DNA of 64,000 bases from Neoechinorhynchus agilis (taxonomy: Eukaryota; Animalia; Acanthocephala): positions 13,122,784-13,186,783 of the forward strand of contig CM121341.1 in NCBI GenBank assembly GCA_051530055.1, given 5' to 3'. Every line of letters begins with the position of its first letter. Position 1 is the first letter of the stretch. The position numbers were made by a program, and so were the translations under genes. Below the pieces are notes generated by a model that ran no database searches, was not told the DNA's origin, and saw only the letters and a program-made list of their open reading frames with translations. Positions 1 to 64,000 of the stretch are shown piece by piece.

Positions 1-518
1 GGGAGACGCATCCACGACAACTCTGAGTTAGTCTCGATGGAGTCTGTCAATAAAGATGTGAATTTTTTGCGGCCTGATATCGCGAGCCCCTTGGGATTCT
101 TTTCAGAACGTTCCTGGGCAGAACTCGCGCAATATTCCTACAAACGGAATTTCATTTTGTACTGGTGATAGGATTCTGACGCACACCATCAATGGACTTA
201 GCGAATGAACCGGAACCGCCACAGCGTGAATTACGGGGTCCATGGACGCTAAGAACTCCCATTTTCGTCATGGAGAAAATCCCATCACAAACCTCACATA
301 ATCCTGTTGAACAGCTGTGTCGTGTGGTACCCTTGGCTGACGAGGTTGAAATAATCACATTGACGTGCTCTTTTCACTTGGCTCGTTTTGGGCGGGCAAG
401 TTTCCGTCTTCATATTATGGTCTAGCATCCACGTTCCGAGCGATCTGTGGTGGAGGCATCGGTGTCCATCGGTGGTGGCGGCATCGATACAAAAACAGTC
501 ATATTTTGGATGAAACAT
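1..518 (-). mobile_element. 5' fragment of a CRE-like non-LTR retrotransposon (N-terminal zinc-finger region), frameshifted, runs off the window
   Basis: Minus-strand translations CEVCDGIFSMTKMGVLSVHGPRNSRCGGSG and VLKRIPRGSRYQAAKKFTSLL resemble the N-terminus of CRE-clade ORFs; the frames are broken. Confidence 0.6.
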
Positions 519-766
519 TTTAAATCGAAACTGTTTTAGATTCCCAGTACCTATTTTTTAAGTTTTACTGGCAAGCCGGTATGTTATCATCATTCAATTT
601 TAGTCAATCCCTTTCTTGTCCGGCAATTTTTAAGAACGACGACTATTATAAATGAAACATTTTAAATCGAAACTGTTTTAGATTCCCAGTACCTATTTTT
701 TAAGTTTTACTGGCAAGCCGGTATGTTATCATCATTCAATTTTAGTCAATCCCTTTCTTGTCCGGC
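510..766. repeat. Tandem duplication of a ~115 bp segment (period 142 bp), with inverted partial copies at ~848-890 and ~1197-1235
   Basis: atgaaacattttaaatcg...ctttcttgtccggc occurs at 510 and 652; reverse-complement matches lie downstream. Confidence 0.9.
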
Positions 767-896
767 TTATTTATTTAGGCATAAAGTCAAACCAATTACA
801 TCAGAGAAGTGATATAACCACATAGTCTCTAATGTCGGTTTAAGAGTATGATGATAACATACCGGCTTGCCAGTAAAACTTAAAAAATAGAACACA

Positions 897-1235
897 GCGC
901 TCACCCTGAGTCGATAAACTGGCTGAGTTTGACATTTCGTAGTTGTGTCGAGGTGGTCAAGTGGAATAATGCCCGTGATCCCGATTAGGGGTCAAGTGGT
1001 TCGAATCCGTTACCACCAATGACGCACAGCCAAAGGGGACGAAGTACCGCTGAAGGGAGGAAACTCACTGATAAGTCCCGCCTCCTGGAGGTATCTGAGG
1101 ATCCGGAGGAATGTACAAACTCTTAACCGACATTAGAGACTATGTGGTTATATCACTTCTCTGATGTAATGGATTTGGCTTTATGCCTAAATAAATAAGC
1201 CGGACAAGAAAGGGATTGACTAAAATTGAATGATT
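897..1235 (+). mobile_element. tRNA-derived SINE-like element, copy 1 (Pol III A/B boxes followed by a hammerhead-like motif)
   Basis: A box TGGTCAAGTGG at 954-964, B box GGTTCGAATCC at 998-1008, T-arm-like stem, ends ACCACCA; a diverged second copy lies at 21927-22165. Confidence 0.65.
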
Positions 1236-1775
1236 CCCAGTACCATAAAGAATGTTCGCCATTTTTTAAAATGATAAAATCGAAATTCATGTAGCGCTGA
1301 TAATTTTTCGATTCTCAACCTTTCCAAACTTCAAGTTCTTCCTGTCTTGATTGCTAAATGGTTCATTTCTTTAGTTTCGTGAATCCTCATGTACTTTTTA
1401 CGCATTGAAATCTTGTTCTAGTTCATATTATAAAGATTAAAGGCATCACTCAAAGATTGCAAAAGAAAGGTTCTATCATGAGAAAATAAGCAGCTCTCAG
1501 TGGTTAAAACAATGCAGTTTTATTATTAGAAGAAATTTACTCTATCCATTTGAATTAACTGCACTAGCGATTTGGTATTTTTAGGATCGCTTGACTTAGG
1601 CATAGTTGGAAAAGTATTTTAAAGGGAAGACGAGTAAAAACAAAAATGTGGTAGATCGTCGATCTAAAATAAAGTGATAAAATAAAGTGGGAATTCCGGT
1701 CAACTGTACAAATTGTATACTACGAATTCAAGCTCTATAAGTATCGCAGAATTTTTCGATCTTTTTATCCTTATC

Positions 1776-1888
1776 TGCTTGTTTATGGCGGAAAAAATTG
1801 AAGGAATTTATTAAATCCAATATTTCGGAGGCACAATCTCGTGCCTTTATCAAGGTTGTAAAAAGTGTTTAACCGCCATAAACAAGCA
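1776..1888. mobile_element. Small non-autonomous element with 16-bp terminal inverted repeats, carrying a hammerhead-like relic (family A)
   Basis: tgcttgtttatggcgg (1776-1791) / ccgccataaacaagca (1873-1888); related pieces at 14234-14311 and ~20159-20193. Confidence 0.7.
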
Positions 1889-2525
1889 TTAATAATTCAA
1901 TCTTCAAACTCATCGTTATCTCTTGATTGCATCAGTTAAACGAAAAGGATTTGCAGGGAGGTAGACAAAATTTCACAATTATCCGGTGAGAAAATTTTAA
2001 TCTTGACACCCGGAGAAAAATCTAATTTCTTCATATGGCACAGACCGCGTTTTTTCCCTTGGGTATTTTACAATTTTTCTGCAAAATCATATTAAACTTA
2101 GCTTCGAAATTGTGAAATTTGGCAGTAATAAAGTTTGTAATGTGTTTGTCCTGCTCAATAATAACTTGTTTGTATAATGTTTTAATCTTTTCGCATATTT
2201 TATCGAGGATTACATTCGGGTTGTTAGATATATTGTTGTTTAGGTGGCTTGTCAACAACACCCTAGACAGATCATTAAAGACGAATATATAACAAGCAAT
2301 GGAATTAATAAAATGACTGATACAATTAGTTGAAATGTATACATTCTCGCCTTTAATGATCTCTCTCGAGTGTTGTTGACAAGCGAGCTAAACAACAATA
2401 CTTTTCTCATATGTAAGGAATGTTGGTTATTAGCGTTCGCCAACGAACTTTCTGGTAGTTTTTGTGCCACAACCCGCATTCATGTTAACATTAAAAAAAT
2501 TGTAAAAAGCGACCACAGATTTTGT

Positions 2526-3531
2526 CTAAGCATTGCCACACTCCTCTTGTGGTTTCTCTAATTCGGCCCCACATTCGGCAACTCCTTCGCTAAAATCCTC
2601 TGATTGAAGAGGAACAAGCAATGAGTACTTCCTTCCATCATCAGTGACATAGGTTTTATGTCTGAATTTCGACGATATTTTGAGTTGCTCCATTTGGCTC
2701 AAGTCATCGTCGGTTAGCGTTACGAATCTAACTGGTGGAAAGTTGTTGTATGGATGATCTGGGCTGAACGTATGGGCCTGGGACAAAGTCTGAGAGCTTG
2801 GATAAAATCCATGATTCAAAATATCAACCGCATGAGCGTTTTCTAAATTTAGAAAAGGCAGAGCGCCAATTGGAATGGTGACAGGTCCTGATAAGAATCC
2901 AGGTTTGTTTTTAGTGCAGTTCACGGTTACTAGTCCAGGATATTTTGGCATTTCTGGTTCTTGCACGTAAGGTTGAATAAAAGTGTTAACATTGACCGTT
3001 TGATTCGGAGCTGTCTGAACTTTTGGCGCCTGATTCACCCCTTGTTTGTTTGGCAATTTGACTGGTTGCTGGGCCACCTGTTGACCTTGTTGTACTGCAC
3101 TCGCTAGGAATTCGCTATAGGATCGCTTACGCGTGTTCCGTGTTGGTTCCGCTGCTTCCGCCTCTTCGTCTATTGCCCAATAGGATCCTCTGCCACCAGT
3201 GGGTCCAGGCAATCGTACGAATTTCTTATGAAGCGAGAGGTTATGTCTCACTGAGTTCTTAACCGTAGATGCGCGAGGGAAATTGTTCATTTTATCAAAG
3301 ATTTACCTGCCATTGTCTACTGAGTGTAAGCGATGTTCGTTCTCCGAAATATGGAATGTTCGTTGTGATCCAGTCGTAAATCTGTTGCAATGTCAACTTT
3401 TGGATAGCGCTACATTCGATAGCAAATGTTATGAGATCAGCGTACGAAGCATCGCCCCATGGATTAATGTTTTTCTTTTGAACTCCTGAAGTATTAGCAA
3501 TTTTCTTTTCCCTTGGTTTTTTAGACGGCAT
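2526..3531 (-). CDS. foxO: FoxO-like forkhead transcription factor; exons 3531-3307 and 3257-2526, GT-AG intron 3306-3258 (49 nt)
   Basis: NPWGDASYADLITFAIE...LTLQQIYDW...WQ|NSVRHNLSLHKKFVR matches the FoxO forkhead; intron at the W-x|NS position; RKRSYS Akt-type site after the domain. Confidence 0.85.
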
Positions 3532-5280
3532 GAATTCCTAAAATCAGTAGAGGGTTACTCAAAAAAATCTACAGATAATCGTATCGCGTTATTTATCACG
3601 AATGGGAACGAAAACAATCTCGATATAGTGATCCCAATCCCCGTGAGTATTTTCGACGCACTCTTTTTGCAAAGAGTACGAGCACTCGTGTCTATAACCA
3701 CGTAGCAAAGTTTAATACTGGGCGCTCACCTAAGCGATATGTTTGTTCTTGTTGATCGGGTCATTATCAAATAATTATTTTCAAGATTTCCATTGGAAAA
3801 AATATTTGACCATATTTGTATAGGTTTTTCCGACACGAAAACGCAAATATGTTGATTAAATGAGTTTATAAATCCTTCTCAATAGGGCGCTACAACCTTG
3901 TTTAAAATGCTTTTTCCATTATCTGCAAAGCACGTCCTAAATAATCGGTAACGATTGACAAATAAATCTTTATTTTTGTAGCAGAGAAGATTTCGATATA
4001 AAAAATAATAATGGAAAAGTAAACGCAATCTGAGATACAAATTTCGTTAGCATAAGCAGCAATAGGTTAAACCTTTTTTTGAATTATAATCTTTCCTAGG
4101 GTTTATCCGAATGAGTTTTGTATTTTATTGGAGATTCAAACCAAAAAAACGGCCTACTTGTTGAGAAGCTCGAATGTTGACCTTTTTTACTTTAGAAAAC
4201 TCTAAACTGATAATTTTTGAAACCATTCGGAAATAAAGCGCGTTTTAGTTCCTTTGGACGATTTGTATTCTTCCTCAAGTGATTGAACTGCGAGTTTGTT
4301 TTCAAATTCTGTTCAAGCTAAAATAGGAAATAAGAGAAAACCTTAATAACAACTCTGTTTGAGATTCGGCTCGAATTCCGCTGATCCGCGTCCAATAAAG
4401 ACATTCTCGAGATGGTTTTGTTTTATTCGACGATTGTAACCGTTAAGTAATAATTCTAATAACCTTCCTTTGGAGTTTTTAACGGTCAGAAAATAACTTC
4501 GATGTTGATAGACGATAGAATTTATCCGTATTAATCGATGAATATAACAAGAGAATAGAAAATCAAAATTTTCCAAGCAGAAATTTCATTAGAATCGATG
4601 AATGTTAGTTAAGAATTTGTAGCAACGCTGACAATGTGAAAAATTCTTTATCTGTTTATAATCCAACAGAATAAAAGGTTTGCGAAATTTTCTCGGTTGT
4701 CATCTCATGTTATTGTTAGGATCGAATCGATACTTAAAGTCACAAAATTTTAAAAATATCCAGATAACTCTTAGCTACTCAATTAAATCATCCGAGATAT
4801 TTGCTTAAGATCTAAAAGTGGAGATCGCTGAGAATAAATATGAGTGGAAGTGGACGAAAATATAAAATATTAAATCAGTTTGCCAAAATACAGTTATGGA
4901 TAACGGTGCAGACTTAGAGATTTTCGGATTAGCTAGTTAACTTTTTGAAAGAATATTTTCTAAAGTATTTCTTTCGACTTCTCAGTGTGTATCACTTTGG
5001 ATGTCTTCGACGAGATTCATTGGGTTTAAGCTACACGATCTTATTTCGTAAAAGTAAAAACACGATGTACTGCAATTAAAATCTACTAATAATAAGAACT
5101 TCATTATTACAATTTTTTATTTAAATATTTTACTCGTCCTTTATGTCGGGAATCCTTTAAATATTCCGAGGTTGTTCTTAAAGGAATAAAATTCGATGAT
5201 TGTGAGCAACAGTGGGTGTTGAACTGCAAGATCGCTAATCTCGTTATTTGGTTTAATGATTGTTAAAGTACAGATTAATT

Positions 5281-5420
5281 TTATTAAATCAAATATTTTG
5301 TCCATCTCTTTGGACGTCTTCAGGTTGTAAAAGTGTTTAATCCGATGACGTTCAAGTGTAGATTAAACACTTTTACAACCTGAAGAAGTCCGACGAGACG
5401 GACGAAATAATTGAATTAAT
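5281..5420. repeat. Foldback with a perfect 25-bp inverted core; both arms carry hammerhead-like relics (family A)
   Basis: cttcaggttgtaaaagtgtttaatc / gattaaacacttttacaacctgaag; CTGAAGAA-GTCC...GGAC-GAAA at 5380-5407. Confidence 0.8.
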
Positions 5421-6133
5421 AAAATTAATGTCTATTTTCACAATCACCGAATAAAATATATCCATGAACGACCTCTTGCTATTTGCTACATGATGAGCGC
5501 ATCCAAAAAATCGAGAACTATTTAAAGTTGGCATTCGGATTGCGCTAATGAACGACACTGTTTGTTGTTGGGTTTTTTCGTTTCAGTGAAGAATAGGCAA
5601 AGCCATAAAAATAAGATGGACCGCGCTTTTTGGACATTGTTTTTCCTTGTCCATTAGTCAATCTTAACTTAGTCGTTTGTCTCATATCGGTAACTCAAAA
5701 TCAGGAGCAGTTTATTTTCGATATGATTCAATATTTGTTATCGCCGTTGTAAGTTTCAAAGTTCTATATAATTTCATTCGCTACATAATCTTGAGACCCA
5801 GCCTCGTCCTTATGCCGGCTTTTTTTATGCCCAAAGCTCATGTGTCAGGCCGCGATCGAACAAGAAAATGTTTGGGTTTTTTAACGCCCCATCGCTTTAG
5901 GAAAAACTAATGCAAACCGACAGTCCCAAAATCAATCGATTCTCCGTTTTTGATCATTATGTTCTTTTTTAAGAGACAGTGGCTTATACGCATAGCAACG
6001 AATGATGCATTCGCAGACATTGATGCTGCAACGCCTCTATAGTACTCCGAACCTCTATAGTATCTTTATCGCATACAAGCGCCGACGACTTATAGATTGT
6101 CTTCTCAAAGAATTTCGTGAAACTCTTTTATAG

Positions 6134-7491
6134 ATGGATCACCATCATGATCATCACATGAATCCATCACCGCAACCACTCATGGCTTTGCTAGCCACCT
6201 TTGGCATAAGTCTCTTTCCGTTTCTCATTCTGTTTGCAATGCCGAAAATGGGCATAGATCATGATAGTCCAACACTCCGATATCTTCTACAATTCGCAGC
6301 CGGATCTTTACTCGGTGATGCATTTATCCATCTCATTCCTCATGCTTTATCCGAAGCGTCCGAACATCAAGATTTTGAGAGAATCGGAATGCTCACCTTT
6401 TCCGGGGTACTCATCTTCGCCATTCTGGAGATGGTCGCAAGTCATTTGGTTGATCATAAAAAGGAAAGCTCTAAGTTAAAAAAGGACAAGGATAGCGATG
6501 ATGAAGACTTTAAATCGTGGTTTTGCGTTGTATTTTTGGTTTTAATATCTTTTTTGTCTAATTTTAATAACTTCTTGAAAAACTCTGAAATACACTACCT
6601 TTTTCATCCCTATGTTAACTTTTGAATCATAAAACCTACCTATCATTAAAGGTGCATTTAAAATGAATCTAAATAAACTGCTTTTGATATTCTGATTTCG
6701 TGTAGGGTTTGTCGAAGTGCTTTTATGTTTTGCTTTTCCAAGGTTTGCGATTAGATCCCGTCAAATTAAAATCTGAAAATTACACATTCAACAGTGGAGA
6801 ACCACGGTGTACACCAACGGAACCCGAGGTTCACAAAACCGTAGACGTATCTGGGGTTCACAAAACCGTAGACGTATCTGGATACTTGAGTCTACTTGCT
6901 GATTTTTCGCACAACTTCACAGATGGACTTGCTATGGGCGCTTCATTCATGGTCACTGGTCGATTAGGTAGATTTAAATGTTTTGATAAAACTAACCTAT
7001 AGCTTTTTTAGGTCTGGTAACATCTCTTGCTGTCCTCCTTCACGAGATTCCACACGAATTGGGCGATTACGCACTATTGGTCCGGTCCGGGATTAAGCCA
7101 ATAAACGTAGGGTTTTACGTCCTGGATACCTTTTAGAACTTAACCTGATTAGGCAATCTATCTCCAATTGGTGACGGCGATTGGGGCATTCCTTGGATGC
7201 ATACTCGCTATATTCGCCGGAAATGAAGTTTCGATAAATTTTGTTCTTCCAATCACTGCTGGAGGATTCATTTATTCCAGTGGTTCATCTTATGCACTAG
7301 TCTTATAACTGATCATTGAACCACCGGACTACATTGCGTGTGTCTCAATTTTGGCGGATAAGTCACACTGTCACCAGGGTAAAAAGGTGTCCAGAGGGTT
7401 TCGTCAAGCAGCAACGGAAATGGCATGCTTGATCATGGGAGTGCTTGTTATGTCTTTTATATCTAAACTTGAACACGAGCATGAACATTGA
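6134..7491 (+). CDS. LIV-1/ZIP family zinc transporter (ZIP7/ZIP13-like); exons 6134-6516, 6795-6967, 7012-7106, 7153-7273, 7331-7491 (last intron non-canonical); 5' end may extend upstream
   Basis: [52 protein letters not shown], and AGGFIYIACVS after removing 57 nt; three GT-AG introns keep the frame. Confidence 0.9.
7274..7330 (+). other. Candidate non-canonical hairpin intron, 57 nt (ends can slide by 1-2 nt)
   Basis: Contains in-frame TAA; removal restores GGFIYIA; stem tccagtggttca/tgaaccaccgga (11 of 12 bp); no frame-preserving GT-AG option retains the conserved helix. Confidence 0.8.
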
Positions 7492-7864
7492 GATAACCGA
7501 ATCGTCCTTTTGAGTTAGATGTTTTTCACAACAAAAATGCGGTATTACAAACTCAAACACCCTTATTCAAAGAAACCGCTGAAAATCGTACAAAATGAAT
7601 TGAAATTTACAGCGAGCGAATTCTTACCCGAAAAGAAAATCCAATATTCAAATTTATTTTGGAAAAGTGCAAATTGAATATCGTTTTCGAATAAAACGCA
7701 TAATGATCAAAAACAAAAATTTAGGTTCGTGGATTAACATAATGTAACGGTATTTTGATTTTTTGTAGAAATGATTTTAACCAACCGAAACGCTGACCTG
7801 GATAGCATGCAAAAATAACTGAAGGCAATCCATATCCCATTAGAGTTCCATCAAAAAATTATTT

Positions 7865-10423
7865 TTAAGGATTCAACACCAAACATATTATCAAGTTGAT
7901 GAATATACTGCCATTGGTATAATGTCTACTTATAACATGATCCATTTCACCGACAATTTCTTTGCTCATTCCATGCAATGAAAGATTCTGCACCCGATCG
8001 CCTGCGGTAAAGCTCACAATTTTGCGATAAGTTTTTAATTTTTCAACTGAATTTAAAATTTCCAGGATCGATTTCTGTAGTACTCTTACTGCGTTACTGA
8101 ATCGGTCGTTCAATTGTGTAGTTTTATTAAACAGCATCTTAAGACAATCAACAACACGATCTCCAAAATATTCAAGATCAGAGATGTTGAGTTTTAGCTC
8201 ATGAACGTGGAAATTAATCACGACGCTTTGCTCTTTGGATTGTCTTCGCGAGCCAGGACTACTAAAATCAACGATAGTTCCTGTACTTTTATTGAACATT
8301 TTTCGTCTTAACGTGCCATTCTCTTCCGCAAAACTCATTGTTTTCAGCCCCTGTAAATCTTTGGCTTTCAGTCTCGCGTCTAGTCCACGGACAATATCTT
8401 CAAAACGCTGATCTTCGTCTTTATCCAAACCAGCCAATACCCGTTTTCGGATCTCCGCTTCTGTTTCCTCACATTCGATCTCATCGTAGTCAACAACTGG
8501 ATCAAGAACGAGTATTCTTGTCATAGCTCGGCGAAGCTCGAGTTCCCGATCACGCCACCAGTTCAGCAAAGTAAACGGTGGACTTAAATCTTTTTCAATC
8601 TTAACTCCTCGTCCAGTTTTTATCAGTTTTTCTAAAACAGACAGGATAAAATCGACTCTCTGATAAACATTAGACGTTCCGATAGTGGGGTCGAAATGTA
8701 ATGCGTTATTTATGGCCACGGTAGACGGAGTTGCCATTTTAATCGACGGTATCTTCATTTTGGATTGACCAGAACTTTTTTTAACCGTAACTCTCTGCTT
8801 TTTACGTTTTGGTATTGCGGTTACGGCATTAGAATTATTCCCATAACCAACTGCACCTTCCCTAACATTGGTATTGGTAGATATTCTTGACAAATTCTTA
8901 GACAAATCGAATAGTACCTTCGATTCCGTAGTATTGGATGGCTCTTGTCTTTCAAGGCAATCATTTCTCTGGCCTTTCATCCGATCTATTTTGACTCTTA
9001 AATTTTTTGCAAGTGACGAAAAATAATCCGCATCTTTAGTTTCGTTGACCAAATCAGTTGATACAATATTCTTTAACTGATTTGCGACGGACTTCATATC
9101 ACCAAAAAGCATTTCGTCCATAAATTCAGTCGGTCGTTGTTCCAAACCTTTACATTTGTTTATTTCCTTTTTGAGCAATTCTCGCTTCCACAAAGTTGAC
9201 TCAACGCCGTCAGTCTTTTCGAATATATTATCATCTGATAGTAATCTCCTTTGATCACCCTTCACAGCGCGTTTGGAAGATGGTTCAACGTATGGACGGC
9301 GCCGTCTCTTAAGTTCTTTCTTGAGTTCATTCTCAATAGCGTCCATAAAGTGGCCGCTGCGAACAATTGTTTCAAGATAATTAAAAAGATAAAGATCAGA
9401 ATGGTCCACACGAATAAATGAAATAACACCACTCCGGCCTCCGCTGGATGATATTTTCACCGACTTTATGTCGGTGGTAGGCATTTCATTGAATGAATCA
9501 TTTTTGCTTTCTTGAGTTTCTCGATTCCAAGTGCCTTCACGTGCTACATAACGTCCAGATAATTCTTTTTCCTTCAATTCACGGTTCAACTCATCGCGTA
9601 CACCTTCGATCAAAGTCGGTCCTTGCAGGATAGTCTTTATTATGTCCAAAATCATAAAGTCCAATGCGGTTAAAAGATTTTTGGAGTCTTTGTATTCTTG
9701 CTCGGGACGGTTATCATTGCTTTTAGGTAGAACTAAGTCGTTTTTAATGAATTCATCACACCAGTCATCATCTTTGCTCATTATGCTTTTGTCCTCCGAT
9801 CCCAATCGATCATTTAACTCCCTCATAACTTCGCGTCCTCTTTCCATACTTTCTAGAGTTTCAAAAATAAGCCTTTGAGTGGGACTCATAACGCCATCCT
9901 TTACATTGTGTTCTTTTAACTGTGGTATTGTGAATTGTTTAGTCTTAGGTTTCCCCTTTAAGATTTTTTCAAACTCTTCATTCTCTGGTTTGTCCATTTT
10001 GGCTTCGGTCGCCAGTCTTTGAATTCTCTGTCTTTGTTTTCTCCTAATTTCATCAAGACACATTCGATTTTCTGAAATCATTTCTTCGTATTTATCACGC
10101 TCCTTATCCCAATACTTTGCTTGCTTCTTAAAAATGATTAATGCCTCGCTTTCAGTCGAAGGCAGTTCTCGTTCGGAAATCTTGGTTGATGTATCTGGGA
10201 GTCCTGCGTTTCTTCGACCATTAAGAAGTAAATCGTTATTCTCAGACGACTCTTGTTTTCCGTTATGAACCTTCGAATTCGCAATGAAAGGTTCATAGGA
10301 CTTGGATTGGGAAGTGCGACTCCCTAGTGATTTCTTTATCCCGCGGAAAGTAAATCCGTTGACGTCTGCTTCTGTTATTCTACTCAAGTTTAAAATCTTT
10401 ACATTTTTAGCCATGTAATGCAA
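7865..10423 (-). CDS. Hypothetical 852-aa charged/coiled-coil protein, no recognised domain
   Basis: 2.56 kb uninterrupted ORF starting with ATG in an AT-rich background. Confidence 0.75.
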   Translation of the reverse strand: MHYMAKNVKILNLSRITEADVNGFTFRGIKKSLGSRTSQSKSYEPFIANSKVHNGKQESSENNDLLLNGRRNAGLPDTSTKISERELPSTESEALIIFKKQAKYWDKERDKYEEMISENRMCLDEIRRKQRQRIQRLATEAKMDKPENEEFEKILKGKPKTKQFTIPQLKEHNVKDGVMSPTQRLIFETLESMERGREVMRELNDRLGSEDKSIMSKDDDWCDEFIKNDLVLPKSNDNRPEQEYKDSKNLLTALDFMILDIIKTILQGPTLIEGVRDELNRELKEKELSGRYVAREGTWNRETQESKNDSFNEMPTTDIKSVKISSSGGRSGVISFIRVDHSDLYLFNYLETIVRSGHFMDAIENELKKELKRRRRPYVEPSSKRAVKGDQRRLLSDDNIFEKTDGVESTLWKRELLKKEINKCKGLEQRPTEFMDEMLFGDMKSVANQLKNIVSTDLVNETKDADYFSSLAKNLRVKIDRMKGQRNDCLERQEPSNTTESKVLFDLSKNLSRISTNTNVREGAVGYGNNSNAVTAIPKRKKQRVTVKKSSGQSKMKIPSIKMATPSTVAINNALHFDPTIGTSNVYQRVDFILSVLEKLIKTGRGVKIEKDLSPPFTLLNWWRDRELELRRAMTRILVLDPVVDYDEIECEETEAEIRKRVLAGLDKDEDQRFEDIVRGLDARLKAKDLQGLKTMSFAEENGTLRRKMFNKSTGTIVDFSSPGSRRQSKEQSVVINFHVHELKLNISDLEYFGDRVVDCLKMLFNKTTQLNDRFSNAVRVLQKSILEILNSVEKLKTYRKIVSFTAGDRVQNLSLHGMSKEIVGEMDHVISRHYTNGSIFINLIICLVLNP

Positions 10424-11035
10424 CTCATTAACGGTAAAAGAAATTTAAGCGACAGTTGTCATAGTACAAAAAGACGTGAAAACTTTTGGCCAGGCGAAAT
10501 AAAGAAAAATGATTGTAGTGTAATTTAACAGGGGATTTCTTCAGAATCGATTGAGTTTTCTCAAGTGACAAGCAATTCTAAAGAAATCCCCCGTAGAGGA
10601 CGAAATATTAAATTAAACTAAAATCATTTTTCTTTGGCCAAAAACAAATCCACTAATGGAAATGCATAAAATAATCAATATTTTACATTTTGTCGTTAAG
10701 GATGACAATTAAAAAAATTATAAAGATTCAGAATGTCCTAAAGGCAGAAAAATATCTTTTTGACATGAATTAATAATCATTCTAGATGATTTAGATGGCA
10801 GCTTCATTAATTTCACGTTAATGTGGTAATCAGCCTAAATAGCAAAAACTTTTCTTCCCATTTTCTCAGATTCTGCTGCAAAGATAAAAATAACGCATTC
10901 GAGGATGTGCGAACTCATTAAATGATAAATTCCGTCAAATAAATCGTTGATCTCTGTAAGCAATCATCAACGATCGATTCGTACGAAAGAATAAATCATT
11001 TGTTATAAAAGAGGATAATTTTAGTAGTTGCTTTA

Positions 11036-12844
11036 ATGATTCTGCTCTCCTTTAGCCTTGTCATAAATTTAACGTTTGGACTCAAGTGCCTTCACGTTGA
11101 AGAAGAAATTCGATGTCCTCTGATCGAAGAAGCAAAATCAATCATGAATCTATCGATAAAAGTGTCTATATTCTACGCTAAATGCGATATAGCCTCCTAT
11201 GAGAGTTGTGATGAAAACTCAACCGTTTGTGCCATTTTAGCAGAACAAAGCAATTGCAGGATGGAGCTCGTGATTAAATTCGCTGGATGCTATCCTTTGA
11301 AAGGAGCCGTGAATATCCATAACAAAAGGTGCATTTTGCAATCACCAATCAACTGCTTTTGCTCTTCAGACTCTTGCACTGAGCATTATGAGCTCATTGA
11401 ACAGTCGAACACTCGTAAGGATTATTTGAAACCTTTTATTTTTATCACGTTGCTGCTCGTTGTTGGGTCTATTGGGTGCGTCAGTATTCTTCGCTGTAGA
11501 AGGCGTAGAAATTACGATGGATTAGTCGTTCACGAGTCATCCGATATCTGCCATCTACGATTTTTATCGCAGATAAAATTAGTCCCCAGTGAAGAATTTT
11601 CCGCTTGGCTCTGCATATCAACACTTCGCCCGTCATCGTTTATGATGGCTAAACTGTTCGACAAAAATCGACGCCTAGCCTGGGCTAATGAACTTGAACT
11701 GATAAGATCGATAACACCAAACAATCTAGTGGCAAGGTAACTCTTTTGTGTGGATACTCGATCGCTTACCTATCTTTGGCAGTTTAATCGCTGTTAGTAA
11801 CGGTATTTTTGATCGGCAAAACTGCTCAATCGCTTTCCTTCATTATGTGATTCTCACTGAATATTCATCAATTGGTTCGGTCTATGACTTTCTGCAGACC
11901 GACGAGATGTGTACAATCAAGACTTTGCTGTCAATGGCACTGTCTCTAATGAGCGCACTGGATTACCTACATTCGCCGAATCCCAGTGAACTCGTTCATC
12001 TAAACGTCACTTCAAAAAATCTCATCATAAAGCACCGAAATGGTCAATGCTTCATCCAGAATTTCTCGTCGGCTTTTATTGTCTCTGATCAATTCGAACT
12101 ATTAAGCAGTGGATTATCTAAGGTATTTTTGGGTAAAAGGAATCTGGTTTTAACCGTAGACAAAGAACACTTCAGATTTGAGATATATGGCACCTGAGCA
12201 CTTTTAGGACTGTGATTTGAATTCTATTTCCCAGCATCGAAGAAAAAACCTGCATCCATATATTTTTAGCCATTATATGACCACCGGATTCATTTCAAAA
12301 AACATTATTAAACAATAATTCGAACATCTGGCTTGAATGAAATTGTAAAATAGAATCCATCCATCTTTTCCTTACTCTGTCCTTCATATTTAGAAAAGAG
12401 TAAATATTATTTTCTCATATTTGCTTTTTTACAAGAATACTAATCGCGGTTGATCAGAATGCTCAAAATTTACTTCTAGCATTCTTAAATCATCTGACAT
12501 CTATTCAGCGTCGCTGGTCTTATGGGAAATTCTGGACCTTTGTCTGATTGAAAGGCGAAGAAAGGAGCTTAAGATGCCTTTTTCCGAGTTCATAACTGGC
12601 AAATTTTCATCTGAGATAATGCGAACACTTTTATTGGAAGACCAGCGGCGGCCCACAATCGGGGACGAATTCAAAGTAAGTTTCGTTGTCCACTCCCTCG
12701 TTCCATGCATCTAATTTTTTTTAGATTGCTGAAATGAACGATTTTATTGCATTGATTCAAGAGGGTTGGTCACAGGCACATACACTGCGACCTTCAGCCA
12801 AAGATGCCAAGAATCGAATTTCGCGATTGATCGAGACTTTATAA
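11036..12844 (+). CDS. TGF-beta/activin receptor-like protein (type II-like) with degenerate kinase domain; multi-exon, one in-frame TAG at 12205-12207 unresolved
   Basis: Signal peptide, Cys-rich ectodomain ending CFCSSDSC, TM helix, no GS box; kinase remnants ILTEYSSIGSVYDFL, HLNVTSKNLII, RYMAPE, SDIYSASLVLWEI; GT-AG introns at 11737-11782 and from ~12685. Confidence 0.7.
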
Positions 12845-13294
12845 TATATGCAAGTGTGATTTTTCTTGTAATGGCGAGCAGATTTTAAGCACACAATCGC
12901 CAGTTATCGACATTTGAAGCGGTATAGACATTCGTATAAGTGAACATTTGAAAACTGGAACTCGTTTTCAAATCGCCTGCTGATATTGCTTTCATATTTG
13001 AATTTAATAGTTACTTTAAGTCAATTAGTCGTATAAGAGATGTTCATTTCAAATACACTTAAAAGATGTAACCGGCAGACATAAGATAAAAATAGCCTTT
13101 ATAGTTTTTTAGGGAAATGTAGCTAGTTGTTAACTACACGAATATGATATTTTAGCAAAATGTGAGTTTTCACGAATTAATCCATTTTCTAGCTTTCGCG
13201 CGGTCCAACACCTCCGAAAAACAATGTTGAGTTTTCTCGTATATTACACTAGTAGTGAGTATTAAACATCCGAGGGAAAAAATTTTGTCGCAAA

Positions 13295-13789
13295 ATGAGC
13301 TCAAATGACATTGTGAAGAAGACGAGTCTTAGCCTAGCCGTGATAAGATATGTCCTTTCCTCCATTTGGATTGCAATTTGTTTGCAAAGATTTCGGATCG
13401 AATGGAAATCAACTCAAGATAATCAATCAGTATTGTCCCATTTCGTCTTTCCATTCATTATTTTCTATTTATCTTCTTTGGTCTCCTTTATTCCACATTA
13501 CTTAATGAGCCGTAAACTCTTGATTGCTCAAGGTATTCTCGCGACGTCAATTGCGATTCAAATGGCAACGATGCTCTATGTTTATGTATATGGATTTTTG
13601 ATATTGAATAAAGCCAGCGATCATGATTGGATCGTAATTCCAATGATGCCTCTGTTTGGTATCCAACTCATCGAATTAAGTGCGATTGTGTGGCTTGAGA
13701 GAAAAAGGAATCCACAAAAAGAAGAAAGAGGTGCTCAAATGGATACTGTTTCAATTGTTTCTCCATTGGAAGATTTGATTAATGATTAA
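13295..13789 (+). CDS. Hypothetical four-TM membrane protein (164 aa)
   Basis: ATG-initiated ORF with about four hydrophobic segments and a polar C-tail. Confidence 0.6.
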   Translation: MSSNDIVKKTSLSLAVIRYVLSSIWIAICLQRFRIEWKSTQDNQSVLSHFVFPFIIFYLSSLVSFIPHYLMSRKLLIAQGILATSIAIQMATMLYVYVYGFLILNKASDHDWIVIPMMPLFGIQLIELSAIVWLERKRNPQKEERGAQMDTVSIVSPLEDLIND

Positions 13790-14058
13790 ATCGGGATGAA
13801 CGATTGTCGACAGAAAAAAAGAGTTCTTGTTATCAATTAGAAATATTGTGCAACTATTTTTCACGTCGATATCATTTAAATTCACGTATTAATATTCGAG
13901 ATCGTAAATGGTAACAATAATCAGCTGAAAACATTCAAAATTATTATCTATCAGATCATCAGGCAAAGAGTACTTATATATTCATGAAAGCGAATATAAC
14001 AATCAAAACTTTAGGGTCGCTTATTCCGCGCGACACTATTCTGAGTAATTTTAAAAGA

Positions 14059-14793
14059 TTAATTTTCGTACTTACATCTTTTTAATAATTTCTTCCAATG
14101 GTGACTGTTTACGTGGATATTTTTGAAGAGGACCTCGTTGAATTCTCCTAAGTACCGCTCCATTTCGACCATGCCTTCAAATACACAATTTCGAATTCTC
14201 TGTGATTTTGATCGAAATCGGTAAGATCGAATTTTTTGTTTGTGGCGGAAAGTCAGATATCTTTGATAAATGCGGACAAAATTGTGCCTCCGAAATATCA
14301 TTCTTCAAACATAAGATCGAATTGCATTACCAAGAAGGTATTGCTGGACGGATCGAACAAATTTGTTAATATCAACTTAATGTTCATTTGTAAAGAAATA
14401 TTCACGATTGAGCAATTGAGAATTGATGAATTGTTCTCTTGTGAGTTCCTAGAAATGCCTGAAGAACACTTCTCACGCGATACAAGCGCATAGACTTGAA
14501 CGTCAGAACTATTCAGCGTTGTAGTTACTTCTCACAACAGGTGTCTCGAGGCTTTTCTAAATGGGCGCAACTTTGGGTTTCATGAGTCATTGAACAAAGC
14601 GGGATTGTTGAGCCACAAGTTCCTTGTAACCTAAACGGAACGCAATCGCGAACAAAACTAATCTCTCACTTATCATTAGAATGTTAGTTTTTTTAGGGAA
14701 ACTTTTTAAATGGGAGACAACTCGCTTAATGGATGCAACCGAGTTCTGTCGCCTTGCTTCATGCAGAGAAAATGACAGGTAGCAACGAAACAT
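14059..14793 (-). CDS. Possible multi-exon hypothetical gene, interrupted by a TSD-flanked insertion; exon structure not resolved
   Basis: Protein-like frames (LYRVRSVLQAFL; DINKFVRSVQQYLLGNAIRSY..RFRSKSQRIRNCVFEG) separated by stops or intron-sized gaps. Confidence 0.35.
14222..14323. mobile_element. 78-bp family-A insertion (14234-14311) flanked by a 12-bp direct repeat taagatcgaatt
   Basis: Identical 12-mers at 14222-14233 and 14312-14323; the insert shares ttgtt.gtggcgg and ttgataaa...ttgtgcctccgaaatat with the 1776-1888 element. Confidence 0.8.
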
Positions 14794-16118
14794 ACAACCA
14801 AACCTTAGACTTTCTTAGAACGTGAAATGAACTGTGAAAATCGAAGAGTATAGATTTTATTGATTTCTTGAATTTACTATTACTACCCAATTCTAGTTAG
14901 TTTTTGTTCAGGCGTAAACCAACTGGGCATACTTCAAGCAATTTTGAAGATCTTTGCCATTTAAAATACTCCAATATTTCTGTACTTAAAAATTTGAAGA
15001 AGGGGTCCCGATAAAAAATTCGAAATTTTCATTCTCTAGTCTTCACAAGAAAGTGCGATTAATAAAAAAATTGATCAAATGGAATCTTCTTGCACAGTAT
15101 CCATTATGATCTACACTTCATTTTGACTAGAACAAATGTTTTGAAAACGAACTAATTTTTATTACCAAAATTTTTGCCATGGAAATAAATGATGTGAATT
15201 GAGCAACCTAAGGAAAAGCTTTTAGCAAAAACATCCATAGAGCGTTTCACGTAGAATTTTATATTTTGTTTAGCAAACTGTTTTCAGAACCACCATCGAA
15301 CCCGATTGAGAAACACGAGCACTTTATTCAAAGCACTCACGTTAGAAATAATCTTTCTTGTATTCTGAGCCAAGAATATACACTGATAACTAATTTGTGT
15401 ATTTTTTAAAATTATGATGTAGTTATTTTTGTCCGAAAAGTTCCCTTGCATATGAAATAATTTCCGATAAGTAGACAAAGCTTTGAAAATCGAAGCTTCA
15501 ATATGAAAACGTCAAGATTCGAAAAAGTGATATTCCGCGTGAATTCCCGAATCTTAACGTTTGGCACAACAGTGCGCGGTGTAACATAAAGTTTCAGAAA
15601 ATAAATTATATAAAATTGCGAATTTTACTAAAACAAATTTTTTAGTTTGAAACCAAAATATGATAGATGCAAACTCAAAATGATTTCAAACATTTTCCGC
15701 AGTCCAGCATCGAATATTTTTGCTATGTGAGCTAATCATTAACCGATTCGTCTTATGTGGTTCTCAAAAGGCACTTTCCTTTAGGTTTTATGAACGTGAA
15801 TCGATATTTACTAAAACTTAACTATGATAAGTCAGTAAATGAGTGAAAGTAACGTTGTGCCAGTATATCGCTACTTGGCATAGAACGCGATCGAATATTT
15901 CGATCTATTTGTTCTTAGTCCATTTTTAATGAAAAATTTAACATCACTCTTAGCCGATGCTTTTGATTGTGAATTCATTAGGAAACAAGTTATTTTGGAG
16001 TGTATAAAGCATCGACGTGTAGGATAAACGTACACAGTGAACACTAGGCGCTCTTATCTAACAGTGCTTTTTATGTGGATAATTTTAGACACCTTATTTT
16101 GATTATCTCCAGGGAAAG

Positions 16119-18715
16119 ATGCAAGAAGCATTTCAATTCATTTTGGGAATGGGCAACCGGATGTTCGAAAATCACAACCACCATCATCCTCGTCGGAATC
16201 GTTTCCCTGCACATCAATTTAATTCGTATGCTTTTACAAACATGATGATGGCGAATAATCAAAACTTCAATGGAATTTTAATTCCGCCTCAAATCGAAGA
16301 GATAGTGGATGAGTCCGAAAGCTCAGGTATCTCTACCGCCGAACTCAGCTATAACTCGCCGCCAAACTCCATTAATGGAGGATCACCTGTTAAGCTCAAA
16401 TCGGCCAAAAGTAAGCTCGACTTTCATGGAGTCAGGATGACCGTAGATCTCTTTGCCGCCGCGAGAAACTTAATCCATTATGTCCAGTACGTGTGGCCGG
16501 ACATTCTTCAAAGTCTAGTTGAAGACCACAAGTTAGTTGAGCTCGCAACGCGAGCCTACATTAAATACTTAACTGACGCTTTGATTGAGACATCAAACCC
16601 GGATTCGTTTGAAGAAACAGGAAGCGAAACCCCACTAAATATAAGAGGAGAGCCACATGAAGTGGTCCGATTGATCTGGGTGTGTCATATGATCGATTCG
16701 TGTGCTTACTATCAAGATTGCATCCGGATGTTCGGACGTCTTATTGGTCATAAATTACCCGATAATTATGCTTCGAATTCTAGAACGAATAGTGCGTTCA
16801 TAGGACCCAAGGAAGACCAGTATCCTCGTGAAGTTCCTGAGCTTTCTCTAAATATTTTTCACGCCGTTAGATGGCTTCACGAATTGTCTTATTCGCTGAA
16901 ACTACCGCATTACCGAGATGAAAAATTCTTAGCTACTGCAGTGCAACGATATAGACAATTTCTCTTTCTTTTAAAAGCATTTCCGGTAGCGTTCATCACT
17001 TTACCTCGTCCAACGGATATTATGCTCGTGTGGATGTCCCACGTGCTTCATCCAAGATCCTTCAGGCAGGACATGCAGATTTTACTCGGAAAATCATCGT
17101 TGGTGATGCTTGAACGAGTGAATCTGCTCGGACCACATCAAAATATGACAGAAGATCCAATTGCGGTATGGAGGGAATTTTTCAATCAATCGTGTGTTAT
17201 CCCAGGCACTCTTCATAGACCTAATGTTCCAGTACGCGAATTATTCTTCAGCGATTTATTCGCTCTTGTGAACCGGTGCCATGTAAGAATCAGAATCGAC
17301 ATTCAATTCGAAACTGCGGTAAACGAAGGTGTCTACATTGTGCCAATCAATTCTTTATCCGGTTATGGAGATCTTAGTGGCAGACGGAAGGCTGTCACCC
17401 GCACTGCAGGTATTTTTTAACATTCTCGAAGCAAATAAAATTTGGAGGAAATAAAAGTATTTTAAATTCTGTGCAAATTCTAGGTTTTTTAAATAACATG
17501 CAGAATTTTGTGTTTTTTTTGTTCACCACAGGTTTTATTTGCAGTTTAGTTTTAATTTGGTGAACGTTTATGAAATTTGTTTTAAAGAAAATAACCCTCA
17601 ATAAACTTTCGCAAGGCATAACAAAATATTTTTCGCGTTAATGTTTCGGTTTAAATTAACTTTTCGAAGAATGAAAAAAATTCTGCATTGGAGAAATCGA
17701 TCTCAAGAATCCTGAGCGACACTACAAACTCGTGGTTCGAGCTGGCAGTTGGCCAAAATCTAAATGGGTAACTTTGGGTACATTTGATCTGCTACAGTAT
17801 TTGAACTCGGTGGAACGATATAATCTACCGTTCGCAACTCGGTACGGTATGGTTAACAATCTTGGTAAATTCCTTGTCTATCAATTAGAGACGGAACTTG
17901 GATTTAGAGCCGTAGAGAACTTTTTGGGTCTAAAACCCCTTCCGCCAATTGTGGCGGCGTTTGCCGCGGTGCCTCCAGGTACAGTTACAGCGATCTATGT
18001 GTACCAAATAGAAGACAGTGCAATATCGATTCATGCATTGCCTCAGTTCAATACGTTTCTATTGTTCGATGGCGATAGACCGATTTCGGTTTGCAAACAA
18101 GTGCCACGATTGCTTCTACCACACGCCAACCAACTAAGTCGGCCAGCTCGATCGGCCTGCTTCTATGAAAACATCGAAGATTCTTACACGAGTGTCTATG
18201 GTTCAACTCAATCAGAGTTGTTTGCGGCTCAGTCTGTGCCTCCATTTGAACCGGAGGCATGTATTATTCTCTATGATATGAACGGAGATCAAGCTTACAT
18301 CGTCTTCGACAAAAGACAAAGCTCATACAGTGTAAAAGTATTCGCCGGAAGCAGTGTGTTTCCCAATGTAGAAACCTTCCCAAAAATCACTTCAAGCTTC
18401 AAGGGCGATTTTTATTTCAATGTCAATCTGTCAGAAATTGCAAAACACGGTCCTTCGATGTTCTCATGCGTCTTACTGGCTTCCTTTGCAATCCATTTAA
18501 TAGCTAAAGCATATAAGCACATTAGCGTTGGAATTAATGGTCTAAGCAGAAGTTCGAGCTACATGAGTCAAGATTCACAACAACCGAAGAAGACCCACAG
18601 GGACGTGTCGCCGATTACCAGGGAGGATGTGAAAGCGACCAATCGCCGATCAACAAATTCGAGAAATTTACCTCGTACAGAGTTTGAAGAAGGAACTTTC
18701 GTTTACGACTTTTAA
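16119..18715 (+). CDS. GRDP-like (DUF1399, glycine-rich-domain-containing family) protein; exons 16119-17409 and ~17694-18715
   Basis: Two repeats of the family signature (LIWVCHMI...YYQDC...FG; AVQRYRQFLFL...PTDIMLVWMSHVLHP); GT-AG intron 17410-17693 keeps the frame. Confidence 0.75.
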
Positions 18716-18916
18716 GAAGCACGAACTCAGGTTGTAAAAACAACGAGTAATTCTATTGTCTAGAGAAAATATTAAAACGCACCCTAACCAAATTTATATC
18801 TATATTTTTGCGGTATGCAGTGGAATGGTCAAACTTATTTACCACTCACTCCACAGTTAACCAAAATTGTCCATATATTTTAATCAACGTTTATGCGGAA
18901 TACCTTAAAACAACAT

Positions 18917-19967
18917 TCATTTGAAATCATCTTTAATTTTAGGGCGGAACAAAACAATATTCATGCTCTGATCATCTTTTGTCGTTTTTATACTCTCTAT
19001 GTGAACTTCAGTACTATTCGAACGTTTCATCCCATCTATGAACGCCTCATCATTAACGTTCCAATCATCGAAATTGCAGAATTCATCTGAGTAATAGAGA
19101 CTGTTTTTTCGTCGGATTCGACGATGTCGCACTCCGCTAAAGGGAATCTCCTCACTTGCGAGTGAATCATTTGACTTTAGCGAAGAACTTCCCAGCTCCA
19201 GCCGACGTTTTACCTGTTCAATCTTCGATCGTTTGGGTGATGGACTTGGTTGCTTTTGAATAATGGCTGATGATTCCACATTTGGACGTTGATGGGCAAC
19301 TCTTTTACCAGTTTTGACTGCTAAACATTGCATTTCTTTAGCCAGAATGTGGTTAACAAAAAGGAATAAGCACTCCACATTCTAGCTATATTGCAAATGG
19401 ATTTTCTTGGCGGCATTTAATGACTCCGTCTATGCACTCATTCTCCTTTTTTTCTTGACGTTCTAGGGTATAATTTCCTATTTTAGGCATCAGCGAATCC
19501 CGATTACTGATCACTGAATCTGGTTTCATTTCAAAAGATTCATCGTCTTCATACGAAGCATCATCTTCTGAAATGTTATATTTCTCCCTACAATGAACCA
19601 TTGCAGCTTCTTCGACGATGGGAGCTATATCCGTCTCATAGCGAGTCATCGCAGACTGAACCATCTCGTAAATTCTGCCCATTATATTCTCATTTCTACA
19701 AAATAGACTAATAGCAATGAACAACCAATAGGCACTTTACCTGCGTAACAACAACCGAAATCCTTCCAATAATACACTTTCGTCAGTATCCTCAGTAACA
19801 TCCTGGTTCAACATTAATCGATCGCATAAGCTAAGCACTTCATCAGCAAGTTCATTGTATAAAGAATCTCGCTTTAATGACGAGCATATTCGGTTGACCA
19901 CCAAGTCTAAAGTTCCATTTGAACAAAGATTACATACAACTTCATGAACGTCTTCTTCAATGTTCAT
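18917..19967 (-). CDS. Hypothetical protein, at least three exons (19967-19740, ~19694-19390, ~19337-18917)
   Basis: Consecutive same-strand ORFs joined by a GT-AG intron near 19739-19695 and a candidate hairpin intron. Confidence 0.6.
19338..19389 (-). other. Candidate non-canonical hairpin intron (~46-52 nt)
   Basis: Sense-strand stem tagctagaatgtgg/ccacattctggcta (14 bp, one G-U) sits exactly at the frame switch and contains the stop codon; a weak GT-AG alternative (19424-19382) exists. Confidence 0.55.
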
Positions 19968-21229
19968 CTACGAAAACAAAAACTTAGAAAAGCGTCAATT
20001 CGGTCTGACCTAAATGAATTTCAGTTCCAAATTTTTTTCTATAAACAATTAAAAATCTTGTTTGGAGATATTAAATTATTCTGATGTTTGTTTACGATGG
20101 GAACATTGAATGAATTTTATTGAAGCGGTTAGTTCGGAGGCGCACAATCGTCGACTTAATAAAATTCCTTCAATTTTCCGCAATAAACAAACAATCGAAT
20201 CTTTTCGTGTAGGATTTCGGATCCCAATGTAGACTAAAGAATGAACAAAATATCAATCGACTCGTAAATGTAGATTGATCCATTTTAACTCTGAGTTGCA
20301 GACTTATTCCACCCCTTAAAGTTATTTATCATTGCTAACAAGAGAACTTCAATTCACAAAAAGGGAGTTATGAAACGTAAACAAATAAATGTTTATTGGC
20401 AAAAATATCTTTCATATAGCCATCTTTAATAACAATAAAAAAAATTTAACTCCCTTTTTCCAATAGACGGCCGAATGGACACACAAAAAATATCCATCAA
20501 AAGACTACCGGCTGAGCCACATATAAAAATTCTAAAAAAAGATGGCTATATGTTTACCTCTGATAAAACAAAAATAATGAACGTTCCGTATGCTATATTC
20601 TTCCGGTTTCGTTACGTAATGATTGCATCACACATACTCACACGTTCAAGTCGCAATTGAGCGTTCATTGCGATATGTGGCTCTATTTAATGACATAAAG
20701 AACAATTATGATTTCCCAATTGGAGTTGTAGTTATCATAATCCGTCGGTCCTCGATATCCGAGAGAGGGATCGTATTAAAATCGAAAGTATATGTGTCCA
20801 ATAATTGAAACAGTCATTTTTAATTAAAATCATAAAAAATATGAACCCAACGTCATCACGAAATGATTGTTTGTTTGACTAGGGAATCTGAGATCGTCAA
20901 CACAGTATGCTGCTTCCCTGGGTGCATTTAAGCCAAACGTTTGCTTTGTTGCATCGCATTGGCCATTACTTTAATATGTCGATGAAATTTTCTCAATGTT
21001 TCACTGAGCTCATCATTGGTCCTTTTAAACCGCGTTATCAAATTAGACTTTATTTCCATGATTCATTTAAAATAAAACCATGACGAAATAAGGCGAGATA
21101 ATCTGCTGATTCATTGGATGAGCAACAACAGCAAATGCACCATTCGATTTGCGCAATTTAAAAGTTCCTTGCCGTCATACGATGCTTTTTTTAAAAAGTT
21201 ATTCGTTTTATTTTGAAGATATAAACATA

Positions 21230-21925
21230 ATTGTTCGCCGTCCTCGTCCTCAATTGTCGCCCAAATGCTTGCAGTGTTGCCTCTCAATACGGCGATGCTG
21301 ATATTTTGAACCAGGTATTGGACCTTGCATCGCCGGTTGTAACCTGAAGGCATCGCTTCAGATCGTTCAGAAGTTGAAGATCTTCGCTACCAAGAGATCC
21401 GTAGGTCTCAACCCCAAAAGGTGCAAACATATGGGCCCGGGCTAAATTGAGGTATTTCGCCGTTTTCCGTCCTTCCGCAGCGCTCGCTGCAGATCCAGCT
21501 TGAACCACCGAGAACTTGAGATTACTAGCTGCGAGTGTATCGACACAATTGGCTTCCCAGAGAAGACATTTACCCTCCCGCCACGCAAATGCGGTCACCC
21601 CATCAGATCTACGCCCGTCGTCCCTACAGAGGTTGGCAGGTTCCAAAATATTGGGGCATGTACCGTAACAAATGACCGGCTCAGCACCATGTTAATTTCG
21701 GCATGTCGTGCGAATCTGCCGGCTGATTTTCTACAGATGATACCATGACGTCCCGACGAATCCACATTTGCACAGCAGCGGCAACGGTGGGGATGACACA
21801 TCGATAGTTCTAGTCTCATTGAGACTCCGACCCGTACTGCATCGTCGGAGAGGAGAGTATCCACAGATGCCAGTGAGACCGCGTTCAACCAAGCATTTGA
21901 TTCTCTAGTGGAGACTGCCAACAAC
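21230..21925 (-). mobile_element. 3' fragment of a CRE-like non-LTR retrotransposon (restriction-like endonuclease region), frameshifted
   Basis: CHPHRCRC...HGIICRKSAGRFARHAEIN, RDDGRRSDGVTAFAWREGKCLLWEANCVDTLA, FGVETYG, RGNTASI. Confidence 0.8.
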
Positions 21926-21926
21926 C

Positions 21927-22165
21927 CGCTCACCCTAAGTCGAAAAACTGGCTTAGTTTAACATTCCGTAGTTGTGTCAAGGTGGCTAAGGTGTTTCGAA
22001 TCCGTTACCGCCAATGACGCACAACCAAAGGGAACGAAATACCGCCGAAGGGAGAAAACTCACCGATGAGTCCCTCTTCCTGGAGATATCTGATAATCCG
22101 GAGGATCACTTCTTGGATGCAATGGGTTTGGCTTTATGTCTCAAAAAAATTTGCCGGACAAGAAG
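21927..22165 (+). mobile_element. tRNA-derived SINE-like element, copy 2 (internally deleted)
   Basis: Aligns by eye to 897-1230; retains TTCGAATCC and GGGAAC-GAAA...CCGATGA-GTCCC. Confidence 0.65.
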
Positions 22166-22176
22166 CGACAAACTAA

Positions 22177-22748
22177 GATCCCTCCCAGATGTAGAGAACC
22201 TACAAAAATAATAACATTTAATATGTTTTATCTGGAATTTTGATAACCACAAATACAACTCTAATTAGATGTTCATTGTAAATTTTCTCGAGCTTACATA
22301 TAGAAAACCTACAACCTTGAAAGAGGCACAAAAGAGTACCGAAATATCGAATTAAATAAATTATTAATTGTATAACTCATCAAGAATTCTATTGTCTTTG
22401 AGTTTTCTAATATGTAAACATTCACAAAACAATAGAATTGATAATGAGCGATATACAATCAGTCGACTTTAACGATCCCTCTCGGATGTAGAGAACCTAC
22501 CAAAATAATGAATTTTAATGTTTTATCCGGAATTTTGATAACCACAAATACAACTCTAAATAGATGTTCATGAAACTTTTCTCGAGCTTAAATATAGAAT
22601 ACTTACAACCCTGAAAGAGGCACAAACGAGTGCCGAAATATCGAATTAAATAAATTATTAATTGTATCACTCATCGTCAATTCTGAGCGATATACAATCA
22701 GTCGACTTTAACGATCCCTCTCGGATGTAGAGAACCTACCAAAGTAAT
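22177..22748. repeat. Diverged tandem repeat (about 297 bp, 2 units plus a partial) containing hammerhead-like relics
   Basis: gatccctc..gatgtagagaacctac at 22177, 22474 and 22713; ACAACC-CTGAAAGA-GGCAC...GTGCC-GAAATATC at ~22605-22642. Confidence 0.8.
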
Positions 22749-23321
22749 AAGATATCTAACCACCCGAATGCAATTTCTTTGTTACGACTAGAGTACGTGA
22801 AGATTGTTATCGGAACAGAGAATGAAAACAACCAATTTCATACGGATTGTTCTTTGAAGATCAAGTACAACATTAGACGCATTTTTCCAATATGTTCGAT
22901 TTCGTTTTTAAACAAACTCGCCAGTATTCGAGATCGTTTTCGTTAAAATTCTCGGAGTATCTTCTAATTCCAAGTATTTTATCCTTCTTTATCTTAACAA
23001 AAGAGAATGTTTTTGTCTCTAAATCGTCAAATACTTTGATAGGATTACAGACAATTGTTTGTGGTCTTATTAAAGGATCGCCTTTTCGCACTGAACTTCT
23101 TAAAAATCATCGAATGTGAGGATGGTGGCGAGTACAAAGAAATGGCAATCGCCCTATAAATTCAGTGCATCAAAAAGTAAAACAGTAAAAATTAAGAATG
23201 TATTTTATACTCAAAGAAGCGGGAATAAAGCTCGATTTCATCACTGGACTACGTCGAAATGATTAGAGAAAAACCACGAAGCACTCTCTAAATTTAATTA
23301 TCGTGTTAAAATGCCTAATTA

Positions 23322-23588
23322 TCAGCTCTCGTCTTCCTTTTCGTCATGCGACTCTCGCTTTTTAAATTGAAATCCGATCAAAAGTCCCATCGCTGATCCA
23401 GTCACTAAGGCGGCACAAAGGCGAACTCGCATTTGATCGAGTTTTGCTCGGTAAGCACTCGAATCCACTGCTGTTGGTACACTGTCCAATGTTTTATATA
23501 TTCGGGTAAATACCAAAAGACGCCGTTGCGTTGGACTAAAGGACTTGCTGATAGTCGGAGTGCAAAACAGTCGTAATGAAGTTCGCAT
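23322..23588 (-). CDS. FAM162/DUF1075-like small single-TM protein (88 aa)
   Basis: RRLLVFTRIYKTLDSVP...AKLDQMRVRLCAAL followed by a C-terminal TM, as in FAM162; basic N-terminus compatible with a mitochondrial presequence. Confidence 0.6.
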   Translation of the reverse strand: MRTSLRLFCTPTISKSFSPTQRRLLVFTRIYKTLDSVPTAVDSSAYRAKLDQMRVRLCAALVTGSAMGLLIGFQFKKRESHDEKEDES

Positions 23589-23676
23589 CGCTTCTGGTGT
23601 TTATAATGAAGAACTCGTCGAAATCCCCGTGTAACGTTGGCTTTCTATTATTATAGTACGACAAAGTATTTACGAT

Positions 23677-24392
23677 GGAGACGGTGTCATGAGGTTGTCA
23701 GAAGAACGTTTTTTGTTTCTGTTGTGGATCTATAACGGATTCTTCAAAAAATCCTATTTTTTGTTTAGTTTCATTCAACCAAATTAATGGGTGTTTAGAA
23801 GTTTACATTAGGTAAATGATTTTTGTTTAAAGACGTTTCGAACCTTGCGTCTATTAATAACAAATATAGACCTAGACAATAATTCAGATCTATACAAGGA
23901 TTTTCGAATAAAATTTGCAATAATTCTAGCCGCATTTTTTTACTGCTCATTTGATACGATGCGAGTTTAATTTGAAATCCAGCACAAAAAGAGAAGATAA
24001 ACCGATCGACGTTTTTTACTGTTCGGGTGCGTATTTGTCGAATGATTGCTTTTGTTTACTGTTTTACTTTCTTTAATTTGAATGAGATACTAATGAATTA
24101 GTCATTGTTGAATTTTTGACATATTGCAATAGAAGAAATTGTTTGTGAGCATTTATGCTGAAATATAACTCAATTAAAGAACCGGAATTGAGAACGCTGC
24201 CAATTTAATGACTAACCAATATGCCACTCGAGTTTATCTGATGCAATTCGCTACAATTAGTATATTCCATTCATCGCCGGAGACGGTGTCATGAGGTTGT
24301 CAGAAGAACGTTTTTTGTTTCTGTTGTGGATCCATAACGGATTCTTCAAAAAATCCTATTTTTGTTTAGTTTCATTCAACCAAATGAATGGG
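23677..24392. repeat. Near-identical ~115-bp direct repeats (23677-23791 and 24279-24392)
   Basis: ggagacggtgtcatgagg...caaat(t/g)aatggg occurs twice, 602 bp apart. Confidence 0.9.
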
Positions 24393-26109
24393 CCTTAGGT
24401 TAGAGCTTTTGCTTTCTTAGAAAAAAGCATAACTCTATATTTTATTGGATTAAGCGGTATTTCGAAAAAGGAAATCTCGCCACATCAGTCAGTGCATTAG
24501 TGTTTTATGCGTGCCAAGTACGATTGCGAAATATTTCAATAAAATATATTTTATCTGAGATTATGATTCTCACAACTCTAACTAAAATATTTTCGTATAT
24601 TATTTATATCTAAACGGTTCTTGTTCAGTTTTAAAGTCTTAGAAAATCGCAACGTGGATGTTAATATAATTAATTCTAATGTTAAAAAGTATGTAAATGC
24701 GGCATCTGGTCATGATTTGCAATCCTATTTGGAGAAAAAAATGTGGCGTGGAGTAGAGCCGGCTTTAAGTTCACGAATGTTCGTTTGAACCCATTAAAGC
24801 AGTAGAAATGTATCCGACCCTTTGCCGCCACGATTTCTAGTGAAAAAATAGAGCGATCTAGGAACTATTTAAAGAAGATGTTAAAAACGTGAACGGGATA
24901 CCTGCTAACAACAATGATGATCCATTGATTTCGTCCGTTTAAAGAACAATTCGAGATTATTATGAATTTTCTTATTTCTTAAAATGTATTTATTGTAAAC
25001 ATATTTGTAAATCATCAAGAGAAAATCCTTTGGGATGATAGAGTTGGACATGTTGTTAACATAATCCCGAATAAAATATATTTTATTGGATTGAGCGGTA
25101 TTTCGAAAAAGGAAATCTCGCCACATCAGTCAGTGCATTAGTGTTTTATGCGTGCCAAGTACGATTGCGAAATATTTCAATAAAATATATTTTATCTGAG
25201 ATTATGATTCTCACAACTCTAACTAAAATATTTTCGTATATTATTTATATCTAAACGGTTCTTGTTCAGTTTTAAAGTCTTAGAAAATCGCAACGTGGAT
25301 GTTAATATAATTAATTCTAATGTTAAAAAGTATGTAAATGCGGCATCTGGTCATGATTTGCAATCCTATTTGGAGAAAAAAATGTGGCGTAGAGTAGAGC
25401 CGGCTTTAAGTTCACGAATGTTCGTTTGAACCCATTAAAGCAGTAGAAATGTATCCGACCCTTTGCCGCCACGATTTCTAGTGAAAAAATAGAGCGATCT
25501 AGGAACTATTTAAAGAAGATGTTAAAAACGTGAACGGGATACCTGCTTACAACAATGATGATCCATTGATTTCGTCCGTTTAAAGAACAATTCGAGATTA
25601 TTATGAATTTTCTTATTTCTTAAAATGTATTTATTGTAAACATATTTGTAAATCATCAAGAGAAAATCCTTTGGGATGATAGAGTTGGACCTGTTGTTAA
25701 CATAATCCCGAATAAAATATATTTTATTGGATTTAGCGGTATTTCGAAAAAGGAAATCTCGCCACATCAGTCAGTGCTTTAGTGTTTTATGCGTGCCAAG
25801 TACGATTGCGAAATATTTCAATAAAATATATTTTATCTGAGATTATGATTCTCACAACTCAAACTAAAATATTTTGGTATATTATTTATATCAAAACGGT
25901 TCTTGTTCAGTTTTAAAGTCTTAGAAAATCGCAACGTGGATGTTAATATAATTAATTCTAATGTTAAAAAGTATGTAAATGCGGCATCTGGTCATGATTT
26001 GCAATCCTATTTGGGTAAGATTACTAAGCGCTGCTTGGTTGTTCAGTCGCATGTTTTATCTATTGATGATTGTTTGATTGACAATCCGACTGAAAGAGAG
26101 TTTATTGAA

Positions 26110-26148
26110 ACACCTAGCTTTCGCCGTCCAACGGCTTCTTCAGGGTGT
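26110..26148 (-). ncRNA. Minimal type I hammerhead ribozyme (inverted pLTR copy)
   Basis: Reverse complement ACACC-CUGAAGAA-GCCG-UUGGA-CGGC-GAAA-GCUA-GGUGU. Confidence 0.8.
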
Positions 26149-27118
26149 AATCTACAATGCGAGTGAAGTGATTGGAAGTTCACATTAGATTCATGACGGC
26201 AGACAACTCATCCTTCTGGTTAATGAGTGTCCTACCGTCCGACCGATGCCCGCTAGAGTCCTCACGATCCCGGGTCTCTCGGGATATGATCAGCGCTTCC
26301 GCTATCGACAGTTCGACGGGATCCTGCGCTTTGTACATTATGCGCGTGGACAGCTGAACTGTTCCATCCGGGTGGACTCGCGAATAATGTTTCGCCCACG
26401 GTGTCGTCACATACGATTGCGCACTTGGGTTCAACGAGTTTCGTACATGCTCGGCCACTCTTTGGCGAAGTGGCCTTTCTGTTTTTCCCACGTACGTGAC
26501 CAAGTGGCCACGGTCAATCCGACACCGTTCACACCGGATCTCGTAGACCACACTGCTCTGATCGCACATCTTCCAGTCACGATCAATGGCTTGCTGACGC
26601 TCCTCGTCCATCCTCGCACCTGCTGCGTATCTGCACATTAGGCACGACCGAGGGCATTCCTGATGATCCTCATGATGCCTCGTTCTCGTCAGCATCCTCC
26701 GCAGCGTTCTACACCCTCTGTGCACAATACGCACATTCAACCCTGCTTGCCTGAGCAGTACTTTAACTCTCTTCGTGAACATTTCACTCACGTACGGAAT
26801 TCGTAGGATCGGCCTATCGTCCTTTCGTTCCCTCATGGGTCCAGCGTCTCGTCTAATTCTATTTTCCACTTCTCGCTGGAATCCTTCGATCTCCTCTGTC
26901 GAATATCCGTTGTCCGCGAAGATCTTGTTTACTGCTTCCACCGCTCCACGCTTCGCGTCCCACGACGATGAGCAGGTGGTTGCCGATTTATGCATACCAG
27001 CGTATATCGCCGCTTTCATCGCCCAAGGATGGTGAGAATCTCGGTGCATCACAATCGACTTCCTGCATGGCTTTCGATACCAATTGAAGTTGGACACATC
27101 GTCGGATTTGAAGCGGAG

Positions 27119-28612
27119 ATTTCGGCTATCGGTCCATTGCTACGGAGGACACGGGCATTTGTGAGTAATACTGATGAGCTGTTATCAACGTTGCGATCGC
27201 GACAGAATGAATTGACCAACAGTCGCGTAATGTCTTTTGATTTCGTGGCATTGTACACCAATGTGGACAACGAGGGAGCAGTACGTGCGCTGGAGAAAAG
27301 GTTGAAGGAGAATGAAGATCTTGACCTCTTTGGTCTACTACCAGACGATGTTATTGGTCTGACACGATTGGTATTGAAGTGCAACCTTTTTCGTTATCGA
27401 AACCAGCTATATAAGCAAGTTCTTGGTCTCGCAATGGGAAATAGTTTGGCTCCGGTATTGGCCATCCTCTACCTCGATGACCTGGAAAGACTGCACATCT
27501 ATCCACATTTAGCGTCGAGTCAAGTTTACCTCCGCTATGTGGACGATGTGTTGCTGACCTTCACCGAGGATGATGAGGTCGATACCATTGAGTCACTATT
27601 AAATTCAATGGACTCGAATAGGAGGATTCAAGTTACAAGAGACCAACCTTCGGACTACCTGCCATTCCTCAATCTCCGCTTCAAATCCGACGATGTGTCC
27701 AACTTCAATTGGTATCGAAAGCCATGCAGGAAGTCGATTGTGATGCACCGAGATTCTCACCATCCTTGGGCGATGAAAGCGGCGATATACGCTGGTATGC
27801 ATAAATCGGCAACCACCTGCTCATCGTCGTGGGACGCGAAGCGTGGAGCGGTGGAAGCAGTAAACAAGATCTTCGCGGACAACGGATATTCGACAGAGGA
27901 GATCGAAGGATTCCAGCGAGAAGTGGAAAATAGAATTAGACGAGACGCTGGACCCATGAGTGAACGAAAGGACGATAGGCCGATCCTACGAATTCCGTAC
28001 GTGAGTGAAATGTTCACGAAGAGAGTTAAAGTACTGCTCAGGCAAGCAGGGTTGAATGTGCGTATTGTGCACAGAGGGTGTAGAACGCTGCGGAGGATGC
28101 TGACGAGAACGAGGCATCATGAGGATCATCAGGAATGCCCTCGGTCGTGCCTAATGTGCAGATACGCAGCAGGTGCGAGGATGGACGAGGAGCGTCAGCA
28201 AGCCATTGATCGTGACTGGAAGATGTGCGATCAGAGCAGTGTGGTCTACGAGATCCGGTGTGAACGGTGTCGGATTGACCGTGGCCACTTGGTCACGTAC
28301 GTGGGAAAAACAGAAAGGCCACTTCGCCAAAGAGTGGCCGAGCATGTACGAAACTCGTTGAACCCAAGTGCGCAATCGTATGTGACGACACCGTGGGCGA
28401 AACATTATTCGCGAGTCCACCCGGATGGAACAGTTCAGCTGTCCACGCGCATAATGTACAAAGCGCAGGATCCCGTCGAACTGTCGATAGCGGAAGCGCT
28501 GATCATATCCCGAGAGACCCGGGATCGTGAGGACTCTAGCGGGCATCGGTCGGACGGTAGGACACTCATTAACCAGAAGGATGAGTTGTCTGCCGTCATG
28601 AATCTAATGTGA
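27119..28612 (+). CDS. Penelope-like reverse transcriptase-GIY-YIG endonuclease (N-terminally truncated, frame intact)
   Basis: SFDFVALYTNV, QVLGLAMGNSLAP, YLRYVDD, LPFLNL, C-x3-C-x2-C linker (CPRSCLMC), VVYEIRCERC...YVGKTERPLRQRVAEH, EALII...IN. Confidence 0.95.
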   Translation: MSAIGPLLRRTRAFVSNTDELLSTLRSRQNELTNSRVMSFDFVALYTNVDNEGAVRALEKRLKENEDLDLFGLLPDDVIGLTRLVLKCNLFRYRNQLYKQVLGLAMGNSLAPVLAILYLDDLERLHIYPHLASSQVYLRYVDDVLLTFTEDDEVDTIESLLNSMDSNRRIQVTRDQPSDYLPFLNLRFKSDDVSNFNWYRKPCRKSIVMHRDSHHPWAMKAAIYAGMHKSATTCSSSWDAKRGAVEAVNKIFADNGYSTEEIEGFQREVENRIRRDAGPMSERKDDRPILRIPYVSEMFTKRVKVLLRQAGLNVRIVHRGCRTLRRMLTRTRHHEDHQECPRSCLMCRYAAGARMDEERQQAIDRDWKMCDQSSVVYEIRCERCRIDRGHLVTYVGKTERPLRQRVAEHVRNSLNPSAQSYVTTPWAKHYSRVHPDGTVQLSTRIMYKAQDPVELSIAEALIISRETRDREDSSGHRSDGRTLINQKDELSAVMNLM

Positions 28613-28644
28613 ACTTCCACTCCACTTCACTCGCATTGTAGATT

Positions 28645-28683
28645 ACACCCTGAAGAAGCCGTTGGACGGCGAAAGCTAGGTGT
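28645..28683 (+). ncRNA. Minimal type I hammerhead ribozyme in the 3' pLTR
   Basis: Stem I ACACC/GGTGT, CTGAAGAA, stem II GCCG/CGGC, GAAA, palindromic AGCT mini stem III, UA cleavage site, AATAAA just downstream. Confidence 0.8.
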
Positions 28684-29391
28684 TTCAATAAACTCTCTTT
28701 CAGTCGGATTCTCAATCAAACAATGAGCAATAGATAATCCTATTTGGAGAAAAAAAATGTGGCGTAGAGTAGAACCGGCTTTAAGTTCATGAATGTTCGT
28801 CTGAACCCACTAAAGCAGCAGAAGAGTATCCGACCATTTGCCGCCACGATTTCTGGTGAAAAAATAGAGCGATCTAGGAACTATTTAAAGAAGATGTTCA
28901 AAACGTGAACGGGATACCTGTTAACAACAATGATGATCTATTGATTTCGTCCGTTTAAAGAACAATTCGCGATTATTATGAATTTTCTTATTTCTTAAAA
29001 TGTATTTATTGTAAACATATTTGTAAATCATCAAGAGAAAATCCTTTGGGATGATAGAGTTGGACCTATGGTTAACATAATCCCGAATAAAATATATTTT
29101 ATTGGATTTAGCGGTATTTCGAAAAAGGAAATCTCGCCACATCAGTCAGTGCATTAGTGTTTTATGCGTGCCAAGTACGATTGCGAAATATTTCAATAAA
29201 ATATATTTTATCTGAGATTATGATTCTCACAACTCCAACTAAAATATTTTCGTATATTATTTATATCTAAACGGTTCTTGTTCAGTTTTAAAGTCTTAGA
29301 AAATCGCAACGTGGATGTTAATATAATTAATTCTAATGTTAAAAAGTATGTAAATGCGGCATCTGGTCATGATTTGCAATCCTATTTGGAG

Positions 29392-29490
29392 AAAAAAATG
29401 TGGCGTAGAGTAGAGCCGGCTTTAAGTTCACGAATGTTCGTTTGAACCCACTAAAGCAGTAGAAAAGTATCCGACCCTTTGCCGCCACGA
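29392..29490 (-). ncRNA. Candidate ~100-nt structured small RNA, present once per 641-bp unit (this copy given as example)
   Basis: Nested stems GUGGCG/CGCCAC, GUCGG/CCGGC, GCUUUAG/UUAAAGC, GUUCA/UGAAC, CGAA/UUCG, followed directly by a T7 run; no family recognised. Confidence 0.35.
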
Positions 29491-32400
29491 TTTTTAGTGA
29501 AAAAATAGAGCGATCTAGGAACTATTTAAAGAAGATGTTCAAAACGTGAACGGGATACTTGCTAACAACAATGATGATCCATTGATTTCGTCCGTTTAAA
29601 GAACAATTCGAGATTATTATGAATTTTCTTATTTCTTAAAATGTATTTATTGTAAACATATTTGTAAATCATCAAGAGAAAATCCTTTGGGATGATAGAG
29701 TTGGACATGTTGTTAACATAATCCCGAATAAAATATATTTTATTGGATTGAGCGGTATTTCGAAAAAGGAAATCTCGCCACATCAGTCAGTGCATTAGTG
29801 TTTTATGCGTGCCAAGTACGATTGCGAAATATTTCAATAAAATATATTTTATCTGAGATTATGATTCTCACAACTCCAACTAAAATATTTTCTTATATTA
29901 TTTATATCTAAACGGTTCTTGTTCAGTTTTAAAGTCTTAGAAAATTGCAACGTGGATGTTAATATAATTAATTATAATGTTAAAAAGTATGTAAATGCGG
30001 CATCTGGTCATGATTTGCAATCCTATTTGGAGAAAAAAATGTGGCGTAGAGTAGAGCCGGCTTTAAGTTCACGAATGTTCGTTTGAACCCACTAAAGCAG
30101 TAGAAAAGTATCCGACCCTTTGCCGCCACGATTTTTAGTGAAAAAATAGAGCGATCTAGGAACTATTTAAAGAAGATGTTCAAAACGTGAACGGGATACC
30201 TGCTAACAACAATGATGATCCATTGATTTCGTCCGTTTAAAGAACAATTCGAGATTATTATGAATTTTCTTATTTCTTAAAATGTATTTATTGTAAACAT
30301 ATTTGTAAATCATCAAGAGAAAATCCTTTGGGATGATAGAGTTGGACATGTTGTTAACATAATACCGAATAAAATATATTTTATTGGATTGAGCGGTATT
30401 TTGAAAAAGGAAATCTCGCCACATCAGTCAGTGCATTAGTGTTTTATGCGTGCCAAGTACGATTGCGAAATATTTCAATAAAATATATTTTATCTGAGAT
30501 TATGATTCTCACAACTCCAACTAAAATATTTTCTTATATTATTTATATCTAAAGGGTTCTTGTTCAGTTTTAAAGTCTTAGAAAATTGCAACGTGGATGT
30601 TAATATAATTAATTCTAATGTTAAAAAGTATGTAAATGCGGCATCTGGTCATGATTTGCAATCCTATTTGGAGAAAAAAATGTGGCGTAGAGTAGAGCCG
30701 GCTTTAAGTTCACGAATGTTCGTTTGAACCCACTAAAGCAGTAGAAAAGTATCCGACCCTTTGCCGCCACGATTTCTAGTGAAAAAATAGAGCGATCTAG
30801 GAACTATTTAAAGAGGATGTTCAAAACGTGAACGGGATACCTGCTAACAACAATGATGATCCATTGATTTCGTCCGTTTAAAGAACAATTCGAGATTATT
30901 ATGAATTTTCTTATTTCTTAAAATGTATTTATTGTAAACATATTTGTAAATCATCAAGAGAAAATCCTTTGGGATGATAGAGTTGGACATGTTGTTAACA
31001 TAATCCCGAATAAAATATATTTTATTGGATTAAGCGGTATTTCGAAAAAGGAAATCTCGCCACATCAGTCAGTGCATTAGTGTTTTATGCGTGCCAAGTA
31101 CGATTGCGAAATATTTCAATAAAATATATTTTATCTGAGATTATGATTCTCACAACTCTAACTAAAATATTTTCGTATATTATTTATATCTAAACGGTTC
31201 TTGTTCAGTTTTAAAGTCTTAGAAAATCGCAACGTGGATGTTAATATAATTAATTCTAATGTTAAAAAGTAGGTAAATGCGCCATCTGGTCATGATTTGC
31301 AATCCTATTTGGAGAAAAAAATGTGGCGTCGAGTAGAGCCGGCTTTAAGTTCACGAATGTTCGTTTGAACCCACTAAAGCAGTAGAAATGTATCCGACCC
31401 TTTGCCGCCACGATTTCTAGTGAAAAAATAGAGCGATCTAGGAACTATTTAAAGAAGATGTTAAAAACGTGAACGGGATACCTGCTTACAACAATGATGA
31501 TCTATTGATTTCGTCCGTTTAAAGAACAATTCGAGATTATTATGAATTTTCTTATTTCTTAAAATGTATTTATTGTAAACATATTTGTAAATCATCAAGA
31601 GAAAATCCTTTGGGATGATAGAGTTGGACCTATGGTTAACATAATCCCGAATAAAATATATTTTATTGGATTTAGCGGTATTTCGAAAAAGGAAATCTCG
31701 CCACATCAGTCAGTGCATTAGTGTTTTATGCGTGCCAAGTACGATTGCGAAATATTTCAATAAAATATATTTTATCTGAGATTATGATTCTCACAACTCC
31801 AACTAAAATATTTTCGTATATTATTTATATCTAAACGGTTCTTGTTCAGTTTTAAAGTCTTAGAAAATCGCAACGTGGATGTTAATATAATTAATTCTAA
31901 TGTTAAAAAGTATGTAAATGCGGCATCTGGTCATGATTTGCAATCCTATTTGGAGAAAAAAATGTGGCGTAGAGTAGAGCCGGCTTTAAGTTCACGAATG
32001 TTCGTTTGAACCCACTAAAGCAGTAGAAAAGTATCCGACCCTTTGCCGCCACGATTTCTAGCGAAAAAATGGAGCGATCTAGGAACTATTTAAAGAAGAT
32101 GTTAAAAACGTGAACGGGATACCTGCTAACAACAATGATGATCCATTGATTTCGTCCGTTTAAAGAACAATTCGAGATTATTATGAATTTTCTTATTTCT
32201 TAAAATGTATTTATTGTAAACATATTTGTAAATCATCAAGAGAAAATCCTTTGGGATGATAGAGTTGGACATGTTGTTAACATAATCCCGAATAAAATAT
32301 ATTTTATTGGATTAAGCGGTATTTCGAAAAAGGAAATCTCGCCACATCAGTCAGTGCATTAGTGTTTTATGCGTGCCAAGTACGATTGCGAAATATTTCA

Positions 32401-33124
32401 ATAAAATATATTTTATCTGAGATTATGATTCTCACAACTCTAACTAAAATATTTTCGTATATTATTTATATCTAAACGGTTCTTGTTCAGTTTTAAAGTC
32501 TTAGAAAATCGCAACGTGGATGTTAATATAATTAATTCTAATGTTAAAAAGTATGTAAATGCGGCATCTGGTCATGATTTGCAATCCTATTTGGAGAAAA
32601 AAATGTGGCGTCGAGTAGAGCCGGCTTTAAGTTCACGAATGTTCGTTTGAACCCATTAAAGCAGTAGAAATGTATCCGACCCTTTACCGCCACGATTTCT
32701 AGTGAAAAAATAGAGCGATCTAGGAACTATTTAAAGAAGATGTTAAAAACGTGAACGGGATACCTGCTTACAACAATGATGATCCATTGATTTCGTCCGT
32801 TTAAAGAACAATTCGAGATGATTATGAATGTTCTTATTTCTTAAAATGTATTGATTGAAAGTGGAAATCGATTTGACAAATAGGCGATATAGTTTTCGTC
32901 CCAATATATATCCATTATTTCGATATCTATAATAAGTTCCATCTCGAATCTGCATATCCCGAATTTCTCTGCGAACAATCATATTTGTTGATTTCAAATA
33001 AAATGAACAGTTTCATATTTTGGTTATAAATCGTATTTGAATTTTCAGTATTGAAACGTAGGAAAGAATTTCCAGTTGGACAGGTCTATGCCCTCCCCCA
33101 GCGCGTAATTCCCCCCCTTCCACA

Positions 33125-36100
33125 ATGTCCTTCGAATTAAGTGACGAAGAGTTGCTTTCATACGCTGAGGAGATTGAATGTAAGAGAATTGATTTCTCGG
33201 AATTTCCGTTTGAGCCTTATGCTTCACAAAAGCAACTGATACAATCTCTTTATTCCTCCATCGACTCAGGAGAGCTGGCGACATTTGAAAGTCCAACTGG
33301 AACAGGGAAATCCCTTTGTCTCTTATTCGCTTCCCTTAAATGGCTCAAGGCCAAATTGGAGAAAGATCGGGACACAGTGAAGCGTGTTCAGGAATCTATA
33401 ATCCAATGGGATGCTGACGAATCCGATGGCAGCGATGATAATTGGTTAGAGAAGGCGAAAAGGCGTATTGAACGACAAGAATCGTGTCTGAATGAACTTG
33501 ATGACATTGAGGACTTGGTTAACGCCGAAGATGCAGTCTTGGAACGGCAGAAGATTTTCGCTAAAAAATTGGAAGTCGATGCTGAAGATGACGGGGATGT
33601 TAAGCAGGTTAGGAAGATATTTTTCGCATCTCGTACGCATTCTCAGATATCCCAAATTCTCACTGAGCTACACAAGATGCCTTCTTTGTCGTCCATAACT
33701 CGCGTAGTCGTATTGGCTTCGAGGCAATCGTTTTGTATTAATGATCAAATCAAATGCCTCGTTACCAATGGCGCCATCAACGATGCCTGTCTTCGTCTAA
33801 TCGATAAGGAAAAGTGTCCTTACAAATCCACAGATCGATTGCGATCACTAAGTGATGCCATGCTGTTTGAACAATTCAAAACTAAAGACAGTATCTTACA
33901 TAAGGCAGTCCGTTTAAAGGCCTGTGCTTATTATGCCAGCCGAGATGCCCTTCCTTCTGCACATTTGGTTCTTCTTCCTTATAATCTGCTTTTATCTGCA
34001 GAAATGAGGGAGTCTATTGGTATCAAGTTAGACGGTCGTGATTGGTTGCTTCAATCCAAATTTAAGGGGTCTTCTCTCACCTTTTTACGACATAGATTTT
34101 CAGGCTTGTATCTGTTAGGTTTTTTGTATCATGAAGCGAACTATTCAAACAAAGAATTTATCAATTTAGTCAACTCCCTAGGAGTTGTTCCGATTTGCAG
34201 CAGTTGCCTTAAATTTTCTCTTATTTATACTACTTGGGGTTTTAAGGGGCTTTTAAAAGTTAGGTATTAAGTTGTAATGCTTCCTGTAATCTCCCACTTT
34301 TCTGAAATTCAGCTTTTGTTCGATAAAATCGGTGTTAATTTTTGTTTAAGGAATGAATATAATATTAATTAACTGTTCTTAAGAATATTCAACAGAATAC
34401 ATTGATGATTGATTTTTTGCTAGTTCTCTCCGCAGCAACCTGACAGCATAAATCAATCCTGTTTCCTGTAAGCAACTGATCTAGTAATGTAGTTATAATA
34501 GACGAGGCCCATAATTTAACGAAATCGTTGAGGGAAATGTTTAATGTCACTGTGAAACGCGATTCACTAATGCGAGCTATATCGTCCCTCAAAGCCTACG
34601 CTTTAAAGTACGCCAAGACATTCAATGCATTGAGTGTCAGTTCGTTAAAGCAATTAACGATTTGTCTCGTGAGTTTGCTGAACGGAATGAAAATTGCAAA
34701 ACATTCACATGTAAGCTCGGTCAGTGAATTTTTGGAGAACAGTGGTCTATCAAACGCGAACATTGGATCACTTCTTGAATTTTGCAAATCAAACCGATTA
34801 TACCAAAAATTGCGTGGATTCCAGTCGGACGATGGAGTTAACGATTTCTTGAAATCAATTAATTTTCTCACTAAGCTCACGTATTACGCTCATAGTGCAA
34901 ACGCTATACAGTCAGCGTTTTCCTTGAAATTGTCGAGACTAGAAAAACTCCAGAAAAATTCTTTTGTTGAATTGAACAACTTGTAAAATAGTCATTTTAT
35001 TTAAGTTCGCAGTGGAGTGGTTCAAGTGATGTTGAGTTTATCTGAGAAAAGGTGTTCGACAGATTTGTATGTCAATTATTCGAAATGCAAGCAGTTGAAC
35101 GTAGGTTTACGTTTTCAAATTATTATATTAGCATGTAAAGAACTCCTTCGATTTCCATTGACTTTCCGTCGTCGAAGTGAGAAAATCTAAGCTGAGAGAA
35201 TTTTTTCCTAATTCTATCAAAATCGATGTTTTCAAAAATTTCTAATTTACAAGGAAATCACTGATTATATCGTCATCTTCTATTCGTGTGTTAACGAGCG
35301 TTGTGAGTGGTACCGATGATTCAGTTGAAATCGAATTTCGAATTATATCACTGGACGCAGTAGGCGAGATGAAGGACATTGTAAACCTTTGTCATGCAGT
35401 TATATTGGCAGGCGGTACTATGCAACCTTTCGAAGAATTTACTGATTTCATTTTTAAGCGTCTGACGGGTAATAGTCGGAGGATAAAAACGTACTCTTTC
35501 GGTCATGTGATTCCTGATTACCACGTCGCAGTTATTTCGACGGGAAAGTACACCGACGGATCATCGATTGATTTAAGGTTATCAAGTAGATCCATAAATC
35601 CTACTAAGACATATCGGAATTTGTGGAACTCAATAGCGGCTATTTCCGGTTCCGTCCTAGGTGGCTGCGTTGTGTTTTTACCGTCTTATAACTTTCTATG
35701 CGAGTTTCAAAAGCACGTAATTGAATTGAAGAATGTAAAAACACGAACGGCAACATATCTTTTAAAGTGTCGATCGTGTAAATAATCGTTGAATCGAGAA
35801 TACAGAGCGCAGAAAAAACAATGAGTTTATACACTCAAAAAATAAACCAAATAAAATGCGCCATACTAATTGCCGTTGTTAATGGTAAACTGAGTGAAGG
35901 AATCAATTTCTCGGATGAACTTGCGAGATGTGTGATTATGGTCGGAATGCCTTATCCCAATGTGAAAGCACCGGAGTTTGTAGAAGAATTGAATTATATG
36001 AGGAAACTGGGAGACGAATACAGCAGAAGGCATTGTGAGATCGTGTGTTGGAAATCGATCAATCAAGCGATTGGAAGGGCCGTTCGTCATATCAAAGATT

Positions 36101-36264
36101 ATGCAGCGATTGTCTTGCTTGATGAGCGGTACACGAATGTCAAAACGGTCAGCTCCCAATTACCACAATGGATGGTTTCAAAAGGTCAGCTGCAAGTAGC
36201 AAACACTGTGAATGATTGCGTGAGTCGGCTAGGATCGTTTTTTCAAAGAAAATTCAAGGTTTGA
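33125..36264 (+). CDS. DDX11: DDX11/CHL1 Fe-S DNA helicase; exons ~33125-34035, 34485-34880, 35254-35739, 35781-36264
   Basis: FESPTGTGKSL, FASRTHSQ, Fe-S cysteines (SRQSFCIN, NDAC, CPY, CAYYASR), VIIDEAHNL, AGGTMQP, GKLSEGINFSD, NQAIGRAVRH. Confidence 0.93.
34036..34484 (+). other. Candidate non-canonical hairpin intron, 449 nt
   Basis: Removal gives GIKLDGNVVIIDEAHNL; stem gattggttgctt/aagcaactgatc (12 bp, two G-U). Confidence 0.65.
35740..35780 (+). other. Candidate non-canonical hairpin intron, 41 nt
   Basis: Removal gives KNVKIIVESRIQSAEK (the K-I-F-x-E motif region of CHL1/DDX11); stem acacgaacggca/tgtcgatcgtgt (11 of 12 bp, one G-U). Confidence 0.65.
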
Positions 36265-37187
36265 TTCTTATGAAGTTCATAGTACTAAGGACAAATCCAA
36301 ACTGTGCCGGTTTTCTTGGTAAATCCCGATGCGCTCAATTTAGCTGTTACAACTAACTTATTTTCTATTAATTGATTTCATTAACCCCAATTGCATTACA
36401 ACTTTTAAAAAGACTTCAAAACGAACATTCGTTACCCGACAATTTTTTCAATTGCTTTACTGATTATTGATTCAGATTCAAAGACGAGCCATAAAAAAGG
36501 CCATAAACAATTTTCAATTTAAAACTTTTCTGGCTAATCGAAATGCGGTTTAATGATTTTTTAAAACCTAGATATGATATGTGGAAAATCAATCCCTTAG
36601 CACGCATTTGGGGTACCGTTAATTCTCACAAATATCAGACCTGATTCTGAGTTTGACGTTATAACTCTTCTAGAATTATTTGTTTAGTGTATTACCCTTT
36701 CACAATATTTCGTCCGTCTCGTCGAACTAAAATCAATCTCTCTATCACCAAACAAGATAAATCCATGAACAATTTCTTTACACCTCTTCTGAATTCTGGT
36801 TTTGGTCTAAAGTTCTATAGGAGCATTGGCATCATTGTCCAAATCGATAAACCAAAATGATTCGACACTTTCAGAGTTCGTGTTTCGATTAAAGAAAAAC
36901 TTCTCTTCCCTTTGATCGAACTAATCATGAAAATAGATTCCATGAGTATTTCATTTCAGGCAAAAGTGTTCGGACAATCTAAAAACTTAACATAGGTTCC
37001 ACTTAAACCCCTTTTAAGTCAATCAACACAGATCCATTTAGATCAAACGCATAACTACGCGCGTATACACTCAGGTAAAACAGTTTAAAAGCCTAAAGCG
37101 TAAGTATAAAAATGGTTTCTGAGCTTAGTAGCAAACTTGATGCATTTATCGATTTAACTGGTTTCAGATCACAAAACCATTGTCTAG

Positions 37188-39026
37188 GTGGCAGAGTCAA
37201 TAATGGTTTCGTCTGGTGATGAAAATCAAACAGATATGCAGAAACCTACCACAATAGGAGATGACAACTCGTCACGGATCAACAAGGTTGGAATATCGAT
37301 GAGAATATTGCAGGCCATCATAGGGTTCAGGAGAGCAAATCCGGTTACGTATGGTGTGATCGCTACTGTTTGTTCAGCTCTATTTTTTGCCCTTTCCAAT
37401 CTAAATGCAAAACTCATCAAAAACATGTTGGGTGCTGAAATAGCACTCATTAGGTCCATCTTAATGGTCGTGATTTCCTTTGCTGCCTGCAAACTTAAGA
37501 ACTGGAACTTGTTTGAGCTAAGAACCAAACGGATAAACTTCCTATTATTCCTTAAACTGTGCGCGCTGTGGTTTTCAAAGGTCAGTTCCTACAGCGAATT
37601 GAAACCAGGAAACGAAATTTATTTACCACTTATTTTGAATGGATAAGGAACGCCCTAAACACTCAGCGCTTTCGTTCAACTCGGCTCAATGGTATTATTT
37701 AGATTTTATTTCTTTAATGTTTTATTGGTAAGCCGGTTTAATTGATTCAGATTTAGAACATACCTTCCTCGGCTTTTTTTGGAAAACTAAAAAAGCCGAG
37801 GATGGGATGTCCTTAATCGCTATTAAACAAATTTAATTCATGAACTTTTTAAATTTAATCTCTGATAGCTAAAAACATGAAAGTTATTTCGTTTTGTTTG
37901 GATTTTATCTTTCAAAAAATTGATAAATTCCGATATGTGAGGGGGTACCGGAGTATATGCTTAGGATTATTGTTTAGGTCTTCATCGACGTTTCGAATCT
38001 CTTCGTTGTAAGCATCTCTTATTAACTAACAAACTGATAATGAACCCGACGAGGTTAATAAAAAATTATTTATCGGGTGAAGACCTAAACAATAATATTA
38101 TGGATAACTTCCACTAAAACATCGAGATTTCTTATGTAAATCGGTTGTCTCAATTGATTAATCGCACGCGCACAACTAGAGGCTTCGTGGCAGCTATGGG
38201 ATCGATATCCGTCTTTACCGCCGTTCAATTTATTCCTTTACCAACCATGACTTCTCTTCAATACATGTCGGTCGTCTTTACTATTGTTATGGCCAGAATA
38301 TTTCTTAAAGAGCAACTCCGACTCTTGCACATTCCAATGATTTTGGTATCAATTCTAGGAGTATTGCTCGTTTCAAATCCACAGTGGTTTGTCCCTATGA
38401 AGAACAACGGCACAACTGTTGAAGCAGCCAACTCTACAACGTCCACTTCAGACATAACTATTGGTGTATCTCTCGCACTCACAACTGCATTCGCACAAGC
38501 CAGTGCATTTTGTCTTGTAAGGAAACTGAGCCATGGGCAAAACAGGGTAAAGAACATGGTGCTTATATTCAACTTTGCTCTCATATCTGTGCCGCTTCTG
38601 CTAGCATTTTGCATCATTTATCGATTGGTTAAAAAATCAAAAATTATTGTAAGTTCGAGACTTCACGATTTTTTCACGAATCGAGAATTGTCGAAAATAT
38701 ATGGACCGGATGCCGGGTTTTCCATTTTGGCTGCTTCTTTTGGACTCCTTGCACAAATGGCATGTAACATCGCTTTAAAAACAGTCAACGCCGGATACTT
38801 TTCTTTGGTCCGTGGACTTGAAATTCCCTTCTCGTTCATTTTACAAGTGATTTTCTTTGACCTAAACGATCATTACGTATCCTATATTGGAATTGTTTTA
38901 ATAATTTTGAGTGTTTGGTTCATAAATCTGGATAAAATCTGGAGATCAAGGCAGGCAACGAAACAAGAAGATCAATCAGTGGATTCGGAAGCAGCTTCTA
39001 TAGATGTTTCTAGAATAGCAGAATGA
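37188..39026 (+). CDS. SLC35G/EamA drug-metabolite transporter family protein; exons ~37188-37553 and 38178-39026
   Basis: Two EamA repeats (AEIALIRSIL, L-RGFVAAMG...VFTIVMARIFLKE, LLGVLLVSNP, LVRKL, ALKTVNAGYFSLVRGLEIPFSFILQ). Confidence 0.85.
37554..38177 (+). other. Candidate non-canonical hairpin intron, 624 nt
   Basis: Removal gives NFLLFL|RGFVAAMG; stem tgtgcgcg-c-tgtggtt / aatcgca-cgcgcaca (15 bp, two G-U, one bulge). Confidence 0.75.
37966..38096. mobile_element. Foldback element with 19-bp inverted ends and hammerhead-like relics (family B)
   Basis: attattgtttaggtcttca / tgaagacctaaacaataat; CTGATAAT-GAACC-CGACGA-GGTT and reverse GAAACGTC; relatives at 51903-52072 and ~23830-23886. 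Confidence 0.75.
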
Positions 39027-40519
39027 CTTAATTCTTTTTAATCGTATAAAAAGTGCGTAGTATAACTGGAGCTTATAAAACTCTAAGATCATGATTGTCA
39101 TCAATTAGACTGGCATCGTACTATTTCGTAGATTTCATTTTTTCTACTAATTTGTGAGCTGCACTAATATAATTCAAGAATCACTCAGATGATCAGGTGG
39201 ATTGTTTTCTCCTTATTTCCTTCAAACCCAATATTTGCATTTTTGCCTACGAAGAAAAATGGACGCTGAAGTGATATTCGGAAAAGAAATTACAGCTAAA
39301 CATTGGGTTTAATGACGCTGGGAAAAATCAAGATGAACGCTTGCTGTAAATGGTGTAGAAACATTCCAGAGCGGTACGAATCATAGAGTGAAAGCATTAT
39401 GTTGAAATGCTGGTCTGCCCGTTCATATTAACTGGCGATTCACCGGTCTTTTACCAATTAAAGATGTTGAGCTGTATGAAAACAAGTTCGTAAAGAAGTC
39501 ATAGATACAAACGATAGCCTAGATTTTCAGATTACCGCGCAATTCCTTATAGTATTTACACGTTCGATGGCTAAGAAAATCAGTGCAAATAAACCAAACG
39601 ATTCCAGTGCGATTATTGGTACTGAGAAGTACTGTTCAACTCCCAATTACAAACTCAAGATGTTTAATTGATTTATAAGACAAGACTTTAAAAATTATAA
39701 CGATTTTAAAAGTAAGGCGCTGTGTTTAATGAATATGCGGCAAAATATTGTGGCCAGGCACAATAATATAATCGATTTAAAGCGTTAGTATTGAAAACGA
39801 TAATATCGCTGCTCCAATATAAATAGGTTACTTATTTGTGCAAAAATCAATAAAGAGCATTTCGACTAATAAAGATACAGTGGAACGTCGATTATCTCAC
39901 TTCAATTATCCAAAACGTCAATTATCCGGACCCAGAATGTTGTCCTACTCAACTTCTGTTGCTAAAAGAGAATTGGGAACCTTGAAGCGAAAAAACGAAG
40001 TACAGAGCAAAATAAGTGGTTAATTTCAACAATAAAGCAAAATTATGTAATTCTCCCCAAATTTGCTTTGTTAAACCGTTTCCCAGCTTTAAAAAATGGA
40101 TACATCACATTGGGTTTTTCGTTATCCCAAAAAATCTCGTATCTGAATGGTGTTTGGTCCCAATTAATTCGGACTCAAATTTTGATTTAACCTTGCGTTC
40201 GAGATTAAATACGAAAACAGTGGATTTTAGTGTTATAAAATAAAAAAGCAAATTGCAATACTCAATTACGTACTAAAAGTATGGCCGCATTTATCATTTC
40301 AGTATATGAATATCTGGAAACGATTCGCTGAATTTAATATTCGCTTGTAAACAAAGGTTTTTTCAACGTGCTAACATTTCCATTCCGGCGCACCTCATTG
40401 TATCGATAAGAGTACGTTTTTAAAACCCATTCACTCACTTAGTAGGAGCGTTTAAATGCGTGAACTGTACTAAGTTTTCAGTCTTTATTTTCTCAGGTTC
40501 AATAGACAACCGTTTTAAA

Positions 40520-42639
40520 ATGATGGATTCTGAAATTAGAACCATTTATTCACTCGAGAATTACTTTTTAGTTATTAAAGTGTTCTATTATACATTCCCG
40601 TGTTCTATACTACCTCGGAACTTCAGCCACTGTGTTGCTTTATATCCACTCGACCGATGCGGCCATCAGATTGACGAGGTTGATGGAGTTATTATACTAA
40701 CATACAGTTTATTCCTGTTCGTAATGAACTCATTTGGAGTTGCATCTGTGGTTAAGACGACAATTCGCGAACCAACAGTGACTCTCAGATCACACATCAT
40801 CCCAATAAACTTAATGGTGCTAAGTCTCCTTTTATCATTCACGGAACTATACCGAATTGTTTTTAATCAGACTCAGAAAAAAATCCCCCATTCGTGGACA
40901 ATCGTTCTTTATGAAACACTTTTTCTTGGCGGATCAATCGCGTCGTCGAATATTCTTGTTCTTATTAGCTTCGATCGGTATCTGGCATCAAGTATTACCT
41001 TATCGATATCAAGTCATTATAGACGTCGACGAAATGTTATTATCTATGTCCTTGTGACCATCAATTGGATACTTTACATCTCAATAGTGTTCATACCTTT
41101 GGCACACAATTGTCTAGATTCGTGCTACTGTGCTAAAGTAGATGCCATTTCAAGGTACAGTCATAAAAATTGGGTTTTAAAAATTCTTTATAACATACAT
41201 CAAAACTTTTATATACATTTCCTTTTCCAGTTCTCATTATTTCCTGTGGGAGCCATGAAGTGTTGATTCTTAGTTTTCCGATATGATCACCTCAACGATT
41301 ATACAATGGGTTTTTTTAGTGCACTTATCCGAAACAGATGAAAGTGAGCAACACTATGGCTTGAGTTGACTATGTACTTCTTATTCGTATGTCTTGCCTT
41401 CCTCGAGAAATACGTATTTTTCAACTAATATCTTTTTTCAGTTGCAAGTTCTTTATAAATTGCATAGTGTTTAATTTTATTAATATTTCGTCCTCTACGT
41501 TGGACTTCTTTAGAATTGTAAATTGTTTCGAGATAAACGAGAAAATTATAAAGTTGTTTTTCGCAGTGAGAGTTTGCTAGCGAAATTTTAATCAAATTTT
41601 ATCTTGTTTTTAGAAACACTGCAAATTTTAAAAGATTATGTTCTGTGGAGCCGCGGTTTTCCTCACGCTGGCAGCATTCTCTTTTTGTACTGCGAGAGAG
41701 ATGTTTTGTCTAAGGAATGCTGTCACACGCGGGTCCTTTTTCATCGCTATCGACCTCTTAAATCAATTTTTTTACTTAGCTTGAACAAAAACAATCCATG
41801 GATTTTTACAAATTGTATAGTGCAGACTTCTTATCCACAAGTTCAGAAAGCCTTTTTTCGTTTTGATGATAACTAAACCACTTAAGCGATTTCCTAAACT
41901 AACTTCATTAGGCTATTTATTATTTTTATGAATAAAATTATGAACGCATCGTTGACGTTTTTCGCAATTTTTATTGCAGAAACTACAGGATTTACTAATA
42001 AAATGTATAATGGACAAATATGCTTGTTTCAATATGCATAAATGACTTAGGGATTTGCAAGTAAGTGGCATCTTCTATGACTTCGATGATATTATTGGCC
42101 TAATTCGATACTGTTTTGGAAAATCATGTGCAAATACTTACAAACCTCTTTACGAAATGGTTCCTTTATTCTACGTGACCAATTCCCTAATCTGCATTCT
42201 ACTGACAGCAGGAATATACTTAAAACTTGTCCTACGACTACGAAAAGTTTCAAAAGTTCGCCGAGAACAATTGGGAGTTTGCGTGGCTTCCATTGAATCT
42301 AACAAAAACCATAACCTAGAACAGGAACGAAATCCAGCAAACCATATAATGATTTCCGTTGCTCTCCTTTTTGCCTTTCAAATACCATTGTCCTTAAAAA
42401 TTCTTTACGGAACAGCAACTGGTGAAATGACACAAATAAAAGCGAGGAGTATTTTAGAGGCAATGGTCATATTGTCATTATCAATCGATCCTCTGATCTT
42501 CACATTTACTGTAAGTACTTACAGAATCAACGCAATACGAGACTTCTTCAAATTATTTGATATGGCAGCTAACGTGCCTGTGGTTGTATCTGATTCTATT
42601 TTGACAATTTCTCCTATACGGCTTCATGATTGGCATTAA
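40520..42639 (+). CDS. Rhodopsin-type (class A-like) GPCR; exons 40520-41154 and 42051-42639
   Basis: Seven hydrophobic segments, ISFDRYLA (DRY), LSIDPLIFTF (NPxxY-like); GT-AG intron 41155-42050 keeps the frame. Confidence 0.8.
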
Positions 42640-43269
42640 TGAAAAATAAATGTCTGAATATTTCGTTGGGATAGGCCGATATCTGCAATAATAGCTTGCG
42701 TTGACTGCTATTTTTAAAAAAAATTTAGGGCCGCAATATCCATAGAAATAATAACTTGGTTATTTTACAACCAGTTTTCGTTCTGATTGATTTTTACCAA
42801 ACGAGGTACCGCTAAATTGATGAAGAAGTATTGGATATGTTAAATACCGCATCAAAACAATTAGATGAAGTATAGATTAAAGTAGGAATGATCCTGATGC
42901 AGTTGGTCAAATATCGTGTACGTTTAATAACCAATTTTTAAACTGCTCGTCATTATGAAGATTCAACGAAGAAATACGATTATTATAAATAATAAATATA
43001 GCAGACGTGCAGTGTTACTGGAACGCTTATGCTCGATGTGAACCCTCACATTTATTTTACAGGATTTTTAGGAAAAATTAAGAGAGCGAAAATTGTAAAC
43101 GATCAACAATTATAGTGTAATAAATACTTTATTGTGCTTTGGTAAAATCGTAGATTGATCGGAGATTGGTAGAAGAAAAGATGGAGTCGTTTCTTATGGT
43201 AATCGATTTTGTAGTTTTCGGAGTTCAATTTAGAATTTGTTTTGAAATTTATCAAATGCAACAATTAAA

Positions 43270-43418
43270 GCGTCAGCCTACATAAAATGTAAAATGCTCT
43301 GAGGATTTTTAATGAGTTTATCTGTACTGTGCGACTATTTGCGTCGGCCTATATAAAATGTAAAATGCTCTGAGAATTTTTAATGAGTTTATCTGTACTG
43401 TGCGGCTATTTGCATCAG
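43270..43418. repeat. Tandem duplication, 71-bp period, 2 copies
   Basis: gcgtc(a/g)gccta...ctattt at 43270 and 43341. Confidence 0.9.
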
Positions 43419-43848
43419 TTTCCTATCTAACCCAAAAAATCAACGGCTATTAAATTGTTGATTGGACATTGAACAAATTTCTTGTTTTAGAAAAATATCC
43501 GCAATGTTTATCTAAAAAAGATTAAAGAAATTTGAGAAAGAGTTGCTGATAACGTGTAGCAGAGCGAAATGTTGTTCTGGAAAACCATTTAAGATATTTT
43601 ATATGGTAAAGATACCGAGCATCATCGTGGGATAACAGTTCGCCATGAAATCTCGAAATCGTTTTTTGCTAGTGTTTTTTAGTGTGAATGTAAAGTAAAA
43701 TGTACGAATCGTTGCAAAAATCAATGACTCGTCACACGCCATCATGGAAAAATCGATAAATTTGTTTAAACAAACTGCGTGCTAGTCACTGCATAAAGTA
43801 GTTTCACTGCAGTTCATCGAACAAACTGAACGATTGTTTTAATCACCA

Positions 43849-44271
43849 ATGAAAATAACACTATTTTTAAGCTGTTTCACACTGATGTTGTTCATTGGAA
43901 AGTCCGCCGAGTTCTTCGACGGCTGTTATTATAATCTTGCTGGCCAAATTGTGTGCCCCGATCCGTATGGATACGATGTTCCACTGGTGGAATATATCGA
44001 GACTCTACCTATCGAATATCACCCCGGCGGTTTGCTCTACATTCCTGACGAGGAACTCGAAGTTCCTGTAAACCGTGGAATATTACCAACTGAAATATTG
44101 GCCTTCGAGCTAGGAGCGCCGAATACGTTACTGGCGCCTGTTAGAATGGACACCGAGGTCTATTCTCCGTATTCTTCATTTTATTCAAATGAACCCAAAC
44201 TTAAGGAAACTACGAAGATAAAGTTCCGCCGTAAGAAGACGAGGATGGGCAGCAGCACACTAGTCGTATAA
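43849..44271 (+). CDS. Hypothetical secreted protein (140 aa)
   Basis: ATG ORF with an N-terminal hydrophobic signal-like segment and a C-x9-C pair. Confidence 0.6.
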   Translation: MKITLFLSCFTLMLFIGKSAEFFDGCYYNLAGQIVCPDPYGYDVPLVEYIETLPIEYHPGGLLYIPDEELEVPVNRGILPTEILAFELGAPNTLLAPVRMDTEVYSPYSSFYSNEPKLKETTKIKFRRKKTRMGSSTLVV

Positions 44272-44983
44272 ATCGTTGGATTTCTAAGAGATGTCGAGTG
44301 CTGTATGCTCGTGATAACTTTAGTAAATTTAGATTTATACAAGACTTTTGTTGGGGGTATAAGCGTGCTTTATGGAACATTTGCCATTTTTCTCATACTG
44401 ACTTTTCTGCGAATGACTAATAAATATTTACAACAATTTTGACTGAAAGTGGGACTCTAAGTCGTAAATCAAAATCGCCATATTTTAAATACAAAAACAG
44501 GCCATGTAGGATGCGCCTGATAGCAAAAAAGTGTATTAGGTTGTTGGCAATGAAAAGGACTTATTGAAGGGGTTGGCACAGTAGCGATAGTTTATCGATC
44601 TCTAGAACTTTTGGTAAATATAAGTGCATTCAAAATCAGAGAAAGGGCGTTTCGATTTGAAACGCTTAAGTTAAATGTCACGACTTATTTTTAGCCAAGC
44701 GAGTAAGGCAAGATTTAGTGTTATCATTGAATTGCCCACAACAAAAAACCACGAAAATTCATCCTGTTTGTCTATATTTATTTCTTAGAACATCTCGTTT
44801 AAATCACGAGGAATACGGAACGGCGTGAATTGATTGTGATTGGCTTTTAAAGTTTGTATGCGTGAAAATATCTGTTTTATACACTTTTACGTATCTCGTT
44901 TGGTTTCCAAAGTGAGTTCAAAGAACCTGTCATTAGTTCCCCTGATCGTTTTTCGCTGATATATATACAAAAATTCAAAGCTC

Positions 44984-47900
44984 TTATACTTCTTCTACTG
45001 TATGAATGAGTGAGCTGCTTGAGCTACTCACTCCACTGCTGCTTTTCTTACTACAATTGGACATCATGGAGTCGTCTCGTTTAAGGATCTGAGCATCCAT
45101 AGATCGTTGAATGGCGGCACGGGGTGTTGGATTTCTGGGTGGAGAAGCCGGTAAAGCCGGTCCGATCCCACCGGCGGTGTAGGCGGACGAGTAGCATGTA
45201 GCGATCGAATTCTGCTTCATAAGACGAGGCCGTTCAAGTCGTACAAATAGTGAAGAAGAGTTGACGCTCAAGTCAGACGACGCTGTGCTGATAAAACTGT
45301 TCAAGGTTCCCTGATCAGTACTGGAGTGATTTTCCGAATCGAATTGCTCTTCATGGTCTAGACGATGGTGACTATTGAACCCAGGATTTTCATTTGTTCC
45401 ACTGCAATCTGACGGATCGTTTATACACGACACAGGGACTTGGGTTTTTTGAAACGAATACACAACATCTGAGGAAACAAACCGTTGATCCCTTGTGTCC
45501 GGTTTCGATTCGCGGTTTAGGTATTCGCGCTGAAAACGTGCATGAGTTTAAGCAGCTTCATTAAATAGCGGAAAATCCAAACCTTCACGGCCTCAATACA
45601 CTTGACCCAGTATTTACTTTGATGTGAAAAGAACAATAAACCTGCTTCGACAAATCCAAAGTCGCGTTTCACGATCAGTGCAAAAGTCCCTTTGAAGCAG
45701 CAAACGTATTTAATTGAAGGACAATGCAATCTCAACCAACCTCGACTATCATCATTTAAATTGTAAACATCAATATTATCAATCTTAATCGGAGCTCTGG
45801 CGAACTTCAATTTATCGACATTCTTGCGCCATCTGAGCAAAATGAGCATGTCAGAAAGCAAATAACAGTAAACATCAATTTTTTCTTTATTATCCTTCAT
45901 TTTCAGTATTCCATGATGAACAACCGTCCTATCGACTTCGTTCCGTTCAGACAAAAGATTCAATCTACAACTACTTGAGTAATTGTCTTGTATGAGCTAT
46001 TATAAAAGACAGTCTCGGGGGAAATACTAGTTAGCGAAAATACCTGGTTAAGTTCCACCGGCGCACTATAACTTTCATATTGACCGGAACGTTGCATTAT
46101 TTGAGCTAATGAATAGAACTGTTCCTGGCATTTGAGAGCAGCGTTCGTCGCCTTTACAAAAGCATCCACACTTGACACCTAAATCAATGATTGCCTCAAT
46201 TTAAAGGTTTCTTCGTTCTCTATAACCTCCTCTTCGAAATTAAACGTATTAAGTCTCTCGAAGTAAAGCAGACCATTTCTTCGTGTACTTAAAAAATTAA
46301 ACAGACTCCGAATCTGGGACCACGCCAAGTTCAAGGACCAAGCCCGATAGTTCATACTGCCAAAAGATCCAAGCGATTTATCCGTTGAAAGTAACCTTTA
46401 TAGTCGTCGTACGGAACCATAAGTAGCAGTTAATCGCATGACAATAAGTTTTGCGTTCTATGGGAGAACAAAACGAGCCATAATATCTTCTATGTGAACG
46501 GCTTTTGTTTAGATTAAAAACTACAGAACATAGTTGCTGCGAATTTCAGAAACTTCGGTTAACATTTAGACCCATAAGATTCGAAGTGCAGCGAAATATT
46601 AAAAGGGTCCAGTTCAAAATACAAACTAAATCGTCAATTTCAAACGCTAATGCGACATGTCTCAAAATTCAAACTGAGCTGCACTTATCCGATTTCATGT
46701 GCGCGTTATGGTGTTCAAGAACTGGGACTGTTAACTTTACAATACTGAAAAATCTTTGGATCCTTGCGAAAAACAAATACAAAATACCAAAATATCTATC
46801 TTTAATGGATTCTGAAAATCCTCCTACGTTCCCCATGAGGTCGATTAGATGTTAATAAACGTATCCCAGGCGAACAATGGGAACAATAGCGGATTGAATC
46901 TAAAGAACAATACAGATTGTTTCTCAGGGATGAGAAACGATCAACGGATCGTGTCGATTGTGGTCTGCTTTAAAACGTAAATAAAAGGTATAAAAAATAT
47001 GGATAACAAAGCAGTGGGACTTTGGCTCCAACAAGGCAATAAATAGGTAGAATGTGGATCAAAGCCGTAAAAAACAGGCTCTTATTTTATTTATATGATA
47101 TCAACAAACAATTGTGAATCTTAGTTTCACTTTTTGCTCTTGTTATGAATACTTTGATTCGAAACATCAGATATCTTAGTGATTTCATTGAGAGTCGATT
47201 AGAAGCGTGTCAAAAATATACACTATTATTGGCATTACAATTTCGAAGGCCCTAAAACCAGCCACACGCTCGATCAACACTCACCATCTCGCTAAGATTC
47301 ATTGCTTGCTCTTCACTACAAGTTCTCTTTAGGATGGCTTCTAACAAGAGCTTATACTTCGTCAGTCGTTGCATCGGTTGTATAAATAGATCGAGAAATG
47401 ATAATCTTTCACTCGACCTTGCTTCGCACCACTTTTATTAACATACGAGTGACAGTGCTTTCGATTGCAATTTTAACGAACCTCAATGACTCGTCTGAAT
47501 ACTTCATTTGTTTTATAGAGTGACTTGAAATATTCTGTGCAGCTATTCTGGTCAATTACATATGTAAAATACGGCTTCAACACTTCGGCAAACTAAACAA
47601 GGAGATAACGAAATTAATCGGGTATAATTTGATAAATGCGTGAAAGCTCGCGGCTGTACTCACGTTCGTAAAAGCAGGCTTTAGGTCTGTAGGATCCATT
47701 GGTTTCCCAGAAACTCTTAGGTTTTCGTAAATGGGTTGCATGTACGTTTTCCAAAGCATTAAATTGGACTGATAAACATCTTCAATATTTGTGAAGAGTC
47801 TATCAGCAGATACTTCTTGTAAAACAACATAATCAGCCGAATTGAGGACATCTCGAACGGTGTGAATAAATGTCTATGATAGTGAAGTTTAAAAACAACG

Positions 47901-50900
47901 AAATCTCTTTAGATACAACTACCGTAATCATTGTTCGCATCTTACGAATAAACGAAACTTCAGTTTGAATCAATTCCCATATAGCGTCCTGTTGTGCTTT
48001 ATCATCTTCACTTAGAGTCTATAGGTGACTCGGGCATTATTAAAATGCAACAAAATCAATCTATAACCTTTTTATAATTATCAGAAACATAAGTTTGCCA
48101 ATCTTCATGGGGAGGTGGAAGATCCTCTTTGTGACCAGTGAGATGATAGTCCATACACTCGGCACTCTTCAGTCTTGCTTCTATCATATGGAAATGATCA
48201 TCACGATTGTAAACTTCCTCGCTGAGCTAAACGATTGGAGTCCTCAAAAGTGCAATAAAACCAGCACACCAGACTCCCTTGAGTGCAGAGAATTCAAGAT
48301 CAGCCTACTTATTGTTACCGCTTCCTACTTTCAGTGCCATTATATACCCCAGGGAACTATTCAATCACTGATGAGTGCGGTGGTAACGAAGAAAAACTAT
48401 TTAGGTGGTTGATATTCGGTCTTATGCCTGATGGACAACTGGATGTTTTATTGCGAGATAATGAACGAAAATGACAGTTGAATGGGAAATGCAAATAATT
48501 TGTCATGAGATATAGGGAATGTGATATCGGAAACGAGTATGTCAATTACAACTGACTATATTCGTTAATTGCAGCAGCGCTGAATTGGAACCCTCACGTT
48601 TTAATTGAATCGGCGATGGATAAGAAGAGTGAGCGTGGGCAGAATTTTTATTAAAAGTGGTACCCGAGAAATCTGACGAACGCCAGGCCAATCTTTAGGC
48701 TAGATTTGTCAAGGTCGTTGCAAATGGCAGCGTCTGCGTCAAAATGAGGGTAGTAAAACAGTTTAATTTAGAGCTAATCACACAGAGATTTTTTAGTTTT
48801 TCGTTTCTAAACAAATAATATTGTTATCGGGATTTAATTCTATAATTTAAGAATTAGAAATTTATTCCGTTTGTCTTGATACATTTCGTTATTATATAGG
48901 AGTTTTAACATTAAGGTAGTGAAAATGGTGTTCATGATCAAATTATACTACAAGGATTTGAATTTGTTGGATGAATTTAATTACCAATACTTTTTTGATG
49001 GATATGGGTAAGTTCTTGAGATTTTTCTCCTAAAATAGTCATTTTTTTAAAAGAAGCTTTGGAAAGATTGATAGAATTTCACAATAATTGTTAAATGCAA
49101 AATTTGTAAAGTACCTACGAAAATTCCCTTTTGGTGTAAAAAGAGTTCCTTCCCTGTTTTCTTCGTAAACATTTATCAGGTGTACGCACAAACGATTTCT
49201 ATCTAAAAAGTCAATCTCGGGACTAACGTCAATGATTGATCCCTGAACAGTAGTACAGCAATACATGACTTTCTGGTTGACAACCCCAGATTGCAGTGGA
49301 GGGTAATCTGAAAACCATAGAAATGTAGGAATGCTTCACTGTTGATGCATTAGCAAGGAGATTTAACGGTTCTTCGCGTCGAAAAAAAGAACCTCGAACA
49401 TTTTTACGTGGATTCTGACAATGTTTCCTTAGTATGTGTGCTGACAAATTCCGCGTTTTTTACGGTTGCCTCCTCATTTGTTCCACGTAACCCATCGTAT
49501 ACTTAAGGCGATTGCATAATAATATGTTACAGGATTTAGGCAATGGACGCCAAGCAAGAAGGTCCATAGTACCGAGGACGCGTATAAAAAAACTCCTGGG
49601 TACCATGAAACGAAGGTAAAACCACTGTTTCGTAAGAGCAGAATGAGGAAATCCTTTTAAATGTGGGAGAAATGCCCGAGATTTAATCACCTGGATTTCC
49701 GGTTCTACGTGTTTTTTTCGGGCGAAATCCAGTAACCGATTTCTGTATCTGTCTCGCAAAAGAATCCATTTCGACATTCTTCTTTAAAACGCGTCTAAAG
49801 ATCTCCGCAGTTTTAGATACTTTAAACAGTCAGATGTGTGCTAGATATTTGCATTTTTGTAGATATTTAAAATGATTCGGGCGGGCAAGGGAATTTGTTC
49901 GGTTATCTGACTACTAAAGCCGCCTTAAACCACCAAGTACAAACACACACACATTAGCGTTATCGTAATTTGCCATTTAAAACTCAAAAGGCGTTCATTG
50001 TACTAGTTTTCATAGACTAACCTCAACGATAGTCAAACAAGGTTACAATCTCTTTTAGAAAAATTGAATGCTGATGATATGCCTCGTCTCACACTTGGTG
50101 TGCAACTCGCTTCCTTAGTTATGAAAGTGAAACGCCAAATAATAGTCCTACTAGTTGACTATAAAAAAAGGAAAACCCACGAGTTCACTAATTTAAACGT
50201 CTGCCCTAGCAACACAATTAACCTACCATTCTCCTGTTTTGAGCAAAGGTCATCCTTCTGTGGGCTGTTTGAGTCGAATGCTGGCGCTTAGTCAGTGCAT
50301 TAATTGAGTGTAAAGCAGCAGGGACCATCTCATCGAGACTGGCACCAACGTCAGTCATGCTGTCATCCTAAATTAGAAGTTACGGTTTAGTCCGCGATTT
50401 AAAGGACTTTGTGTCCTAAAAGCCAAGGAGATGGAAAAGGCAAACAAATAGGGAGGGAGAGGGGTAAACGAAGCAGAACAAGAACCCATTGTTGGAACCG
50501 TGTGTAAGGGTTCAAGGACGGACGCTTAACCTGCTCTAAATTTTGTCCTCAATGCGAATTCCATGGAGCAGTTCGAAATCGAGTCCAAGGAGAAACAGAC
50601 TCTTAAATGTGCACGCTTTTTAGATGAAGGGCGTATAATGTACATGTCCAACCCAAAAAATTAAACTTCCATAGAGATTCAAACGTTATTCTCGGAGACC
50701 GCCACTATAGCATTCTTTTTTGAAGAGTTTCACGATGTATAGGTACGTTCAAGTAAGTGGGATTCCATCACGATATCTTAAAATGTCAGCAATAATTTTG
50801 CCTGAGATTCATGGATTTTTTTATCGATGCCCTAAAAACGATGTAGGTGTTCAAACGTACAGGAGACTTTAAACCGAATCAAATTTAATGAAACACCTGA

Positions 50901-53537
50901 AATTTCCTACATTTATATAGTGTGACCGTTTCGATTCACATCCCATTTTATACTGGGGAAATCAGATTCATTATCGCTAATCGATGATCACTGGAACAAA
51001 ACGATGTCCTCTCCTGAAAATCTACTTAGAAAGTATGAACCTAACTCAATTCTAGATACAATCTATAAATAGTAAACAGGGATCCGGAATATGTTTATTT
51101 CACAGGATTATGTAATAGAACGGCGATTCGAGAGTCGCAAATTTATTGCCAGAATTTACGAACAAAAATTCAAATCAATGAATTTTGAACTGCAGTTTGA
51201 AAATTAAAAACCAAAACGATCAATAATTTCTTTTTTCGTTGGCTCGTTTCGTTTTTAGAATTTCAATATTGATCGGAATTATCGACGATTACTTGCATCT
51301 AAAGGGATCATTCAAAAATGATCAAACTGAATATAGAATTTTTTGAACACTAATAACATAAATGTGGACCGTAGGATAAAGCCACTTTGTTTCTGGTAAA
51401 AAATATTTTCTCCTATGAGATCATGGACTGTTCAATCTGACGCCACGTTCTAATGGCATCCAAAAGGAGTATCTTTACCAACACAATAAGTTTTCTTTTC
51501 ATCATAGGCACTCCGAGCGGGCTGGGGCATTTAGCCGGAATGTAAACAATAGATCTTTAAAAGAGATTAGTCAATTAGAACTCATTATGCACGAAAACTC
51601 TCGCTTTAAATTTTCCTTTGTTTGATTTAAAGGTGGAATATTTTCGGGCATTAGCGCATGTGCTAAGAATTTATTAAAGGAATTAATAAATATTTTAAAA
51701 CGTTATAATTATTCACTTGGATCTTAAACCATGAATTAAAAGCGAAATCTGGTCGAATTTTTTATTTCGTTTCTACAAATATTTGAGTCCCCAATGGTGA
51801 AGAAATTGTCACTTGTGCGAAAAAGTAGAACTCTTCCATTTAGACTTCCAGTCAATTCTCGGTTTATTCGTCAAAAAGGATTTACTCTAAGACGGACTAA
51901 AATATTAGAATTATTGTTTAGAAGTCTTGACCCGATAAATAATTTTTATTAAAGACGTTCTGCGAACCTCGCCGGGTAGTGAGAATTGATGATGAACCCG
52001 ACGAGGTTCGCAGAACGTCTTTAATAAAAAAAATCCTTTGCCAGGTGAAGACTTCTAAACAATAATTCTAATCAAATACCCCAGGACTTCACATATCGAC
52101 AGTTGTATTAAAACATAGACCGTGTAGTATGATTAAGAAAATATTTTTTCATTTGTGAGAAGTGTCTCATCTCTTTTTAAGATTAATAACATTATATTGA
52201 ACCTTACAAGTCACCTATCAATGGTACCCTTTTCAAAAAATCTTTATCGTTCCAAAAATGGTTATTATAATCGTTGCCGTGATTCGGGTTTGATCCTCAG
52301 CGAAGGGCGAGTAAACTGTTAGCGATAAGCATACCGCGAAAGCTTCCTCGTTTACTTGCTGACGAACCTGAACATCGTTTTCTGTAAAGTTGAAGGCAAC
52401 GCTGACATTTCTGCCTTTTTCCCATTTCGATTGATAATAGTACCGACAATTGCAGTGAAGTATTGAAAACACTCATCTTTGCATAGTACGAAACCTATTA
52501 TATGGGTATAAGTAAAAAAACCCGTCACTATTCGTGATCTCTATTTCTGTATTTTTATTTCCTAAGAATGTAAATGAAATATAAAATTGTTAGCTTAAGC
52601 CTTTGAAAATCATATTCATCTATATGAATGCATAAGCCATTTAAACTACAAAAAGGAGCTTGACATCATTATTATAAACTGACTTATACTCACAAATGAG
52701 CGAGTTTTCAATAGATGAAGCATTTTTCGCTTCTTTTCAGAATACATTAGAGAAAAACTTTGCATGGTGTTTCGCAGTACTTAGCGAAACGCATTGTGAA
52801 GTTGCAAATAGTAACGAACAATGCCACTGGCGGATGATTTTCGTCGGTGCTAAGGAGCAAATTAGCAACAGAATTCGCAGGTTTTCCTTGAGACTTTTAC
52901 GCGTTAGCAAATCTACCATCCTTCAATTGAATTCCGCATTCTCACCTCCTACTTTCCGCCTTTAACGGAACAAAAAGCGATCCATTGTCTGAAGTAATGG
53001 AATGTGGTAGTCTGCCTTCTAATGAAACCCGTCTAGGTGTCCCGGAACGAAAACCCGTGAGACTAATAGCACCTACCTCATCGTCATTTTCATTAATAAA
53101 ATCCAAATTTCGATTAGATGGTGCCAGTCGACTATGATTTGACGAATCACTGATGTTGTAGCTTAAAGAACGACGCGCTAAATCCCATCGCATCTTCCAA
53201 TCATTGTCGATCCCTTTTATATTAGGAAAAAGACGTAAATCCACCTGTCAAAACAGCTTTTTGGTTCTCGTTACCTTTTACAATGACAACCAATCCAGCG
53301 ACATATCGTGAGGATTCAATTGAGTCAGGCAGAGGAGTATTTGAGTTGTTGACGTATAAGCTGAAATGCTTAACCTTTTCGAAGTATTTACTCAATGCGA
53401 GTTTAATCCTATCTCTGTATAAGAATATAAATAATTCGGTGAGAAGATAGTTTTTTACCTTAATGGATCATCGGAGGTGGACAGGGTTTCCTGGTATTTC
53501 CGCCCGTTGTACTCAAAAATCACTGAGAATGTCTCCT
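44984..53537 (-). CDS. PLEKHG5-like RhoGEF (RBD-like, DH and PH domains), many exons; the middle exons (48.5-52.9 kb) and the 5' end are only partly resolved
   Basis: QQDAIWELIQTEVSFIRKM (47.9 kb), SFLDLFIQPMQRLTKYKLLLEAILK (47.3 kb), PH-like GILKMKDNKEKIDVYCYLLSDML (45.9 kb), ubiquitin-like FSVIFEYNGRKY...LYVNNSNTPL (53.3-53.5 kb); all resolved introns are GT-AG. Confidence 0.75.
51903..52072. mobile_element. Foldback element (family B), nearly fully palindromic
   Basis: attagaattattgtttagaagtctt / aagacttctaaacaataattctaat plus an inner tttattaaagacgttctgcgaacctcg inverted pair; TTGATGAT-GAACC-CGACGA-GGTTC core. Confidence 0.8.
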
Positions 53538-56500
53538 AAACGACAGAAATGTGGTGATCACCTGCAGCAAAAATGTCTTATTGTTTACTAAGCCTAAAAA
53601 CAAACCGAGGTCGCTAAGCCAAAGTCTGAAGCTCTCCGCTTTAATTGAAGCAGATAGCAAGCAGTTTGCTTTGTTTCATACATCGTGAGTACTGCCTAAG
53701 CTTTGCTTAGCACATTGCTAACCTTATTTATTGGTAAAGATTCGGTTGACTAGACATAATCGGGAGGATATGGAGTGTTGTGAAATCCCCTCACTGTGTG
53801 CCAGTTGTAGGGAGTGCAAGATGGCATTAAGCGTGTGAACATTCATGAGTAGAGCTCGTCGCAGAAGATGGAAACGCATTAATGAGTGCTGCAAAAAAGC
53901 GGATCATGTCAACCTGCGATTTCTCAACAGGGCTCAATCAAATCCTGGCTCTACGATTTAAGCTAGGCACCAACCATTAAGTGCTTATTGAAGGTGTAAC
54001 AGCGATGATTCCTTTGATTTTTCTTCGACTAGCAAATACGGGAGGTAATGGGTTTCACGCTGTTATGATTTTACGAAAAAATGCCGCCTCAAGGGAGCCA
54101 GATTGATGTTTAGATATTACACACACATTTACTATCATCATCCGCTGAGCTCGATGAAATTTTTTGTAAGCTATACATCGAGAGTGAGTCGTCGAGAAAT
54201 GTAGGCCTTGTCATAGAAGGAAGAGTTAATAGAAGGCTCATATTGCTGTATCGCATAAACGCTTCAAGTGGCGCTCAAGGTTAGGCTCCTGGATCTGATG
54301 TACTAAAACCGGAATTAAAAATAAGACTTTAATTGTGGTTACACCGAGATAAATTCTATAATTTTTAACTTACGGAAAATCTCGAAGTTATAAACGTAGA
54401 GCTTCTCTTAGCTCTTCGGTTGCTTAACATTTACACTTCAAATTCCGGAATCAATATAAAAATAGGTTTCATTTTGCACGTTTGGTGAAACTTTTACCTC
54501 TTGCTCACAAAAGTCAACGACAACTTCCAAACCTCTCGATGAGTCAAATGAATGAGCTGTAGAGAAGTAAGGTGCTGATAGTGAACCGGGAACTAAATAT
54601 AGGCGCAGAACCGTTCAGCGGATAATGGTCGGCAGCGAGCTCTACAGATGTGCCCTAGTTGCTTGAAAGCGCAGCGGAAATGTTGCAAAATGTGACTATT
54701 TGTCGAACTCGTTGAAGGATTTGCTATTTGGCCATTGCTAAAGTCCTCCTATCCTAGGCAATAAGCGCCGTCTTCTCTAATTTTTTTGCTTGCTTAGATA
54801 TGAGCGCAGAAATGCTGCGCATTCTTAATATCGTGCACTGGTTCTGGGTACTTCGTAGATTTATTGTTTTATAGGGCATCCAGCGGGAATAAAAGTCAAA
54901 TTAATAATCTGTCTTTAAAAGGTAATGGCTCCACTACCAATGAAACCTCATGAATAATGGTCGAACCTTTTTTAAGTTGAGAAAAGAAGAACGAAGGTTT
55001 CGTGATTGGCGTCTGCACAGCAAAGTTGGAAAGTCCGCAAAAATATTGAGACTTGAAACACTGCAACTGAACTTCGATCTCATATGGGACTAAATAATAA
55101 AAAATAGGATTAAAAGTGGATTGATATGAAAGATTCAGCTTACCTTCACAAAGAAGCTAGTGCCTGATTTTCCTCTCTGACTTTTATCTGACGAAGATCC
55201 TGTAGGGAAGTGAGGAAAGCAGGTTATCATTGTATGTGTATGTGGTCGAGACTGATTTAATTTTGGTTGCGTTAAGATTTTGGGATAAATTAGAGATCAA
55301 GACAACACCCGACGGGACGGATTTAATTTCAAAAAATTAAGTATTTCGATTCTTGGCACTATGAAAGGATTTTCGAGGTCGAATTTTCTGCAGAAGATGA
55401 GTATGCAAATCCAACCTGCCATTCCGCAGTTCCACAAAATATTCATGAGCATCGTTTCCAAAGGAGACTGTGCAAAGTGGTGGTTGTGGCAAACTTGTTT
55501 ATGCCCTTCTTTCAACAGAACTTTGCCATTGTCTTCTCCTTGAAAAAGAACATTTCTAGTGTACACCGACCTTTTTGTACATACTGAATAACCTTCGAGA
55601 GAAGTTCCCGAAACTGGGCAGATCGGAAGTGAACACTCAAATGTTCGACGGTGCCGCCGTGATTTTGAGTGTGAAACGAAAACCGACACCCATTGTCAAA
55701 CGTTGCCGATTACACAAGTGAGTGCTCATTGCGCTCTCTCGATATCTTTTTAGAAGTGCATGACAATGTACCTCTCGATTTTTTCCGGACGATTCTCAGT
55801 GTATTTGTATCTTTGTTTGACATCTCAAAAGCTGTTTTTAGGTTCCTGGGAGCATGGAAACCAAGCGAACACACGTTGAAGTGTACGCTAGACAAAAGAG
55901 CATGCTTTATAAATTTAATAAAAATATTGCCTAGTTTTGAACAAGTCGCTTTAAGTGTCCCAAGCTTCCCATTTGACGGTAAACAAAGAGGGAAAATTCG
56001 TATTTCTAAAGAACCAAAATCCCGTTTCACCGTCTTCTCTCTCCTCCATTATGTTCAACTTTGTATTTAGAATTTCTCTGAATGACAAAAGTGCTGGCTT
56101 AATAGAGAAAAAGCACAATTTAAAGACCTTTGGGGAACATTAGACGCCTGAATCCTTCCATTTTCAACAGTTTTGTTCTTTATGGTTATCCATTGCTTGT
56201 TCTCCTAAGAATTTGTGGTGTCTTCCAATAACTCGTCTAGGGGTATTGAGTGTTTTTGTCGTTTCTGAGGTACATATTTTTCTACAAAAAGGTTCTTTTC
56301 TGCGTCCTTAAAAATCGACCGAATTGAACTTTTAGTGACAAAAAGCGTTCATTTTGTGTTGGAGACAAAAAGATTGATTCGCAATGAAGGTTCTCTTTGT
56401 GCATCTCGATTCTTCGATTTATAACGACAAAAATCTAACTTCTCCATATCGAGTTTCCCACGCACACCCATATTTGCTCATACTGGAACGGAAAGTAGAT

Positions 56501-59281
56501 CTTGTCTGTGAACGAATATGGAACCGTTTTGTTCGCTAAAGGTGCACCGCTCAATCCTCAGAAAGCGATTTAGACATTCTCTAGAACACGCACACAATGC
56601 GTGACCCCTTAAAACCTTTTATCAAAAGCTCCCTGCCACTGCATTTCGCTAAGAGTTGTCAGTCTCTCCATTGTCCGCAATAAAAATTCTGTTGCAATAA
56701 AGACATTTGTGACAATCTCCGTAAGGTGCCGTTATTTGACACCTCCCTAGGGAATATCAAAGATTGCGATAATCTCAGTTTTTTATTTTGAATATCAAAG
56801 TTTAAAGAAAATTGAACGGGTTATTGGCATTTATGCTTGCGATAACGTACATGACGCTGCCTGTATTCACTTGATATCCGTATCTCTCACCTTAGGCGAC
56901 AAATGACACCTTGTGATCGAGCACTCTATCGCTTCCCATGTCATTCCGACTTCAGAATATCGAAAAGGATTGATTGATGAAATCAGTCTTGGAATGCTTA
57001 CTTCGCAAACGGTGTCAGATGTGTCTTTAAAAAATGATCCACGTTTAAACTCAGATAATCGAGCTCAATCTACATAAAAAGACTTGATTAATTAAACATG
57101 CTTTATGTCCATGACTTTCAATCACATATTCCTACATTCTCAACGATCGATCTACGTGCCAAATTCACTTTCTAGCACGCTGTACATCTCTATTCTCGAA
57201 CACAACTTATTCATCGACTCTCATATACACCATTTTTTAAAAACATTCTCTACATCAAATTTTGTAACTTCTAAATCTTCAGCGTTCGGGCCTTTCCATA
57301 ATTAATTCGCCTTCCTCCCATGTTCGAACAATTCCAATGTAGGATTTCACTCTGTACCACGGATTCAGCGTGAACTGTGTTAAAGGTACAACATGAATCT
57401 TTTCAACTTTAACTTTTGGCCAACACTTATCGCTCGGACGAACTAAGTGCGGTTCGTATTAAGAAATTCGGTCCAAATTAATCTTTTGGCGCTTTTTTTC
57501 ATTTCAAAATCTCTTCTCGTCATTTTTGATATCTGATAAGCTTTACCTTATCACTTAGTCTCATATTCTACTAAAGAAATTTGGTTTCAAAGTCAAGTAG
57601 TCATAAAATGTTCATTAAGCGAACACTCGCTGGTTTCCATTATCCTCGAACTCATTAGTCGATATATTTTTATTCATTATAGATAAAAAATCCTTCAGGA
57701 TAATCAATGTATAATTTTAATGAGCATAATAACGGGCATGACATATTTGATCTATTTTAGGTTACCTCGTTTTCTTAATAATATTTATAATATAAGAATT
57801 AGACCCATGTACCTTTAGTTCCCCTTAAACAAGCGGTTGTTGATTTTTGAGTGGATTACTGGTTCGGTCGTGTGGGAATATCTGGCTGGATGACGTAGTT
57901 CTAAAAGATAATTCAAACCTTTTGTCCATTAATTGCTATTCGTTTTAAACGGAGCTGATTCAGTGTCCGATTTAAGTTTATTAAGCGTGAATTAAAGTCA
58001 CAGAAAAGTTCGCAATGAAATCCTCGAAATGAACTTTTTTTATCTAATCCGAAAAAAAACGTGAATCTTGTTGTGAAGGCTACTGAAATGAAAAGTCATA
58101 AATTCCGACCGCTTGACATGAGTAGCAATCATTCATAACGCCGTAAATGTGGCTTGCTTTCTTTATCAACAAATCGTATTCAATCACCGAGACTATTTCC
58201 GTTTGTTAATTTCTCAATCTATGAGAAAGGACGAACGAATGATGAAAAATTGATGTTTGCTTCAAATTCTTTTCCTGGTCCACGTGCAAACATTGCCATT
58301 TTTTATGTAACCTTGATGGATACCGTGTTTTTTCTGGAGCTGTCGTATAGAATAGTAATTTTGACATTATTCCGGTTGATTAATGCTGTGATTTTCACGC
58401 TCTGGTGTCAAAGCGAAAAATGTTTCGCTGGCATTCGCAGTATGCGTTTCGAGGATTCTAACATAATGATTACTGATGGAATAAGTCGTTCCTTTGCAAG
58501 AATTAGATATACGATAATCAAAGGCGAAAGTTGAATGATACGCATAGAGACGGTTCGGTCCCCGAATACTGCTACGTTTTAAAAGGAAATATTTTCGTTA
58601 AATTTCAAATATCGTTATGCCAATATGACGAATAAATCTCACAAGACTAAGCGGCTATTTGTCGTCCATGGAAAATAAATTCCGCTATCTTAGTTGAACA
58701 TTGGGAACAGGGTGATATTTCAAATCGCTTTACTCATGGTTCCGAAAAATGAAATGCGACTATAATTTTGTACCTGAAATCAATAAAAAATTCTATTTCT
58801 TTAAAAACGTTAATCTTTATCTCATTAAATGCAAGATTATTTTCCTAATTGCATTACAAGACCATTTAAAAATCAATGCCCAGATCACATTATTCAACGA
58901 CAAAAAATTGCTAAATATTATGCCATACAAAAATTCTAACTTCAGAGACTAGAATGCACTTTTCTTGCCTCGATTCATTTCGTCGCTCACGCACTCGTGC
59001 GCATTCAACACTGAAAAAGTATTACGTGAGCTTAGGGTTTTGCACATAATTGAAAAACGGGATCCATTTCCGTTGGGGTTTGGCATAAAGACTTGGTGAG
59101 GCCCAATGCAAACTTCGTCGCAAACAAATTGCATAACTTTGGTCGCAGTATGTTTGTGCTACTATTAGCATTCTCAGCTGCAGAGGAGAACTGTGCCATC
59201 ATCGGCGTCCGCTTTCTAAGTTATCCCATCCTTTAACAACTGGTTACCCAAAACTGAGCGTTGTAGAGACGGTTTTTCTAC

Positions 59282-61283
59282 ATGGAAGAGTCCGAAGAAC
59301 AAAACGAAACGGCTTCTTTGCTCAAGGGCATTCTTGAGTCCTGTGATAATACCGATCCCGAATCTCTTGCTAAGCCATTGTTTCTTTTTTTGCTCTTAAA
59401 AGAAGAAACAATGTAGTGAATCACTGATAAGAGAATCCCGATTGACTTCTGAGATGCTTTTGAAATATTTAAAGTTCAATACAAATGAAGTCTCGGATAT
59501 TTTAAAAGCAGCTACATACATCTTAGTCGAAAATCAGTATTTCGAACCGGGCTTGTTTGTCCAAGACCCACCTAAAATGTTTCGACTCGCAAAAAGCTCT
59601 TTAATAGACATGTTCGCCATTTCAAATCTTATCCGAACTTACATTCAATGCGTGTTCCCAAAACTTTCAATTCTAAAGACCACTCTTGAACAGTTCATAT
59701 TTAGTCCAAAATCACTCTGCTTCGCTATCATCGGAATAGTTAGATTTTTCAATAAAAGTTCAATGGAGTATCATCGAATGCGAGCGTTTATCCATCTTCA
59801 GTTACCTCAAATACTGGAATCGTCTATCGAGCTTATTAGTAAATGTTGCGAGGAATTACATATCGATTTGCCTGATATGGACCGCCGATCGGGTTATTTA
59901 CCTTTGTCCGCCATTGCATCCGATCCACGCATTTTGTTCGACAATTATGAAAAAGAAGTTCCGTGGATTTTGGCAGATGACAGTATCGACCAGCAAATGT
60001 ACTGCGACGAAATCGCTGGTACTGTAAATCGATTCTCGACCAAATCACAGTCTGGTTTTATGACGGGATCTGATTACGGATGTTTAGCATTGGCAAGGTT
60101 TTGTCTCGATTCAGGTTTTGATCCAAATTGTGATTCTCATCTCAATTCGTGGATCAATTACATTATAAAGTGGAGGTCAGTTGACGTGGAGATAGTCGGC
60201 GACGACGATGTCGGGAATTGGTCTTCGTGGCTGTCTGGAGCCGTGACCAATATTCATAATTGGTTAACTCGAGAAACGACTCTAGAGGACGCTTATAAAA
60301 TAACCGTTTCCTCACGTCGATTCTCATCGGTCACAATCGTGCTTAATTATCTTGTCGCTGCATCCAAAGTGCGAATGGGTCTTACGAATTCAGGAAAGAT
60401 TGAACGCTTAGACAAGATTGCGAAAAACATAGAAACGGCAATGAAAGAGGATATTGAGTGTCCTCCACATGAAGACTTTGATACGAGGATTTTGTTTGCC
60501 TTTAAAATCATCGAGCAGCACAATTTGACGAATTAGAACGTTATCCATGTGGAACTAATCCTTATCCAGATGGATTGCGCTCGATCAGATTCAGTCATAA
60601 GAAATAAGCTCGAGATTGCTCATTGTACGGAGAGCGAGGATTTACCCAAAATCGGCCATATAATCCCAGCGGCCACTCATCTTGATAGAGATGATTTTCA
60701 GCAACTCCTAGGCTGGATTTTCTCCAGAATTCCACAGAAAAACATGAAACCTACAAGAGCTCGACTATGTTCAATGGCAACGTCACTTACAATGTTAAGA
60801 CCTGAGTACGCGTTTGAAAAGATATATCGGGATTATGTCGAGGTATTAAAATGCAAAAACGAAAAGGAATTAATATCTGGTCCCTATAATCAAACAATAA
60901 TTATCTGTTCGAGATTATCAGCCCTTCTTTCCTCAAGTGATTATCAATTAAAAATTCAAGAGTATTTTCATACTACTGTTGAGAAACTCATAACCGAAGT
61001 TTCTATTATTACCTCGCCGGTTGACGGCTACTTTATATTTCGGATTCAATTCGTGATTAACCTTTCACATCAAATGGTCGAATCGAATATCGGCAATTTC
61101 AAAATACCTTCACGACTTTCCAATATTATTATATCGCTTAACATGGATGGTATTAAAATCGATCGGATACTATGGATCACTGATGACTATAGTAATGTAA
61201 CCGAACATTTACGAAGCAAGCAGTATTTAAATTCAACGAGGTCCGCTATTGCAAAAATATTTGCCGGCAGTGTAAACCAATAA
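59282..61283 (+). CDS. Hypothetical helical protein of ~630 aa; exons ~59282-59374, 59415-60508, 60587-61283
   Basis: ATG at 59282; the two long ORFs are in the same frame and separated by a single TAG inside a hairpin segment; no domain recognised. Confidence 0.65.
59375..59414 (+). other. Intron of ~37-40 nt with a perfect terminal stem (non-canonical or GT-AG reading both possible)
   Basis: cattgtttctt/aagaaacaatg (11 bp perfect) at the frame switch; a GT-AG alternative 59380-59416 also restores the frame. Confidence 0.5.
60509..60586 (+). other. Candidate non-canonical hairpin intron, ~78 nt
   Basis: Contains in-frame TAG 60534-60536; stem atcgagc/gctcgat (7 bp) extending past bulges; the nearest frame-preserving GT-AG option is 108 nt. 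Confidence 0.5.
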
Positions 61284-61339
61284 ATTTGCTTTAGAAATTT
61301 TTTCGACGAAAATATTATCGATTTATAGAGATTATTAAT

Positions 61340-62500
61340 CTCATTTGTCGTTCCTAGAATGCTTGCTGCGTTGCCTCTTTGGATCGCGAGGCTGATCCTC
61401 TCAATGAGGAAGCTATGTTCCCTGCGATCTCCTTTGGCGGCAGTTAGGAGGCGACCAAGTTCTTTGCAGAATTTGCGGGCTGCCGATCCCAAAGCCCACT
61501 TGGGTTTCCGCGCCAAAAGGAAGGAACTGGTTATGCTGCTGCAATTTAGCATACTTTGCTGCTTTCTTCTTTTCAGCGGCCGTCGCAGCACCTCCAGGTC
61601 CAGTCATGGCATCTTGTTGATTGGAGGGTACGGCGAGTCGACAAACGTCGTGTCCCAAATCAGACACTTGCCCTGTTTCCATGGAAAAATTGTCATTCCG
61701 TCGGGACGCTTTCCATCCGAGCGACAAAGATGATTGGACTCCATGATAGTCGGTACGTGTATCGAGTTGAGGGCTCTGCTTATTATTGCGTTGAGCTTCG
61801 CGTGTCTTGCTATACGTCCTCTTGATTTTTGCCAAGGGGCGTGCATATTGCAAGACCCAATCTAAGGGCGACAGAGATCCTTAAAGTTTAGTCGTCCAAC
61901 CGAGTCCCAAGATTACTGATGGGTAAAGCATTCAACCAAGCTCCAACTTTGGAGAAGCTAGCAACAAGTCGGACTCCAGATATCCCGTCAATTAGGCTTT
62001 TGAGTGTATTATAAACAAGGGGTTCATCCCAAGAAAACTGAGTATGAGGATCGGCCTGAGCTTGCTGACCTGTCTTTGAGTGCCACACTGAAATTCCACG
62101 ATTAAGAACATCACACGAATCGGCTAGACCATCTCCAATAATAGCAGTTTGCAAGTTCGAGGTTCGATGCATCGAGGAGATGAATACGGGAAGTGCCAAA
62201 TCAGTAACACTTCTAAAACCCAATCCTACGTACTTGATGGGTAAAGTAGCTTGGCGCCAGGCGACGTTTGTGATGCGTTCAAGATGTACCCTCAGAACGT
62301 TGTCCAGTTTCAGTAGGTTTCGGTGATGTTCGAAATACGGGGCTGCTCGTATCTTATACATAAGCATCGGTATATGAAGGCAATTCTTAATCAAGAAGAG
62401 AGCCTCATGTGCATTCAGTTCTTGAGCGCGGGGGGGGGACAATAGATCGATCTTCATTAGTTCCTTAATTACTGCGACAATATCTTCGGAATAATTTTAA
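61340..62500 (-). mobile_element. 5'-truncated CRE-like non-LTR retrotransposon (post-RT region plus restriction-like endonuclease), frameshifted
   Basis: HEALFLIKNCLHIPMLMYKIR, WRQATLPIKYVGLGFRS, GAWLNALP, RHAKLNAII, CRSDGKRPDGMTIFPWKQGKCLIWD, FGAET, ISLAIQRGNAASILG. Confidence 0.88.
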
Positions 62501-63292
62501 AGACCGCTCACAAGATAGACTAGTAATTTGGATATATAAGTTTGACGGTTTAAGTCTGACAAAATGAAGAAATAATTATTTAATTAGATACGTTCGTTTG
62601 CAGATAGAATTGAAGTTCTCAGAATTATGAAACCCTCGTGTATTCATCTCAAAGTTGCCAAAAGGGAAATGCTCGTAATTATTTGGTTTTGCTCTTATAA
62701 ATGTTAAAGTTTTCAAATGAACCTCAATGCTTTGTATATTTAGACCGGGCAAGTAAAACAAAACATTCGTAAAAATCAGTGCAACCTTAAGTAAACGCAC
62801 GATTTTGTTCGTTGACATTATAGATTTAATTTTTTGAAATAAAAACTTGGAAATGCACAAGAAATCTCAAATTAATAAATAGAAAAATGATAGTTCAAAA
62901 CAGATTTAAGTTATTAAGAAATCACTCAGTTTCTCAGCCCAAAATGAACCCGAAACGAAGGTTTTCTTGAATACAAAATCGTTTCCCAGTGCGCTTTTGG
63001 TCTTAGGTAGCGTTAAAGGTAATGATTCATCTCTAACCTTTCCTAAAACACGACGGAATAAATTTGTTCTAAACTAATGCATCCCCTCCTCAAGTCTACA
63101 AAGTCCATCCGTACAACAACGAAAAATGGTCTTATTGTAAATGTCGAGACGATCCGTCTGGATGTCACTCTTACCCTAAAATATGTAAAAGCGACCCTTG
63201 TGGCTTTACATCTAACTAGAATTCGCCACACTATAAAACCACGACATATTCTTTTAAAACTCGTGTAACATTTCTCGAATAGTAGACCAGTA

Positions 63293-64000
63293 ATGTGGAC
63301 TAAAACCCAGTCAACGTCTATCGATGCGAATTCTCCAGAAGAGAAAATCAGATCGGACTACCACACGGACTACAAGATAAGCTCGGAAACCCATGGATCA
63401 TCTTACGGTAGTGATGAGCGGCACAAGTATACGAGTGAGGCGTATGTTGATACTAGACGAAATAACTCCATTGAAAATGGGTCATCCTTGATGGTTTATC
63501 CGCTTGAAAAATACAAGATTCAGCAGGATCCATGTCCGATTGTGATTCGAAAACTGCTTGCGAAAAACGGAACTCATTTGAGACAAAATGTAATCGTACG
63601 ATATTTCCGACCACCAAAATTACCAACACCAGGCCCATTGATCATCCGGGAAATAAGAGCTCCACAGATCCCACCGGCACCGCCTTTGGTCATTCGTCAG
63701 CGGCCCCCAAATCCACCTTCTAATATACAACCACTCATATTACGAGAACGACCTCCATTGCCTCCCAAAGTAGATACTCAAGCAAAGATAATCACTAAGA
63801 AATTGCCGCCATTGCCTCCACCCGCCAGGCAGCTTATTTTACATGCAAATGAGCTCTCTATGTGGGTCTTGAGAACTCATTAGAGTAGAGAGATATCCAC
63901 CGATGCCACCGAAACCACGAGATATCATCATTGAACGTTGGCTGCCTTATCAAGCGGCTCAAAGACGAAAAGTGATTTACCAACGAGCTCATGATTCAGG
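63293..64000 (+). CDS. Proline-rich repeat protein (PPLVIRQRPP/PLILRERPP motifs), runs off the window
   Basis: The ORF continues after a ~46-nt interruption as ERYPPMPPKPRDIIIERWLPY; I associate this motif with rotifer/syndermatan hypothetical proteins (from memory, unverified). Confidence 0.75.
63841..63886 (+). other. Candidate non-canonical hairpin intron, 46 nt
   Basis: Removal gives RQLILERYPP; stem aatgagctctc/gagaactcatt (10 of 11 bp); the only GT-AG option is 22 nt. Confidence 0.6.

What the first reader, a model, noticed from the sequence alone, without database searches (positions are those of the whole stretch)
7274..63886. A class of structure-defined, non-GT-AG introns with base-paired ends across unrelated genes of an animal
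Seen: eight segments in six unrelated genes sit exactly where a frame break or stop must be removed: ZIP 7274-7330, hypothetical 19338-19389, DDX11 34036-34484 and 35740-35780, SLC35G 37554-38177, hypothetical 59375-59414 and 60509-60586, Pro-rich 63841-63886. Each has a 7-15 bp stem joining its ends; the stem usually starts within 1-4 nt of the inferred junctions (5-7 nt in the Pro-rich gene). They share no sequence or terminal dinucleotide and range from 40 to 624 nt. Imperfect pairs are more often G-U (6) than A-C (2) on the sense strand, including the one minus-strand case. The ordinary GT-AG introns I inspected (FoxO, ZIP intron 2) lack such stems, and both types occur in the same gene. 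Known: euglenid nonconventional introns are defined by end pairing; Fritillaria and Amoebophrya have transposon-derived non-canonical introns. Inference: this lineage removes a second intron class recognised by RNA structure, via a modified spliceosome, an endonuclease/ligase route, or possibly DNA-level excision. Homology pins four cases; the rest are weaker and several have GT-AG alternatives.
Basis: partly seen in the sequence, partly recalled or inferred. Interest (0 to 1): 0.95.

Follow-up and report, generated by a model that had tools for sequence, protein, structure and literature searches.

The report
Hairpin-closed non-GT-AG introns, thorny-headed worm
In the thorny-headed worm Neoechinorhynchus agilis, short hairpin-forming inserts that break the reading frames of ordinary genes lack normal intron signals, yet public RNA data show they are cut out of transcripts exactly; this intron type was known mainly from Euglena-like protists, and the published gene annotation of this animal misses it.

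Summary
All eight segments carry terminal stems stronger than 97.5-100% of random same-length placements. Three GT-AG introns in the same window (FoxO, ZIP x2) have none.

New here: RNA evidence. Transcript contigs from three RNA-seq samples skip the 449-nt DDX11 segment and the 624-nt SLC35G segment exactly as predicted. They skip the short DDX11 segment as 47 nt, not 41. They also reveal a fourth, unlisted 361-nt intron (34906-35266) that has a strong terminal stem too. No placement of these four junctions gives GT-AG. About 14x of genomic reads show no copy lacking them, so removal is at RNA level. ZIP is supported indirectly.

Also new: the junctions carry 2-5-nt direct repeats, mostly TA, so the mRNA equals the site without the insert. 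That is the footprint of TA-duplicating inverted-repeat (MITE-like) insertions. The cuts lie about 3-4 nt outside the stem.

The architecture matches euglenid nonconventional introns and Amoebophrya introners. The enzyme is unknown. The NCBI annotation splits four genes here into nine models.

Earlier agents of this scan found the same class elsewhere in this genome, but without transcript evidence.

The parts
7274..7330 (+). 57-nt hairpin intron in the ZIP zinc-transporter gene, T|A...T|A bounded
   Evidence: The in-frame stop is removed. Pfam Zip profile runs 283 -> bridging Tyr codon -> 285 across the junction. Terminal duplex -16.8 kcal/mol, 0.6-1.3% of controls. The four best RNA runs hold 0.72 of 29 sampled words of 7153-7488; 0.716 is expected if the segment and its junction words are absent.
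19338..19389 (-). 52-nt predicted hairpin intron in a hypothetical gene
   Evidence: Joins ORFs 19389-19736 and 18920-19381. Strongest short stem, -23.9 kcal/mol, 0 of 400-500 controls. No RNA or homology evidence. Does not fit T|A...T|A in the required frame.
34037..34485 (+). 449-nt hairpin intron of DDX11, just before the DEAH motif (junction may slide: 34035-34483 to 34037-34485)
   Evidence: RNA contigs of X2, X3 and X4 skip it at depth 14.6-24.2, against at most 4.4 retained. 0 DNA reads carry the joint. Ends are GT..TA, TC..AG or CG..GT, never GT..AG. Pfam DEAD_2 runs 142 (+2 aa) -> 145. Stem 0.5-1% of controls.
34906..35266 (+).
   Evidence: Found from RNA alone: skipped in all three RNA runs (depth 5.6-15.3), with a retained contig 34879-35295 at depth 8-12. 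Joins ORFs in frame. Terminal duplex -18.9 to -20.2 kcal/mol, 0.2% of controls.
35737..35783 (+).
   Evidence: Joint 35735->35783 in run X4 at depth 15.9 against about 8 retained. The main contigs of X2 and X3 retain it. Stem 0.5-0.6% of controls.
37554..38177 (+). 624-nt hairpin intron of the SLC35G/EamA transporter gene, T|A...T|A bounded, with a nested high-copy MITE
   Evidence: Skipped in all three RNA runs at depth 18-26. 0 DNA reads carry the joint. Stem -25.3 kcal/mol, 0 of 400-500 controls. The EamA domain lies in the downstream exon.
37966..38096 (.). MITE nested in the SLC35G intron (19-bp inverted repeats, TA 2 nt outside each arm); a related copy lies at 51904-52072
   Evidence: Inverted repeat scan. 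blastn match to 51910-52008. Genomic read depth about 50-100x against about 14x in the flanks.
59372..59414 (+). 43-nt (or 40-nt, 59375-59414) predicted hairpin intron in a hypothetical gene; 15-17-bp stem with a 4-nt loop
   Evidence: Both lengths restore the frame. Stem 0 of 400-500 controls. No RNA evidence.
60509..60586 (+). 78-nt predicted hairpin intron in the same hypothetical gene
   Evidence: Removes an in-frame stop. Stem 0.6-1.8% of controls. The NCBI model P0001 ends at the stop inside it and a second model starts after it. No junction repeat and no RNA evidence, so this is the weakest junction.
63841..63886 (+). 46-nt predicted hairpin intron between the Pro-rich N-terminal exon and the rest of a calpain gene, T|A...T|A bounded
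   Evidence: Restores the frame. Stem 1.2-2.5% of controls. The NCBI 196-aa model ends at the stop inside it and the Peptidase_C2 model starts 20 nt later.
3258..3306 (-). Ordinary 49-nt GT-AG intron in the forkhead domain of FoxO (control)
   Evidence: Reads CAG|GTAAAT...TTAAG|AAC and joins ...SRQWQ|NSVRHNLSLH. Terminal duplex at the 86th percentile, MFE -0.1.
6968..7011 (+). Ordinary 44-nt GT-AG intron of ZIP (control)
   Evidence: Sequence and Zip profile 202->205. Terminal duplex at the 82nd percentile.
7107..7152 (+). Ordinary 46-nt GT-AG intron of ZIP (control)
   Evidence: Sequence. Terminal duplex at the 22nd percentile.

Best explanation
These are real introns of a second, non-GT-AG class in the acanthocephalan Neoechinorhynchus agilis.

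Origin (inferred): each descends from an insertion with terminal inverted repeats that duplicated a short target, usually TA, inside a coding exon. This is a MITE-like, Tc1/mariner-style footprint.

Removal (shown for four): the pre-mRNA loses the element plus one copy of the duplicated target, so the mRNA equals the uninterrupted site.

Site selection (inferred): the terminal helix brings the two junctions together, and the cuts fall about 3-4 nt outside it on both sides. There is no shared splice-site sequence, and ordinary short GT-AG introns sit in the same genes.

Enzyme (not shown): my single best guess, about 45%, is a Euglena-like route that does not depend on U1/U2AF-type signal recognition. 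It would cut at both helix-proximal sites and then ligate, for example an endonuclease plus an RtcB-type ligase, which would also predict circular excised introns. A permissive U2 spliceosome, as shown in Fritillaria, is nearly as likely at about 40%.
For: RNA: contigs from three samples skip 449, 361 and 624 nt, and one sample skips 47 nt. Every junction can slide by 2-4 nt and no placement gives GT-AG.

DNA: 0 of about 14x WGS reads show any of the four joints, while low-depth RNA contigs retain the segments, as pre-mRNA would.

Unbiased check: the 361-nt intron was found from RNA alone and still has a terminal stem in the best 0.2% of controls.

All ten hairpin segments score at or below the 2.5th percentile. 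The three GT-AG introns lie at the 22nd-86th percentile.

Protein profiles run on without a gap across the junctions: DEAD_2 142+2 -> 145 and Zip 283 -> 285.

Junction direct repeats are TA, GT, TATA, TAA, TA, TA, TA and ATTTA.

A high-copy MITE in the same window shows the same layout of TA, 2-4 nt, then inverted repeat.

ZIP: the RNA runs hold exactly the word share expected if the 57 nt are missing.

The same architecture is published for euglenids (PMC11282704, PMC12501133) and Amoebophrya (PMC7789003).
Against: Only four junctions are read from RNA, from assembled contigs rather than raw reads, and all in one 6-kb stretch.

The 47-nt intron is retained in the main contigs of two of three runs, and the 361-nt intron is retained at roughly a third to over half of the combined depth. 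Removal is therefore not always efficient.

There is no strand-specific (G-U) signature, so the stems could be only a relic of DNA inverted repeats and not the signal.

The introns themselves are single-copy in 70 kb and in read depth, so they are not a recently active MITE family.

Two predicted cases (hyp1, hyp2b) do not fit TA...TA.

Because of the duplicated letters the true cut positions are unknown, so 'U|A at both ends' is a convention and not an observation.

Nothing here tests the enzyme.
Confidence: 0.8

Rival explanations
1. Same introns, but catalysed by the ordinary U2-type spliceosome made permissive, as in the tunicate Fritillaria borealis. The hairpin only brings the ends together or is a relic of the transposon.
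For: Fritillaria is the only animal precedent. There, MITE-derived non-GT-AG introns with TIRs and TSDs need the U2 spliceosome (PMC13326754, PMC11282704). Spliceosomes do remove hairpin-shaped mirtrons (established knowledge). The 449-nt intron has GT at one placement and AG at another. There is no G-U strand bias to show that the RNA helix is under selection.
Against: No shared 5' or 3' splice-site, branch or polypyrimidine signal appears among the four RNA-defined introns. Introns of 35-47 nt are almost fully base-paired. Canonical GT-AG introns with good signals persist in the same genes, unlike Fritillaria, where fewer than 10% are canonical. The Fritillaria end types AG-AC and AG-AT are not seen.
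Confidence: 0.4
2. The segments are cut out of the DNA in somatic nuclei, as with the TA-bounded internal eliminated sequences of Paramecium. On this view the 'spliced' RNA comes from rearranged genes.
For: The segments are TA-bounded, short, lie inside coding sequence and are removed precisely, which is the layout of ciliate IES (established knowledge). The DNA came from whole worms or pools that may be dominated by germline and embryos (PMC12690905).
Against: 0 WGS reads carry any of the four joints at about 14x each, roughly 56 spanning observations, so any excised fraction is below about 5%. RNA contigs retaining each segment exist in the same libraries.
Confidence: 0.05
3. The skips are artefacts: reverse transcriptase jumps across a hairpin between short direct repeats. 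On this view the genes are broken or the inserts are tolerated.
For: Template switching typically yields non-canonical 'junctions' flanked by short direct repeats across stable stems (established knowledge). That description fits these junctions.
Against: The skipped form is the majority for the 449- and 624-nt segments, 15-26 against 1-7. The same junction appears in three samples. Every skip restores a conserved reading frame and protein-profile continuity. Otherwise DDX11, ZIP and SLC35G would all be dead genes, as would PRP8 and DDX41 by earlier unchecked notes of this scan on other windows.
Confidence: 0.03

Closest known systems
Nonconventional introns of euglenids (Euglena gracilis, E. 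agilis)
   Same: No GT-AG ends. The ends are held together by inverted repeats a few nt inside the junctions. Short direct repeats make the junction ambiguous. There is no polypyrimidine tract. Lengths run from dozens to hundreds of nt. They coexist with conventional introns in the same genes, a MITE origin is suspected, and the machinery is unknown (PMC11282704, PMC12501133).
   Different: This is a protist lineage, not an animal. The euglenid CAG/CTG motif at +4..+6 and -8..-6 is seen in only 2-3 of 10 cases here. Here the duplicated letters are mostly TA. Circular excised introns, shown in Euglena, are untested here.
Non-canonical introns / introner elements of the dinoflagellate Amoebophrya
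   Same: 8-20-nt inverted repeats pair the two intron ends, 3-5-nt direct repeats overlap the exon-intron borders, and the terminal dinucleotides vary (PMC7789003).
   Different: The Amoebophrya elements form repeated families and U1 snRNA is missing. Here the introns are single-copy in the DNA examined, and canonical introns with good 5' signals persist.
MITE-derived non-canonical introns of the tunicate Fritillaria borealis
   Same: An animal, with TIR and TSD footprints and non-GT-AG ends at species-specific positions (PMC11282704, PMC13326754).
   Different: In Fritillaria more than 90% of introns are non-canonical with preferred AG-AC and AG-AT ends, and U2-spliceosome dependence is shown. 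Here both classes coexist, those end types are absent, and the enzyme is untested.
TA-bounded internal eliminated sequences of Paramecium
   Same: Short, TA-bounded, Tc1/mariner-like inserts inside coding sequence that are removed precisely, leaving one TA (established knowledge).
   Different: Those are removed from DNA. Here the genomic reads keep them and the RNA loses them.

Membership tests
U2-type GT-AG (GC-AG) spliceosomal introns | GT or GC at the 5' end together with AG at the 3' end | tested here: not met
   For all four RNA-defined junctions, no placement within the allowed slide gives GT/GC plus AG (sequences).
U2-type GT-AG (GC-AG) spliceosomal introns | Lariat formation at a branch point | not testable with these tools
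U12-type AT-AC introns | Conserved /ATATCCTT or /GTATCCTT 5' site | tested here: not met
   The intron starts read directly are ATTCCA, GTCGTG/CGTGAT, TATACA/ATACAG, TAAAAA/AAAAAC and TAAACT/AAACTG.
Euglenid nonconventional introns | Non-GT-AG ends with pairing of the two intron ends a few nt inside the junctions | tested here: met
   Terminal duplex at or below the 2.5th percentile in 10 of 10. The stem starts 3-5 nt from the cut in the four RNA-defined cases.
Euglenid nonconventional introns | Short direct repeats at the junctions | tested here: met
   Slides of 2, 4, 3 and 2 nt in the RNA-defined junctions. 8 of 10 have 2 nt or more.
Euglenid nonconventional introns | CAG at +4..+6 and CTG at -8..-6 | tested here: inconclusive
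   CAGT/ACTG opens the stem in the 361-nt intron and CAGTGG in the ZIP intron. The others differ.
Euglenid nonconventional introns | Excised as a full-length circle; spliceosome-independent | not testable with these tools
   Needs raw reads searched for end-to-end joined intron sequence.
Amoebophrya-type introner elements | Inverted repeats of 8-20 nt plus direct repeats of 3-5 nt at the borders | tested here: met
   Stems of 9-21 pairs and direct repeats of 2-5 nt.
Amoebophrya-type introner elements | Many near-identical copies (a repeated family) | tested here: not met
   No second copy of any intron in 70.5 kb except the nested MITE. Genomic depth over the 449-nt intron equals that of the flanks. 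Only this window was searched.
Fritillaria-type non-canonical introns | Preferred AG-AC / AG-AT ends | tested here: not met
   The ends are GT..TA, TA..AT, TA..AA and TA..AC at the leftmost placement.
Fritillaria-type non-canonical introns | Removal depends on the U2 spliceosome | not testable with these tools
   Needs an inhibitor or depletion experiment.
Bulge-helix-bulge introns cut by tRNA-splicing endonuclease | An outer helix formed by the exon flanks, with staggered 3-nt bulges around a 4-bp helix | tested here: not met
   Exon-flank pairing is no better than in split coding sequence (mean -1.05 against -1.04 kcal/mol, P=0.48). The two cuts lie opposite each other, not staggered.
IRE1-type introns (HAC1/XBP1) | Each junction lies in the 7-nt loop of its own small stem-loop (CNG|CNGN) | tested here: not met
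   Both junctions sit at the base of one shared stem, and the junction letters are mostly T|A.
Ciliate-type IES (DNA elimination) | The segment is absent from the DNA of expressing nuclei | tested here: not met
   0 WGS reads with the joints at about 14x, and retained RNA contigs are present.
Tc1/mariner-type MITE | TA target-site duplication flanking terminal inverted repeats | tested here: met
   7 of 10 can be written T|A...T|A, and all have inverted repeats.
Tc1/mariner-type MITE | Multiple dispersed copies | tested here: not met
   As above. Only the element nested at 37966-38096 is multi-copy.
Mirtrons | Hairpin intron with canonical GT-AG ends | tested here: not met
   Non-GT-AG ends. 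No Rfam family matched in the window.

The most novel reading that the evidence does not exclude
An animal has a structure-guided mRNA splicing pathway that does not use the spliceosome. An endonuclease would cut both strands of the loop at the base of a terminal helix, and a ligase (RtcB-like) would join the exons and circularise the intron. That is the same unsolved chemistry as euglenid nonconventional introns, and it would let TA-duplicating hairpin transposons settle harmlessly in coding exons.
Probability: 0.4. Interest if true: 0.95.

Novelty: new variant of a known kind. Interest (0 to 1): 0.85.

Why it matters
1. Hairpin-bounded non-GT-AG introns with junction repeats were known from euglenids, Amoebophrya and, in a spliceosomal form, one tunicate. 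Finding them with transcript support in a protostome animal shows the solution arose again. It also gives an animal in which to work out the unsolved excision mechanism.

2. It is a clear case of introns born from transposon-like insertions, with the mRNA restored to the empty-site sequence.

3. There is a practical consequence. The public annotation (GCA_051530055.1) cannot model these introns. In this window it splits DDX11 into three genes, and SLC35G, a hypothetical gene and a calpain into two each. The genome paper reports only 47% complete metazoan BUSCOs and never mentions introns (PMC12690905). A second paper reads missing BUSCO genes in this species as gene loss (PMC12256650). Part of that 'loss' may be unmodelled introns.

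Tried and rejected
- Protein-database route to transcript junctions. Searches with the 364-aa middle exon of the hypothetical gene and with DDX11 exon 1 returned only NCBI genome models of N. agilis, with no transcript-derived proteins. The junctions at 59.4 kb, 60.5 kb, 63.8 kb and 19.3 kb therefore stay predictions.
- Exact look-up of a guessed single-exon DDX11 model: not on record.
- Rotaria (bdelloid) DDX11 locus, to date the intron position: uninformative. It has many small exons and an assembly gap where the DEAH exon should be.
- Generic scans. Inverted repeats of 10 bp or more are in excess (182 against about 73 in shuffles), but much of this is a satellite and other repeats. TA-bounded stems of 8-9 bp or more are near the shuffle level, and they do not rescue frames more often than random TA pairs (7/528 against 97/3168). 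TA near generic stems is at chance, 0.10 against 0.10, rising to 5/22 only for stems of 12 bp or more. The class cannot be found by stems alone.
- G-U strand bias: not significant.
- Exon-exon helix (BHB-like): absent.
- Known RNA families, ribozymes and tRNAs: none in the window.
- Literature. No paper in the library reports such introns in Acanthocephala, Seisonidea or rotifers. The original Fritillaria paper is not held.
Full report
IDENTITY OF THE DNA. A protein search with the 364-aa middle exon at 59415-60506 returned one hit, 'hypothetical protein ACOME3_003082 [Neoechinorhynchus agilis]', at 99% identity. Its gene lies on chromosome CM121341.1 of GCA_051530055.1. The window is therefore from the acanthocephalan N. 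agilis, as earlier notes of this scan said.

THE OBSERVATION. I read all eight segments. Removing each one joins two long open frames that are otherwise separated by a stop or a frameshift.

I took the duplex energy between the first and last 28 nt or fewer of each segment. I compared it with 400-500 random placements of the same length in the same DNA, leaving the satellite out. All eight fall in the best 0-2.5%.

Three ordinary GT-AG introns that I defined from sequence and protein profiles lie at the 86th, 82nd and 22nd percentile: FoxO 3258-3306 minus, ZIP 6968-7011 and ZIP 7107-7152. They fold with -0.1 to -6.6 kcal/mol. The short hairpin segments fold with -10 to -26 kcal/mol.

TRANSCRIPT EVIDENCE. 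I laid 32401-38400 against three RNA-seq runs (different samples of one study, held as assembled contigs) and one WGS run held as raw reads.
- The RNA contigs skip 34035-34483 (449 nt, slide +2) in all three runs at depth 14.6-24.2. A retained contig reaches only 4.4.
- They skip 37553-38176 (624 nt, slide +2) in all three runs at depth 18-26.
- They skip 35736-35782 (47 nt, slide +3) in run X4 at depth 15.9, against about 8 retained. The main contigs of X2 and X3 keep this segment.
- They skip 34905-35265 (361 nt, slide +4) in all three runs at depth 5.6-15.3, with a retained contig at depth 8-12.

The last intron was not in the finding. It was found from RNA alone, yet its ends pair with -19 to -20 kcal/mol, in the best 0.2% of controls. 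That makes it an unbiased confirmation of the link between this intron type and end pairing.

Between 32987 and 36264 the DDX11 transcript has no GT-AG intron at all. Within the allowed slides none of the four junctions can be written GT...AG.

The WGS run covers the region at about 14x and shows zero reads with any of the four joints. The segments are therefore present in the DNA of that sample and missing from most RNA.

Protein profiles agree. DEAD_2 runs from position 142 (two residues before the exon end) to 145 across the 449-nt intron. Zip runs 283 -> bridging Tyr codon -> 285 across the ZIP segment.

For ZIP I had no read-laying run left. The four best RNA runs each hold 0.72 of the 29 sampled words of 7153-7488. 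The share expected if the 57 nt and all words touching its junctions are absent is 0.716. This is indirect and gives no junction.

The junctions carry short direct repeats: TA (ZIP), GT, TATA, TAA, TA (SLC35G), TA (59.4 kb), TA (63.8 kb), and ATTTA in a further 35-nt case in the calpain gene just beyond the window (L001 15768-15802).
- Seven of ten can be written T|A...T|A, so the mRNA equals the site with one copy of the repeat.
- In the four RNA-defined introns the outermost strong base pair lies 3-5 nt from the cut on each side. With the T|A placement the unpaired spacers are 3+4, 3+3, 4+4 and 4+3 nt.
- A multi-copy MITE in the window (37966-38096, related to 51904-52072) has the same layout of TA, a few nt, then inverted repeat. 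Its genomic depth is 50-100x against 14x in the flanks.

This is the footprint of insertions that duplicate TA and carry terminal inverted repeats. The introns themselves, however, have no second copy in 70.5 kb and have single-copy read depth. They are not a recently active family.

CLAIMS THAT DO NOT HOLD.
- G-U pairs number 11 on the sense strand and 9 on the antisense strand, and the sense stem is the more stable one in only 6 of 10. There is no strand-specific sign that the helix is selected as RNA.
- The exon flanks do not pair beyond chance (mean -1.05 against -1.04 kcal/mol). This removes a bulge-helix-bulge reading.
- Stems alone do not identify the class. Generic TA-bounded stems are near shuffle level and do not rescue frames more often than random pairs.

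MECHANISM. Shown: RNA-level removal of four non-GT-AG, stem-closed segments with junction repeats, and coexistence with canonical short introns.

Inferred: a transposon-like origin; the helix as the ruler that sets the cuts; and that the five segments without RNA (19338-19389, ZIP, 59.4 kb, 60.5 kb, 63.8 kb) behave the same way.

Not shown: the enzyme. Against ordinary signal recognition stand three points. There is no shared end, branch or pyrimidine motif. Some introns are 35-47 nt long and almost fully paired. Well-formed GT-AG introns persist beside them.

For the spliceosome stands the only animal precedent, Fritillaria (PMC13326754), and the fact that spliceosomes remove hairpin mirtrons. 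I put about 45% on a non-spliceosomal cut-and-ligate route of the euglenid kind and about 40% on a permissive spliceosome.

I put about 5% on somatic DNA excision and about 3% on reverse-transcriptase template switching. The last is countered by the majority depth of the skipped form, by three samples agreeing, and by exact frame and profile restoration.

COMPARISON WITH KNOWN SYSTEMS. The architecture is that of euglenid nonconventional introns. Those have pyrimidine|purine junctions, end pairing starting near +4, TSD-like repeats, no pyrimidine tract, variable length and unknown machinery (PMC11282704, PMC12501133). It also matches Amoebophrya introners, which have 8-20-nt inverted repeats and 3-5-nt direct repeats across the borders (PMC7789003).

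It differs from Fritillaria in end types and in the coexistence of both classes. It differs from ciliate IES in acting on RNA.

I found no paper in the held library that reports such introns in acanthocephalans, Seison or rotifers. The N. agilis genome paper does not use the word intron.

ANNOTATION. NCBI models in this window break at the hairpins.
- DDX11 becomes 340 + 290 + 147 aa.
- SLC35G becomes 147 + 301 aa.
- The hypothetical gene becomes 287 + 237 aa.
- The Pro-rich exon (196 aa) is cut from the calpain (614 aa).

EARLIER WORK OF THIS SCAN. Earlier agents described the same class in other windows of this genome (PRP8, DDX41, DDX5-like, MUS81), but stated that transcript removal was inferred and not shown. 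The transcript and genomic-read evidence is what this report adds.

Noticed in passing
L001 15768-15802 (about 1.4 kb beyond the window end; window-equivalent 65415-65449): A 35-nt, almost fully paired hairpin interrupts the calpain catalytic domain. It is flanked by a 5-nt direct repeat ATTTA. Removing it gives ...HVEVYLDDLVPC..., and Peptidase_C2 profile positions about 106 and 108 meet there. A 29-nt TA-to-TA alternative would add two residues.
   Followed up: partly
window 24400-32450: Tandem satellite with a period of about 641 nt, seen from the spacing of its inverted-repeat hits. Genomic read depth at its edge (32401-32800) is 40-60x per strand against about 7x elsewhere. It encloses a 2.4-kb inverted duplication at 26183-28609 with arms of at least 290 bp and a 546-aa ORF, probably a transposon remnant.
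   Followed up: no
window 36695-36728 and 38023-38096: Boundaries of high-copy repeats. About 780 and 80-190 genomic reads run off into unrelated sequence here, and RNA contigs do the same, so the MITE family is transcribed from many loci.
   Followed up: partly
window 35728 and 35748: Two common SNPs sit beside and inside the 47-nt DDX11 intron (G>A, and C>A in the inner stem). The non-reference alleles are the majority in the WGS run. The intron is retained in the main contigs of two RNA runs, so splicing might be allele-dependent.
   Followed up: no
window 1776-1888, 2247-2384, 5317-5386, 10531-10591: Further hairpins with perfect stems of 11-26 bp. Three have TA 2-5 nt outside both arms, for example TA-aca-[11 bp]...[11 bp]-cg-TA at 10531-10591. 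They lie outside the long ORFs, in UTRs or intergenic DNA, so the same kind of element is not confined to coding exons.
   Followed up: no
window 14222-14324: A 12-nt direct repeat (TAAGATCGAATT) flanks about 79 nt. I saw the repeat but no convincing terminal stem.
   Followed up: no
window 549-1234: Nested long inverted repeats (arms of 36-56 bp) of a composite repeat, noted earlier in the scan as inverted insertions in SINE copies.
   Followed up: no
L003 (Rotaria sp. Silwood1, CAJNZB010000031.1): The bdelloid DDX11 homologue is also annotated as two genes (286 aa DEAD_2 and 295 aa Helicase_C_2). There the cause looks like an assembly gap, not hairpin introns.
   Followed up: partly
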